Source of the DNA: Oopsacas minuta
Taxonomy: Eukaryota; Animalia; Porifera
Direction of reading: 5' to 3'
Assembly: GCA_024704765.1 (NCBI GenBank)
Contig: JAKMXF010000222.1
Location: 496,001-560,000 of the forward strand
Length of the DNA: 64,000 bases
Of this stretch, positions 1-64,000 are shown one piece after another. Both the position numbers and the translations under genes were made by a program. The notes beneath the pieces are model-generated. The model made no database searches. It saw only the letters and a list, made by a program, of their open reading frames with translations, and had not been told where the DNA came from. Positions within the stretch are counted from its first letter, which is position 1; each line of letters opens with the position of its first letter.

Positions 1-818
1 TATTATTCTGTTAAAAATGAATATTTGTATATGAACATTTACACATAGTAATGTAATCTTTACAAATGATAGAAAATATACAAGCTGTGAATCATAACTT
101 GATCAAAATCTTTCTAATGGATATCTGTCGTTCCGAAATTCAGTGATTTCTTTTGAGCGGAAATAGGAGCTAACGGAAACCTATTTCTTTTTGGATTTGT
201 TTTCACCAAGGTTTTCTAAGAAAAGGTTTCCAAATATGGACGCACCCTTTTGGACAAACACCGCTTGCGACAATGTTAAACATATTTACTTACCGGTGCG
301 GAATTCTCAGATCTCACCATCTGTATTAATAGAAATTGGCACTTCTTTGTGAGGCGAGCGCCGCACCTGTCCTACCGACACCTGCGGGCCTGTAGTGTAT
401 TATATAGTAGGATGAGATACAGAAATAGATTATTTTTTATCACATTGTGAGGCGGAATATTTTGATATTTTAATCAAATGTGTGGAGCGAATAGAAGTCT
501 ATAACGTAGGAATCTGACATTTTAACTAGCGAGCGAGACAATATTTTCTGGTGTCCAGGGGAAATTGTGCTCCGACCAGGGATGTTTGTGACAAAGATTA
601 GCAAGTGTGTACTTCACAAGATAAAATATCCTTCAAAACCGGACGTGTGGCAACCCTACCTACAAATTGCACTTTACTCAATGCAATCCCTGCAATAAAT
701 TAATGAAATATCAATAAAATACCGCGCCCGGGTGCCCCAGTTTCCTAGAAAGTCATGTATGAAAACATTTATCCAAGTAATTTACTTAACATAGTTTAAT
801 ATGTATTCAATATTACAG

Positions 819-3800
819 GTATGGTATTACTGTATATGGATCTACAACACCTACAACTATTGCTTACATAAGTGGGACATCCTATTTCGGAGATGTTACA
901 CAATTCAATTCAGTATTGTCATCATATCTATCTCCTGGTACAGCTTCTACTGGTGCTACAACCTTTGAGAGTATTAACAGTATAGTAGAGAATTATGCAT
1001 TTAGAGATGGAGTGGATAGGGAGATCGTATTGATTGCTTCCGAGGTATATTAATTAGGTTATATAACTATTGAAACAATTACTCGCATAAATATTATAAA
1101 ATTTGGCCTAATAAATAACTCTATTTTAATATGCTTATATTTTCTGCTTTAGCTTCTCAGTGAAACAACTTCTTCTGTAATAAACAGCTATGAAAACATT
1201 TTATTAACATTATTACAAAACGAAATCACATTGAGCGTAATCACCAGAGGAATTGAATATTTCACTAGTGCATCTAGGGTTACCCGTTTAATAGGAATGA
1301 ATTTCCATAGCAATGTTGGTTTAGGTCAATTCTCTTATACTACTACTTGCACATCAGATCCCTATCAAACTACAACTACTCATTACGAAATTCAAACCGG
1401 TTATGAGATGAATTATAAGAGTTATGTAGAGCTTGCTTGGAATACGAACGGATCAAGTTATGATTTGTCTTATTTTGACGATTCAAGTACATATTGCTCT
1501 AGTCATGCATCTCAAGTATTCTATGACGGAACTATTCAAGTTGTATGTGTTCCTAAAGGTATTGCTATATTTATACTACAGTCGTACATATACTCGATGA
1601 ATTCGTACTTCGTCTTTCAGACCGAAAATTTCAGATTAGGCATACACTTGGATAGTACGCATTCCAAGGGATACGTCTTATCCGAATTCCTCTGTATTTA
1701 ATATATAGTTACAATCAAACTTAGGCGCAAAAAGTGGAAGGCCTAGGAAGTTTCCTCTTAGTGAGAATATGGGTATACGTACCCCAGCCCGCTCGACAAA
1801 ATTGAAATTCCGTGGTTGCTAACTTAGCCAACACCTCGCATAACTAACCCAAAATCACTATTATTTGGAGGCTTAAGGAAATTTCTGATGGCTATAACCA
1901 CCAAACCACCGGAATGTCGAGCACTGATATACTCCTCCTTTCAGTAACATAACGAGCATTGAGGCTTTGTGAATATAGAAATCATTATTTGTTCAAAAAT
2001 CTAATTCCATGCATAAATTCAGAATTCTATTATTATTGTAAGTTGCTTTTCTTTAGGAGATAGCTATTCTTACAGTTTGGAATCTAGTAACACCTACTAT
2101 ACTATGTGGAGTGATATTCAATCAGAAGACGTCTCTAATTGTGTAGATATGGTAATTCTCTTAGATCGCACTGGATCTATGAATTCCTATTTTGATAGTA
2201 TACATAATCTATCTAGTCAACTCCCTGAGGCTGGTAATAACTGTGATAACAGGTGGATGCTATTCTATAAATCGGTTAATATATATCTCGGAGAGCCGAA
2301 ATACGTAGTACGTACGATCCGGTAGTTCACTTTACCTAATTGAATTTACTTTATGCAAGATGTAATGAATTTTGGGTCATTTTCATACTACTTATTTGGG
2401 TAACCTAATTAAGATACAGGTAAGCGCACCAAATTTGATACTTTGTTGTACTAGAGTGCTGGGCTTTTAGAAGGGAACCATTTTATCGAATTTCAGTGGT
2501 GTGGTGCACACTCAGTTATATGTGCCACTTTGGGCACATTTATCTTCCCAAAATATTTATGCTAAAATGTCGAGAAAATTGTTAACATGAATAGTGTATC
2601 CTAAAACTTATGATTCATCTTGAAAAATAAACCTTTTGCATGAGGATAAACGATATTCTAAACAGTAAGAAGTCGGTTGATTGCCCCAAAGGATACGTGT
2701 GATAGTCTGAAACAATCAACCGATTTCCTAGTGTATGGAATATCGTTTATCCACTTGCAAATGAGTTTCTTTCAAGATTAAATCAAGATGTAGGTAAGAC
2801 ACACACTTCTAGTTAACAATTTCTCGACATCTATAAATATTTGGGTCAGTTACCGAGATCTACACCATACGATGAATGAATGAATTTATATAGCCACGTA
2901 TTATTAACAAAGCAGACGAAACATCGTGTATTCATGTCATTTATGTAAGAAATATGAAGAAAATAGATGGACCGCGATGTCTATCTAGTAAAATCGGGTT
3001 CTTAAAGAAAATTTAGAGACTCGGTGTGTGTGTACATAACTAGACTCAGCTAGCCTAGCGGCGACCAACAAGGGGTCACTCGATAGGGTTAGGAAAAACT
3101 TTGGGAATGCAATGTTTCCACATTCCTAAGAAATTCCTGTGTTGCTGCGGAAAAGACATTCACGAACATATTCGAGTGACCACTGAAACGACTTGAAATC
3201 TTTCACTAATTACGGATATCGACGCCAAAATTCAAACTGGATGAGTTATATGCATTTAAATACCTTCAAAATGTGTCCAAAGCGGCACATAAAACTGAGC
3301 GCACATCACACCCCTGAACTTCGATGAAAAGGCTCCTGGCTCGCCTTCAAAAGTTCAAGCACACCCTAGCGCAAATTGTACTAAATTTGGTGCTTTTTCC
3401 CGAATTGTTTCGATAATCGTCAAATTCGATGCTAACAGCACTGACTAATTATATTATTACGTGTTTTAGAATTATAGATTTTAGATAATATTGTAATAGA
3501 TTTTGTGCATTTTTTCAAACATTAGCGGCCAACACCCAAACAGGATACGCTATCTTACGAAACTTTATGTTTGTGATTTAGAAGTTGAATTTAAATCCCT
3601 CGTAATTCACGAGAGTTAAGTTCCTGAAATATGAAGAATTACAAACTGAACTGCGAGATTATTAACAAACTTAAATTTATAGGGAGCTTATTAAAATATG
3701 AATTCGCATTTAAGATTTGTGTTTAAATTTGTATTCAACGACTTGAAAGTAGTTAAGTACATATAAATATACATTCGTGGATAGTTACATATGTATTTTT

Positions 3801-6008
3801 CTAATTTAGATATGGCTTAACATTATTTCATGATGTTGTTGAGATAGTTAATTTGACTAGCAGCTTCTGGGGTACACCTACTCAACTGTCTAATGCTTTT
3901 GGATTCGCCCGCGTTGGCATCGATGAAGATGGATATTTGGGAATCAGTAGAATTATTGAATCGTACACTTTCAGAAGTTACGTGAAGAAGCACATTGTAT
4001 TATTCACAGATGAGGTAATCATTAAATTTTTTAAATGTTAATTGTTAGTATTTTATATCTAATTTTGTGGACAACTGTGAAGTAATTTATGCAGGTCACT
4101 AATTCAGATCATCTTCGTCTGATTTCATCTGAATCAAGATTCTTTTATGTTTATTACGATAAAAACTTAAAACCATGTTTAGCCAGGTTAATTAAGCGAT
4201 AAAATGATTCAACAAACAAAATGGGAAGTAAAATTAACAGTTTCAGGTTAAGTGTTTCTGGGTTGAATATTACAGATCGCATACATTACCACTTGTATTT
4301 CGGTTATAAACTTCTTTTTGGATAGGGAGTAAGGGGAGGCGAAGCGATAGTTCGGCACATGCGACATATGCTACTCCTACAATCAGGGCTCTCGAAAGAA
4401 GGGTGGGACATGTGAACAACTTTTTTACATTAGTTCAGCGTTCCGCAATTTTAATTTGTTGGTCCATTGCCTTTGTTAACCATAATTGGGAGAGAGTGAG
4501 ACCATTTACACCCAGTTGATTAGGGGATAGGACAAATTAATTTACAAATATTTTAGTGATTTTCCGAATATGAATTTGTTACGTATTGAGATACTGAGTA
4601 ATATTACCTCAAGATTTTTGGAAAGTCAGTTAGATGCTCCCTATTCGCATACTTTAGTAATTATTATATCAAATTTATAATTAATTATCTTACCAATGTA
4701 TTTTAGCCGAGAAGAATCGTTGACAGCTCTCTTACGAAATCTAGCACTAAATCTCTACTAGAATCCAATGAAATCACTTTCAGTATAGTGTCTGAGACAG
4801 AAGATTTCTATTACGACTTAAGTTCAACTCAAATCGAATATTTGGATGCTGTAGTTCAATACTCGAATGATATGATTGGATTTATTGGTTCCTCTTCTCT
4901 TCCTATAAATGTTGATGCCTATAATCCAGCATACTTAACTATACATGATAATGCTCAGCATGAAGATTATGTAGAGTTAGCTTGGAGTACTGACGGTGTT
5001 GCCTACAATATTGATTTCTACCGATCTTCATTTTATTATGATAGAAATTCAGCTATCTTCAATACTCTAATGTTCTCATATGAGAGTATGCCTAGTAAGT
5101 ATTTGTTAACGTATATATTCGTTTCAATTTACGTACATACGGCCGTTCAAACGTTACGTAGCATCATATTCCTTGTTATTAGATGTCTTTATTTCCTATT
5201 TAATCATTTTGTAATACAATAAAGGTATACCTGTATTTTAACACATTTCGTTAGAATTGTAACTAAGCTATAGCTACTATTTAAATAATGTAATACGCTG
5301 GCCTTCTATTTTTACTGAATTCTGTGACATCTACGGCCGTGTATCAAATAGGCAAGCGGCTTTCAATGTCTTTCACCCGCGGCCCCTATAACAATTTTGA
5401 TACTTACTGTGGACCTCCTCCCATAGACAGCAATATATCCTGTGGGCCCCAAGCAGTCGTCCGGTGACCAGCAAGGGTTCCATGGACCCCAGGTCGGAAA
5501 CCGCTGAAGTAGGCCATGGTATCAGTTCAGGCTACTTAAAAATTCAAACGCCATCCCTTATCCGGTGTATCCGCAATCCATATCATGACATCAAAATTTA
5601 TATAATACCGCATGGTTGGCTGCTTCCTCATTTGTATTATATTCGTAGCAGTCTATGTCTAAATATTCCGGAATAGTTGAATGTCCCACTTTTTAAGTGG
5701 GACAGTATGAAATGTATTTTAATTATAAATTATACTTGCAGGAGAGTATTATCTCACCTCAATCAGCTCATCTATTGTTGGAGTCAGAAACAATGCAATA
5801 CATTATTCATTTGCCTGTAAAACCAATTCTGTTGACAATACATCTATTTCCCTTATTTTGAATGGGGTATGGCATACTAACAATGATTCTAGTGAAATAT
5901 CTATAACAGCTGAGGTATGGACAACTACGCCAGGAGAGTATAACTTCATTTGTACAGCTAACAACTCTATAATGGGGAGTTCATGGCTTGGATCATTTAC
6001 TATACCTG
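819..6008 (+). other. Ectodomain unit 1: vWA-1 (first exon outside window) + vWA-2 + Ig-like 1
   Basis: vWA-2 has CVDMVILLDRTGSM...DEDG...FRSYVKKHIVLFTDE...YVELAWSTDG. Ig exon 5742-6008 has FAC...W...GEYNFICTANN. Confidence 0.8.
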
Positions 6009-9000
6009 GTGAGTTTCTTTGTCCTGTTAAATTTTGGCAGATACTATATACAGAAAAAGGGGTGGCATCGTTTCAAAAGTGGTCCAGAAGATAACGAAGA
6101 TGTATTACACTTTCCCAACAATTCATTTGAATACTTTATTTGGAACATGTTTATTCCCACAATTTGTATTGTTTAGATCTTTCTGACTCACCTTTCAGTA
6201 TATTTGCTCCAAACTACGTACCAGAAAACTCAGGGATAACATGTGATTCATATGATCTAACTTCCTGTATCGATCTCGTATTCATCATAGATTTTGATAT
6301 CATTTCTACCTACAGTAGTCTATCCAGAATTTCTGCCTTTATCGGATCATTAGGACAGTCTAATTGTGTTAACAGGTAAGTATATAATGCCGTGTTTTGT
6401 GTTTCGAGGTCGTTGGGCCATGATAATGGATTATAGTTGGCGCTTAGCATATCTAGCTGGGTTAAAATGTGGAGTGTATGCATAGGGCGTATTCACAAAT
6501 TTTTGTGACAGAGGCGGTGCTCAATCCCAATTATGACCGCTTTACAAAATCCTCGAGGAAACACTGATTAATTATAGTATAGCCTCTGAACAATGGACAC
6601 TTTCAAGTTCTAAATCAATTGTATAATTATTACCATATGATATTACCAAAAGGATTTTTCTTTGTTATTTGATAAATACTCTCTGTTACTTCATTACTTT
6701 AGATACGGTCTTACAGTATTTGGGAGTTCTAATGGTGTTTCTATTATTAATATAACAAGTTCCTCTCAATTCGGATCAGCTTCTGAACTACAGAATGCTC
6801 TGAATACAAATCTGTATTCAGGTTTAGTGCTAGCTTCATCAGATGCTTATGCAGCTATTGATGTCGCTATTAAGAATTACCAGTTTAGGAGTGATGTACA
6901 GAAGAAGTTTGTGCTAATAACTGATCGAGTGAGTTGTTAGTCGTAATTATGAGACCTGATGCTAAACCACACAAGACATCTCTAGTTCATGAAAACAACC
7001 TGTAAAATAATGTGGTTGATTGAGTCGAGTCCATATTCAAACGAGGGGAGGGTGGCGTTTATTCGGACCCCTAAAGTACTTACATGACTTCATGTTTCAT
7101 TCATTAGTCAGAATTATTCATAAACATAGATTGTATATACATGTAATATCTCCCCTATCTATTATTTAGTCACAAGCATCTGATTCGAACTACATATACG
7201 AGAATATGCTGCATTATATTCTACTAAATGACGTTATTCTGAGTGTATTCACATCTGCAGACATCTATACAACATCGTTACAGGACAGGTTGATTGGAAT
7301 GAGTGGTAGCAATAGAATTGGGTATGGAAACTATTCTTACTGCTCTTTAAGTCCTGATTCTATCTCTACAGTGTTCAATGCACAATATACAATAAATAAT
7401 GTCAATAAGCATTATGAATATGTTGAGCTGGCATGGACAACGGGTGGAGCTTCTTATGATTTGAGTTATTTTGATTCAGTTCAGTTCTGTTCTGGCATTA
7501 TTGTTGAGGTATTCTCATTCGCTACTTTAGCTGAAACACCTTGTGAATTCAATGGTAAGTTATTTACGAGTAACCAACTATTTTCATGAACTAATTTATT
7601 CCAGCTATCATACTTAAAATTTTACCCTAGTCGGATAAGACTTACACTCGTAGATTTCCCATCCCCTGGTTGTTAATTATTCGGATTGATATCTTAAAAT
7701 CCTTGAATTTTCCAATGAATTCCTTGGGTTTCTTTAGGTTGATCAATTTCAGATAGTTATCATTGTGGAATTGATGCGACATATTTCCTACATACTATAT
7801 GCATAAATATATTGTAGATATTATGAATCCCAATAAGAACTACATTAATACGTCCCAGGGGAGCATAAAACTCTTTGACAAATAATCCAAGGAAATTCTG
7901 GATATTTTAAGTCGAGTATACTGTAATTAAGTTCTGAATAATATATAATAAATTTAGTAGTTGACAAATTAACAGGATAATCTGGCAAAAACAGACTTTT
8001 GTAAATCCCTGGAAGGTTGGCAAGTCTGCACTCGGATAGTACGTACTGACGTACTCAGTTAGTACTCAGTTTTATCCGAATTCTAATTCTATTGACATTA
8101 TCAGACCTAATTGGATTGTTGTATGATTCAACAATTCCTTAATACACTCTTACAAAGGGATAAAACTTATGCAATAGACCACGCTTAATAGAGCCACCTG
8201 TAAATCGCAGGCCGTATTGACCTAAGACTACCTTCCATATTCTAATTTATTTGATAAACTCTGCTATCTAATTGTAAAATAAACAATAATCATACATAAT
8301 AATGAGCCTTTGGTTCGTTACTTCGCGATGAACTCTGCGCATTGCGCCTCGAGCTATTCAACAGACAAACAACAATTGAGATTTAATAATATTGATGTTG
8401 TTCACGATAACCAGACTAAGCATACTCGAGTATACCAGTATAGTCGTTGAAAGTATGATTCTACCTCAATTTTGAAATTTGTTTACTTTATATTCATAAA
8501 AACAACAATGAATTTACATATGATTAATCTAAAAGTGTGAAAATCGGATTCAGCATGTTTGATATGTTTAGTGAAGTTGAATTGAATTCTATCTACTTCC
8601 TTGATAAACACGATAAATACATAGTAATGAGACAATTTCAAAATTGCATACCGTAAATCCTTTCCTTGACAACGGACAAACAAACAAACAAACAAACAAA
8701 CAACAATTGTAATTTAATAATATGGATTAACTACTATGTTAATGAGAGCAATACAACTAATTCTGTATTTTATTAGTTGACAGTGATCAAATAATTTAGA
8801 GTACTCAAATAACTTAAGGCAGGCGGGCCAGATCCGGCCCAGGGCCGTAATTTGTCCACCCCTGGCCTGGTCCCAAAGTGACTGTATTAAACGGAGTCTA
8901 CTATACTCTATTATCCAAACATTTATTCAGCAGATGTGTCATGGCCCCAAATTTTCGAAATTACTCTTGCATATAATATTTCATTTTGCCTCGATTTTCA

Positions 9001-12000
9001 AAATGTTATCACCTAACAATCCCAATAATTACACAAGGTTTAACTACAAATGTTTCTAGCATATTCAAATAAATATTTTCTTTCTTACAGGTGAAATATA
9101 TTCTTACTCTTCAAAAGCTGAATTCTCTTATTACACAGAATGGAATGATATTATCTCTCGTCAAAACTCATCCTGTGTAGACATGGTATTTGTTGTAGAC
9201 AGGACTGGTTCTATGAGTAGTTATTATTCTGCAATAAATAACTTGGCTAACAATCTACCTACTAGTGGAGATTCTTGTCAGAATCAGTGAGTAGTGTATT
9301 TACCTATTTAGACTTATTCTCTATATTATATATAATTGTATACAGGGTAGTCCTCGCCGTTTTCCGGGGTTACGTTCCTGAGAATTGTCGCGAATGGCGA
9401 AATCGCAAACGCTAAGACGTTAGTTCAATGAGAATAGTGGGGGGTTACGTTCCTAGATTACAAAATGACAAACAATAAGTGATACTAAATATGATTGGAA
9501 TGTATAATTAAGAAATAATTATGAGTTTTTAAAAGGTTAATTGTATTCACTGAGTTATAAATATTACTTGTGTGAGCATAAGTGGGTAAGACTTGTATAT
9601 TTAAATAAGAGAAGTTTCTGTTTTCACGTGATTAGGATACCACAAAAAACTAGATATGTTGAATTAGATATTATGTCGAATGTAAGTGGGCTGTATATCG
9701 AGAAAAATACATTTTCGATATAGTAATGCATACAAAATACAAAATAAAAATTGCAAAATTTTCTACCAAAACAACACTTGGAACAAAAACCGCGAATATC
9801 GAGGATGTACATCGCGGATGGTAAAACGAGACACAAATATTTTCCGCTTGTAATCGACTCAGCGCACGGAAAACTCGCGAACCGCGAGGCTGCCTGTATA
9901 CGTAATTATTAGCTCACTTCTGAAATTTATAGACGAGCATTAATCGATCTATCCTAGGCAGGATCTAATTGGATAAATTCCTGAATTATTCAACATTAGT
10001 CAACTTATTAAAGAGTCAACAACAAAAACAGGGACAGCGCAAACAGTCAGACTATAGTCTGACCACTTTTTAGCAAGTCCTGTTCTATTGTATTGCCTGG
10101 TCTGACCGCTACTTTTCACCCCCCCGCCGCCGTTGAAGTCTATTTCTGCAGACGCATGTATTTCCGAATAACATCTAAAGGAACACGTTAATTTCAAAGG
10201 CATAACCAGAGCATTAAGCGCTCCTCGCATTTGTAATTGCGGTCCTTTCTTTTTCCAGATTGACATTACATTTGTATTAAAGATAATCAACACTGAATAG
10301 GGCCATTGCATATTCCGGAAATTGTTACATTTTCAACATCAAACCACGTATACACATGCTAATGTGAATTATCAAAAAGTGTCCCAACAACCACTTTTTC
10401 TGGAATTTTGGCAGAATAACAATCACCAGGTCCCGAACCTCAGAATAGGAGCGGGCTCTTTTAATGCTCTGAGTCTGAACATTACAGTACACATTTTAAT
10501 CGATATGCATGTACGGTATTATGTTGCAGTCATAATAAGATTCCTCTGACAAAAGCAGGGCTAAGGTTAATCTCTTACTGCCAGCTAAACCTTTGGATTT
10601 TTATATCCAAATGTGTAAAATTCGAAAATTTATGAATTGTGTAAAACCTTGCTCCCAAAATGTTACGATTCATTAAGGGATTAATCAGTTAATCATATTT
10701 CACTGATAATTTTGTCTATGTAAAGCTTTTCAGTGATCATGGTGACTGTATTGATCACCCACTATCATTATCAGGTTAAGTATTGATACATAGCAATATT
10801 TACTGAAGAAAGTGTTATTTGTTTATCTTTCGTTTAGATTCGGATTAGTTATATTCCATGACTCAGTAACTATGATAAATGTTGGTACAGGACAGTGGGG
10901 TACTCCAAGTGAATTATACGCTGCTCTGCTTACCTTCTCTACTTCAGGTCTTGATGAGGATGGATTGCAAGCAATTGACTATGTTATAGATCAATATACC
11001 TTTCGTAACAATGTTGTGAAGCATATCGTGCTTTTTGGAGATGAGGTGATTTAAAGTTTATAGATAATTCTTTGTCAAACCATCCAATGATTTCACCAAC
11101 TATCTTCGATTCTTTTAAAACTTTGCACACTGCAAGTTCGTTACTAGTCTATAGTGTCCTGAAAGTTACAACACATCCCAACACCTTTTTATGCCTAAAT
11201 ATATGGTATTGTGCTAAAAATTCGGAAACAGCTGAAGTTGGACCTGCATATTTACTACGATTGAAGGGGAAATTGTACATTGGGGAGTCTATTGGCCCGG
11301 TTGGCTTATTCATAGCATTCTATATACAAAGGCAATAAGTCCATTGAAGTTTTTGGAGCAGGAACAGCGCTCTATTGCTTTGAATGTATTTTAGGGAATC
11401 TTAATATTCTTATAGCAAAAATGGTACACTTTTTGCCGGTAAATGTATTAGTGGTATTAAACTATATACATAATCTATATCTCCAAATTTCATGACGAAA
11501 TGACATCATCAGATTGCGGTTTAGACAATTTTATTATCCAATATGTCCCATTTGGAAGCTCTATAAAGAGCCGAGTATAACACATGTCATTGAGTAGTAC
11601 GCATGTAGGTACACGTTTAACGAATCTGTATTAATAGACGTAATAAGTAGTCCAATTGATCAAACTTTGAAAAGTCTGTGAGACATTTCTGAGACATATG
11701 GCAACTCTTTTCTATAATATGTCCATAAACAACGCTCTCAGCACTTATGAATGACCCTTGGACACTATGATAAACACTATGTTTTTAATGGGAGGGTCCA
11801 TGGCTAAGTGATATTTGGGACACGAAAGAGTATTCCCTGTTCACTATAGGGATAAGTTTCTTAATGGGAGGTAGGTATTAATGTTAAAGCATAGGAGAAA
11901 ATCGGGACTTAAAAACGTGTCCCCAAGGCGGAGGTGTTCCCTAATGGATCTTTTACTGTATATTTAATTTAACAACTAATTGACCAATCGATCTGAATAA

Positions 12001-15000
12001 TAAATAATTATCACATTGCTGGCAGTTTTCCAAATTTTTGGAGTATAACTCACAATTCTTGAGTGTTTGGCTTCTGATAATTTTTGTTTCTTTCCCCTGG
12101 TTAATGTATAATGAAACAATTTTGTTGAAGCTATAAATATTACTGTATATATTGCTTTACTTTTAATAATTCTCCATTTTATTAATGGATCTTCATGCTT
12201 TGTTCCTTGTCATATAGGCCCGCTCAATAATAGACAGCTCTATTACAAATGAAACAGTCTTCCAAAAGCTAAACAGCTCTGGAATTATTCTGAGTGTTGT
12301 GACTGACGCAGATAGCTTCTACTCACTCGAACCTGATTTGCTATTAGCCGGAGTTTTATTATCCGATACTCTTATTGGATTTGGAAGTGACGATGATGAT
12401 GATCAGATAGATTCCTATTCACCAAGCACTTATAATATCCTTGACGACGATGTTCATACTAATTATGTTCAGTTAGCATGGAAAACAGGTGGTGTAGCTT
12501 ATGACCTAAGCTTCTTTGGAACTCTTAATTATATTGAAACTTCTACTGCATTCAACAGACTGATGTTCAGTTATGGAGCTAACTCTAACTTCTCTTTACC
12601 TCAAGAATTCAGTAAGTTTTTGTTGGTTGATTTGTATTATATATCAGCTGTTAATCAGACACTTCTCTGGATCGATGAAAATAATTTCAATAACTTAGAG
12701 GAGTTTACTGTGTGATCCTGCTAGTTAGATAGCTAGTTAGATATGCTAGTTAGATATGCTAGTTAGATATGCTAGTTAGATATGCTAGTTAGATATGCTA
12801 GTTAGATATGCTAGTTAGATATGCTAGTTAGATATGCTAGTTAGGTATGCTAGTTAGGTATGCTAGTTAGGTATGCTAGTTAGATATGCTAGTTAGATAT
12901 GCTAGTTAGATATGCTAGTTAGATATGCTAGTTAGATATGCTAGTTAGGTATGCTAGTTAGGTATGCTAGTTAGGTATGCTAGTTAGGTATGCTAGTTAG
13001 ATATGCTAGTTAGATATGCTAGTTAGGTATGCTAGTTAGGTATGCTAGTTAGATATGCTAGTTAGATATGCTAGTTAATTTAGTTGAATATTTCTATGTT
13101 TACAGTCCTAAATTGTGATTTCCAAACTTAAGATATAATACTGTAAGGGTTATTGTGACTGTAGTGATGGATCTGGTAAGTATGTTTCCAAGATTGTGGA
13201 ATTGGGAATTTTGAAGCGAGCTGCAGCTGTTAGATTTGATATATTTTTCAAATTATTGGATAAAGTTTTACCGGTCGGTGACAATAGCCTCAACCTAATT
13301 TTTATGATATAAAGTACATTATATATACTTCACTTAGATCCTGTTGAGATTATCAATATTGACGTCTATACCAACACTACAACAGACAATATAGAATATA
13401 AGTTTATTTGTGAAGCTAATCCATCTCCTGACCTATCAATGAGATTGCTTATTGACGGAGAATTGTACATTAACAGTGCTTCCTCCATATCAGTTATCAT
13501 ACCACTCTCTCACCTTGCTGTGGGAAAATATTACTTTGTATGTGTTGCCAATAACTCACAAGGAATTGACTCAAAGATTGCAGAGTATAATATCGTTGGT
13601 GAGTTCAAGTGTGAAGAATATTCAAACCATTTATCATAATATCAAGTTGACATTCGTTAATTCGAATATGGTGAAAACTAATCCCCTGATTGATTCCCGA
13701 TACAATTCTATTCCCTTTGAGTACTTGATTAATTCGAATTCCTGCTAAAGAGTACAATTTCTACAGCCCTTATGTATTCATCTGTACTTGCCACCAAAAC
13801 ATTTGTCTCAATTTTCAAATTAGCTTAAAAAATTTTCAAAATTTAATTCTCACCAAAGAATGTATGTATCCCCTTCCAAACAATTATTCTGCACTACGCC
13901 AATGCTTGAAATCCTCCCTTGTGACATCTACGCATTGACTCTCAACTAACCACCATTTTAATTGATTATCATTATCTATCAACAGAGGCGAATTGTGAAT
14001 GTTTTCATCTTGTAGTTTATGATTATTTGTGTAGATCAACCAATATACCCCTTCCTACAGTTTGGACCGGACTTCAATCCCAACAGCCAAGATTCTTGTA
14101 ATACATTTGTTGCATCAGAGTGTGCAGATCTGGTTTTCATACTTAGCATGACACAGCTGATGAGTATTGAGATTGATTATATTATGAATCTGTCTTCTTC
14201 ACTTTCTGCTTCAACAAACAACTGTAATAATAGGTAAATCCCTGTTTATAGTCGGAAGTGGTACGCTAAATGATATGGACGATGTGCGACGTCCATATAT
14301 CCATATATCCGTATATCCGTACGTAAGTCCGCGAAATCTAGCTGTCTGATAGACATTAAGGTGAGAATTTGACCACGTACAGTATCAAATTCTGAAATAC
14401 ATTCGAAATTGTAAACCAATTTCTTAAATGCAAGAATTTACAATTTGGTATAAATTCACAAAATTAGTCTTAGTGGAGTGTAATTTATTTTGAACTGTAA
14501 TGCATTTGTATTGATGTAGACTGTGATTTTATTGGTCAATACATTCTATTAACTATATATACATATTTATCATATGATTAATCATATTTTCACACTTTTG
14601 GGTGGACATTTCAAAATTCTCCTAGAGATTAGCTTCCACTTGTTAAATAGGGGTAAACAGAGACGTAGAATTCGATTTTGACATTATTAAATGTCTAACA
14701 AGCTTGGTAAAATTCAATTTTATCTTTCTTTGCTAAAATGGACATTTAGTAGAATACAATAGTTTCAATAATCCACTAAAATTATTTTGGTATAATTATA
14801 GGCGGCACAGATGGTGATTTGAGACTTTTCACTTTAACCGAATACTGACGGGAAAATGTGTGATTTTATGACGTCTAAAAAAGTGCTAAAATCTCGTTTT
14901 TGGCGCGGGAATTGGTTAAAACGTAGTGGTAAATTTTTGTTTTCCTTTTCATTACGAGCGTAAAACTCCGACTGTAATCAGTTAACTGAATAGCTCCAGG

Positions 15001-18000
15001 GGTGTAGTCTAGAAAAGCGGGGGGAACGGCGCTCCCTCACTTTTTCGGTAATACAAAATATCTTTGTTCTAACAATTTTTGCTTAAAATATTCTTTTATA
15101 AGCGCTCCCTCACTATATTTCTGAGCACTGTATGACTGAATAGCTCACAAAGAAATTATCTAAACATAATTGATCTCTCCTATATTATTGAGTCCCGAGG
15201 TCGAGATGGAACTGGTGGGCTGTGTCGGTTCGAATTTTTTGCATTTATTCTGAATTAATATAATTCTTATCAATATCATTCTTTAGATACGGACTAACAT
15301 TATATGGATTGAGTACAGGCTCTATCGTTGTGAATGTCAGTTTAAATTCAATCTTTGGCACTGCTCAAGAGCTACGAACAGCTATAGATCAGAATGAGTT
15401 TATAGAAAGTATAGTCGGTGCTGGAATTCAAGACGGATATATGGGAATACATGACGTAATTGAGCAGTATAAATTCAGGGATGGAGTCATGAGGAGGATT
15501 TTGCTATTTACTAATGAGGTAAACAAAAATACAATATTGTAAATAGGGATAATTATATAATAATCATATCTACATAATTGTGTCCTTTCTGATTCAATAG
15601 GCAAGACAGACAACTACTTCCTCTTCTCAATACAACTATGAAGATACACTTCTATTACTACTGAAGAATAATATTTCTCTCAGTGTAGTATCAAATGGAG
15701 CTGAATACACAACTGAGCTATCACAAGAACGTCTAATTGGGATCATATACAACAACAGAATAGGATTTGGTCTTTATAACGAGACTGATTGCACCAATCC
15801 TCTAGAGCTTGTACAAGATGCTCAATACTCCGTAACTGATAGAGATGTCTATGTGAGTTATAATGAGTTAGGATGGAGTACTGGTGGAGCTGTGTTGGAC
15901 ATTAATTACTTCCAATCTTCTACTTACTGCCCAGAGTTACTATTGGAAGCTGTTACATTAGCTGTCTTTTTGGATGCTACATGTGAGGGTAAGTATTAGA
16001 TATTACTTATTAGGAAATGTAGATGCCAGTGTATCCAACCTATTATTCAAAGGCTACTGCAGTACACATATGCTATCGCCGAATACACATATATATTGTT
16101 AATAAACGCTTGGAAATACAAGTGAGATATGAGTTTGATGCAGTGGAACTTGCATAATCTGATACACGCTTTGACATGAAAATAGTTTCGGATTACAGTG
16201 CAACCTCGTTTTTCAGGACTTTGATTATCCGAATATGCCCCCTGGTCCCAGGTCCCATTCCACTATGTATACTTTTGACCAGTCCAAACGAGTTCTGTTA
16301 ATCGAGGTTGCACTGTATACAAATATAATTGTATTATCAGAAGCTATATCAGATCTGAAACATCTTCGGGTTATGGAGGCTTTCCGGATTGTACAGGTTC
16401 CACCGTATATATAATCTCATGCTATGTTGTTATATTGGCTATTGGTAAATTTAACGTAATTCAGTATGTGTAAATATGTAGGATTGTAGAAAATTAGAAA
16501 ATTCCATTTTGGAATTTTCCCTTAGATAATGAATTAATGATTAATGTCATCTTCATGTAGATTTCGTAATCAGTGTTAATTCCGTTCGTTTACATTTGAG
16601 TGGTCATATTAATATTTGAATTTCCATCGCAACTGCAACGCTCAGGAAAATATACCCTAGCCACATCAAGAACATGCTAGAGATCAGGAAACATCCTTAT
16701 GCGACAACTCAATTTTACCCTCTGGCTGCTGGTCTATACTTTATAGCAATAATTAAATCGGACGATCTGTTTCTGTTATTCTTTTCATTTCTTTACAAAT
16801 GGTTTTGTCTCTAGGACTTACATACACATATGAGAATAGAACAGATGATGGCAGTTATATCATATGGGATGACATCAATCCTCAATCTTTCTCCAACTGT
16901 GTAGATATGATATTCATAGTTGATAGAAGTGGTTCTATGGATAATTATTATCCCAGCATTATTAATCTCGCTTCTAATCTTCCAACCAATGGGGAATCAT
17001 GTGTAAACAGGTGATTGAGATAATGATCATGACTACTTATTCGTATTCTGAGATATCTTGCATAATTGCACAAATCTTGCGTATTATTTGAGTTTATAAA
17101 ACACTAAAAACAATCCAATTATGTCATAACTAATTAGTGATCAGTATTTCAGGGAACAATTAACAAATATTATCTCCTTACTCTCGTTAGCAATTGTTTT
17201 ACCACATCCCATTATTGGAGTTCGATCTCTGTCCCAGACTCCCAGTTGGAGCAACTCTATATTTCCCTGGTATTTATTAAAATTTGGATATGGCTTTTCT
17301 AACGAGCAACCTATGTTGCTATATACATATTTCATCTCAACCTATTTCAGTGACCTGAACATGGGCTTGCTGGTTTTTGTTCTACGTATATAGCATTTAA
17401 AATACAGATTATTTTACAATACATATCTCAATGTCTTTAAACTAGTCTTGTTATGTTATTGATTAGATACGGGCTGACTTTATTCGAAGGATATTCAACG
17501 GTTCAATACATTGGAGGAGGAAATACAAATCTATTCGGTACTCCTACAGAACTCGCAGCTGCTTTTTCATTTGTTCAATCAGGAAGGGATGAAGATGGTC
17601 TTCTGGCTATTAACGATGTTATTGATAATTACTCATTCAGAAGTGATGTACAGAAACATGTCGTGTTATTCACAGATGAGGTATATTCTTGTTTAGTGTT
17701 TGTTCATTTACCTAAACACATACATTGAAATTAGTTTGACGGTAATTGGTAAAAGTAGCGTAGGCTGTAATCGTTGAAATGTGGTAAAATCAGGATAGCT
17801 AATACTAGTCAACTACTATACCCTCTTGATACATTTATATAAAGACTACAGAAATCGGGACAATAATGGTTTTTGGCAAGTTTTGATGGGAAATTATCCT
17901 CAACACATATCCGAATAGGCTGGACGTCCCGCCAAAAGCAGGACAGTCGGCAACAGAGGAGTAGCTAGTATTTCCTATTTGAGGTAACCCCTAGGGTTCT

Positions 18001-21000
18001 AGCAACCCCATTAATACAGAAAAAGCATGCATCCCCAGTAATCCAGGGGGTTGAAACTGGGGTTGCTGACAGTAGCGGGAGTTTTCCCTACGCTGAGTCG
18101 ATTATACGCGGAAATATTTGTGTCTCGTTCCACCGTTTGCGATGTATTCCCTCTATTATTCTCGGTTTTTGCTCCGAGTTATGTCAGTTTGGTAGTATAT
18201 TCTGCAATTTTTATATTTTGTAAAGGCGAAAATGTATTTTTCTCGATATACAGCCCACTTACATTCGACATAATATCTAATTCAACATGTTTAGTTTTTT
18301 GTGGTATCCTAATCACGTGAAAACAGAAACTTCTCTTATTTAAATATACAAGTCTTACCCACTTATGCTCACACAAGTAATATTTATAACTCAGTGAATA
18401 CAATTAACCTTTTAAAAACTCATAATTATTTCTTAATTATACATTCCAATCATATTTAGTATCACTTATTGTTTGTCATTTTGTAATCTAGGAACGTAAC
18501 CCCCCACTATTCTCATTGAACTAACGTCTTGTAGTTCGCGATTTTTCCACTTGCTACAATTCTCAGTAACGTAACCCCCGCGAACCTGTATACTGCTACT
18601 TTAAATAATTCAATTAAAATAATAAGCTGTCAGCACAGATTGTGACTTTGATTTTTAGTCTCTATAGAAAATGGTAAAGTGCATAGGCGCCGAATTTGCG
18701 AGAGTTAAGGAGGTTTGACACTCCCTGATTTATTCGGGGGACCTTACCCCCTGTTTTTAGAGGATATGCCCCTCATATTCAGGGAGGATATACCTCATTA
18801 TACCCTAGTAGTCAGGTAGGGTATTCTTATACTAGTTAGGGAGCGCAGATACCTCTCTTAATCGTTAAAGTTATATCCCTAGGCGTTTGAGGGGGGTTAA
18901 AGCCATAGTATTAAAGGATATACAAATCCTAGTGAATCAGGTACACCCCTCCTTGACAAAAGGGATTTTCGGCGCCCATGGTAAAGTATACTTAGTCAAA
19001 CTCACACAACAACTAATATCCATGCGGAATTAAGTAAAGAATACAAAATTCCAAGATAATATGATATAGATATTGCACATAGCAAAAGTACTTTAGATGG
19101 TGCACTAATTTTCCTTCGGGGCTCAAATTCCTCTAGAGGGCTGAGCCCCTCCTGGCACCCCTGACTATGGGCTTGATAAGGAGTATTCATAGTAATTATT
19201 CTTTTGAGATCAAGTCTTTAAGTATATTTCTAGATTTTAACTATTTTTTAACTATATATTTATAAAACAACAAATAAATTTACATATGATTAATTCGAAT
19301 GTGCGAAAATCGGAATCAGCATGCTCGATTACCCCAATGTTATTATTTTCTTTTACGATATCGTCAACAGAAAGATATGCTATCCCCTGTATTATATACT
19401 CAGATCGTCTTCCCCTATTATTATAATATAGATTTGTTAAGGCGGAGATACTTATGTATATATCATGTTACACAGTTGTTCTGACATACAAATCAATATG
19501 AATAACTTCTATTATATCTATACGTAGTTACACTTTATTGTGAACCTTAACTAGCACTACCATAATGTCAAGGATAGAATTTCACAAATAAGCAAAATTA
19601 TTTCTTTAAAAGGAATAGGCTAACATACAATCTTCCATTCAAAAACTATTGATTTTAATGGGGGCAATATTGTCGTTTTTTCGTGGCATGTATACTCGTA
19701 ACACCCTAGAACCAATGACTCAAATGGATATTGACAGGTCTCTATTAGAGCCAATTTCTAAAGGTAACATCATTCATGTCGGCAATGAGAATGGAGAAAT
19801 TTCTGAGCAATTACCAGAAACAGAACAAACTGTAAAAGATGAAGATCAGAAGCTAATTACCATGTATGTGCATAATGCATTGGAGAAATTTCTACCTAGC
19901 TATGATATAGATCCTTTCAAAGACGAGGAAGGGAGGGAGTTGTACTGTTCACCATTTATCGCAGTTATGGAAGTTGTGAAGAATAATTGTATTAAGCTAT
20001 ATCCAGATCTGACAGGCAAATTTCTTACTTATAGTATACAACCCCCTAATTATGTGCTCCACGTGTGTATCAACAAAGCTAATTCGCAAATAGTTAAGTT
20101 CGCGTATGAATCGACTAACCGTACCAACGCTGGTTATGATTTATCTATAACCGCTCCCTTCCATACCAATAACTCAGCAGAAGGACAGCCAGTTCTTTGT
20201 GATGCCACATACATATCTTCTGTACTTACAGGACAAGATCCTATTAGCTCAATTCTTAACGCATTAAGTAAAATTCATTCTGATGGGAGTATAAATAATG
20301 GTTTTGATGGGAAAGATTTCGATTGGTATATGGACGGAAATAATCTACTGAATTTTGCAGTTTCAAATTCTCCTCAGATGAACTTATTTTGGGAAGATGA
20401 TAATCTTATTGAGAATTTGCAAGGATCAAATGTTAAACTAACTGGGAATAGTGCTAAACGAGTGCAATTAGCATTGAAAGAAGTTTAGACTAACTAACTA
20501 TTTTTAGTATAATTATCACTAATTTAGATGTGGTATGCTATTTTATAGGCTATGCTTTTAGTATTATCTCAGTCGGTTTAAGTGTAGTTTTTATTATTTT
20601 CTGTAATTCAGTAAATAGCTTTCTTTCTTTTAAACATTCCAAAACGAAATCTCTAGTATCATTTGGAATTACAGTAGAACGTTAGTTATCCAACATGATG
20701 GGACTGAGTGGGGTTCTGGTAACTGATATTACCAGATGTGACTAAGTAATTGACATTGTAAATATTATTGTTATAGATTTAGTCTAGATAATGTTTATAA
20801 ATGAATTGTTCAGATTATTTGAAGTGTTCGGATAACTGACGTTCTACTGTCAGTCAAAAAGGTGTAACAATATAATTAATCATATTTTTACAGATATTGA
20901 TCACATTTGTTTCCAATATAATACTTTGAATCAGCATACTCGATTATTCCACTGTAATTGTTTACTTTAACAATACCACCAACAGAAAGTTATGTTATTC

Positions 21001-24000
21001 CCTTAAATATATACATAGATTGTATTCCTCGATTATCATGATTATATTACGATAGGGTGGACCATAGGTCAATTGGTCATGGGTCATAAATCCTTGACCC
21101 ATGACCCATGCGGAAATTACGTGAATTTTTTGAATACCACTAACTCCTTTACCCCCTGGAACTTTCGAGTTGTCATTTCAGGAGGTGTCCAGTTATGCAG
21201 AATAGATCTAGCAACAATAAGCACCATATTTATCTGTCTCTGATAAGCTCCAACATTATCATCATCAAACTCAATCCACATCCTTACAATAACTCGCTAC
21301 TCATTGTCGCTTCTGGTGCCGAAATCAATCCTGCGCATTATACCAGTAGCACCATTTACCAATCCATCATCTGTATTGACATAATAATAACAATCATATA
21401 ACGTGCTTGTATCTTTATGATAACCGAGTTAGCTAGACCCTGAGTCTGTTTTAAGTTTCTCTTTGTACGGCTTTTAACAGCTGGAGAGTTATTTCCGGGA
21501 AAAGTGTCAGTTGGGCCTCAAAGATTCCACCCTCTGTTTGAAAGGAATTCAGCCTGACAGTATTATAATGATCAACTTATACATTCTTGGGAATAAGTGT
21601 AGAGCATTGTCAGGAATCAGGTCAGAGCCCAAATCTCCTGAGAGTAGTGACCGCTATATACAGGTTTAGCGCCAGTAAGGGACAAAAATTGTGGCCCCTA
21701 TAGAGAGGTTGATATAATGGGAAATCGGAGGGACTGTTTTTAGGTGGCCGTTAAGCAGGTTTGACTATATTATTAAAATAAATTAGCACATATTGCCTAA
21801 AGTTGGCGCCTTCTTCTGAAAATTTGTGAAAATTAAATTTGTATATCGATCATAATTAATTTGAATATACTCATATCAGGATTGATATATTTATATTCTG
21901 TGGTAATAACCGAATACTATCGGTCAGGGTTAACCGGCCGGTTGACTTATGACTTATGTTGGTAAACTTTAAGAATTTGAACATCGAAATTACTCTAATA
22001 AGCGCATTCCTTTAATATGTACTGTTGATCCAACCACCGGTCGACCGATCGGGTCGTAAAAAGCTGACTGGTTCCATCTAATACGTTCATAATATTTGGA
22101 AGGTTTAACATAATTTTGCAGCAACCTAATTGGTGAAGTATTGATCGCATCTCAAAATCTGTATATTACAGTGATAGAAATCGGCAATAATTTGTGCGGC
22201 GAACTCCGCACCTACCGTACCGACTCACACGACACTGAAATAACAGAACCCAACATATTATAATTTATAGTCGGAATGTCTAAATTGGAATCTATTACTT
22301 AATTACCCATCACTGAAAGTCGATATGAAATATCTAGCATCCTTTGGAATAATTAAGCAAATAGGTGTGAAAATATGATTAATCATGTAAATATAGATTT
22401 GAAATTGTAAAATTTGTAATCTATATCCCTGGTTATCCCTGATTAGAAGTTGAAATGAAATCTCTAGCAATTTTTGAAAATATGCACAAAAGATGTGAAA
22501 ATATGATTTATCATATGATAAATCTGTAAATTTGTGACTTTCAAACTCTGAAAATCCCAAAATCGGACTCTACGCACTCAATTACCCCATATTGAAACCT
22601 AAGCATGCATTTGAAGTTTACATGGAAAGGTGTGAAAATATGATTAATCACCAAAAAGGTGTGAATATTTAGTTGAGGAAAATTCATGCCCGGAGTGCAT
22701 ATCTTCAATCAAAAATCTATATGTATGCCAATTTTCATGTTAATCGGACTGCTAGATTTCGCACGGCCGCGCGGACGGACGGACGGAAGTCACACATTGT
22801 CCATGTCATTAGAGCATCTTCAGCTGCTCTAAAAGTTAATGATTATCTGTACCCGATGTCCAAATAACCTGAATTTGGTTACTTTAGCTAGAAGGTTGTA
22901 TCTAAGCCAAAACAGCTACTGCAGTACTTCTTTCTAAATACAACACATAAGACACAACTAACATTTATAATAATTAGTATTTGACATTATTATACAGAGA
23001 ATTACGATAATCTTCCATCACAGGCTTAATGTGTTCGTTTATTTTGCTCAACTTCTTTTTGTCTCCGAAATACTTCAACACAATAACGCCACAAATAAAT
23101 AGATAATTCAGATTTATTAATAGTTTGTAGAGGATTAGTGATGGCCTTAAAATATAACCAAATATTGATAAATATCCTAAACTAATGTAATACTCCCACT
23201 CTACGAGAATATTTGATGAATCCATGGCCATTGACATGAGTAAGTTCGCTGCAAAACCAAAAGTGAGGAAGAATAGGGCTGTAATAACCAGGACTGTAGC
23301 AATACTAAAGTGTAATCGAATGAATTTACTGTCAAGATAAGCTTTCTTATCAAAATAAAATAATTTTATTTCTTTCTCCCTGCTTTTGAGAAGGAGATAA
23401 AATTTCCTTGAATAGTATACGAGCTGTATAAAATCAAAAATGGAGATAAATGCGAAAGACAATTCTGTCAAACACACGAATTGTAAACGATACCCTTCTG
23501 CATCAGATAGCGTCATTCTAGGCGATCCATTATCGATGAGATAACTAGCGATTAATATATACAAATCTCTCAATACAATATATACTATCCACTTCATCAT
23601 AGTATACCTGTATTGGTTCTTCATATACACAAACCAAAGGAAATCCATCATGAAAGAGAGAACTGGTACTAAAGACAATCTTAATGTAGTAACAATTCCA
23701 AACATATAATGTCCAACGTTAAACAGAAACCCAAACGTTTCTACAGCTCTCAAATCAAAACTTAATATCCAGACCCAAAGTAAGGTCAGTGCAAATAACA
23801 TATTATCCGCGAATTCTATTATTAGAATTAGAATTATAAAATTTGTAATCACACATTTTATTCTGAGATTTTTAAGATAGTTCTGATATGATTGCAGGAG
23901 CAGAAATTCTCTAGGAACTCGTTTCACCTCCTGATACAGTTTATATCTTCTCCGTATATAGTAGATTAATAGAACTAGCGTAAGGAGACAAAATGGTAGA

Positions 24001-27000
24001 GGTACTACTGTAAGAATGAGGTCATCAATTAAACTAGCTTCTAGCGCTCTTGCACCCTCCATTAAAGTTCCAAGTAGTTGATAAATTTGTGTAATGAGAT
24101 TGTTATTAATATTTGTATTTTAATCTTTCTTATATTTGTGCGATATTTTAGCCCACACGAAACTGAATAGACCTTACGAATCTATTCTAATTAGCTCCAG
24201 CTGTTCTTAATGTTATCGTATTAAACTCTAGAGTTATCATTTCTGATATAATATTTAATGATTAAGTCATTTAAAAATTCACGCAGGATTTTTGCGGTCC
24301 GACTAATTCAATAGAAACTATCTGTAGGGAAATTGTATAGTATAACACAATTAAGCACATACGTATAATTTAAGGTAATGTATATTAATAAAGGGATTAT
24401 CCATCTGATATAACAATACATATTATATTAGAAATGATTACTCTATAGTAAAATATGGTAACTTTATGAACAGCTGATTTTGATAGATTCGTAATGGTAA
24501 TTTATCTATATGATTAACGCTTATACAAGTATCAACCATAAATGTATATTATTAAATCATGTTTAGGGTTTTTAATCCCGGGATCCCGAAGGTTATTGTT
24601 TCGGGACTAATTCCCGGGATTGTTTCTTCAATCCCGGGATATCTTCTTGATTGCATATTGACATGCTCTATGATCATTATGTACATTTGTGTAATTGCGT
24701 TGAAATGATTTAGGGATTTAATTGGTTTCGTATTGTTAATACTGAATGAAATATGTTTTCAATATGAATAAGACACCAAAATTAATAAATGCTTAACAAG
24801 TCAGAGAATTCAAGCAAACTTGTAAGGTACCACTCAACCATTCTAACTATTCAAATTTCAAATATAAGGTGAATCGTCAGAAAAGCCTCAATTTCATTCT
24901 AAATCGTAATTGTTGCATTATCGTTATATCGTACCTTGAATGGCTGGAAAAGTTATGTTTCAAGAGTTTGCAGGATCTAAAATTTGGAACCATTTTAAGC
25001 GCTCGGTATGTGGGAAATTAGCTGAGTGTAATTCCTGTAAAAAGGTACTTAAATGCGAAGGGGGATCAACAAAGGGGCTACACAATCATCTTAAATCACA
25101 GCACCAAATTGATTTATTGAAACGCTCAAATAATGAAGAAAGTGCTATCTCACATACATGTGCGGTTAGGAAATTAGATTATTACATGAACGACGCTAGC
25201 CTACCAGCTGTGTTAGCCAGGATGACAGCTTGCGATGGGCTTTCATTTAATATATTTACTACATCAATGGGCTTGAGAAAATCTCTTGCTGCACTAGGAC
25301 ATTCACTACCAAGATCGGTTGTCGGAATAAGAGATCAAGTGCTAAAATATGGTCAGCAATTACGCCAAGATATTACCAGAAATCTAAGCATTATTAAATC
25401 AAAAGGTCAATATTTCAGTCTTACCCTTGATGAATGGACATCCTTGCAAAACAAAAGATATCTCAATATTAATATACATGGCATTGGGTTCTTTTGGAAC
25501 TTAGGATTGGTAAGGATTAAGGGAAGATTTTCTTCAGAGGCTTGTTCCAAGATAATCTCACTTAAACTAAAGAATTTGGAATAGAATTCGAAACAGATGT
25601 CATTTCTATCACAACAGACGGGTGTTCAATGATGAAGAAGTTGGGGAAAATAATACCCACAAATCAGCAGTTATGCTACGCACATGGACTCCAGCTTGTA
25701 ATACAAGACGTTATCTATCAAAAACAACTTAGTGAAACTGAAGAAATTTATTCTAGTACAAGTGAAACCGATGAAGATGAAGATGAAGATGAAGATATGG
25801 AAATGTTTGATGATTTTAATGATGATGGATTCATTGTTTCGGAATCGATGGACCCTCAGAATGCTCTTGCACTAAATTTTGACATCTCCAAAATAGTAAC
25901 CAAAGTACGTAGAATTGTGAAAATATTCAAGCGATCACCTTTGAAGAATGAAACATTGCAAACGTATGTGAAAGAGATTTATCCAAATGGGCTGAATGTG
26001 GTTCTTGATTGTAAGACTCGATGGAGCTCACTTGTGAATATGCTCGAGAGGATAATTCAGATCAAATTACCAATACATAAAGCTCTGTTAGATTTTGGTG
26101 AACATATATGCCTCAGCGACCAAGAAATTGCGGCTATCTCTTCTATAGTTGAAGCTTTGAATTCAATTAAGATTGCTTTAGAAGCTTTATGTAGAAGAGA
26201 TACAAATTTAATTACAGCAGAAGCAACTATAAAATTTCTATTGGAAAATATTCAGAAATCTAACACACACATTATCATGCACAAATCCTGGAGGCGCTAA
26301 GCCAGCGGATGGTTCAAGAGAGGTACACTGAAGTTTCAGCGATACTTCAATACCTACATAATCCTTCGGCACGACTTGTAAAAAAGACTGTAGTAAACAC
26401 ATTTTGTGCTGATTTGTTATCAAGAACTCGAAGGAAAGGAATTGAAGATGAGGAACATGTGAGTGAAGAAGTATCAATGGTACCTTACTCACCTAATACG
26501 GCTGAAAGCATATCTGACCTAGATGATATCTCCCTCGCAAAAAGATTACAATTAGCGATAGACGCATCGATGAAAAAGCCAGAAGATATACAAGTTCAAC
26601 ATTCATTATTCAATATATTGAAATATGAACTTACTATTGGAGAACAGACAGGAAAACGAGGATATCATTTGGAAAAGGTATATCAAATGCTACTAACAAT
26701 ACCTGCAACCTCAGTTGAAGCGGAACGAGCATTTTCTTGTTCGGCATATTTATGTAACAAATTTAGAACAAGACTCAGTGATAGCACTTTGGATACGCTA
26801 GCACTCATAAGGGCCAACAAGAAAAAAAATTGATGATAGACTAAATAAACTTATTACTCATTCATATTCATCTTGTACCCCCTATGTACCCCTATATTAT
26901 ACTTTCATTCTACCAGAAAATCATATAATTAAACAAATTTAAAATTGCTAGAGAGATAATTATCATCATTTATCAAGGGATTCCCGGGATTTTAAATATG

Positions 27001-30000
27001 GAAATCCCGAAATCCCGGGATTATAAAAAGAGTCCAGGATTAAAAACCCTAATCATGTTGTCTGTCTGTGTAAGTCTGTTCTATGTAAAGTAGAACTTCC
27101 CAAAATGGGTGAGGTGTCTGGGAATCATTTACAAAACTCTGTATCCAACTTTGGGAAACTCCAATTTAGACATTGGAATTCACGACTATTTTAGTTCACT
27201 TTTAATGAGATATTGTCCAAGAGATCTTATATAGAAGTATTTGTTATCCAGTACATGGTAATGAATTCCCATGAGTTAGAGGATGTATGTTCTTCCTGAT
27301 AGTAATACACGATGAATACTTTTATTATCAAACGTAAATATCTACAAAGCAATGCCGTATTATATTGTATACTTGTATATCATCCCTACTAGGACTATTC
27401 TCATTTTATATGATTAATATTTGTAGATGAACATTTCTAAACAATTTTAACTAGAAACAAATGTAAAATACTACGCTTATTAAATGCCGTCTCCAGCTCC
27501 ATTATCCTAGAGATCATGGATGAGAAATTAGTATTTTACTTAACATGACATACAGTTAGCCAATACATATCTAATTAATATTGATTAATCGCAAACTCTT
27601 TGATTTAGCCTCGTACAGCTGTCTCACCTTCTGTCACTAAACTGAGTGTATTGGACAGACTAAATGAGCGCGGAATCATTTTGAGTGTTGTAACAGAGGC
27701 GCATGAAATCTATCATTCTGCTGGCGGCAGTATTAGCTACACATATGCTGCAATAAAGATTTCTAACACATTTATTGGATTTGCTGATGGGAATTATTAT
27801 ACTGATATAATAGACGCAATTTCTCCTGTATTTCTTAACACACTAGATTCTAATGCAGAAGAGAATTATGTAGATCTAGCTTGGGAGACTGGTGGCATTG
27901 CTTTCGATTTACATTTCTTTGATAATTCTTTATATGACACACGTTCCAGTGCTGTCTTCAACAAATTGATGTTTAGTTGGGGCGGTAGAGCAAACTCATC
28001 CAGTTCAACTACTTATGGTTAGTATCATTGTAATACTGTAATATTGCTACTAAACAGGCTAGATTCTGATTATCATTGTAATCGATTACATTCCTTGTGA
28101 TCAACCGCTGGGCTAAAATTTGTATTTCTATCTGTGAGTGTCCATCTGTCTTTTTATATTATTAGTACAGTTAAGCCTCCTGAAGTGGGGATGTTAGGTC
28201 CTCAAGATATAGTCCCCCGCTTCTCCGCTTTTAGAGGTTCATTGCATGCAAATTGACGAAGTTAAGGTCCATAATAACCCCCGATTTAAGTAATTCCCCT
28301 CTTCGGGAGGTTCCACTATATTATATTATATATCGATACGAGCCTTTGGCTCGTCGCTTCGCGAAGAACTCGGCACATTGCGCCTCGAAGGTTTCAACGG
28401 ACAAACAAATAGATAAACAACAATTGAGATTTAATAATATTGATGTTGTTTACAATATTCAGACTCAGCATACTCAATTTTGAAATTTGGATAGCTTGTT
28501 TACTTTATATTCATAAAAACAACAATAAATTTACATATGATTAACCCAAGAGTGTGAAAATCGGGTTCAGTATGTTCAATATATTTAGTGAAGTTTTATT
28601 GAATTCTATTTACTTCCTTGATAAACTCTATAAATATATTACAATTTCAAAATTGCATATTGTAAATCTTTTCCTTGACAACAGACAGACAGACAGACAA
28701 TCATTGAGATTGAGCTTTAATAATATAGATTTCTTTTGTGAAATGTTTTGGTTGAGACTTTAGAGATATTGAATGATGATAATTGCATAGATATTATTGA
28801 TTACTATCGATGATCATATTCCTTGTTTTCTTGAGGGAAGTAATCATTAATTTGCAACACAATATCTTGTAATGTCCAATTCAACATATTTAGCCCTTAG
28901 ATCAAACTAGTCAATTCCGTTCTATCTGCTATTGGCCTGAATTTAGGTTGCTAAATCATAAATCCCCCAGGCTACCTCAACCTATATTCATAAGACTAAT
29001 ATTGTACACACGATAGCCACAGAGGTATATTGAGCCAATTTTGTCAAGAAGTTAGTTTATTCAAAACGAAATTCAAAGTTTGTAATCTAAATTTTTCTAG
29101 ATGCTATTGTAGGATTTGTTATTGTTTCCCCATTTGACTTTGTATTTACAAAACTCGTATTTTTTTCCTTTAGCACCTGTCCTTGTATCAGCAATCAACT
29201 CAACATTAATTTCCTCACATACCGGAGATCTTATTTTCAGTTTTATTTGTATCTCTACTTCTACTTCAGATAGCAATGTTAGTCTGTTGGTAGACGGGGA
29301 TTGGTATACGAATCTGAATTCTGGCAACATTGAACAATCAGTTGTATTTGAGTATCCTTTCCCTCATCCTGGCTCTTATGATTTTCTTTGTGTTGCAAAT
29401 AACTCTATAGGAGGAGATCAGACTTTGGGAGTATACACTGTTCCAGGTTTGTTTTCATGTTACTTGGATATTTGTAAAAAAACCCACTAAAATACGAAAT
29501 GTTCGCAATGCGATATGTATATATGTACTGGTAACCCTTAAATTTGAAAATTCATTGGATATCACTCAAGCTATTATTTGTGTAATTTTCTAACTTTCGA
29601 TATTTTTTGATGATCTTTGCATTATTTGAATAATGTGTATATAGATGCACTCCGTATTTACCCTCAGTATTCTCAATTCACGTACATACCTGACAGTCAT
29701 ATAGAATGTGGAACTACATCTCTACAAGAGAGTCAGTGTGTTGATTTGGTTGTTGTTATTGATATCAATGCTTATACCGATGCAACAATTGATAGAATCA
29801 TTTCTTTTACTGCATCTCTTCCAGCAAATTCAACTACTTGCCTCAACAGGTAACCTGGATCTTTAATTATTTGCAGAATTTACTACGTCTTTTCCAATAT
29901 TTTTTCAATGCGGTTAGTACAAGAATAGAATACAGTTTTGGAGGAAAGTACTAACCAACAGTGATTCGTCTAGCCACCCCCTCAGAGAGGTGTTAGTCCC

Positions 30001-33000
30001 TCCTGAATAATGAATCTGAATTAACCAACTCTTAGAATATTTCTTAACCCGCTTAGGGGGTTATCTACAGTATAAGCATCCCTGCTAACCGAAAGTAATA
30101 TGTTTTAAGTCGAGTACTACTCAGCGCTCGGCGCGCCAATAATTGCCATTTCTGTTAATACAGATGGTGGGATAAGATGAATGTCGCACCAATAATTTTT
30201 TGCTTCCTAAGTCCCTAACTGTATAAACTGTAGTGCCATATGCAAGGGGGTTTCGACACCTACTTAATGTCCAATTAATAATTTCTGCATAACGTTGGTA
30301 ATTCCTATACAATTAATTGTCCTAGAGAATACTGAAATCTCCATGAGGCATTCATTATCAATATCTGTTTCCATATACACTTGTTATGAATTACTGAGAA
30401 TTTGTAAATATAATCACAACTAAATACAACAGGTATGGATTGACTCTGTATGGGACATCAACTCTATCTCAGATAATCTCACTGACTAACTCTCCCACAC
30501 AATCCTACTTCAGTACTCCCTCCGATCTAAGCAGTGCTATACAAACACAGAGAAATATTGGTACTAGTTTAGGATCTGGTAGTAGAGATGGCTATGAAGC
30601 AATAGATAAAATTGTGAAGCTATATTCATTCAGATCTGATGTTCAGAAGAAGATCATCTTCTTCTCCAATGAGGTAGGGTAGTGATCATGTGATTTGAAT
30701 TTTCGTGTTTGAGAACCCGAACTTGCCATATGCTGGTTGATATATATCTATATTATTAAATCTCAATGATTGTTTGTTTGTTTGTCTGTTTGTTTGTCCG
30801 TCGTCAAGGACAGGATTTACGGTATCCAATTTAGAGATTGTCGCATAAGTATGTATTTATCGTGTTTATCTAGGAAAGAAATAGAATTCAATAAAACTTC
30901 ACAAGATAAATCGAACATGCTGAATCCGATTTTCACACTTTTGGATTAATCATATGTAATTTTATTGTTGTTTTTATGAATATCGTGTAAACAAATAATC
31001 CAAATCTCAAATATAGCCCCATTATCCTCTTGTGTTGCTGACTTGCGTTACGAAATGTTGAATTTGATTGAAACTATTCATTGCTAATCTTCGAAAAATG
31101 TCGTTTCTTACTTTCCTACCCTTCATTCTTTCTAATTATAAATCTTCACTCTCTTAAAGGTCAGAGAAGTCGCTCCAACATTCAGTAATCTTACCTTTCA
31201 GAGCACAATACAAACTCTGTTAGCAAACAGGATAACACTAAGCACTGTATCAAATGCAGACAACTTCTATTACTTCTATAACAACACAGATAATAGACTT
31301 ATTGGAATGTATTACAATACACGAACAGGAATTGGGAATTTTTCTTCATCTTGTGATCCCACACTAGACAATATAGTTTCCATTCCAAGTGTAGAGTATT
31401 CAATAACCAGAGAGGGAGAGCATAAGGATTATGTTGAGTTAGCTTGGAGAACTGATGGTACTGCTTTCGATCTGAGCTATTTTGAACAATCAAGTGGTTA
31501 TTGTTCAGAACTAGTTGATGCTATCATCCAATATGCAGTAGTACAAAACTTCCCATGCACATTGAATAGTGAGTTATCTTTACTTTTCATATAATTGTTT
31601 TATTCGCACTTAATTATAATATTTTGCTGTCAATTAATTCATATTTTCATTTTCATTTTCATTTTCATTTTCGTGATCAATATAAATGCTTCTGATTGTT
31701 GTTATTATTGTTTGTTCATTACTTTAGTTGTTGACTATGCATTTACTTCTCGTTCTCAATTCCCCGATTACTTTATTTGGGAGAATATTCTGCCTCAGGT
31801 TACGCCAATCTGTTTGGATATGGTGTTCTTATTCGATGTTTCAGTACTCTCTTCGAACTATTTCACAAAACTATTCAATCTAATTAATTATCTCGCAGTC
31901 ACGCCAACCCTTTGTGATCATGTGTAAGTTAGTATTTATTGATTGTATTACTATTTGGAAATGTAGACAAAAATTCAATTATTTTCTAGTTCATACTTCC
32001 TATGAAATATGATTGAAGGAAGTCATTTAAATATTTATGTTTGAACTACGATATATGCTATCTACTTGCAGTAGGAAAATTATGAATATTATTGATAATA
32101 CGCTTAATTCATGTACTGCTAGATCCTCTAGTATTGTTTCGATGCATTTCACTAAACAGAACGAAATATTTTGCATGAGATCAGTGCTATTCGTATTAGT
32201 AAGTGTATATTGTGATAGTTCTCAATTCTGTTGGAAAGTGTATTTCTATTGATTATAGAAATCTTACTTGTTATATGCTAGCATATCGAGTTTAGTATAA
32301 AAATACTGTAATATAGTTAGTTCTGCTATAGAATCAATTTAGTCTTTGATTTATTTATTATATATTTCTAGCTATACTGCCTACTCGTATTCAGATGGCT
32401 ATGATGCTATTGAGTTTATTGTCAATAATCATCCTTTTGAGACAGATTATATCAAATCTATCATAGTTATTACAGAGTTTGTAAGTTATTGAGAATTAAT
32501 TAATAGGAATGTGATTATATTATATTTGTAGAATTTCTTTTGAATCTTAATATACTAATATTTATTTGTGTAGTAATCGCTGAATATTTAATACGTTAGT
32601 GTCACTGTTAGAACGTTGCCAATAATACATTAAAGATTACCTTATCTCTGTTTAGCTTATTCTAGTATCAAATTTGACTTTATTCATATTTTGTCTGATT
32701 AACAACATTCCGCAATTGTACATTTTTCTTGTTTTTAATTGGTATACCCTACCTTGCTGTTCTGAATTAATGAATATACGAATATAATCAGGGCTTCATC
32801 TAGAGTTAGGTAGCCCGAGCACTCTAAGTGTGCATAGATTAAATTTCACGCACCATAATATATATAGCGCAGGCTGCATCCATATAGTGGCCTGCGAATA
32901 TTCCATCTGAAAGATATTCACCTATCATCCTTTTGTATAGGGAAGGAATTCTATATATCCTCAATTCACAAAATCTTCAACTCTTGATTCTCTTCTTTCA

Positions 33001-36000
33001 AATGGAATAATCTTGAGTGTAATTTCGAGTGCTGGTGACTTCTATTACGGTACTTCACCACCTGTCAATATACTAGCTGCTGTCAGAGTCTCTGATACAT
33101 TGATAGGATTCAGGAGCTCTGGAATTAATAATACAATATTAGATGCTATTTCTACAGTTAACTATACTATTACTGATAGCAATATTGATAATGATTATGT
33201 GGATATAGCCTGGCAAACTGGTGGTGTATCCTTTGATATTGATTTGATTACAGAAGATATTTCTCCATTTGCTACACTCATGTTTATATGGGGAAACCCG
33301 GGTGAGTTTTCTTAGAATATCCTGATACTATGTTATTGTTTGAAATTTGGCTCCAGTCCTAATATCTTGGAAAGAACTACATAAATTGAATTATTGTTAG
33401 ATCGAAGTTAGGTTCGGTAGACCTCGGATATGACGTATCACTTCTGGATGATATATTACTTAGCTAGTGTATTTCTTATCCAAATAGGGATTATATAAAT
33501 GAATGGAAGTGAATTTTTGTGATGTAAGTAGTATGTATTGACCGAAGTTAGTCTTATCCGCTTTAGTTCTATTATACTCGTTTCTTAATTCATTAATTAG
33601 TTAATTAACCCGAAGATGCATCTGAGGTATTCGGTAAGATAGAAATCCCACTTTCAGTTTCAATTTCAATTTCAATGAAATTTAATTAACTTTCGATTTC
33701 AAAACTCCCAGGCAATATTCGGATAGTTCATTAATCGGTTAATCCTTCAAATTTGGTTTGAGTGGTTTCAACTTTGATATCTACTAAATAACATTCCCTA
33801 TCTTTCAGCTCCGATTGAGATACTCTCTATGAGTGTGACGTCACAAGGTACCCCCAATGATCCAAGTCCTTATCAGTTTACATGTACAATTAACGACGTA
33901 CCTCATGCTACGCTAACACTGATCATAGATGGAGTTAGTTATGTATCTACTGATACTACTACTATAACACGAGTACTCAGTCTATCAAACTTGATTCCTG
34001 ATATATACGAGTTCTTGTGTATAGCAAGCAATTCTAATGGAGGAGATACTCAGAGGAGTCAGTTCACTATTAAAGGTAAGCAGCTGTATGTATATTAGTG
34101 GCTGTTACTCAATGGCGGATTCAGGTCATAGAGGGTTGATGTGTTCGTAAACTGTCAAATTCTAATTTTCTAATCATTGTCCACCATTTTGCTTACCTTA
34201 TATTTCTAGCCCTGTGCAAATTATATGGTTATTTTTACTTACGCACAGGTAATAATAATGTTTCGCTAAATACAAGTAAAACTTCTGGACATTGGTTTAT
34301 GGTCATGATCGAGTTATGATTTTTTAGTCCTGAGTTCCTGAAATCTTATTTCGAGCATTAAATTTGTTCTGAGGAAAATATTTCTTCAATATGCTTTTCT
34401 TACGTATTTATTTTGGTGTCACTATTTTTGTTTAGGCCTTGCCGAAGGACAATTTATTTGCTCTGGCCATTACCAAATTAGGTCCGGCAGTGGTCTGACC
34501 ATCGCATGGGCTCCTCCCTCCAGTAGATATTATATATTGCATATATCTAATATGTATATTACAAAATTTGGAAATTTCACTCCCATTTTATCACAGGTGT
34601 TCAGAATTCGTTTGGACTATATTGCGCTGCTATTTTCGATTTTGAGTTTGAATCTAAAAATTATTCAAATTATGCAGAATACAATCATTTAATTAGAAAC
34701 TCTTTTTTGCTTTTAGGGCCAATTCCTTCACCGTTCACTCAGTTTGCATTCAAATCAGAATCTGGAGAATCTTGTCATGATTTTGAACCTCTAAACTGTG
34801 TAGATTTGATATTTCTTCTGGATATTAGTGGTCCTATAAACAAATATTTGAATAGAATTGCTGAGTTAGCTGGTAACCTTCCTGAATATTCTCCTGCATG
34901 TGAGAATAGGTATGTACTGCTGAGTAAGATATTATATGATTTTCTGTACAGTAATTACCGCTACTACTTACTATGAAATGAAACCTGAGAGCAATTTTAC
35001 AATTGCTTCAAGATTCTAATTGTATTGTGATTCTTGGCTGATCAGATGATAAATTTGTAATTACCGTATTGTTCTGAATATCTCCGGGGTAGCACTATAC
35101 GAAATTGGAAATAACATTAATTTCTAGACCTGAATAAGCTTTGGGGCGCTTATTCAGGGGAATACAATCTTGATTTAGACATTATACTTATATTCTACAT
35201 TGCTGTATACTCCTGGCTAGCCATTGAAACCAAATCTTGACCATTATTCTGAATTATATTATCTACCAATATTTGTGAAATATGATTGTTAATATTAGAA
35301 ATTTAGAATTGTGTGTGATTTTGGGTATAAAAACTCAACTTGATCTATTTGTTTGTATAAGCAGCATTATTAAGGCTCGTATTTTTATCCACATTTTCAC
35401 TTTAGATACGGGTTGTTGCTGTTTGGAATAATGAATCCTACTGCAATGAATCTGTCTGCTAATTCACTCTACGGCACACCCTCCCAGCTCAAATCTGCCA
35501 TACTAGGCTCTCTCAACATTGCTGACACTTTATCCGTATCTGAAGACGGATACTTTTCTATACACCTGGCTGTTGGATCTTATCCATTCAGAAATGGAGT
35601 GGAGAGGAGACTAGCTCTGTTCGCTAATGAGGTGGGTACATCCTACTCCCTCAAATAAATTTGAAGTTATATAAATAAGAGAGAGCTCCCAAATTAGGGC
35701 GCGGGTACCCAGAATACATGAAAAAATAGCAAATTTAGAGGATATTCCCCTCAAGAATCACTTTAATACTGTCTTGCCCGCTTAAGTATGACATGTCCCT
35801 TACTTCCTACTGTCTCGATTCGATGTTAGACTAAAATAGAACAGTTGTCAAAACTTGTATGCATAAATTTACGACTGTTCATAAAAACAGGCCCAAGTAG
35901 GGCATTATCAACTCATTTTCTAGAATGAACTGGTAGTTACCAAATATGTGAGATAAACGAGTTGACAACACCAATAAATCAGTTGAAATTAGGTTCAGTA

Positions 36001-39000
36001 AATGTAGTAGACCTTCGATATTCTGACAAGGCCATTCTGAAAATTTTCAAATGACCTAATTGTATCCAATTCTACTGCGGACAAATTATTCTACAGTCAA
36101 CTCCAGTTATAGAAAATTTCAGATTTCGGAGTAAAGTTAACGGGATCCGGCCTATGGGACTTCGGAGTCATTAGGTCGAAATTCAGTAAAGCTCTAAACG
36201 GGTACTTTCGGGTAACGGTGATTAATTATGCTAGTGAGAGGATCCTCCAAAAATAAATGGGTCCTCTCCATTTTTGGAGAGACTGCCCACACAAATCCCT
36301 ACAGTATACTACTAGTTTAATAAATGGATGTATTATTGGGATAGCAAGTAAATTTAATTGTATATGACACATTAGTATTATTAAAATAGTCTTCTCTAGT
36401 CTGTTCAACCTTATTCAACATATGAGCACACAATCTCACTTCTGTTCCAGAATGAAATAAAGCTGACTGCATTCACGTACTTCGGAGATATATTCTACTA
36501 TACGGCTTCTACAGAGCTTATCGGAATGAATTTCTTCTCTAATATAGGATTCGGGAATCTATCATCAACTGACACAGATATTAATATTGTACCAAATCCT
36601 TACCTTAAGCTAGATAGTGGAAGCTCTGATGAAAGTTTTGTCAAATTAGCATTCAATACAGATGGCTCTATATTCAATATGAAGTATATGTCCAATGACA
36701 CCACACCTTATTCTCCTGAATTGATTGCAGAACTCTTTGAGTTTGCTGTCATACATGATGTTCCATGCAATTTGGATGGTAAGTGTTGGAATGAGTGAGT
36801 TTTCTGCTTTGAATACTTTGATATTTGCTTCATAATTATGTCTTATGTGTGTATTTTCATTCAAGATTTGAAATTGTCCGAGCTATGCCAAATACTCCTG
36901 TATAATGTATGTCAAAAAGTATATTATTAAGATTATTTACATTCCTGCTATAGATGTTTATTTCAATTTTGAGAATCGTACCCTAACATATTCCTCACCA
37001 TTATACTCTAAATGGATGCACATAACTCCTCAAGTACAGTCAAACTGTGTAGATATGGTATTTCTAGTGGACAGGACTATAACATTCCGACAGTTTATGC
37101 CTGGAGTAATGAGTATAGCTAATAACTTACCAGAGAATGGAAATGGTTGTGTTAATAGGTAGGTTGGGATTTGAATTCAAATTTGTTTTAACCAATATTA
37201 ATGTGACTATATTCATTATTCAAGGAATAGTATTTTGAATTATCACTAAAATGTGTACCTATAATACAAGTATGATTATATCTTAACTTTATGGGCGAAA
37301 TTGAAAATGATCCCAGAAATTAGATTCAAGTCTATCCGTGTGTGAAGAATACCCAGAATTCATATTCTAGTTATTCAGCCGGTGGAACTTATCCACACTC
37401 GAAATAGGATGTAATGACTCAGCTTTAATTTAGTCCTAATGTTAATTAATCTTCTATGTCTAGATATGGTCTAGTAACTTTTGAAACAACTGCGATTATT
37501 ATCAATGTTGGAGTTTCAACTAAATTCGGCACAGCCAATCAGCTGTACAATCAGCTGATTTCTTTCAGTTATAGTGGAGCTACAGAAGATGGATATGTTG
37601 GTATTGATGCAATTGTTAATGAATTTGAATTCAGAGACAGTGATACTATTCAGAAACACATTATACTGTTTGGAGATGAGGTAAGAATGCTTTGTATTTA
37701 TGTATATTCCTCAAGTATTTACTCGTATGATGATACTTGTGTTCTTTAGCCTAGAAGAATCGTCAACTCATCGCTAACTGATACTAGTATACTACAGGCA
37801 TTGGGTGATAACAATATTATACTTACAGTAGCTACTACTGCAGACAATTTCTATCAACTTGATTATACAACTAGGTTGCATGTTGCTGCTCTCATATCTA
37901 ATAGTTATATAGGGTTTGCTTCAAATGGGACTAACCAAGAATATGTAGATGTCTATTCTCCAATTGATTTGTATACTTATTCCAGTAATCAACATGATAG
38001 TTATGTAGCTCTAGCATGGCAGAGTGGAGGACTTGCATTCGACTTGGATTATTTTAGAGATTCTCTCATTAATATGAGGACTGTCGTTACATTATTCAAC
38101 ACACTTATGTTTAGCTGGGGTTCACCAGGTTAGTTGTATTTACCCCCGTTTCCAAATTGTCATTCGCGATATTGGTTTCCCTGCAACCACGTGTCTAGCT
38201 GGGTTTACTCCATCTAATTAGGCATTTGTTTGCAATGGCCTATTGTATTCAGATTAATATGCATGCATATACTTATGTATGTATTTACAACTTATCATAG
38301 TATATCTTTAAGTATAGTTAGCTAAGATAGCCTGAGGATGTTGCATAGAATAAAAGCTGGAATGTCCCACCTTTAATACAATTTTATATGAAATATGATG
38401 GCCAGAAATTTCTGTAGCATTTTCTACACCCTGACTACATCAATGAATTTGTCTTGGGAGGCCTGTCAGACAAACTTATGCAGCCAAAACTGGTTCCATT
38501 TAACAAATTTGGTCTCCTGGACCAGTATTGACAGCTAAAGTTAGAAAAGGTAAAAATTTGGGATTTAGTTACAAAATTGTATGTCCCAGCGTCTTTATAA
38601 GCAATAAAGTTGTCTGAGTAGTTTTAATTAAATTGAAGTGAGAGCTAGCCCATACATGTTGTGTCAGCGTCTTTCTCTGTATTTCCATCATAAGCCAACA
38701 CCAAACTGTAATCAATATTTCAAGTTATTTATTTACATTCACAAACTACCTGTTTCATAACTCCAATATGTGATTATTTGAGTATCACAATTGATTGACA
38801 ATATATTCGACACATAAATATGAATATTATTAAAAATAGTACAACAATCGGATCTAGAGATATTTCTGAAGGCATTTTTAATTTAATCTCCCCTTTAGAT
38901 AATTTACTGACACATATCTTTATATATGGCATTACAGGGCCGTAAGAAGCAAAAAATTATTGGTACGGCGAAGTACATTGTATTGCTGCGGCATTCATCA

Positions 39001-42000
39001 CATCTGACCATTAATTATAATAGAAATTCTGAATAATTGGTGCGGCGAGCGCCGCACTGCTCCTACGGCCCTGCATTAGGATTCAGATCGAGATCCTTTA
39101 CGAGTGATCGATCCATTTGAAAAAGTAGGATTGTGATCGGGATCAAAACTCAAATTTTCTGAAAAATCCAAATTTTTTACAAGTACAGTCAAAACCGGCT
39201 ATTTCTTACACCTGGACTTTAAATTTCTTACTTGATAGTGGTATCAAAACCTAGTATTATATGTAGTGTTTGCAATCACGGGGTGTATTACTAATCCCGT
39301 GATTCAGTATTGACCCGATGCTTAATCCCAGATTGAATATTGCAAGTTATATTATGCTAGCGCGCTTTGCTTGCTAGGATGCTGCGCGACAGCTTGGTGC
39401 TTCAGTTAGGTTAAGTATTAAACAGAAAAGTTTCCTAATGCTTTTGGTCGCTACGCGACGGGATAAACTCAGCAATTCATGCATGGTGTTTTAATATAGC
39501 AGAATTTTTAATATATTATTGTCCATTGTCCATCCAAATTACATTCAATAGCCTTCTGTGGTGACACTGGGAGAATATTCGGATAAGGCATATATCGGTT
39601 AGTGCGTACTATTTTTTGTTCCCCGAGGGGACTGTCTCATCTGAGTTAACTGTAATTGTTTTCATCAAGTATCGTGGTTTTATGTCTTTTTGTGAAATTA
39701 TACTTACCAAGCATTAAATTTACTAGGTAAAAATCCTATCTACGTAGTTAATACGAGTGGCATATCTTTGCAATAAATCAATTTAAGGGATATTTTGAAC
39801 CTCAGTATCTAGTAGTTAATAAGCTGCAGTAATCTCTTGTAAGTGCTTCTGACACCGGTTCATTCGTTTTAAGCGGTATTCCGTTGTAAGTGAAGTCAAA
39901 TCAATTATTTACTAGATATTGGGGGCAAAGAATCATTCGTTATAACTGGAGTTTCGTTATGTCTATCTTTGTTATAACTTAGAACGGAAATTTACTTTAC
40001 TGCGTATTAAGCTACTATTTAACCCTTTACCTGCTCGTCAGTCATCTATGACTGACATACTGAAATCCCCTATTTTATGTTTCAATAGAATGGCCAGTAT
40101 ATATATATATATATATTCATATTCTACCTTATTAGCAGACCATGTGGACAAAGAAATGGCTTGGTAATTTAGTATAAGTCGAGTGAGCTAAGGAGGTCAC
40201 GGGGGTTCGGGATCGCCTTCGCTCATTAAAGAAATAGAATCGCTAAACATCTCTAAGTCTCGAAGACTGCGAGGTGTATATGACTAGTCTGTTGACTAGA
40301 TAACTCATCATCATGAATAGATTTAATCCTTAGGTGAATGGAACAATAACTAATGACAAGATTTTGAAAACATACATTGAATCAAGCAAAATCGAAGAAT
40401 CAATGAAAAATCATCATGGAAAATGCTGTGTAATCATGAATAATGCTGTGTAATCGTGTAAAATGTTGTCTAATTATCAAAGTGTTTCTAAGTCAAAGTT
40501 TAGATCATAATAAGTTGAAAAAACTGTGAATAATGAGTATAGAGGAATTTGAAGTCACGCTAGGACACAAAATATGGCAGAAAATGGCTTATAGCATAGG
40601 CATGGATGGTTTGTTCATGGCTGTTAATTGGTTAAACAGACTTATCAAGTATTAAGGAATAAAATTAGAGAATTTTTTACTGTTGTTTCGTTGTTTTACA
40701 AGTATTTCAAGTAGAGAACGCTAGAAAAATGTATTCAAACTACGTAGTTCCTTTGTTTAGTGGATTATGGATGAATCTTACATGTGAATCTGACTAGGAT
40801 AGTGTCGTAAGAAGCTTGAAATTCCTAAATATATTCAGAAAGCTAGTATTTTTGTACACAACGGCACTGTTCATAAATATGTGCGTTGAGATGTAAGTAC
40901 ACTTGCCCCTACCATACATTAAAGCCGATAAATTGTAAATTACTAGTTTCAAGAGCTTGTAACAATAACAGGCTTCAAAACCTAGCAGAAAGTTAGTTTT
41001 TAGCCTCATAAAGAGGTCTTTTTACTCAGTAAGTTAACTAGAAATACAGACACTTAATCCTTTTTCTAATTTATTTAATTGCTCAGATAGTAAAGATTGT
41101 GGTATTTACATTCATTTTCAATCGGTTTTTTATTACTTTACTTCCATGCAAAGAAATCAACTGTAATATAATAGAAGAGTAAATAGTAATAATTCGATAA
41201 ATATCCCATTTAACAACCAGAATATGCTCCATATAGAAATTATTAAAATGTTCTAGCTCCATGCGCCTATGGAAGTAGGGATGCTCCAGCGCGGAATAGT
41301 ACTTGGGCACCAGTACTTTTAATAACTTCAATAGGCGCATGTGCCTAATACATTTTAGCATATGCCATATACTGCTTTGTTGGATACGTTCCTCACTTCT
41401 TCCATATTAGAATTTATATTGCACTGCAGATGGGACTATGAGACTCTATGACAGTATCTCATTTGTTAAATTTTATCTATTCTGTAGTGGATCTACAAAT
41501 AATTCCCTCTTCATATGAAGCAAACAATCAACTAACTATAGAATGCTCTACTAACGATGTTTCCAATCCATCTATTAGTCTAATTGTTGGAGATCAGCTG
41601 TACTCAAACACAAACTCAAATTCTCTACAAACTACCTTCTCCAGCTGGAATTATTCTACCTACAGTTATATCTGTATAGCTTATAACTCTGTAGGAGGAG
41701 CATCTGACATTGCAACACTTGATATAGAGAGTAAGTGTTCTCAATATTACAATAGACTCTCACATATTCCATACCACAAACTATACAATTGGCAGTATGT
41801 CCAGAGGCATAGACTCGGTGTATGGTTCTGTAGGCCATTGGAGCCATGATAATAGGATTGGTAGGGCCATAGCCTCGTCAACCCTACCGGCGCCTACGCC
41901 CATGATTTTATGTAAGTCTTGGCAGAATTTCCTATGTAACCTTGCATACTCCTGGATGAGCAAAATAACGAAGCAATTAACCATCAATTATAATTCGTTT

Positions 42001-45000
42001 CGATATAGATAAGTTCGTGACAGTTCGTCCTATGCCATCACGGATATGTTATTTACTGTCATCAACAAAATCTTCAATTATCACCAATTCTGGCTGCTTT
42101 GTATTTTAGAGCAAATTGTCCAAATTAATTTATTTCTATCCAGTATAATCTAGTAAATACATACATACACAAGAGGACTGCCAAAATTCGTACTCCTTAT
42201 CAAGAGTAACGTCTTAACCGTGTTCGTATTAACAAAACTCTACTGTATTTATGTTTGTTTACTGTATTTTAGTTCCCAATGGCCTTCCTGTTAACTATAG
42301 TCTCACAGTTCAGAGTTCAGAATCAATACTTGTAGAGTGGGAGCGTTCTGTTGGTAGTAATATAGTACTAATTAGTTACAGAGTCGTTTATCAGGGAATT
42401 TTATTCGATACAATGCAATACACAGCTACTACGACAGATACAGATGTTATTCTGGAGAACTTGAGTCCATTCACAAACTACAGTGTGTATATAATTGCAA
42501 ATACTCCATCTAATAGTAGCCAAACTGATGTGAAAATCGCAACTACATTCCAATACCGTGAGTAATTATTTGCACTAACAGTTTGTACGTACTTCTAAAT
42601 TCAAGTAGTTAGATACAGTGAATGCCCATTATATTATATTACCCACTGAGAGTAGTAATACATGTCTTGTAACCTGCAAAAATATTCATGAATATATGAG
42701 TACCAATTTCCAAAGGATAGTGCTTATATCTGGCCTGTTCTAATATCCTCTGCTCTTATAACCGACATGAACTATATCAGGATTACCAACATAACACAAA
42801 AATCAAATGAATATATTCAACAAATTCTCTCTCCTTAGCTCCTACTGAGTCTCCACAGAATATCACTGCTATACCTGTAAACTCAACTACAATTCTCATA
42901 AACATGTATCCTCCTTCTGTTAACCATCAGAATGGACCCATTAGGAACTATTCAATATCCTATCAACAAGGAGAACAAGAAGTAACAACATTCATTATTC
43001 TTAATACAATGGGAACTTATCCACTTGAAATATCTAGTCAGATTTATGTATCTTCACTTCTACCATTCACCAACTATACTTTTACTATTTTTGCTACTAA
43101 TGATGCTGGTTCTAGTCCTAATGTATCTGTCATAGAAGGAACTAATCCAGCTGGTATGTTTAAATGTGTTTATATTTATGAGACACATTTTGAACCACAT
43201 GATAGACTTTAAATGACCTTATCTATGAGAGCAGTTATAAGATACATATCATATATTATGTTCTTCAATGATTTACACTCTCCTGAGAGTATGTATCTGC
43301 TTTATTTATATAATTCTTCTTGTAGCACCTTCTCAACCTCCTCAGAACATTACAGCTTACTCCAACAGTGCTACTTCTATAACTGTAGCATACTATCCTC
43401 CTCCCTATTTCTATCAGAACGGTATCATCACGAGATATCTCATAACAATACAAGGAACTCCATTTGATTCAGAATTGAAAGAAATATCTGTACCAGTGAA
43501 TTTACCTGTCTATCCATTGTCGGAAGAAGGTAGATATATCTTCACACAACTACACGCTTATAACACATACTCTATTAGAGTTACAGCTGTTAACAGTGTG
43601 GGAGCAGGTCCTACCAGTTCCCCTATTACTGCAACTACACTACAATCAGGTAATTAATTCCCTTAAACAAGATATTTACTGATTATTTTCTCTTAAAATA
43701 CAAAAATTAGTCAGTTTCACTGACACATCAGAAGTGCAACTCAAAGTTCTTTTCCATAAATTTCCTTTTAATAACATTTGTAATTAACCGCTTGGATTAT
43801 TCATTATTTTCCTGGATCTGTGAAATATGATTAATATGCATTAAATTCTTTAGATTGAATTTGTAAATTAAGAATATGGAATATCAACTTTATACTTTAT
43901 ACGTCTGATTACTCTTCTTGCCTTCAAATTTTCGGAATCACTCTAATAGCCTAGAGACATTCTGCTAAGAGTGGCATTTCCCTATTTCGTCTTATTTCTA
44001 TAAATTGCTTATATCAATGGTATTCTATTATTTAGCTCCTACTGAGTCCCCACAGAATGTTACAGCTATTCCTATAAGCTCCACTTCTATTCTCTTAACC
44101 TGTCTTCCTCCTTCTCCCACTCTACAGAATGGACCTATTCGAAACTTTACAATACTCTATTACTCTGAATGGAATTCTGATATCATTGAGACAGCATCAA
44201 TATTGATAGATTCAAGTGAATCCTATCCATTCATGTTGTTAAGTCCAATTGTAATATCTTCACTACAACCATACACCAAATATACATTTAGTATAATTGC
44301 TATTAATGATGCTGGAGAAAGTCCCAATGTTACAGTTACAACCAGAACACGCATAGCAGGTATATAGATATTTGTATTTGTGTTGTTTCCTAACATTGTT
44401 TGATTTCTGAATCTTTCTAGCTCCTACTGAGTCTCCACAGAATATCACTGCTACAACTATAAACTCTACTACAATTCTCATAAACATGTATCCTCCTTCA
44501 GTTAACCATCAGAATGGACTCATTAGAAACTATTCAATATTCTATCAACAAGGAGAACAAGAAATAACATTATTCATTATTCTTAATACAATGGGAACTT
44601 ATCCACTTGAGATATCTAGTCAGATTTATGTATCTTCACTTCTACCATTCACTAACTATACTTTTACTATTATTGCTACTAATGATGCTGGTTCTAGTCC
44701 TAATGTATATATCATGGAAAGAACAAATCCAGCTGGTACGTTTCCCAATTCTCATATGAATTTGTAGTTGGAGTTTGTTATAATTGTCCTTGTAAATAGG
44801 CACTATTTATTACTAAGAATATAATTTATTCATTAAAATTTCTTATCCAGCCCAACCTCGGTAATACGAACACTAATGAATGGTTAAAATTTGTATTGCA
44901 TTATCTGCATTTGGTATTAACTGAAGTTATATCAATTGAATAGCCATTGTAGTGGCTTAAATCAATTTTTGTAAATACTTCGCTGATCGTCTTATCCGAC

Positions 45001-48000
45001 ATTCGTATTAACCGTATACGTATTGTTCTGGTACATATGACCACCCCTGCATGATCGGTCCTTTGGACTAAATGTACAAAACCTATGAAGATTTGGTACT
45101 TGTAGTCCCTCCGTATGTGCCAGAACAGTATTAACGAGGTTCCACTTTACTTATACTAATTAATTATTTAATTTCATTTACAGATTCCGTACCAATCATT
45201 ACATCTCCCCTGTCAGACAAGGTGTTAAATCCTGAGCTTTCCTTAACATACATCGAGCAATTTATCTGTGAAGCTACTGGATATCCTCCCCCTACTATCC
45301 TCTGGTACTCTAATAACGAGCCTGTAACAACTGGAGCTACGCTTACCCTTACTACCAGTAATGTAACTGACGGGAAAGAATACGTTTGTCAAGCTGAAAA
45401 TGATTTGGGATCTGACAGCCGAATAATTATTATCGCCATTGACCCTACTGATATTGCCATTAACAATGTTCTGGATGATATTGCTATTGTCTTGGATAAT
45501 CCATCAGAATTTGATCCAAATCAAGTTGGCCCTATAACAATTTTAATTTCCAATATTCTTCCTAATATTACAGATATTGATATATCAGAAATTGATGGGG
45601 TAAAGGATACATTAGCTAATACAGCTGACATCCTTGATGATCTCTTTGATGTTATTACTGATAATGATACAGCTATTTCACTGGATGATGCAGGTGATAT
45701 AGTTAATACAGCTGGAGACATTATTAACAAAGATTCTGAATTAGAAGATATTTCTATTAACACAGATCTATCAACTCAACAAATTAATATGGTAATTGGT
45801 AAATAATGAATTATCAATCCGCGGCTATTATAGTTAAACTGAAACAGGGATGGTGAAAAAATGCAGTTAACAGCCAATTTTGCTGTTTGCTGTTAACAAC
45901 TACAATTTTCCAAGAAATTAACAATTTGATTTTGCAGTTATTCTAGCTTTTAAACCAACAATTTATTGCCGTTATAGCCTAATTCGAATTGCTAAAAACC
46001 AATTTGAACTCTTAATATAGGTAATATAGTATATAGATAGAGGCAGTAACAAGCAGTTCAAAATTTTTCAAGTTAACCTATGAATTTATATCAACCACCT
46101 ATGTTGGTCTTGTCGAAACCTGAACAACCTGATGGCCTAGAGATATGAGAGTTGAAATTTAAGTTAGCGATAGCTGTTAACACCACGAATGTCCTTTAGC
46201 TGTTTCCCTCTCTGGCTGAAGGGATCAATTAAGTCCTCAAATATATTCAAGAGGACGCAATTTTCATTACAGGAATCAAATTTGTAGATTATCGTGAAAA
46301 ATTTCTCAACGGCAATATTATTTTCATCGATCCCTACTTTTACTCACGTTACTGTATATGTACGTGTAATATTACGTACAAGCATTGTAACATGTTAGCA
46401 CAGTGTATCCGCTTAATATCATACCTATAGGCAAATGTTAATCCCTGTATTCTATAATCTGGGAAGTTTCCCGCCCGGGATAATCTGGGAATCCAATTCG
46501 TATGCGTTGTAGTATGTTAAAGTGCTCAGTACTAACTGGCAATACATGTAGACACATATGCAAACGAGTTTGTTCACACTGTTCAGTTATGCGTGCTACA
46601 CAGTTATATTTCCACGTGTTTCCTTCTAACAGATTTCCACTCTTAACCTTCAAACTTGAATTCAATTATCCGGGAAGGATACCAAGTCTGACCACATTAT
46701 TATGGCAATAACCGAGTTTTTTTATCAATGAAGTAACGAAAATGGTTTTGAATTAGAACTTTTTATGGTAATAAGCTGGTTATCCTATTAAGCGGTATGA
46801 TAATATACGGGATTCATTGTAATAATAGCTCAGGGGCCTAGAAATATTATACGTAGGATACATCTGTTGTTATAGATAGGTTGATTACCTGGCTATTATT
46901 GAGACCCAAGATTAGGACTGTATTTCAGTGGCTAATAGGTAGGCGGTTATGTACGGTTAATCGCTATAGTTTAAATACAATTAGAAATTTTAAATTTCAG
47001 ATCTATTATTGTGGAAGATATCATGTTTATATTTTGTTATCTGTAGGGCGGAATTGCAATTGCTTCAGATGCTTTAGTTATTGCATTACTAACTATTGAA
47101 AAAGTATGCCATAACCTAGGCCTGAATTACTTCAAAGATGCTCTTATTCAGGATACTTTTGTTGTCAATAGGACCCATGTGAATATCTATGGAGCTAATA
47201 TTCCTATCTCTAACCAATTAACTGATGAAACTTTTCCATTAAATGAGAATTCGGAAAATAATATTATTATTCCAGAAAACGTGATAAGAGACCTGGCAGG
47301 TGATCAACTTAGCATGAAAGTAAGTAATACTTTTGATTATTTAATTGAAATTCTATGTTATCAAACTATGCATTACAATACTATTAAATGCAATCAACCT
47401 TACTGCTTTTATGAAAATATGTCAAAAGTCTCGAGATTATATAATAAGAATATCATATCAAAGGAAACTTTTTGGTCTCACCAAATTCGGAATAGCGAGG
47501 GTTGACTGTGTGTATGTGTCTATCTTTCTTCTAGGTTGTCATGGCTATTGTTGGAAAGTACGGAACTAAAGATTCTAATATCCACGAAACTGGTCTCGAG
47601 CAAGATTCTAAAATAGTGACGATAGTTATACCTGGCCGTAACGAGAGTGTATCATTGGTAGAGAATGTATGTTACAATATTATTATTAATTATATTAATT
47701 AACAATATACACATACGACGAAATTTGATTAACGAATAAGTAGGAATTTGACCAAAAATGTAACCCCTTATGAGTAACCGGGCTAATCCAAGAAAATTCT
47801 GTCCACAAATCTAGCATTATTTTATACAACGATGGAACTACATACAGAGTGTGGCTTATCGATCATCCAATAAATGTATGTACTTTATCCTCTATAGCTA
47901 CCCAGAACTTGGACAAATTCCTATTCCAATAGTTTCTTTAATATGGGATTTGGATGAATATTGTGTGTATACAAAAACACTATTCATACCCGAATTTATT

Positions 48001-50583
48001 GTAAAGACAACTCTTATTCTGAATTTATCACTTAGGCTACGATCATTTTCAATTCAGCGTTATCAAACTATTCGACAGATAGGATTGGTACTTATCTTAT
48101 AGGCAATCTGTGGTCTATAAACGGAATTCAAACTATTGATACAGCTATTTCTACCACCAGTCTAGTTGTAGATCATTTCACTAGTTTTGTAGTGTTCGCT
48201 ACTCATAGCATCTCTCCTTCATCTTCTTTACTTCAATACTACCTGGATATTTCTAGTTACATTCTATCTGCTATTTCAGTATTGTGTTTGATATGTTCCT
48301 TGTTTCTGTTCATCTTTGCAGGCAAGAAAGGGTTTTTCAAGATAGAAATAAATATCTTATATTTCAATCTTTGTGTCGCGTTGCTTTTTTCCACTATACT
48401 ATTTGTATTATACGGATTGAAGCCTGATGTGATAGGAATAAGCGATCTTCTATGCAAAATAATGGCAGCTATAATTCATTATTCGTGTATTTTAGTGTTC
48501 GCATGGGCCTTTGCTTTTGCCATTTACATATCTTACAAAATCAAGTTTGGTGAGTTTTAGAAGTTGTTCTTCATTTCTAATAAATTTTACTGAACACATA
48601 TTTCATTATATATTTTCTTCTATAGGAATTAGAAAGAATCGAAAGATCTATCCTTACATTATTATTTTCGCTTGGATTCTTCCTATTGTGTTCCCAGTTG
48701 TAACCTTGGCAATAAAGCTAGATGTGTATGTTGACGTCACAAACCACTGTTTCCCATCTCTCACTGATTATGTTCTTATCGGGTTGCTTGCTCCTGTATT
48801 ATTCATTGCTGCAATAACAATCGTGATGGTCGTCATATTATCAATTGCATTCGTGGTTGTTAGGAAAAAGATAGAAAATGAATTAATTCGAAATGAAATC
48901 AAGCATATACTGTTGTCAACTACTTTAATGACATGTATTCTGACTATCCCATGGTTTACACTGGTAATATTCATTTTCACTGAGAGCCCAGTGATTGAAT
49001 GGACATTTGTACTTCTCAATGATACAGTGGGGATATTCTTCTTCATATTTATTGCATTGAGAATTAAAGAAGTTAGATTACTATTACTTTGCAAATCTCT
49101 GCCAAATGCAAATGAAACTGTAAACCGAGACGGCACGAGGCCCGACACATTTAATAATCCAATTTATGATGGTAATATACAGAATTTACCTGACACTATG
49201 GATGAGATATATGCTGAAGTAGCAGAGAAGTCTGGTTATGGTAGGTTAAATTCACCCACGAATGTTCGAATACCTACAAATTCGAATATTATTATTAAGA
49301 TGCTATTGTATATTTCTAACCATAGTTTTATAAGTAGTAACTGAATACATGTCACAATAAATTGCCTCCACTTAATTCGGACGACAATTCTCTAGGAAAG
49401 GATTTATACCCGATCTCCAGGCTATAGACATGGGCTTTGAAGTTCGGGTTGAGGGACAGACGACCGCAGGCCACTAGTGTTTACTAAACAATAACTACGC
49501 GTATATTAGATCAGTATTATACCATAGACATATTTATGTACCTAAAAGTAAACAAATATTCACAATATGTTGTTTATAATATCATATTCGGGCTCAGCAT
49601 ACTCAATTACCCCAGTATAGTCGTTGAAAGTATGATTCTACCCAAATTTTGAAATTTGTTTACTTTATATTCATAAAAACAACAATAAATTTGCATATGA
49701 TTAATCCAAAAGTGTGAAAATCGGATTCAGCATCTTCGATATATTTAGTGAAGTTTATTGAATTCTATTTACTTCCTTGATAAACACGATAATACATAGT
49801 TATGCGGAAATTTCAAAATTGCATACCGTAAACCCTTTCCTTGACAACGGACAAACAAACAAACAAACAAACAAACAATCATTGAGATTTAATAATATAG
49901 ATAGATACGCTATGGATAATTCAATGTTATTTTATCTTTGGGTATTATTTGCTAAGTATTTGTATTACTTGTATTTTATAAGACTAAGCGATCCACACAG
50001 ATTTTCAATGCTCCAGCATCCTTGGGATTTTATGTTCGACGTCTATAGTACTCTGTAAAGTAAAATTATTTTGTTAATTAGGTTCATAATTAGGATAATC
50101 TGTGCGCAACCACTGTCTCCCCATGAAGCCGTGGATATAATTTAACAAATTTATCACAAGCATGTATATTATATAGAAGTGATGGAGAAGGGAGCATATG
50201 AGAAGGAAGGTGAAAAATCAAAGGAGGCAGCCAGACACTTCAACCCTTATCAGGTTGATCCCTCTGCAAGCCCTTACTCCAATCAGATGTATGAGTCCGA
50301 TCTACCTCCTATATACGACTGCATAGCTGGTTGCCAGACTGGCAACCAAGGAATAAGTAACCCAATGTATGACACTAACCTCACCACTATATCGAATACT
50401 ATACACGAGACATCTACTGGAGGAATCAATAATCCCTTCTATGAATCTACTGCAGTTGAAGGTCATATTGAATGTGATTATGAAGAACTCTCTTATCCTA
50501 ACCCATTTGTTAGTGGAGAAGTTCCCAGTCCTATTCACCCTACTGGTACAAAGCTGGACAAGGAGAATCCAAGCGATGTATAA
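819..50583 (+). CDS. Giant multi-exon adhesion-class GPCR, 5'-partial, about 4,400 aa in window: (vWA-vWA-Ig)x5 - FN3x5 - Ig - GAIN/GPS - 7TM - Tyr-rich tail
   Basis: Hand-built model, all introns GT-AG and all phases compatible. Exons: 819-1044,1153-1558,2057-2252,3810-4014,4707-5094,5742-6008,6177-6375,6703-6928,7170-7554,9091-9286,10838-11045,12218-12611,13338-13598,14035-14233,15287-15518,15601-15988,16815-17010,17467-17680,27609-28017,29174-29446,29645-29849,30433-30673,31160-31568,31728-31923,32372-32480,32941-33301,33809-34075,34717-34909,35406-35631,36400-36778,36954-37158,37464-37680,37750-38128,41488-41730,42273-42557,42839-43153,43326-43649,44036-44359,44421-44735,45184-45791,47047-47319,47535-47666,48036-48549,48626-49240,50177-50583. 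Sum is 13,210 nt = 1 + 4,403 codons including the stop. The first exon starts in phase 2, so upstream exons lie outside the window. That it is one transcript is inferred from continuous phase and absence of internal stops. Confidence 0.85.
2420..3398. mobile_element. Non-autonomous foldback/MITE-like element with about 120-bp imperfect terminal inverted repeats and an internal palindrome
   Basis: 2420-2540 (taagcgcaccaaattt...gccactttgggcacattt) is the inverse of about 3260-3398 (aaatgtgtccaaagcggcac...aaatttggtgcttttt); about 2545-2850 is itself an imperfect inverted repeat. Ends are approximate. Confidence 0.6.
8304..8727 (-). mobile_element. Repeat family R1 (microsatellite-bearing, Helitron-like non-autonomous element), copy a
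   Basis: Shares a roughly 270-bp core (gtttactttatattcataaaaacaac...aaagtgtgaaaatcgg...ttccttgacaacggacaaac(aaac)n...tttaataatat(a/g)gat) with copies at 28340, 30746 (inverted) and 49568. Helitron assignment is inferred from A|TC start and terminal hairpin. Confidence 0.65.
9343..9896. mobile_element. Repeat family R2, TA-flanked CAG...CTG (pogo/Tigger-like) MITE, copy 1
   Basis: TA|CAGGGTAGTCCTCGCC ... GCGAGGCTGCCTG|TA; interior nearly identical to the inverted copy at 18070-18588. Confidence 0.7.
12720..13077. repeat. 13-bp minisatellite GCTAGTTAG(A/G)TAT, about 27.5 copies
   Basis: Counted directly: first unit 12 bp, 26 further full units and a partial; only one position varies. Confidence 0.97.
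16196..16315. mobile_element. Short pogo/Tigger-like MITE
   Basis: Perfect 13-bp TIR CAGTGCAACCTCG / CGAGGTTGCACTG, with TA on both sides. Confidence 0.75.
18070..18588. mobile_element. Repeat family R2 MITE, copy 2 (inverted relative to copy 1)
   Basis: Reverse complement of 9343-9896; explains the duplicated MYSLSYKYYLCEHKW... ORFs at 9541 (+) and 18403 (-). Confidence 0.7.
18682..18980. mobile_element. hAT-type MITE
   Basis: TIR CATAGGCGCCGAA / TTCGGCGCCCATG; 8-bp target duplication GTAAAGTG / GTAAAGTA (7/8). Confidence 0.75.
19658..20488 (+). CDS. Intronless orphan ORF (276 aa from the first ATG) nested in the GPCR intron on the same strand; MGAILS N-terminus
   Basis: 831-nt open frame in AT-rich DNA where random ORFs are short; globular composition; ATG at 19658 (the track starts at TTG 19649). 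No family recognised. Confidence 0.6.
   Translation: MGAILSFFRGMYTRNTLEPMTQMDIDRSLLEPISKGNIIHVGNENGEISEQLPETEQTVKDEDQKLITMYVHNALEKFLPSYDIDPFKDEEGRELYCSPFIAVMEVVKNNCIKLYPDLTGKFLTYSIQPPNYVLHVCINKANSQIVKFAYESTNRTNAGYDLSITAPFHTNNSAEGQPVLCDATYISSVLTGQDPISSILNALSKIHSDGSINNGFDGKDFDWYMDGNNLLNFAVSNSPQMNLFWEDDNLIENLQGSNVKLTGNSAKRVQLALKEV
20672..20849. mobile_element. pogo/Tigger-like MITE
   Basis: TIR CAGTAGAACGTTAGTTATCC vs reverse-complemented right end CAGTAGAACGTCAGTTATCC (19/20); TA on the left. Confidence 0.7.
22300..22834 (+). mobile_element. DINE-1/Helentron-like non-autonomous element
   Basis: (GGAC)n microsatellite near the end, terminal hairpin TTAGAGCA-tcttcagc-TGCTCTAA followed by an A run, three internal copies of G(G/A)TGTGAAAATATGATT(A/T)ATCA. 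Left boundary approximate. Confidence 0.5.
22974..24062 (-). CDS. Intronless multi-pass (about 7 TM) membrane protein nested antisense in the GPCR intron
   Basis: 362-aa ATG-initiated ORF with about seven hydrophobic spans, a basic first loop (RRRYK) and very short N-terminus; no rhodopsin DRY/NPxxY or secretin motifs recognised. Confidence 0.8.
   Translation of the reverse strand: MEGARALEASLIDDLILTVVPLPFCLLTLVLLIYYIRRRYKLYQEVKRVPREFLLLQSYQNYLKNLRIKCVITNFIILILIIEFADNMLFALTLLWVWILSFDLRAVETFGFLFNVGHYMFGIVTTLRLSLVPVLSFMMDFLWFVYMKNQYRYTMMKWIVYIVLRDLYILIASYLIDNGSPRMTLSDAEGYRLQFVCLTELSFAFISIFDFIQLVYYSRKFYLLLKSREKEIKLFYFDKKAYLDSKFIRLHFSIATVLVITALFFLTFGFAANLLMSMAMDSSNILVEWEYYISLGYLSIFGYILRPSLILYKLLINLNYLFICGVIVLKYFGDKKKLSKINEHIKPVMEDYRNSLYNNVKY
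24564..27051 (+). mobile_element. Full-length hAT DNA transposon (2,488 bp)
   Basis: Perfect 15-bp TIR TAGGGTTTTTAATCC / GGATTAAAAACCCTA; perfect 8-bp TSD ATCATGTT (24556-24563 and 27052-27059); clustered subterminal (A/T)TCCCGGGA motifs at both ends. Confidence 0.96.
24940..26833 (+). pseudogene. hAT transposase with BED zinc finger, broken by two frameshifts
   Basis: IWNHF...CNSC...STKGLHNHL...H (BED), LTLDEWTS, ITTDG (in the shifted frame just before 25629), CYAH, TRWSS, PATSVEAERAFS (hATC). Frameshifts near 25570 and 26265. Confidence 0.93.
28340..28730 (-). mobile_element. Repeat family R1, copy b
   Basis: Same core as copy a; (GACA)n; ACGAGCC-TTT-GGCTCGT hairpin at the left end. Confidence 0.65.
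29645..34075 (+). other. Ectodomain unit 4: vWA-7 + degenerate vWA-8 + Ig-like 4
   Basis: Same exon series, but the middle exon of vWA-8 is only 109 nt (32372-32480, YTAYSYSDGYDAIEFIVNNHPFETDYIKSIIVITEF). Ig has FTC...YEFLCIASN. Confidence 0.72.
30746..31010 (+). mobile_element. Repeat family R1, copy c (opposite orientation)
   Basis: Begins atctatattattaaatctcaatgattgtttg(tttg)n...; reverse complement of the core in copies a, b, d. Right end approximate. Confidence 0.65.
34717..41730 (+). other. Ectodomain unit 5: vWA-9 + vWA-10 + Ig-like 5
   Basis: Same exon series; YVALAWQSGG motif; Ig exon 41488-41730 has IECST...YSYICIAYN. Confidence 0.8.
38935..39073. mobile_element. Short CAGGGCCG-type MITE; related fragments at about 290-395, 22185-22225 and 30121-30215 (inverted)
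   Basis: TIR CAGGGCCGTAAGAAGCA vs CAGGGCCGTAGGAGCA; flanked by direct repeat CATTA; shared GCGAGCGCCGCAC and AAAAAATTATTGGT motifs among copies. Confidence 0.6.
42273..44735 (+). other. Five tandem fibronectin type III domains, one per phase-1 exon
   Basis: Each exon has AP..PP.N.T...S.....W/Y..P....G....Y......L.P.T.Y...V.A.N..G.S hallmarks; lengths 285, 315, 324, 324, 315 nt, all multiples of 3. Confidence 0.9.
45184..48200 (+). other. Membrane-proximal Ig domain followed by GAIN-like domain ending in a GPS-like motif
   Basis: FICEATGYPPPTILWY...YVCQAEN (I-set Ig), then an acidic helical segment, then beta-rich exons ...SKIVTIVI...LVEN|ATIIF...WSINGIQ...VVDHFTSFVVF immediately before TM1. 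Confidence 0.75.
48036..49240 (+). other. Secretin/adhesion-family seven-transmembrane region (2 exons, 76-nt intron 48550-48625)
   Basis: Seven hydrophobic spans with class-B2 signatures: NLCVALL (TM2), CKIMAAIIHY..L.FAW (TM3), AWILP (TM4), ECL2 Cys, ILTIPW (TM6), F.LLND..GIFFF...KEVR (TM7/helix 8). Confidence 0.9.
49568..49902 (-). mobile_element. Repeat family R1, copy d
   Basis: Same core and (AAAC)n; shares the ccagtatagtcgttgaaagtatgattctacc segment with copy a. Confidence 0.65.
50177..50583 (+). other. Last exon: cytoplasmic tail with NPxY/YxxPhi motifs and C-terminal PSDV
   Basis: Phase-1 join GGT TAT G|gtaggt...atatag|AA GTG ATG gives ...SGYEVMEK...; reads to TAA at 50583. Confidence 0.75.
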
Positions 50584-51645
50584 TAACAGAATATTGTAAA
50601 TGCTATTTGTTTTTAAACTGAGTTGAATCTTTGAATATTTCGTAATTAGTGAATAATGTCTTAGAACCGCGAAGGTGTACATATTAGTGGTATATATGTA
50701 CTGTATATACCTGATAGATGATATTTCATACAGCTTATATACATATTGGGAGCATAGGAGTAGCTAGGGGGTTGCTAAGAGTTGCCGTCAACCCCAGGGC
50801 TACGGGTAGTAACCCCAGTGGCAACCCAAAAATGGAATGCTAGCTACGCCTGATTGGGAGTCAGCGTTCGCTCTAAAATCGGCATAGAGGGTATGGGCAA
50901 AGCAGCAGGCCAGGCCATAGGCTGTAAGAATACCAACGGCCGACGATTGTATCCAACCACTGGTCAGAAAGCCAGTGTCATATAATATTTTAACCTCTAT
51001 ATAGTAGTTTTTCTCGCCCTGGAGATTGTAGTGATTGTTCCATTTTCTACATAATAATGCCTTGAGAGGTATTGGTAACATGGGGAGGCCAGCATGACGC
51101 TAATTCATTAAGGATCTGGCTCACCAAGTGCAAAATACACTTAAAAACCCTGGAACACCAATTAGTGGGATTACTAAATAGTAATTTTCCCGGAGGTAAA
51201 GATTAATAGAGAGAAAATACTAATGACACAGGCCGAAGCCTTAGAGGTATCTCTGCTGGAATTTGGGACTATTGTTAACATTTGTAACAGGAAAGAGTTT
51301 CACCACGAAAAATATACACAACTCTCAAGTTATTGCGGGGCGCGGTACAAACGATCAGGCTATGGTCTGACCGTTATTTCGCAATTTCCGCCATCCTTGT
51401 ATTGTCTCGGTGATCTGATAATATAATTTATTTTTCTAATAAAATTTAGATCCCGCCTCCGTTCGCCGCAATATTTCTGAACTTATTCAGACTAAGGGTG
51501 AGCCCCAGTGAGGCATTGCATCATAAACATCATTCTCTTTTATTGTCTAAGGAAAGTTCAATATTTCATAATAGAAGACACTCAACTGGCTAAACATTAT
51601 TCTAGAATCTATATTACAACTGCAAACAAAATTAGTGATAGAAAG

Positions 51646-54315
51646 TTATTTCTTCACGTTTAAGTACTTCTTGTATCTTTTAGCTAGCTCAACACATAAA
51701 TCATAATGTTCAATGTGCATTACTTTGTTATTTAGAAAGCGCAATATTTCTATTGCCATTTTATGTGAGTCGACATCAAGAAAGACAATGGGGCCTCCTG
51801 ATCGCGTGTCAGGAAAAACATCTGTAACATGGTCGATATAATCTTTAAGGATGTCTGTCATTGTTTTGTTGATATCAGAACGTGATTTGTTTAAGAAATA
51901 TTCACACTTTATGTAGAGGCTAGGGGTACATGGCTGGAATTGCCAAGAGCGGGAATACTCGCCTTTGAATGTGTCATTTGACTTTCTGTTGGGCCGTCTC
52001 TGTTCACGGTTGTTCCACTCTTTTTTCGGAGATGATGTTTTCCAGTCTTGTTTTGGTAGATACTCGGCTCCTGTTTGCTGTGTTGGATTCTGAGAGTTTT
52101 CCTTAGCTCTGAATTCGTTAAACTCGTGTGTCTCACTGAATTCCTCATTTGGTGATTTGATTAGAGGGGGTGTCCATTCTGAGTCTGTAGAAGAGGAATG
52201 GTAGTAGGATGTATTTTCTAGGAAACTGGGGCTCTTGATTGAATTTGTCCATGACTTGTTTCTCAACTCTATTTTAGGTACGTGTAGGTCTGATAGCAAG
52301 ACTTCTTCATTAATGTAAAGATTCAGGTCCGTATTATCTGGGTTAACCTTGTAGATGTTTACATAATGGACAGGTCCCTCAATTCGCTTCACAACACAAG
52401 AGAAGTATTTAACATCATCATCTTCAAGAAGCTCAGAGAATTTTTCTCTACGTGTTTGGGTGAGGATGACATCAGTTGTGAAATTCATTGAGCAGAGAAT
52501 AGCCTGGAAAGGCATTTGACAGAACTGAGGAGGCAGGTGTAGCAAGTGCTCAAATAGCGTTACTTGAGAATTTCCGTAATCAAGAAAACGTACACGGGCG
52601 TTTTGCCCATCTTCCAGTTCTTCAATTAAGGCTCTATACCACCTCTTGTCTAAGTAAAATTGAGCAACACATAATGTTCCTACTTTAAAACACTTGTTAG
52701 TCTGCCAGCTGTAACTCTCTGCATATGATTGTAACTGTTCGAAGAGATGATCGAATGTATCATTAAGAATATCCTGTAGAAGATTGTTTTTGAAACTCAT
52801 TGCCTAATAGAGTGTTTGGCATTTACAAGAATGGTGTATCCAACTTAAGGGATATTGACTACGAGTTCGTTGTGGACAGTCATATTTTTGAATGAGTTAA
52901 TGAGTTAGTAGACAAAATATGATTTGTTATTGCCAACTCAAAATGCAAAATAGCCTATTCAGTGTCCGGCTGTCCGATTTTTAAATTTCGATTTATAATC
53001 ATCTACACTACTTTAAAATGTATGTATATTAGCAGTCCTGGATTTAGGTATGTGGGGGCCTGTTCGAGGACAATTCTCGGGGCCTCTTGAAGCCAATTCA
53101 AAGCCGTCACGGTTTGCCCACCCGTCCCCATTCCTCAATTTAGAATGCTTGTGTTTATTGTATTCAAATTTTGCATATGTAAAATTCAACCCTATAAGTA
53201 GTACCGCCCTAGCCGAAGGCCTATTTCGCCCAGTGGCAGTATGGTAGGACTTGTCATGACCTCTAATTATTTAGTTACATAAAATATATCATGAACATAC
53301 AATAACTATAATTACTCTATAAGATCTCTCTGCGTGCTCGTAGTAGGAGGTATATGCAATATACAATAGTATTGATATAATTCGCATACTTAGTACAAAT
53401 TCGCTTGACTATGGAAAAATAATTTTCGACACAATATACAAAATGTACATGACGTCATTAACCACATAAATTTGAAACGCGAATTACTCAATTACGATAG
53501 CAGCTAGAGTAATAGTTACAATTGATGAAATGTAGTATATGTCAGGACGGGCATATTGGCCACCATAATGGATGTTGACATAGAATTTTACAATTAGCTG
53601 CGAGCGTAGCGAGTAATAAATCGAAAATTTTACCTGTGAATCCTGCAAAAGAGCCCAAAATCTTCCATTCTCGTTGAGTGAGGTAGCTAACTTAACGAAT
53701 ATTGTTGAGTCAAGGTCTATTTTCCAGAAGGAATTGTCCATTATTTTCAGTTCACACCAAGCTCTATCACTCAACATCAGCTCTTCAATGGCCAGGTCAT
53801 ATGCGATATCTCCAGGACCTGTAATCTACACAATTGAAAAAACTGTAAAATCTAATAATCACTTTTGGGTATTCTCACTACTGTTCATGCCTGGATACTT
53901 ACAGAATTAATTATAAACCTACGAGTTGAATGGATCCAGTCTGCCTCAGTACTCTCTCCAGGAACTCATCCCATTCGAGTTCCACTCGCTTCATACTATC
54001 TTTATTTGCCACAATTTTAGCTTCAATTTCTCTTATCCGTGCATCGAGTGTGGCAACGCTCTGTTCAAGGAAGTCTTTATTTTCATTGTCAGTAAGAGTG
54101 GAAATAGTTTGTTCTTTTGTAATTTTTAGCTGTTCAATCTGTTTGATGTAACCCTCTCCTCTGTAGTTCGCTTCAATTAGGTGCAACTCTGATATAAGTT
54201 CCCTTTCTCTATCATCTAACACTTGATGAGCTCTGGCTACATTCTTACTCAGCTCAGCTCTCACAGCCTCAATTCGTGAAAGGAAGTCGTCTCCTACAAT
54301 ATTCACACTATTCAT
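51646..54315 (-). CDS. Three-exon coiled-coil + extended Tudor + RRM-like protein (about 579 aa; an extra 5' exon is possible)
   Basis: Exons (minus) 54315-53919, 53818-53634, 52803-51646; GT-AG introns, phases 1 and 0; sum 1,740 nt. Tudor: IFVKL...RFWA...CVAQFYLDKRWYRALI...VRFLDYGN...LPPQF..MPFQAI.C. C-terminal IVFLDVDS..MAIEIL..LNN....LCVELAK resembles an RRM. An AG directly upstream of the chosen ATG makes the start uncertain. Confidence 0.8.
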
Positions 54316-56639
54316 TGCATTGCCTAAATATAGTTTGTTAAGACAGGATTGAATTCCTATCACTTGTAACTATGGTTTCATAACATTAGCTATGTAATTT
54401 GATGCACTTTGGGATATGTAGATTTAAGAGAACATTGCTAATACCAAGGTGAATAGTTCAATATTCTGTTGGTCAAACCGATTATCAGTATTCGGGCGAT
54501 TTAATCGGATAGTATTAATTAGTATTCGGTTCGAGAGCGGTTTCAACCAGTGGCGTCGTGTGGCTTTGAAATCTGGGGGGGGGGCACAAATTCAATCTAG
54601 TGTGCATCAAGTCTGTGTGAGGGTCTATGGGCGCTGTAAACAATCAATAAGGTCCAGGAGCGTTGTTGTTGTGATACTTGTTGGCGGTGACGCTGGCGTT
54701 GTTGCCGGCTCCCATTTTCGCTCTAAATGAAATAAAGGGTGAACGGTTAATTTATATAGAGTGTAATTACAATGTGTACTTACCAATATAATGTTTTCAT
54801 AAGTTTTAAGCATTTCGTGTAGAAATGCATGCCCACCACTTCTGCTACCACCTCTTCCCCTTCTCCCAGAGCGATTATTATTGTTCAGATTATCAATTTG
54901 TAAATAGTTACGAAGTTTAGTATTTATATCGGTTGACGATCAAAGTATTGATATAGCGGGAAAACATGGATGTCAGTAATCATTCAGTTTGGTATAAATA
55001 TTTGTTAAGTTAAAAAAATATTGAAATAGCGGGATAATGTAGACTTATCAACTTGATCTAAAATGGAGCGCAATTATTTAGTTCCATGCAGACATTGGAT
55101 ATATCGCTGAAAGTTAATTAACTCATTAATTAAATAATTCAGTAAATATTCAATTTGGTTTAATGTTGTTTTGATTGTTTGCGGCCTAATTAACTTAAAA
55201 CCCCCTACAAAAATGCCCCAATGTTGGTTGATCTATATCAGATTTTGCATCTCTACTCCCTTTAGGTAGTCAAGTTGAGGGGAAGATATATTTTATAATG
55301 ACTCCAAATATAGATACTATAATAGTACGCTCTAAATATAAACCCATACACATGTTTTAGTTGTTTTAAGATATTGTTGTAGATGTAACGTAACTGTACT
55401 AACTATTGTTCAAAATTGTCTATCCGTTCTATTTGATATTTGTTCTAATTATTATTATATAGCTGTTGGCTATTTTTTTGGCATTGCCTTACTATCGAAA
55501 TCCATTGTTATCTGCCATTACGCCACAATTACGTTTCCAAAATAGGCATCTGTGTCTCGTTAACTTAATACTTTTTGCTAATACGGCCCTTCCGCGCTGA
55601 TCTGTGTTCATCCTGGAATGTGATTCGTTTTTCATGAAATTCTTCTGTCTTAGAGAAAATACTATGTCATTGGGGTCTATAATGAGAGAATTGTGTTGTC
55701 TTGCTATCAACTATTTTCCATAAATATTACTCAACACAACTATTGAATCTAATTACCTGAAATTCACTTTCTTGTAACATTGAATTCTTCTATCTTAGAG
55801 AAAATACTGTGTCATTGGAGGATGAAGGTGTGTTGAATAGATTAAGTCAGCATATGTGAGATTGAATTTGAATTGACATGAGTCTGTTCCCCAACGAAAC
55901 AGGAGGTTGTGATATGTGAAGTGGTGTTTGTGTAATTTCGTATTTGTAATCGTATCACACAATTTGTTAAGCACTATACAGTTTCGATCTAACTTACTAT
56001 TATGGTTTAGTATGAAGAGAAACTTAGAGCAGCTCTCGGGCGTGACAGAATGAAAACATTCACCGCCGAAATTGGGGAGACCGCAAGGTTCTTATTCAGA
56101 ACTCAGTGGCGTATCAAGGGGGGATTTGGGTGTTCAAACACCCCCTCATAACTGGTTTCCAAAAGGGATATGTTATTATTTATAATTTGATTTTCTTCAT
56201 AAGCGCAGAGCTTTTGAAATCTTATTTACAGAATGCTATCCAATTTTCATAATTATTTTTCAACGAGCTTTCCAGGCGATATCCCAGTAGAGGAAGAGGG
56301 TAAGATTCTAAAATTGACGTGCCGTTGTATATTCACTATTCACATATGTAACGAATCGGCCGATAGTAGGCCTAGCCGAAGCAGTAAGCCAAACTCATGA
56401 CAATAAAATAGCGAAATTACCATCCTTGACAGCTGTCCAATGTTTTCAAGCATCTGTCGGTCAGCGTAAGACATGATTCTACCGTAGACGCCTTATCCGG
56501 AGAACATGTATTTGTATTTACAGTTCCATTATGAACTCTAATATTCCAATTCCAAATTACCAAATTAGGAAATACAACTAAATTTTACTTTTGATAATAT
56601 ATAATCAATGGGCCGCGGCAAAAATTAATCCTTCCGACG

Positions 56640-56882
56640 CCACTGGCCTCCATGCATAATTGAGACAGGAAGTGTTTCTTGTATTCCTGTAGCTTGTTTG
56701 ACATATTTACAGAGAGTTTCCTTGTAGGTATCGATAATAACTGTGTGTATGCGATGACATATACAGTCAAGCCTGGGAGAATCCTGCAATCCGGAGACTA
56801 TGTTGGAGCCTTTGTCTGTAACAACAAGTGTAGAAAAGGTTATCAGGTCTGTGTTTGCGAGCTGCGCAGCGAGAGCAAGCAA
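56640..56882 (-). pseudogene. hAT transposase remnant
   Basis: VVTDKGSNIV (second catalytic Asp context) and CICHRIHTVI (CxxH); truncated where a CAGTGGCG-type repeat begins near 56645. Confidence 0.7.
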
Positions 56883-57868
56883 AGCGGACTAACATTCAAT
56901 AAATAACAATTGTAGTGTCACAAATTGTGAATTTTAGTTATTTGTTTTAGAAGACAGTACAACCTAGATTATCAGAACTCGTTGGGACTGACAACCCCAG
57001 AAAATAATTCAGGGGAATAATCAAATGTCCAGCGAAATATATCACTGAGTCAACACTCAGTAGGTATGATTGACAATTTTAGTATATATTCTATCAATAA
57101 TTTAAAATTAGTTTGATGGATAAAAGTACAACAAAATAGCCATGCAGTATCACGATCTGGCCGATGGTATCATTTAGAAAACCTAGACGATCGTGGTCTA
57201 GAAGAATCCTGATCAAGGGAAACTTCTTTTTCGAAGGGGCAATCAATGACAAATTTTTGAGGGCCCTCCTGGCCAATGGCCGGTGGGCCAGTCCCAAACC
57301 TTATTAGGACAGACCAAACACCCACCCTACATACAATATATCATGGTAGCAGCGTTACCAGATCAAGAACAAATTTCTTTGATTTTGCTTTGGCAAGAAC
57401 TTTGACTTATGGCATGACCATCGATTGAATCATCGAGGGAATAGACAAACTCAATATATGTGATGGAAATATAAACTATCTTAATTAAGATTGTCAAAAT
57501 TTCTCGATCAAACTGCTGTGTGTGACGAAATCACGAGTAGTCGAGAGTAAGTTTCGCGAACAAAGAAACGAGACACAAATATTATCCGCGAGTAGTTTAA
57601 ACCGCGAATTTCCAGGGCTGTCTGTAATTAAATATTCGGTCGAACCAATATATTTGCCTAATAGTTGAGTGTTTGATTGGCTAATGAATATCAATATTTG
57701 GTATTATGTTGGTCAACCAACAAGTGTGAAGTTGGCAGCAAATTCCAGAAGTGAAATTTGAACATAACTTATCTAGTAGGGTGGTATTATAACTATTATA
57801 TAGGAATTAGGGTGTTTACAACAATCATCAACTTCCCTATCGAGGGGCTTGAAATTAATCATCGCCCC

Positions 57869-58264
57869 CATACCTGCCAACCTTGGTCACATCAATCCCT
57901 TGACAGAGGCCAAATTTCCCCTGGACTTTAGGCAAAATCCCAGGACGCCAGAAATTTATTTCTCGGCACAACGCATGCTCGTTGAGGGATTCAATTCCTA
58001 ACTTCATATACCTATCTATTCCCTGACACTTGATAGTATGTATGTGAATTCTAATCTATTTTCTCGCAATGTCATAATACTATGAAATCGCTTGTCCAGT
58101 GAGTGAGGTACACGGACGCATACAATTTATGGTATTCCACGAAATGGGAAGTAGAACTGATCATATAATGATAAATTTTCTTTATGATCCTGCCAGACAA
58201 TATCCTTGCTCCAAGCAAAATCACTGGGCATTTCGGTCCAATCCCTGGACGGTTGGCAGATATG
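57869..58264. mobile_element. MITE with CATACCTGCCAACC-type TIRs
   Basis: CATACCTGCCAACC vs reverse-complemented right end CATATCTGCCAACC (13/14); flanked by direct repeat CGCCCC. A related end occurs near 8000-8030. Confidence 0.6.
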
Positions 58265-58326
58265 CGCCCCGGTAAAATATATTCTACACTATCTATATTA
58301 CAGGTATCAATATTACAAACATAATG

Positions 58327-59262
58327 TTATACTTTTTTGCTGCAGGATTCTTTCGTTTTCAACCACATAAAATGCATCTTCTTCATGGTCTTGGGGTTAA
58401 GACCATGTTTTAACCAACTAATACATGCGTAACTTTTATTCCATTCGAGTATTTTTACTCTCTCATCGTGAAGATATTCTATATTAAGTGGAGCGACCCA
58501 AGATCCTAGAGCAGTATCATCATTATTGTAATGCATTAATCTCTCTGAATTAATTGTTAAGTATCTCACGACATCTTGGGTTATGATATATCCCGCTCCT
58601 GCTGGGTAAGGAAGATAATTTGGACACAAGAAATAACCAAATTCAGCCCACTTTCCAGTGGCTAGTATATGAGTATCTGAGTGAATATAACTCATTAGAA
58701 GTTTATTTGTTGGAATGTTCACATTTGTGAGAGCTTTAAGCAAGTTCTCAATGAAAACGTAACAATCATCATCAGTTTTGATATAATATGCTGCATCTAT
58801 ATGCTCTCCTGCCCATACAAATCCTTTGAGTACTTTCCTAGATAGCTTAGTAAACTTCTCCTCTATACCAGATAATATCAAGATATCTCCATACTTAGCT
58901 GTTTCCTCCTGAACAGCAGTCATGTTTGCTTCTGTTACTCCAATGTCACCAATTATAAACGAGTATTTAACATAATGGTATTGACTGGCTGTATACCCCC
59001 ATGTGTTTCGTATTTCTTGTCTTCGAAGCCAATTATGTGGAGCACTGAGTATTTGAATATATAAAAGGTATGGCACTTTTCTATTTGAAAATGGTTTAGA
59101 AACTTTTCTATTTGAAATTTTTTTACTTAATTTATAGCAATCTAAATCTTTGTTAAAAACATCAATACTAGATTGATTGACATAATACAATGACATGTAC
59201 AATGTTTCAATTGTTATTAGAATTATTAATAAATATATACATTTTTCTAAATTAACAATCAT
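58327..59262 (-). CDS. Beta-1,3-galactosyltransferase (GT31), B3GALT6-like, intronless
   Basis: Type II N-terminal TM; ILSAP.N..RR..IR.TW; LSRKVL; YIKTDDD (DxD); YPAGAGY; DDTALGSWVAPL...HD.R, which resembles the EDVSLGAWLAP motif of B3GALT6. Orthology not established. Confidence 0.9.
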   Translation of the reverse strand: MIVNLEKCIYLLIILITIETLYMSLYYVNQSSIDVFNKDLDCYKLSKKISNRKVSKPFSNRKVPYLLYIQILSAPHNWLRRQEIRNTWGYTASQYHYVKYSFIIGDIGVTEANMTAVQEETAKYGDILILSGIEEKFTKLSRKVLKGFVWAGEHIDAAYYIKTDDDCYVFIENLLKALTNVNIPTNKLLMSYIHSDTHILATGKWAEFGYFLCPNYLPYPAGAGYIITQDVVRYLTINSERLMHYNNDDTALGSWVAPLNIEYLHDERVKILEWNKSYACISWLKHGLNPKTMKKMHFMWLKTKESCSKKV

Positions 59263-59953
59263 TTACTCACTATACTAGAGTTTTGTAATAATGATTCTAT
59301 AAGATACTCCATGTTAAATCGAATATGTGCACTGATACAACTATGGAATTACACAAATATGAGTTTATGCCTATACAACAATGATGTATATTTGGAATAT
59401 GATATTACTCAAGACCAAGATTGTAACCGATCAAACTGAATATTAGTATTCATGAATAGCAACCTAACCAAATACTGAACTATTCAGTTGCAACCTTGCT
59501 CAAGACTCTAAATTGACTATTTGATGAAAAATATAATGATTCGCTATTTGCTGTTGTTTGGTGTGGGGCGCTACAATTCCTCGACAAAGGTATGAAAAAC
59601 TCAAGTATAGGAATGCTAGTGTGTTAGAAAGATTTTATCGAATTAGTGAAAGAACTAGCGTTAATTCATTGTGTTTTTGCATTTTACCGACTAAATACAT
59701 CTCGAATTATTTTATACGCAGATACTGGTTTTAGGAACACCCTTGGGAGTAGCAATGTATGTTTAAATACAGGAATATATGAGAACCGGTTCCAGAGGAT
59801 GGTGCTTCTATCCAGCATCCCCTATAATCCCAATAATAACTATACGATTAATATGGAAGGTTAAATGGTAGGTCTCTTCCCGAGTACAACGGGGAGGAGT
59901 CTGAATATTGTCGTATTACTCATATACGAGGGGCACTCGAAAAGTTTTGTCGT

Positions 59954-61975
59954 TTATATACTTATATAATAGGTATTACATATTATATGGTCACATTTTT
60001 CAAAATACTCGCCCTGACACTCTATACACCTTTTCATGCGTTTAAACCAGGTATCAAAGCACATTTTCCATTCTTCTTTGGGTATCTCCTCAATTGCTAA
60101 GAAAAGTGCCCCAGTCAACTCTTCATTGCTGAAAGATCTCCTCCCACGAAGTTGATCTTTCAGCTTTGGGAATAACCAAAAATCGCAAGGGGCTAAATCT
60201 GGACTGTAGGGTGGGTGGGGTAGCGTTCCGATCCTATAATTCTCTAAAAACTCACGAGTTCTTAGTGCAGTATGTGATGAAGCATTATCGTGGTGAAGCA
60301 GGATTCCTCGGACACCTGACTTCTCACGTTGTTTTTCGATAGCACTGAATACTTTCGGAAGACATATTGTGGTATACCAATCAGCGGTGACTGTCTTCCT
60401 ATCCTCAAGTGCAATTCCTTCAACAAATCCACTACGTCTAAAGAAAATCGCCCACATCTGCTTTCCGACTGATCTAATTCTCCGGACCTTTGTTGGAGGT
60501 AAATCACCTTCTTCGACCCAGTCCTTAGATTGTCTCTTCGTTTCTGGATCATAGTGGTATATCCATGTCTCATCGCCTGTGAGTATTTCAGAAACAGCTC
60601 TAAAAGTTCCATTAGTAAATCTTTTAAGCATAATTTTGCAAAGGTCCACTCGGCACTTTTTCTGATCGGACGACAAAGAATGCGGGATCCAACGTGCACA
60701 TAACTTTCTAAGACCGAGCTCTTTATGTAAGATGACGTTTATACTTCCCGATGACAATTTGGTTTCATGTTCTAACTGAGCGTAAGTAACATGAGGGTCT
60801 TTTGTTACTTCGTCCAACACCAGCTCTACATTTTCGACCGTGTGTGTAATACTGGGCCTACCAGGACGGGGACCATCTTCAAGAATAAAATTTCCATGAA
60901 TAAACTCTGAGTACCATCGCTCTACTGTTCTCAAACAAGGAGCTATACAGTCAAGGGACAAAAGTATTCGAACACACAAATATATTGTCATAAATTGTGT
61001 ACTCTTTCCCGCTTCTATATATTGTGTAGTCTATATTCGTAGCTGCAATCTAGTAATTTGTATAGAATAATATATGTTTTACAAGAATTTCAAAAAAATA
61101 TTTTCGATTTACACTTTTTGAAGGTGTTAATTATTAATAATTATTAGATAATTATTGATAATCAAAATATGTGGTAATTCAAAGCCTATTAAGAATCTAT
61201 AATTTCTGACTTGATATTTGAATTCTACGTAGGCGAGTTACCCCAGATTGAAATTTCCAATCGGATTGAACAATTTTACCAAAGTTATAGAAGAATTTCA
61301 ATTTGTCCCACTTGTACCACTTTTTTCACAAAGTGGCATAGGTGGCAGGAAAAGCGCCACTACAAGGAAATCAACTAGGGTTAGGAGGAATAAGTCGAAG
61401 TAATATTTTCGAATGATATGACTATGCTAACCCTTGAATTCCAAAATAACCTCTTGGTAGCGGCCACTTGTGCCACCTTGAGCAAAAGGTGGCACAAATG
61501 GCACAAATTGAAATTCTTCTATAACTTTGATAAAAATTGTTCAATCCGATTGGAAATTTCAATCTTGGGTAACTCGCCTACGTAGAATTCAAATATCAAG
61601 TCAGAAATTATAGATTCTTAATAGGCTTTGAATTACCACATATTTTGATTATCAATAATTTTCTAATAATTAGCACCTTCAAAAAGTGTAAATCGAAAAT
61701 AATTTTTTGAAATTCTTGAAAAATATGTGTTATTCTATACAAATTACTAGATTGCAGCTACGAATATAGACTACACAATATATAGGAGCGAGGAAGAGTA
61801 TACAATTTATGACAATATATTTGTGTAGTCGAATACTTTTGTCCCCTGACTGTATTTGGGAAGGCTTCTACAAAGTCTCGTGTATTTCCAAACGGCTCTT
61901 CTCAAGTTTGAACAAAATTAAAATCATCGCTCTACAATCGCGTTTTGTGAGGTCAGATTCTGGTTGAGGAATCAT
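59954..61975 (-). pseudogene. Mariner transposase interrupted by a 905-bp insertion and a nearby frameshift
   Basis: WIPHSL, TGDETW, HHDNA, YSPDLAPCDF motifs. True N-terminus MIPQPESDLTKRDCRAMILILFKLEKSRLEIHETL lies at 61975-61870; it joins VEAFPNIAPCLRTVERW after removing 60948-61852 plus one TA and allowing a 1-nt indel. Confidence 0.9.
60948..61852. mobile_element. Tc1-like foldback element (about 385-bp inverted arms, 134-bp spacer)
   Basis: TA|CAGTCAAGGGACAAAAGTATTCG ... CGAATACTTTTGTCCCCTGACTG|TA; arms 60948-61337 and 61472-61852 are highly similar inverted copies; no ORF. Confidence 0.92.
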
Positions 61976-62500
61976 ACAAGCCATAGCTTTTAGAAATCAA
62001 GCAATTCGAAAAGTACAAGAGATAAACTAATGATATTTGTTGTGTAGGTAAATAATATGCGTCTAAATAAATATAAAATAATTTTATTAGAAAATACTTG
62101 TGGTTTAATAACAAACGACAAAACTTTTCGAGTGCCCTTCGCACATTGTGTCATACTGTTAAAATCTTATTTTGCACCCAAATTTGCCTACCGGGCGTGA
62201 TGGACCTAGTGATGATGTTAAGAAAGCAGCTGAGACAGGGGATAATTCTCGAAAGGTAAGATATTGAGTAGTGGTTCCCAACCTTTTTCACAGTCACCCC
62301 CTGTTGTTGTTCATTGGTGATGGGACTTCAGGTTGGGAACCCCTGATATAGCCTAAATTTTTATAGATGGAATTGGTAATTGTGGGGAGCACTTATTACA
62401 CGGATTTTTTGGGGGCAATATTTCAAAAAAATAATTTTCACTATTTTTTATTCTTAATCGCCAATTTACATAACTTCATTCTCTCCATAGCAACAAATAG

Positions 62501-62751
62501 TTGAAGAACAATTCTACCAAAACGTGAACTTAGATGTACCACCTCCTCCAATCTCAGATAAGAAGATACCAGTAAAGAAGATAAGCGACAAATGACTGCA
62601 CCCAGACTTAAAACAGAGAGAGCAGCTCATGTAGTTCTACCAAAACCAGAACGTACTGAAAGTACGCTCATTAAAACTCAAAGTACCCCAATGCCACAGC
62701 CTATACCGAAACGGAAACTTACTGCAGAGCCTCAAGTTGTAACTACAACGG
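62501..62751 (+). other. Candidate isolated exon encoding a Pro-rich, Tyr-motif peptide, with a 1-nt frame break
   Basis: aatag|TT GAA GAA CAA TTC TAC CAA AAC GTG (EEQFYQNVNLDVPPPPISD) ... ACA ACG G|gtaatt; 251 nt, one base short of a symmetric phase-1 exon. Confidence 0.3.
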
Positions 62752-64000
62752 GTAATTAGTATATTATATGTGGTAGCATAAATTAAGAATTTACTATTGA
62801 TAAAATTTTCCGATTCCTTGGTGATAGTATCATGGCAGTAGTATTATGCTAGGTTTTACATAGAACTTTCTTATCCAAACACCAGAGTCAGTAAGTTCTA
62901 CAGCTATTGCTTGTCTTTGTGGATTAAAACTAGTGACTGTTGTTCAAGCGCTGATTCAAAAGCTTATTCAGTGTTGTCTAAAAATAAGCCAACATCCTAC
63001 CTATAGCTAATATATTTGATAACATCCTGGCGACAAAATTCGAAAAAAATTTCGTTGAAATTCACCCATTTTGCAATTTAGAAAGAAAAGTTTATAGCAA
63101 TGTTTCGATTTTTGGCCTTAAAAATCCTAGTTGGGTGCAAAAATTTGATGAATTAAATTCAAATTATATACAGACAGTATTCAAGTTTCCAAAACTTGGA
63201 AAATACCAGCGGACGCCAGTATTGTACCCAGTTTGTGAAATTCATTTATCAATGAGCCCAATTTCAGTGACAAATATTAACAATAAATTACTAATAAAAT
63301 GTGTGATTTATGATGTAAATAAGGCGCTGAAATTTCGGGAAATGGTTAAAAAGTGGTAAAATTTAGTGTTCCTTTTTGTTATGAATGAAACATTTCGGCG
63401 TAATCGGTTATGCCTCCAATGTTCGCGAATTGAACCTATTTAGGATAAAAATCCAAGGAATCATTGAGACTATGCTTAATCAAACGGCTATCCTTCAACT
63501 AGTTTTACCGCTATTATGCAATGACGTTAGTAATTATACAACCTGAGAATTTCTCCCCTTTCTATCCAATTGATTCTAGGATGTTTCAATTTGTTCATTT
63601 ACTTCATAATCAGATAAATCCAAGTTCTACGATAACTTATTGGAAGAAAGATTATACAATTTATACCTTGGACATTAAAATATTATTAATTTTTCAGTAT
63701 CTATTTATGAATTAATCGAAAACCCCATGAAAATGGGGTCAGGAATTGATAATATATCAAATCTGCTGAATATTTAGGCATTAGAGATGAATAAAGGACA
63801 CTATTCCAAGGAAATACGAAAATCACAAATTGCAAACATTTTGATGATGGAATTTTTCAATTATGATTTCATGATTTGAATTGGGCCTATAGGAGATGAA
63901 GAATGGTCGTATATACTATTTAGTAGTCTTTATTGATTTCTTATATTTTTTGCCATAAGAGGGTTCTATTCGCAAACATTGAAGGCTTAATTTATACTAA

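Follow-up and report, generated by a model that had tools for sequence, protein, structure and literature searches.

The locus considered here raises the question whether a long run of vWA-like exons and the 7TM exons downstream of it form one receptor gene in a glass sponge, and what such a receptor would do. The outer arms of adhesion GPCRs define what a cell holds on to, sponges stand near the base of the animals, and vWA is a fold used by integrins and collagens for metal-dependent binding; ten vWA modules on a GAIN-7TM core would be a new link of adhesion to G-protein signalling. The window analysed is a stretch of 64,000 nucleotides from the genome of Oopsacas minuta. Taken as a whole, the data are best explained by a giant adhesion GPCR whose gene is expressed and lies, except for its 5′ end, within positions 819-50583, and this explanation is considered probable.

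The gene model was obtained by chaining stop-free segments of the + strand via frame-compatible GT..AG sites. It contains 45 exons and a single open frame of 13,209 coding nt, corresponding to 4,402 aa; as only frame-compatible sites were admitted in the chaining, part of the frame fit is built in. All introns are GT..AG, and the lone stop codon of the spliced frame is found at 50581-50583. The 5′ end of the gene is upstream of the window, which holds the rest, and the exon count is at least 45. Exon 47535-47666 was added by comparison with related loci, in which it is conserved. The intron phases are identical in every unit, being phase 2 from exon a to b, phase 0 from b to c, phase 1 from c to the next exon and phase 1 from Ig to a. 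As shown in Table 1, the chain reads, with little room for doubt, as five units of vWA-A, vWA-B and Ig, five FN3, an I-set Ig, a GAIN-like region, a GPS motif, a 7tm_2 core and a tail. The structure as one gene, together with the domain identities, is given equally high confidence. The original prediction from the letters of the window had put about 45 exons and about 4,400 aa between the same start and end, and at least ten vWA-like domains in vWA-vWA-Ig units; ten modules in five units were found, of which A0 lacks exon a in the window. Module B2 is interrupted by a 9,928-nt intron with transposon remains, at a position where an orthologue has a 3.6-kb intron. A scan of the long intron for bacterial promoters and terminators was set aside, the gene being eukaryotic.

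Table 1. Features of the predicted receptor gene along the window, in order of position.
Feature	Positions	Strand	Evidence or remark
vWA-like module A0	819-1558; exons b 819-1044, c 1153-1558	+	exon a upstream of window
vWA-like module B0	2057-5094; exons a 2057-2252, b 3810-4014, c 4707-5094	+	D-R-T-G-S motif
Ig-like exon Ig0	5742-6008	+	unit-Ig profile
vWA-like module A1	6177-7554; exons 6177-6375, 6703-6928, 7170-7554	+	DxSxS motif degenerate
vWA-like module B1	9091-12611; exons 9091-9286, 10838-11045, 12218-12611	+	D-R-T-G-S motif
Ig-like exon Ig1	13338-13598	+	unit-Ig profile
vWA-like module A2	14035-15988; exons 14035-14233, 15287-15518, 15601-15988	+	
vWA-like module B2	16815-28017; exons 16815-17010, 17467-17680, 27609-28017	+	D-R-S-G-S motif
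Ig-like exon Ig2	29174-29446	+	unit-Ig profile
vWA-like module A3	29645-31568; exons 29645-29849, 30433-30673, 31160-31568	+	
vWA-like module B3	31728-33301; exons 31728-31923, 32372-32480 (short b exon), 32941-33301	+	metal-site motif degenerate
Ig-like exon Ig3	33809-34075	+	unit-Ig profile
vWA-like module A4	34717-36778; exons 34717-34909, 35406-35631, 36400-36778	+	
vWA-like module B4	36954-38128; exons 36954-37158, 37464-37680, 37750-38128	+	RNA joint 37680>37750
Ig-like exon Ig4	41488-41730	+	RNA joints 38128>41488, 41730>42273
Five FN3 exons	42273-42557, 42839-43153, 43326-43649, 44036-44359, 44421-44735	+	Pfam fn3; RNA joints 42557>42839, 43153>43326
I-set-type Ig domain and four predicted helices	45184-45791	+	Ig_3; AlphaFold model
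GAIN-B-like exons	47047-47319, 47535-47666	+	conservation in related loci
End of GAIN-like region, cysteine-free GPS motif, Stachel-like peptide, TM1-3	48036-48549	+	ADGRL3 alignment, 7tm_2
TM4-7 and start of cytoplasmic tail	48626-49240	+	7tm_2, Atlas clusters
Last exon: cytoplasmic tail, two of three NPxY motifs, stop	50177-50583	+	55% identical ORF directly after TM exon in L008

Each of the ten vWA-like modules comprises about 265 aa in three exons (a, b and c). Single vWA exons gave no VWA match in Pfam, and profile searches of the PDB with the b and c exons returned chance-level matches only and no vWA; the a-exon profile gave weak PDB matches, nearly all of them where vWA or I domains begin. 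An HMM of the ten spliced modules (E-values for a library of 1.84e9 proteins) matched P0042 at 3e-44, P0043 at 1e-38, P0039 of Sycon at 5e-20 and P0053 of Okeania at 6e-16. P0042 and P0043 are themselves positive for Pfam VWA (E 1.1e-11) on stretches within the HMM matches, and the family signature can be aligned in register with the exons of the window. The fold was tested on a relative and not on a window module, namely residues 10-270 of P0043, the nearest intronless relative aligned with the window exons. Its predicted model (pLDDT 91, pTM 0.90) has the alpha/beta vWA fold with a central parallel sheet, and the best 50 of 500 Foldseek matches in the PDB were all vWA folds at probability 1.00, among them BatB, an integrin beta I-like domain, LapA vWFA, collagen VII and VWF A1. 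Atlas look-alikes of the modules are also vWA clusters. Judged by these profiles and this predicted fold, the modules are a divergent vWA subfamily, which agrees with their first description as vWA-like. According to prediction, strand 5 is separated from the last helices by a beta-rich insert.

The Ig exons of the five units are weak in Pfam, and nearly all PDB matches of their profile were chains of the Ig superfamily (best E 8.6e-4). Pfam fn3 was found on all five FN3 exons with E-values from 2.5e-8 to 8e-15; the second and the fifth are 94% identical in DNA, and the FN3 exons show recent duplication or conversion. The following exon, 45184-45791, matched Ig_3 (E 4.5e-10) and was modelled by AlphaFold as a beta sandwich followed by four helices (pLDDT 81). 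Foldseek matched only the Ig part of this exon and gave no fold match for a GAIN subdomain A, which the four helices are likely to represent according to the model. These helices and about 183 aa of beta-rich sequence precede the GPS motif, the GAIN-like region being split over four exons.

The membrane end of the chain is that of an adhesion GPCR. Pfam 7tm_2 matched both TM exons (E 1.2e-5 for profile positions 4-105 and 1.8e-6 for positions 84-249), the TM4-7 exon lies at 0.95 to 7tm_2 clusters in the Atlas, and seven hydrophobic spans are present in all. The exon with GPS motif and TM1-3 found ADGRL3, ADGRD1, ADGRG6 and ADGRE5 in the PDB and aligns with ADGRL3 (chain 8jmt_A, E 6e-9) through W..G..H-x-T-x-F, so that the predicted class-B2 7TM end is borne out and the predicted GPS-like motif has a counterpart in the alignment. 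Known adhesion GPCRs are autoproteolysed at H-L↓T and activated by a tethered peptide. In the window the motif H-F↓T-S-F, and then a Stachel-like peptide T-S-F-V-V-F-A, stand directly before TM1, and HFTSF is invariant across three loci (window, L003 and L006). The W, G, H, T and F of the ADGRL3 GPS region are conserved and all four GPS cysteines are absent. Self-cleavage at this cysteine-free motif is uncertain, because Pfam finds neither GPS nor GAIN on the scanned exons and because of the missing cysteines. The cytoplasmic tail has three NPxY motifs in all.

Whether the vWA array and the receptor are one product was examined by RNA in run X4, where exon depth was 800-1000 and intron depth 4-16. 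Spliced joints, in the form of short assembler contigs of this one run, fell exactly at five predicted junctions (given in Table 1), and a loose end links exon a of B4 to its exon b (37464). Joint 38128>41488 runs from the final vWA exon into exon Ig4. The intron between them, 3,359 nt in length, is the second longest of the gene and sits at the change of domain type, and vWA-Ig proteins without a nearby 7TM exist in other sponges (L001 and the Pfam lists); both facts would suit two products, a vWA-Ig rod protein (819-38128) that is secreted or has its own transcript, and an FN3-Ig-GAIN-7TM receptor starting in or after the 3.4-kb gap, with the joined form as rare read-through. Yet the joint is canonical and its depth of about 1050 matches that of the flanking exons (820-1000), the intron shows neither an exon-like RNA peak in run X4 nor a conserved block in the comparison with related loci, and in L003 about 500 nt separate the last vWA exon from the Ig exon. 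Two products are accordingly very improbable. A single gene from the vWA exons to the 7TM, as first proposed, is supported by this joint at the vWA-to-Ig4 boundary and by related loci (L003/L004 and L006) in which a single strand bears, within 20 kb and in unchanged order, the vWA exons, Ig, the fn3 repeats, Ig_3 and 7tm_2. From FN3 to 7TM (43.4-50.6 kb) the basis of the linkage is collinearity and frame.

Related assemblies repeat the exon order of the window exon by exon, and two carry it through to the 7TM exons. Orthologue L007 has exon a of A0 about 1.7 kb upstream of the b exon, and the tail exon is conserved in L008. L005 and L008 were not counted as one gene; they are on the same contig but about 99 kb apart, and a tandem paralogue could lie between. 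With dN/dS of 0.17-0.29 in the vWA-A, vWA-B, Ig, FN3 and GAIN-7TM parts (about 0.2 throughout), all domain classes are, by this sequence measure, under purifying selection. Decay of a non-functional repeat array that is open by chance might be read from the truncated B3, from several degenerate metal-site motifs and from the transposon remains in the 9.9-kb intron. It is scarcely credible against a frame intact across 45 exons, RNA that is spliced and of high depth, and selection in every domain class, and the short b exon of B3 is kept in the orthologue L006.

Orthologues in the same position have 55-75% identity, whereas modules compared with one another have 20-47%. In an unrooted tree of 79 modules the window clade had a support of 99, the A type 95 and the B type 94. 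By these values the A and B types go back to a duplication, and a five-fold multiplication of the A-B-Ig cassette followed before the related species separated. The same tree separates window, sponge-like and bacterial groups and shows no direction of transfer.

The modules have their nearest relatives in other sponges, among uncharacterised vWA-Ig proteins, and in marine bacteria, among vWA proteins, and in the searches of this analysis the subfamily was met only in sponges, diatoms and marine bacteria. Sycon ciliatum (XP_065179370, LOC135817800), Corticium candelabrum (LOC134182141), P0042 and P0043 belong to it, and the relatives in the two named sponges are uncharacterised vWA-Ig, vWA-EGF and vWA-LamG proteins. 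The sponge relatives have in common the signature D-E-S-G-S-M, Y-G-L-V-G-F-G, E-D-G-Y, T-D-E-D-R-D and G-G-A-A-W-D-L, and like the window gene they carry tandem modules and then Ig; the alignments of P0042 and P0043 run through a vWA, a linker or Ig and a further vWA, with E-values of 1e-21 to 1e-26. They differ in size, being 640-1,300 aa in a length-filtered search that left out larger proteins, and those listed had no 7tm_2 match in Pfam. The bacterial surface proteins (Okeania PEP-CTERM; Amphritea and Oceanimonas autotransporters) share 30-42% identity with the sponge relatives and can be aligned along the full module, but they have a single module with PEP-CTERM or autotransporter anchors and form a separate group in the tree.

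The metal sites bear on what the array may do. B0-B2 keep D-R-[TS]-G-S, E-D-G and T-D-E, as do their orthologues, whereas the motif is degenerate in this genome in B3, B4 and the A modules (A0 not assessable). Since B0-B2 thereby retain D-x-[ST]-x-S with E-D-G and T-D-E, they probably bind ligand in a cation-dependent manner, by analogy with the vWA domains of integrins and collagens. The A modules, with the metal motif mostly lost, probably act as structural partners. In the proposed mechanism a pull on the bound outer arm would be transmitted along the FN3 stalk as far as the GAIN-like region, and the tethered peptide would then be exposed and would trigger signalling via G proteins, as it does in other adhesion GPCRs. 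Metal-dependent binding and this force mechanism are put forward jointly as a tentative proposal.

Collagen VI and matrilins also have tandem vWA arrays, which serve largely in assembly. By the same token the array could be a passive spacer or oligomerisation rod of the same single gene, with ligand recognition elsewhere, e.g. in Ig, FN3 or the N-terminus. Seven of the ten modules (the unassessable A0, the four other A modules, B3 and B4) are without an intact D-x-S-x-S here, and in the whole subfamily E-D-G replaces the metal-site threonine of classical vWA domains. The residues kept in B0-B2 and their orthologues speak against this, as does the consensus of the wider family, D-E-S-G-S-M, which is a perfect D-x-S-x-S motif, and a purely passive array is regarded as somewhat unlikely. 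Integrin beta I-like domains have the vWA fold with an insertion in common with the modules and were among the best structural matches of the P0043 family model. At the level of sequence, however, the structural matches reach only 14-18% identity, and the window protein differs from integrins, collagen VI and matrilins in having no PSI, hybrid, EGF, collagen helix or coiled coil. The modules are small enough for expression, so ligand binding, self-cleavage of the cysteine-free GPS motif and peptide activation are directly testable.

Sponges have another extracellular tandem vWA system in the aggregation factors, of which AqAFB of a demosponge has a signal peptide, 2 Calx-beta, 6 VWA and Wreath (PMC5400394). 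Repeated exon cassettes and a biased intron phase are further likenesses to the window gene, but aggregation factors are secreted, contain Calx-beta and Wreath and have single-exon VWA (PMC5400394), while the window protein is a 7TM receptor with three-exon vWA. Pfam gave no Calx-beta match on any window exon scanned, and the window gene is not an aggregation factor, its 7TM end being incompatible with that layout. Aggregation factors have not been found in hexactinellids (PMC5400394). This absence, the tandem VWA of the demosponge proteins and the bacterial surface proteins as nearest non-sponge relatives would fit a receptor for self/non-self or microbe recognition rather than a matrix or mechanical sensor; such a role is improbable, as dN/dS of about 0.2 and position-by-position orthology indicate conservation and not the diversification expected of allorecognition genes. 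More speculative still, and doubtful at best, is a history in which the subfamily was exchanged between marine bacteria and early sponges and the array was then wired to a GPCR in glass sponges. In that case a surface ligand, be it matrix, self tissue or microbes, would be captured in an integrin-like, cation-dependent way by the same chain that signals through G proteins, and the receptor would be a stand-in for the aggregation factors.

Compared with class B2 receptors such as ADGRL3 (latrophilin-3), ADGRD1 and ADGRG6, the window protein shares the 7tm_2 core, the GPS-region alignment before TM1 and the Stachel-like peptide, as well as a long modular ectodomain with Ig and FN3, placed on the 7TM chain here by RNA joint, frame and collinear loci. 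It differs in its ten vWA modules, in the GPS without the four cysteines and in the lack of a Pfam GPS or GAIN match. A vWA-bearing adhesion GPCR was not found in the literature searched (a demosponge repertoire survey, a 2026 review and glass-sponge genome papers), in line with the initial remark that no described receptor of this architecture was known. A c-exon profile search of 1.84e9 proteins gave 39 matches, nearly all single-exon fragments, with no full-length model and no copy from this genome. Giant many-exon receptors of this kind are thus represented in protein collections by nothing more than single-exon pieces of related copies, and surveys of receptor architecture therefore miss them. 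When the 91-aa GAIN exon was used to look for spliced ORFs from RNA assemblies, the matches were just two genomic fragments, both orthologous.

The window is AT-rich (33-39% G+C), and its + strand contains many short stop-free segments recurring in a fixed order. Exons were chained by joining these segments through frame-compatible GT..AG sites, with the choice among candidates made by the repeat pattern, and the first gene model contained 44 exons and 4,358 aa with 43 introns of 61-9,928 nt (median 496), GT..AG in 43/43. Translated comparison of each intron with related loci was used to find missed exons. One extra exon, 47535-47666, was found through its conservation and has a strong acceptor, a GT donor and phase 0 on both sides, dividing one first-model intron in two, both GT..AG. 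This comparison revealed no further collinear conserved block in the other introns, the remaining matches being dispersed repeats or one unrelated ORF. With exon 47535-47666 added, the coding sequence of the final model amounts to 13,209 nt in 45 exons and gives 4,402 aa, with the stop at 50581-50583. Frame agreement follows in part from the way the model was built; the phases of the introns do not, and they are identical in 5/5 units of vWA-A module, vWA-B module and Ig exon (a>b 2, b>c 0, c>next 1, Ig>a 1, where a, b and c are the three exons of one vWA-like module). The model begins within the first vWA module, A0, the window starting downstream of its exon a. At the related locus L007 an A0-type exon a is found about 1.7 kb upstream of its b exon, and no additional vWA exon was present in the 7 kb preceding it, which argues that the count of ten vWA modules is probably complete.

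Four runs of one sample contain this stretch of the gene, and joints were examined on 37440-43400. Run X4 is RNA-like, with an exon depth of 800-1000 versus an intron depth of 4-16, and its spliced joints in this interval coincide exactly with five of the predicted junctions; a loose end connects the exon preceding 37464 to 37464. The possibility that the vWA and 7TM parts are separate after 38128, raised together with the original prediction, is countered by X4 joint 38128>41488, which crosses this boundary over a 3,359-nt intron from the last vWA exon to the Ig exon that follows (depth about 1050). Joints from 43649 onward rest on frame, phase and related loci. In other assemblies, L003/L004 (ENA ERZ20067936) and L006 (ERZ25069837) carry vWA exons, Ig, fn3 repeats, Ig_3, GAIN-like exons and 7tm_2 in the window order, on one strand and within 20 kb. 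Each exon of the distal units has its counterpart in L005 (ERZ25071281) and L007, with 46-75% identity, and the last exon of the window gene is 55% identical to the ORF immediately 3' of the TM exon in locus L008. Between L005 and L007 the exons are 83-94% identical and the introns unalignable, which marks them as separate species or copies. The dN/dS against related loci was 0.17-0.29 across all domain classes, with dS near 1 and the values therefore rough. The X4 joint, the collinear L003/L004 and L006, frame and phase all support one giant adhesion GPCR, as first proposed.

Runs X1 and X3 showed a non-canonical joint, 38135>41494, skipping 3,358 nt with GT..TC, one base less than the canonical X4 intron. 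It is probably an artefact of 30-letter overlaps between assembler contigs.

Single vWA-like exons of the window had no Pfam match. The c-exon profile, built from all ten modules, matched just 39 of 1.84e9 representative proteins. Nearly all of these are fragments of one exon (69-178 aa) in sponge-associated assemblies; the others include the Sycon ciliatum protein P0039 and the VWA_2-positive protein P0037. Among the relatives of P0039/P0043, P0042 and P0043 match Pfam VWA at 1.1e-11, P0043 also with an I-set Ig, and Ig, EGF or LamG domains occur in further Sycon and Corticium candelabrum proteins. The relatives also comprise two diatom proteins and numerous bacterial ones of PEP-CTERM and autotransporter type, some of which are named VWA domain-containing; no named bilaterian or cnidarian protein was present among the 96 hits. 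The nearest named relatives of the window modules are sponge proteins. An HMM built from the ten spliced window modules (E-values for a library of 1.84e9 sequences) matched P0042 (3e-44), P0043 (1e-38), P0039 (5e-20) and an Okeania protein (6e-16) over nearly the whole module, the matches containing the Pfam VWA stretches. In BLASTP the a, b and c exons of a single module aligned contiguously to single unspliced bacterial proteins, confirming the splice joins within modules, and the window vWA exons and the family signature are in register when aligned. A confident AlphaFold model (pLDDT 91, pTM 0.90), made for P0043 residues 10-270 with the family alignment, has the vWA strand/helix order with a beta-rich insert following strand 5; Foldseek against the PDB gave vWA folds in 50/50 matches listed, and its Atlas look-alikes were vWA clusters. 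The vWA-like nature of the modules, of which at least ten were predicted at the outset, is supported by the spliced-module HMM, the register and the predicted fold of P0043. From sequence and modelling we conclude that they are divergent vWA domains, with Pfam VWA support obtained via the relatives P0042 and P0043 and fold support via P0043.

The closest full-module relative of the window units is an intronless 774-aa ORF in L001 (8985-12325; ENA ERZ25072854, a eukaryotic assembly), consisting of vWA, cysteine-rich linker, vWA and I-set Ig. It comes after a 330-aa vWA ORF, and no 7TM gene was found near it.

Module identity is 30-47% within type and 20-33% between A and B. A tree of 79 modules groups the nine complete modules of the window into a single clade (99), which divides into A (95) and B (94). 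Positional orthologues, at 55-75% identity, resemble each other more than adjacent modules do, and the five-unit array is therefore judged to predate the separation of these taxa, each position having been retained. B0-B2 retain D-R-[TS]-G-S, E-D-G and T-D-E, as do their orthologues; the metal-site motif is mostly degenerate in A modules, and in this genome B3 and B4 carry degenerate forms of it. B3 has a half-length b exon, common to L006.

Pfam identified fn3 on 5/5 FN3 exons, 7tm_2 on both TM exons, and Ig_3 and I-set on exon 45184-45791. The five unit Ig exons are weak in Pfam; their profile with orthologues matched almost exclusively Ig-superfamily chains in the PDB (best E 8.6e-4), including MuSK, RPTP sigma and delta, Robo, contactin and DSCAM. 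The second and fifth FN3 exons (42839-43153 and 44421-44735) share 94% DNA identity over 326 bp versus 23-52% protein identity in other FN3 pairs, an identity that suggests a recent duplication or gene conversion; these two have a several-fold higher RNA word depth, as expected where words are shared. From the GPS region to TM3, exon 48036-48549 can be aligned to ADGRL3 (8jmt_A; E 6e-9), with agreement in the tryptophan, glycine, H-x-T-x-F and tethered-peptide region and with all four GPS cysteines substituted; HFTSF is unchanged in L003 and L006. The exon before the GAIN-B-like exons is predicted to form an Ig sandwich and then four helices (pLDDT 81), and Foldseek matched its Ig part only, with no match to the helices. 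With exon 47535-47666 included, the span between these helices and the cleavage motif is about 183 aa, within the usual size of a GAIN subdomain B. This putative GAIN region, not proven as such, is named GAIN-like. The C-terminal S-D-V (50560-50583), first noted as a PDZ-binding motif, corresponds to Q-D-I in the orthologue L008 (12590-12615), so that S/T at -2 is not conserved.

The best guess is an adhesion-GPCR scheme, since both receptor core and tethered-peptide motif agree with that class. The ectodomain arm would bind a partner, force or ligand engagement would act on the GAIN-like region, and the peptide following H-F|T would activate the 7TM. The metal-site residues retained in distal B modules suggest that these may bind cation-dependently, like integrin and collagen vWA domains, with A modules as likely structural partners; a rival reading is that the vWA array is a passive rod. 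Another is a receptor for self or microbe recognition: demosponge aggregation factors have tandem VWA domains, none being found in hexactinellids (PMC5400394), but the conservation of the window gene is unlike that of an allorecognition gene. The novel element of the adhesion-GPCR scheme relative to other such receptors is the vWA-bearing arm. A demosponge adhesion-GPCR survey lists EGF, fn3, GPS, HRM, Ig types, SRCR and others, with VWA absent (PMC4302439). VWA is unmentioned both in a 2026 adhesion-GPCR review and in a survey from 2025 that covers the GPCRs of animals and their relatives, and neither of the glass-sponge genome papers describes a vWA-bearing adhesion GPCR. Literature linking adhesion GPCR or 7tm_2 with VWA yielded nothing relevant, an absence that is no proof. 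A new ectodomain layout in a known receptor class, expressed and conserved, is supported. Domain shuffling is expected among adhesion GPCRs, which lessens the surprise of such a layout.

Other ORFs within the longest intron and downstream of the gene are listed in the table. The 279-aa ORF may be a nested or mobile gene; L007 has a homologous ORF (28-873), starting with M-G-C-K, on the upstream side of the orthologous gene.

Table. ORFs and transposon remains in the longest intron (17681-27608) and downstream of the receptor gene
Feature	Position	Strand	Match	Context
279-aa ORF	19649-20485	+	no Pfam match	longest intron, same strand as gene
362-aa ORF	22977-24062	-	unknown family	longest intron, adjoins hAT remains
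Decayed hAT transposon, three frames	24940-26830	+	zf-BED 2.7e-8; hAT dimerisation domain 1.7e-8	longest intron
Tudor-domain ORF	51649-52800	-	5e-21	downstream
Galactosyltransferase ORF	58330-59262	-	6e-34	downstream
Tc1/mariner-type DDE transposase ORF	59957-60991	-	7e-7	downstream

Short dispersed repeats occur in several introns (8283-8447, 28235-28480, 49762-50055 and also 9365-9843), recognised by a common translated motif, L-R-F-N-N-I-D, or by non-collinear matches in related loci.

Follow-up and report, generated by a model that had tools for sequence, protein, structure and literature searches.

A cysteine-free GPS segment in front of TM1 of an expressed sponge adhesion GPCR

The window, by which is meant the whole stretch of 64,000 nucleotides analysed here, carries an expressed adhesion GPCR gene in which all four canonical cysteine positions of the GPS are occupied by other residues, while the cleavage-site His and Thr and a Stachel-like strand are kept. 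The host is probably a hexactinellid (glass) sponge. The explanation that we favour, and regard as rather probable from the sequence, is that this is the juxtamembrane end of a GAIN domain that descends from an ancestor with one disulfide, would cleave itself between F48 and T49, and would hold its agonist strand non-covalently.

Gene architecture, splicing and expression

All features of the gene lie on the + strand. The most likely order, as read from domain matches, is five fibronectin type III (FN3) domains, one Ig domain, a helical and β GAIN region of about 300 residues, and 7tm_2. The ectodomain is modular, with no fewer than five FN3 domains and one Ig domain (Pfam and local BLAST). 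The five FN3 exons occupy 42233 to 44764 (Pfam fn3, E 2.5e-8 to 1.9e-14), in open stretches with approximate boundaries at 42233-42562, 42811-43209, 43241-43654, 43969-44364 and 44411-44764. The exon at 45184-45791, with an acceptor AG that ends at 45183, encodes the Ig domain (Pfam Ig_3, E 4.5e-10) and then four helices resembling GAIN subdomain A. An AlphaFold2 model of 45186-45791 (pLDDT 82) has strands within residues 4-85 and helices at 89-104, 111-124, 133-159 and 166-201; pLDDT is about 80 over the helices after the Ig domain, which are as expected for subdomain A. When the model was searched with Foldseek, only the Ig part was matched.

Two exons complete the predicted GAIN region. The first (47047-47319) would contain the last of the helical part together with the opening strands of subdomain B, and the second (47535-47666) the strand region QDSxI(I/V)T(I/V)V. 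They give weak collinear matches to GAIN HMM positions 141-211 and 241-258 respectively, the first not significant alone in a reverse search and the second not significant either. Both exons are conserved, the first being 38-65% identical to a paralogue and two foreign relatives described below. A complete GAIN fold is a prediction for this gene.

The following exon (48036-48549) encodes the cysteine-free GPS, the Stachel-like strand and TM1-TM3, and the next (48626-49240, donor at 49241) TM4-TM7 followed by the beginning of the cytoplasmic tail. A tail exon at 50177-50583 encodes the C-terminal cytoplasmic region, with the frame open as far as 50580. Pfam 7tm_2 (PF00002) matches the two 7TM exons at 23.8 and 25.3 bits against a cut-off of 20.6, and the best PDB sequence matches of 48036-48549 are ADGRL3, ADGRD1, ADGRG6 and ADGRE5. 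These matches identify the gene product as an adhesion GPCR of class B2 type.

Splicing was examined in sequencing run X4, which has no record as RNA and is called RNA-like from its depth. Over the gene, exon bins have a depth of approximately 600-3400, compared to 17-19 in intron bins, and X4 therefore behaves like RNA. The original prediction had asked for the junction 47666>48036 to be confirmed, and a GT..AG joint is indeed present there in X4 contigs, as it is at 45791>47047 and 48549>48626. Each joint is seen in one contig, with a shorter side of 26-29 letters, slightly below the 31-letter rule of the tool. The junctions 47319>47535 and 49240>50177 are represented by loose ends: one at 47321 reads into 47537, and one at 49240 corresponds, in phase, to the sequence from 50177 on. 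The same exon boundaries are kept in the paralogue and the two foreign relatives. The gene is expressed and spliced.

The cysteine-free GPS segment

Translation of 48036-48215 reproduces exactly the string quoted in the original prediction. Residues are numbered from A1, the codon at 48036. The exon includes LWSINGI and, further on, SLVVDHF/TSFVVFATHS (the slash marking the predicted scissile bond, between 48179 and 48180), then TM1-TM3, and H47-F48-T49 lies 19 residues upstream of the start of TM1. The GPS-like segment G18 to F48 spans 48087-48179. In it, C1 is replaced by G18 (48087-48089), C2 by I31 (G30-I31 at 48123-48128 standing in place of Gly-Cys), C3 by L43 (48162-48164, position -6 from T+1) and C4 by V45 (48168-48170, position -4). 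The segment retains Y20 (48093-48095) as the aromatic residue at S10.49, W26-S27-x-x-G30 (W26 at 48111-48113), H47 at -2 (48174-48176) and F48 at -1 (48177-48179). The putative tethered-agonist strand TSFVVFATHS follows at 48180-48209, with T49 as putative nucleophile at +1, F51 at +3, and F54.

The register is supported by several alignments. With phmmer against the PDB, residues 24-164 align with the ADGRL3 GAIN-7TM chain 8jmt (E 6e-9 overall), pairing W, S, G, H and F with their identical counterparts, I, L and V each with Cys, and F48 with Leu. When a profile of four related cysteine-free sequences was compared by hhalign with a 46-sequence GAIN alignment, the match had a probability of 95% and E 3.6e-8, and placed G18 on C1. 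A reverse HMM search matched the GPS of four-cysteine and two-cysteine relatives at -26 to +11 around the His. Pfam GPS (PF01825) gives no match on 48036-48233 at E up to 10; its gathering cut-off is 22.5 bits, and it scores 19.5 bits on paralogue L002, 23-43 bits on two-cysteine paralogues, and nothing on L034, an unrelated gene discussed below. The prediction that all four canonical positions are non-cysteine thus agrees with the translation and with both the ADGRL3 and GAIN alignments, and a genuine, expressed GPS and Stachel segment lies right before TM1 of an adhesion GPCR, as had been proposed.

Between the Ig domain and TM1 there is a single cysteine, in exon 47047-47319 (KVCHN). An intradomain disulfide is therefore impossible.

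Relatives and genome baseline

The exon structure recurs in a paralogue 97 kb away (C222:446968-447480), which also has a cysteine-free GPS, with 41-71% identity per exon and a dN/dS against the window gene of 0.2-0.5. Two more cysteine-free relatives of the same architecture were found on foreign metagenome (ENA) contigs, 760 kb and 1.27 Mb long. In a tree, the four sequences group together with 100/100 support, inside a set of two-cysteine paralogues. They are 45-52% identical in the GPS segment, and G18, L21, L25, W26, I31, T33, H47, F48, T49, F51 and F54 are invariant, so that the predicted retention of H(-2), T(+1) and F(+3) extends to all four. The aromatic residue at S10.49 is Y, F, Y and F, and the residue before S12.50 is G, G, G and V, the Val belonging to L036. 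At the former cysteine positions, C1 is invariably Gly, C2 is Ile, C3 is Leu or Ile and C4 is Val or Ile, suggesting that hydrophobic packing replaces the disulfide staples. The cysteine-free state is conserved and under constraint.

Across the genome surveyed (61.46 Mb, 365 contigs), about 28 of the 42 GPS places have C1 and C3 only, and a few have four cysteines. The same C1 and C3 pattern is present in 33 of the readable GPS among 102 library relatives. The original prediction is right that all four cysteines are absent, but its baseline needs correcting: a single C1-C3 disulfide is already the norm in most adhesion GPCRs of this genome, so that the loss in the window gene amounts to one further disulfide and not to two at once. 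GPS variants that lack the cleavage motif also occur: L048 lacks the His, and L060 lacks HxT.

Cysteine loss has also occurred independently. The unrelated HormR-GAIN-7TM gene L034 (L034:1586-4564, minus strand) has a cysteine-free GPS reading VEVTHL/TSFAAILG, and a short ectodomain. A model of its HormR-GAIN region (pLDDT 82.6, pTM 0.82) matches the HormR-GAIN structures of CELSR1, BAI3, CL1 and BAI2 with E 1e-14 to 1e-15 and TM 0.6-0.69, and by this model the domain is confidently a GAIN fold. The AlphaFold2 alignment consisted mostly of cysteine-bearing GAIN domains, and the model says nothing on disulfide-free stability.

Predicted cleavage, putative tethered agonism and known systems

The favoured history is as follows. 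The lineage would first have had the one-disulfide C1-C3 GPS, and the last cysteine pair would have been lost before the four related sequences split, with hydrophobic packing in place of the staples. The residues known to drive cis-autoproteolysis are all kept under purifying selection: His as the base, Thr as the nucleophile, an aromatic residue at C1+2 that orients the His, and the Gly before C2. The T-S-F-x-V/I-F motif, the hydrophobic core of the putative agonist, is likewise retained. The GAIN domain would then cleave itself between F48 and T49, keep its last strand non-covalently and, once the N-terminal fragment is pulled or displaced, expose this strand as an agonist. Because the cleavage residues and the agonist core are kept, an ordinary adhesion GPCR is the most likely working model.

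Self-cleavage is plausible from the residues present. The aromatic residue at S10.49 stacks on the His and, together with the Gly before S12.50, separates cleaving from non-cleaving human receptors (PMC13062082). In the alignment, the window gene has all the sequence determinants of this scheme: the His base and Thr, Y20 at S10.49, and G30 before S12.50. Polycystin-1 has a GPS with one disulfide, C3015-C3043, and is cleaved at HL/T3049 (PMC4810088). Polycystin-1 thus shows that cleavage can proceed without the C2-C4 disulfide. Polycystin-1 is an 11-TM protein that keeps C1-C3, whereas the window gene encodes a 7TM receptor in which this pair is also absent. The further proposal, that both GPS disulfides are dispensable, so that a natural GAIN domain without them is still autoproteolytic and still presents its tethered agonist, has in our estimate a little under an even chance.

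The closest likeness is to the latrophilin type (CL1, 4dlq; ADGRL3, 8jmt and 8vti), in which the GPS is likewise directly before TM1 of 7tm_2. Common to both are W-S-x-x-G, the His base, the Thr, an aromatic residue at C1+2, and a T-x-F-x-V-hydrophobic strand. The window gene differs in having Phe and not Leu at -1, and Leu and not Trp at S10.50. The Stachel consensus TxFAVLM has T or S at +1, F at +3 and hydrophobic residues at +6 and +7; T49, F51 and F54 are present and invariant, while +7 is a small residue, Ala (T, A or S in relatives), and not Met. Both disulfides of CL1, C801-C832 and C820-C834 (Arac 2012), are absent. There is no HormR domain, unlike in the latrophilin type; FN3 and Ig domains precede the GAIN region instead.

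A folded GAIN domain that does not cleave is the strongest alternative, with a smaller yet substantial probability. With no disulfide, the turn would be too little strained for the N-O acyl shift; signalling, if any, would proceed without fragment separation, and H, T and F would be kept as a buried strand and turn. In published structures two disulfides hold the strained β-turn required for cleavage (Arac 2012; PMC4810088), although polycystin-1 cleaves with one (PMC4810088). ADGRB2 has HLS and is essentially uncleaved (PMC13062082). The HxS/T motif is therefore not sufficient for cleavage, and conservation of H and T could be structural. The comparison with ADGRB2/BAI2 (8oek), whose motif sits in a GAIN fold, is however a reversed one: BAI2 has both disulfides but lacks the S10.49 aromatic residue and the Gly, while the window gene has no disulfides but both of these extra determinants of cleaving human receptors. 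Replacement of the S10.50 Trp by Leu and the missing Gly in L036 would fit a non-cleaving domain, as would the existence of non-cleavable GPS variants in this genome (L048, L060); but in those family members cleavage has been given up together with the His, whereas neither His nor Thr varies among the four related GPS segments, which otherwise differ at about half of their positions.

The original prediction also offered a mechanical reading, in which disulfide loss would be adaptive: less force would free the Stachel, in keeping with a very long ectodomain. Disulfides generally stiffen small β structures, and the ectodomain does carry five or more FN3 domains and an Ig domain, but this idea is unsupported and improbable. 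The four cysteine positions all come before the scissile bond and belong to the N-terminal fragment, where they staple fragment strands and a kinked loop (Arac 2012); none bonds the Stachel. In engineered ADGRG1 GAIN domains, the rupture force rose, fell or stayed the same when disulfides were added, and Tm was not predictive. The cysteine-free L034 has a short ectodomain, and the trait is therefore not tied to a long lever.

It is very improbable that the gene model is an artefact, with other exons or another frame supplying the cysteines, or that it is a decaying pseudogene: Pfam GPS does not match the segment, an annotated full-length protein was not found in the representative library and no sequencing run is recorded as RNA, but there are three direct GT..AG joints, a depth in X4 that is 30 to 100 times higher over exons than over introns, consistent phases across six exons, no stops in any exon, and an exon set shared with the paralogue and both foreign contigs, with dN/dS in the range of constraint given above.

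If the further proposal, that both disulfides are dispensable for a GAIN domain that still cleaves itself and presents its agonist, is true, a single sponge genome would offer a natural series of GPS with 4, 2, 1 and 0 cysteines, in which one could measure how far the cysteines matter for cleavage itself, for thermal stability and for the force of release. In Amphimedon queenslandica, 12 of 40 adhesion GPCRs are reported to be without a GPS (PMC4302439). The window gene and L034 resemble these cases, being sponge 7tm_2 receptors in which Pfam GPS finds nothing; unlike in the reported Amphimedon cases, the GPS of the window gene is present but missed by a cysteine-weighted model. Some of the 'GPS-less' adhesion GPCRs of early-branching animals would then be failures of detection.

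Structure and splicing of the GPS exon

The window is AT-rich (33-39% G+C) and the adhesion GPCR gene is a multi-exon gene on the forward strand. The exon at 48036-48549, which encodes the GPS, the putative Stachel and TM1-TM3, has AG just before it and GTGAGT just after it, and the reading frame resumes in phase at 48626, where the TM4-TM7 exon (48626-49240) begins. The upstream exons at 45184-45791 (the Ig exon), 47047-47319 (B1) and 47535-47666 (B2) have canonical GT/AG borders and phase 0. Translation of 48036-48215 reproduced exactly the GPS string of the original prediction. Numbering from A1 at 48036, the scissile bond would lie between F48 and T49.

Pfam finds 7tm_2 above cut-off on both 7TM exons, Ig_3 on 45135-45803 and fn3 on five upstream exons, and its GPS model gives no match on the exon at 48036-48549. 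A phmmer search against all PDB chains aligned exon residues 24-164 with a GAIN-7TM construct of ADGRL3 (8jmt, E 6e-9), placing W26, S27, G30, H47 and F51 on their counterparts and I31, L43 and V45 on the second, third and fourth cysteines. The profile of the GPS stretch, made from four related sequences, matched a 46-sequence GAIN alignment (probability 95%, E 3.6e-8) with G18 on the first cysteine, and the reverse HMM search recovered, in register, the GPS of numerous relatives that have cysteines there. In the published structure of CL1 the disulfides pair C1 with C3 and C2 with C4 (C801-C832 and C820-C834). The window gene has one cysteine in total between the Ig domain and TM1, in the motif KVCHN of exon 47047-47319, and therefore an intradomain disulfide is impossible.

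Four public sequencing runs hold this stretch, none of them on record as RNA; one, X4, was judged RNA-like from its depth pattern and joints alone. Its depth is about 600-3400 in exon bins versus 17-19 in intron bins. The predicted junction from 47666 to 48036 was seen as a GT..AG joint in the X4 contigs, as were those from 45791 to 47047 and from 48549 to 48626, each in one contig with a shorter side of 26-29 letters, slightly below the method's rule of thumb. Loose ends in X4 bridge 47319 to 47535 and 49240 to 50177. Because the three joints fall at exactly phase-consistent sites and the depth contrast is present, a chance origin is unlikely. No support was found for other exons that would bring in the cysteines; a mis-spliced gene or pseudogene was rejected.

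The splice of the tail intron (49241-50176), which splits the cytoplasmic tail (49120-50583), was also checked. Single-base differences between runs of one sample at 45598, 45696 and 48744-48973, some of which have roughly half the depth in X4, look like allelic variation, and three of the four runs have an extra A after 45800, in an intron. Elsewhere in the window, repeated open stretches with common motifs (…LSVV(S/T)…IG(F/M)…) occupy 1153-41846 of the forward strand, for example at 31142-31591, 32941-33312, 36400-36795, 37750-38130 and 41442-41846; Pfam gave no family at E up to 0.01 on six of them. Amid these modules, three adjoining open stretches of 189-244 aa at 24940-26830 (forward strand), the first with a BED zinc finger (PF02892, E 2.7e-8), look like the remnant of a hAT-type transposase.

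Distribution of GPS cysteines and origin of the cysteine-free clade

The whole assembly (61,460,524 bases in 365 contigs) was searched with the exon and with the Pfam GPS model, and the matches were read, giving 42 places. Cysteine classes were assigned by reading the sequences, as the automatic tree labels wrongly call some two-cysteine sequences '123-'. Four canonical cysteines are present at 4 of the 42 places (L037, L039, L047 and L060), C1 and C3 alone at about 28, C3 alone at three, and no cysteine at three; the remaining few are unreadable. The three without any are the window gene, L002/L013 (its paralogue, 97 kb away and on the other strand) and the unrelated gene L034. The four-cysteine motifs, found in the Pfam-seeded genome search, rule out that the C2-C4 pair is absent from all adhesion GPCRs of the genome. 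A search of 1.84 billion representative proteins yielded 102 relatives: four cysteines occur in 39 of them and two in 33, and only P0001 and P0002 are cysteine-free. For the window gene itself, the representative proteins returned exon-sized ORFs and no full-length annotated protein, and a scan of JGI metagenomes with the exon profile gave no match.

In the three adhesion GPCR paralogues with C3 (-6) as the sole GPS cysteine, L010 (G000:C111:1871733-1872206, forward), L011 (C111:1911752-1912207, reverse) and L018 (C166:431291-431758, reverse), a new cysteine appears about 13 residues past the cleavage site (...VECTTIHL|STFAILVSTASKCEKP). If C3 pairs with it, the N- and C-terminal fragments would be covalently joined even after cleavage. 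L048 (G000:C288:91243-91359, reverse) reads CIASQGTSF, with no catalytic His, and L060 (C299:106721-106822, forward) reads VVCSCRGVG, with no H-x-T; both are likely to be non-cleaving members.

Exon for exon, the paralogue matches the window gene in structure, at 41-71% identity; on its GAIN exons dN/dS is 0.2-0.5. P0001 and P0002 come from long metagenome contigs in ENA (1.27 Mb and 760 kb, G+C 34-36%), with an fn3, Ig, GAIN-exon and 7TM layout like that of the window gene and a GPS that is likewise free of cysteine. In the four-way alignment, identity across the GPS stretch is 45-52%, and G18, L21, L25, W26, I31, T33, H47, F48, T49, F51 and F54 are invariant. In the relative L036 (6474-7034 of an ENA ERZ25072740 contig), the TM4-7 exon aligns by tblastn with a single in-frame stop (ITIAA*FQVY); possible causes are an additional intron, an error, or decay of this copy.

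The window gene, its paralogue, P0001 and P0002 group as a 100/100 clade in a tree built from the GPS-TM1-3 exon. This clade is part of a wider group with ultrafast bootstrap 90 and SH-aLRT 82, otherwise made up of two-cysteine paralogues, and L034 belongs to the second main branch. Loss of the last disulfide therefore happened once at the root of the clade, and independently in L034. The claim that all four positions are non-cysteine holds, but the loss amounts to one disulfide rather than two when the gene's own lineage is the reference.

Predicted GAIN fold and cleavage competence

About 300 residues separate the Ig domain from the scissile bond, which is the size of a GAIN domain. The model of the Ig exon has an Ig domain followed by four helices (pLDDT ~80), as would be expected for GAIN subdomain A; Foldseek with this model matched Ig domains only and is uninformative for subdomain A. 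The four exons are collinear on the GAIN HMM (positions 43-119, 141-211, 241-258 and 288-321), with a strong match for the last only. The two middle exons are collinear but very weak against the HMM of 46 relatives (10.2 and 0.5 bits; hhalign probability 10.6% and 0.6%), and reverse HMM searches with their four-sequence profiles gave nothing significant. Against the whole genome the B1 profile matched only the window gene and its paralogue, and an ESM Atlas feature search with B1 gave no usable match. A complex prediction with the four GAIN exon pieces as separate chains and the GPS piece as partner scored 0.02, with alignments unused, and speaks neither for nor against the domain.

L034 (G000:C321, L034:1586-4564, reverse strand) is a single open frame of 992 aa with a HormR-GAIN-7TM architecture and the GPS VEVTHL|TSFAAILG. 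Its residues 1-372 gave a confident AF2 model with pLDDT 82.6 and pTM 0.82, whose best PDB matches are the HormR-GAIN regions of CELSR1, BAI3, CL1, BAI2 and ADGRL3 (E 1e-14 to 1e-15, TM 0.6-0.69). A GAIN fold is thus predicted in this genome for a gene without GPS cysteines, with the caveat that the model was built on an alignment mostly of cysteine-bearing domains.

The H-x-S/T motif is insufficient for cleavage (PMC13062082). Receptors that cleave carry in addition an aromatic side chain at S10.49 (F in C-x-F-W) stacked on the His, a Gly immediately ahead of the C2 cysteine, and suitable flaps. In the window gene the two residues are Y20 and G30, and across the four relatives they are Y/F/Y/F and G/G/G/V. 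Phe at -1 is usual in this family, as many two-cysteine paralogues read HF|T. Judged on the sequence criteria known so far, the domain seems able to cleave. The alternative is a non-cleaving GAIN, favoured by the replacement of Trp S10.50 by Leu and by the role that structural work assigns to the disulfides, namely to hold the strained turn that enables self-cleavage. On balance, we give self-cleavage in the window gene a somewhat better than even chance. In the putative Stachel, T49, F51 and F54 fit the T-x-F-x-x-L core and +7 is a small residue in place of the Met of the TxFAVLM pattern; the local family consensus is T-S-F-A-V-F-V.

Release force, detection and significance

It had been proposed that a GAIN without disulfides might release its agonist at lower force, in keeping with a very long ectodomain lever. 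No evidence for this proposal emerged, and several points weigh against it. All four cysteine positions are N-terminal to the scissile bond and tie strands of the NTF, not the Stachel. In one data set, disulfides engineered into ADGRG1 had no uniform effect on the rupture force of the Stachel, which was higher, lower or unchanged, and melting temperature was no predictor of it. L034, equally cysteine-free, has a short ectodomain.

Pfam GPS scores are 23-43 bits for the two-cysteine paralogues and 19.5 bits (below cut-off) for the cysteine-free paralogue, and the model gives nothing for the window gene or L034. In a survey of Amphimedon that relied on Pfam, 12 of 40 adhesion GPCRs were reported to lack a GPS (PMC4302439); by analogy, some of these absences may be of the cysteine-free kind. 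Because the Pfam GPS model misses such forms, censuses of sponge adhesion GPCRs may undercount GPS motifs and GAIN domains.

According to a review, two highly conserved disulfide bridges adjoin the cleavage site (PMC13197933), and every human adhesion GPCR has one of them in its GAIN domain (PMC13062082). In polycystin-1 one of the two GPS disulfides is dispensable, whereas in the clade of the window gene neither is present. A search of the open-access literature found no paper describing a cysteine-free GPS. A conserved and expressed cysteine-free clade, with every other determinant of cleavage intact, is a natural experiment on the need for the disulfides, for which the paralogues with four, two, one and no cysteines in one genome are matched controls.
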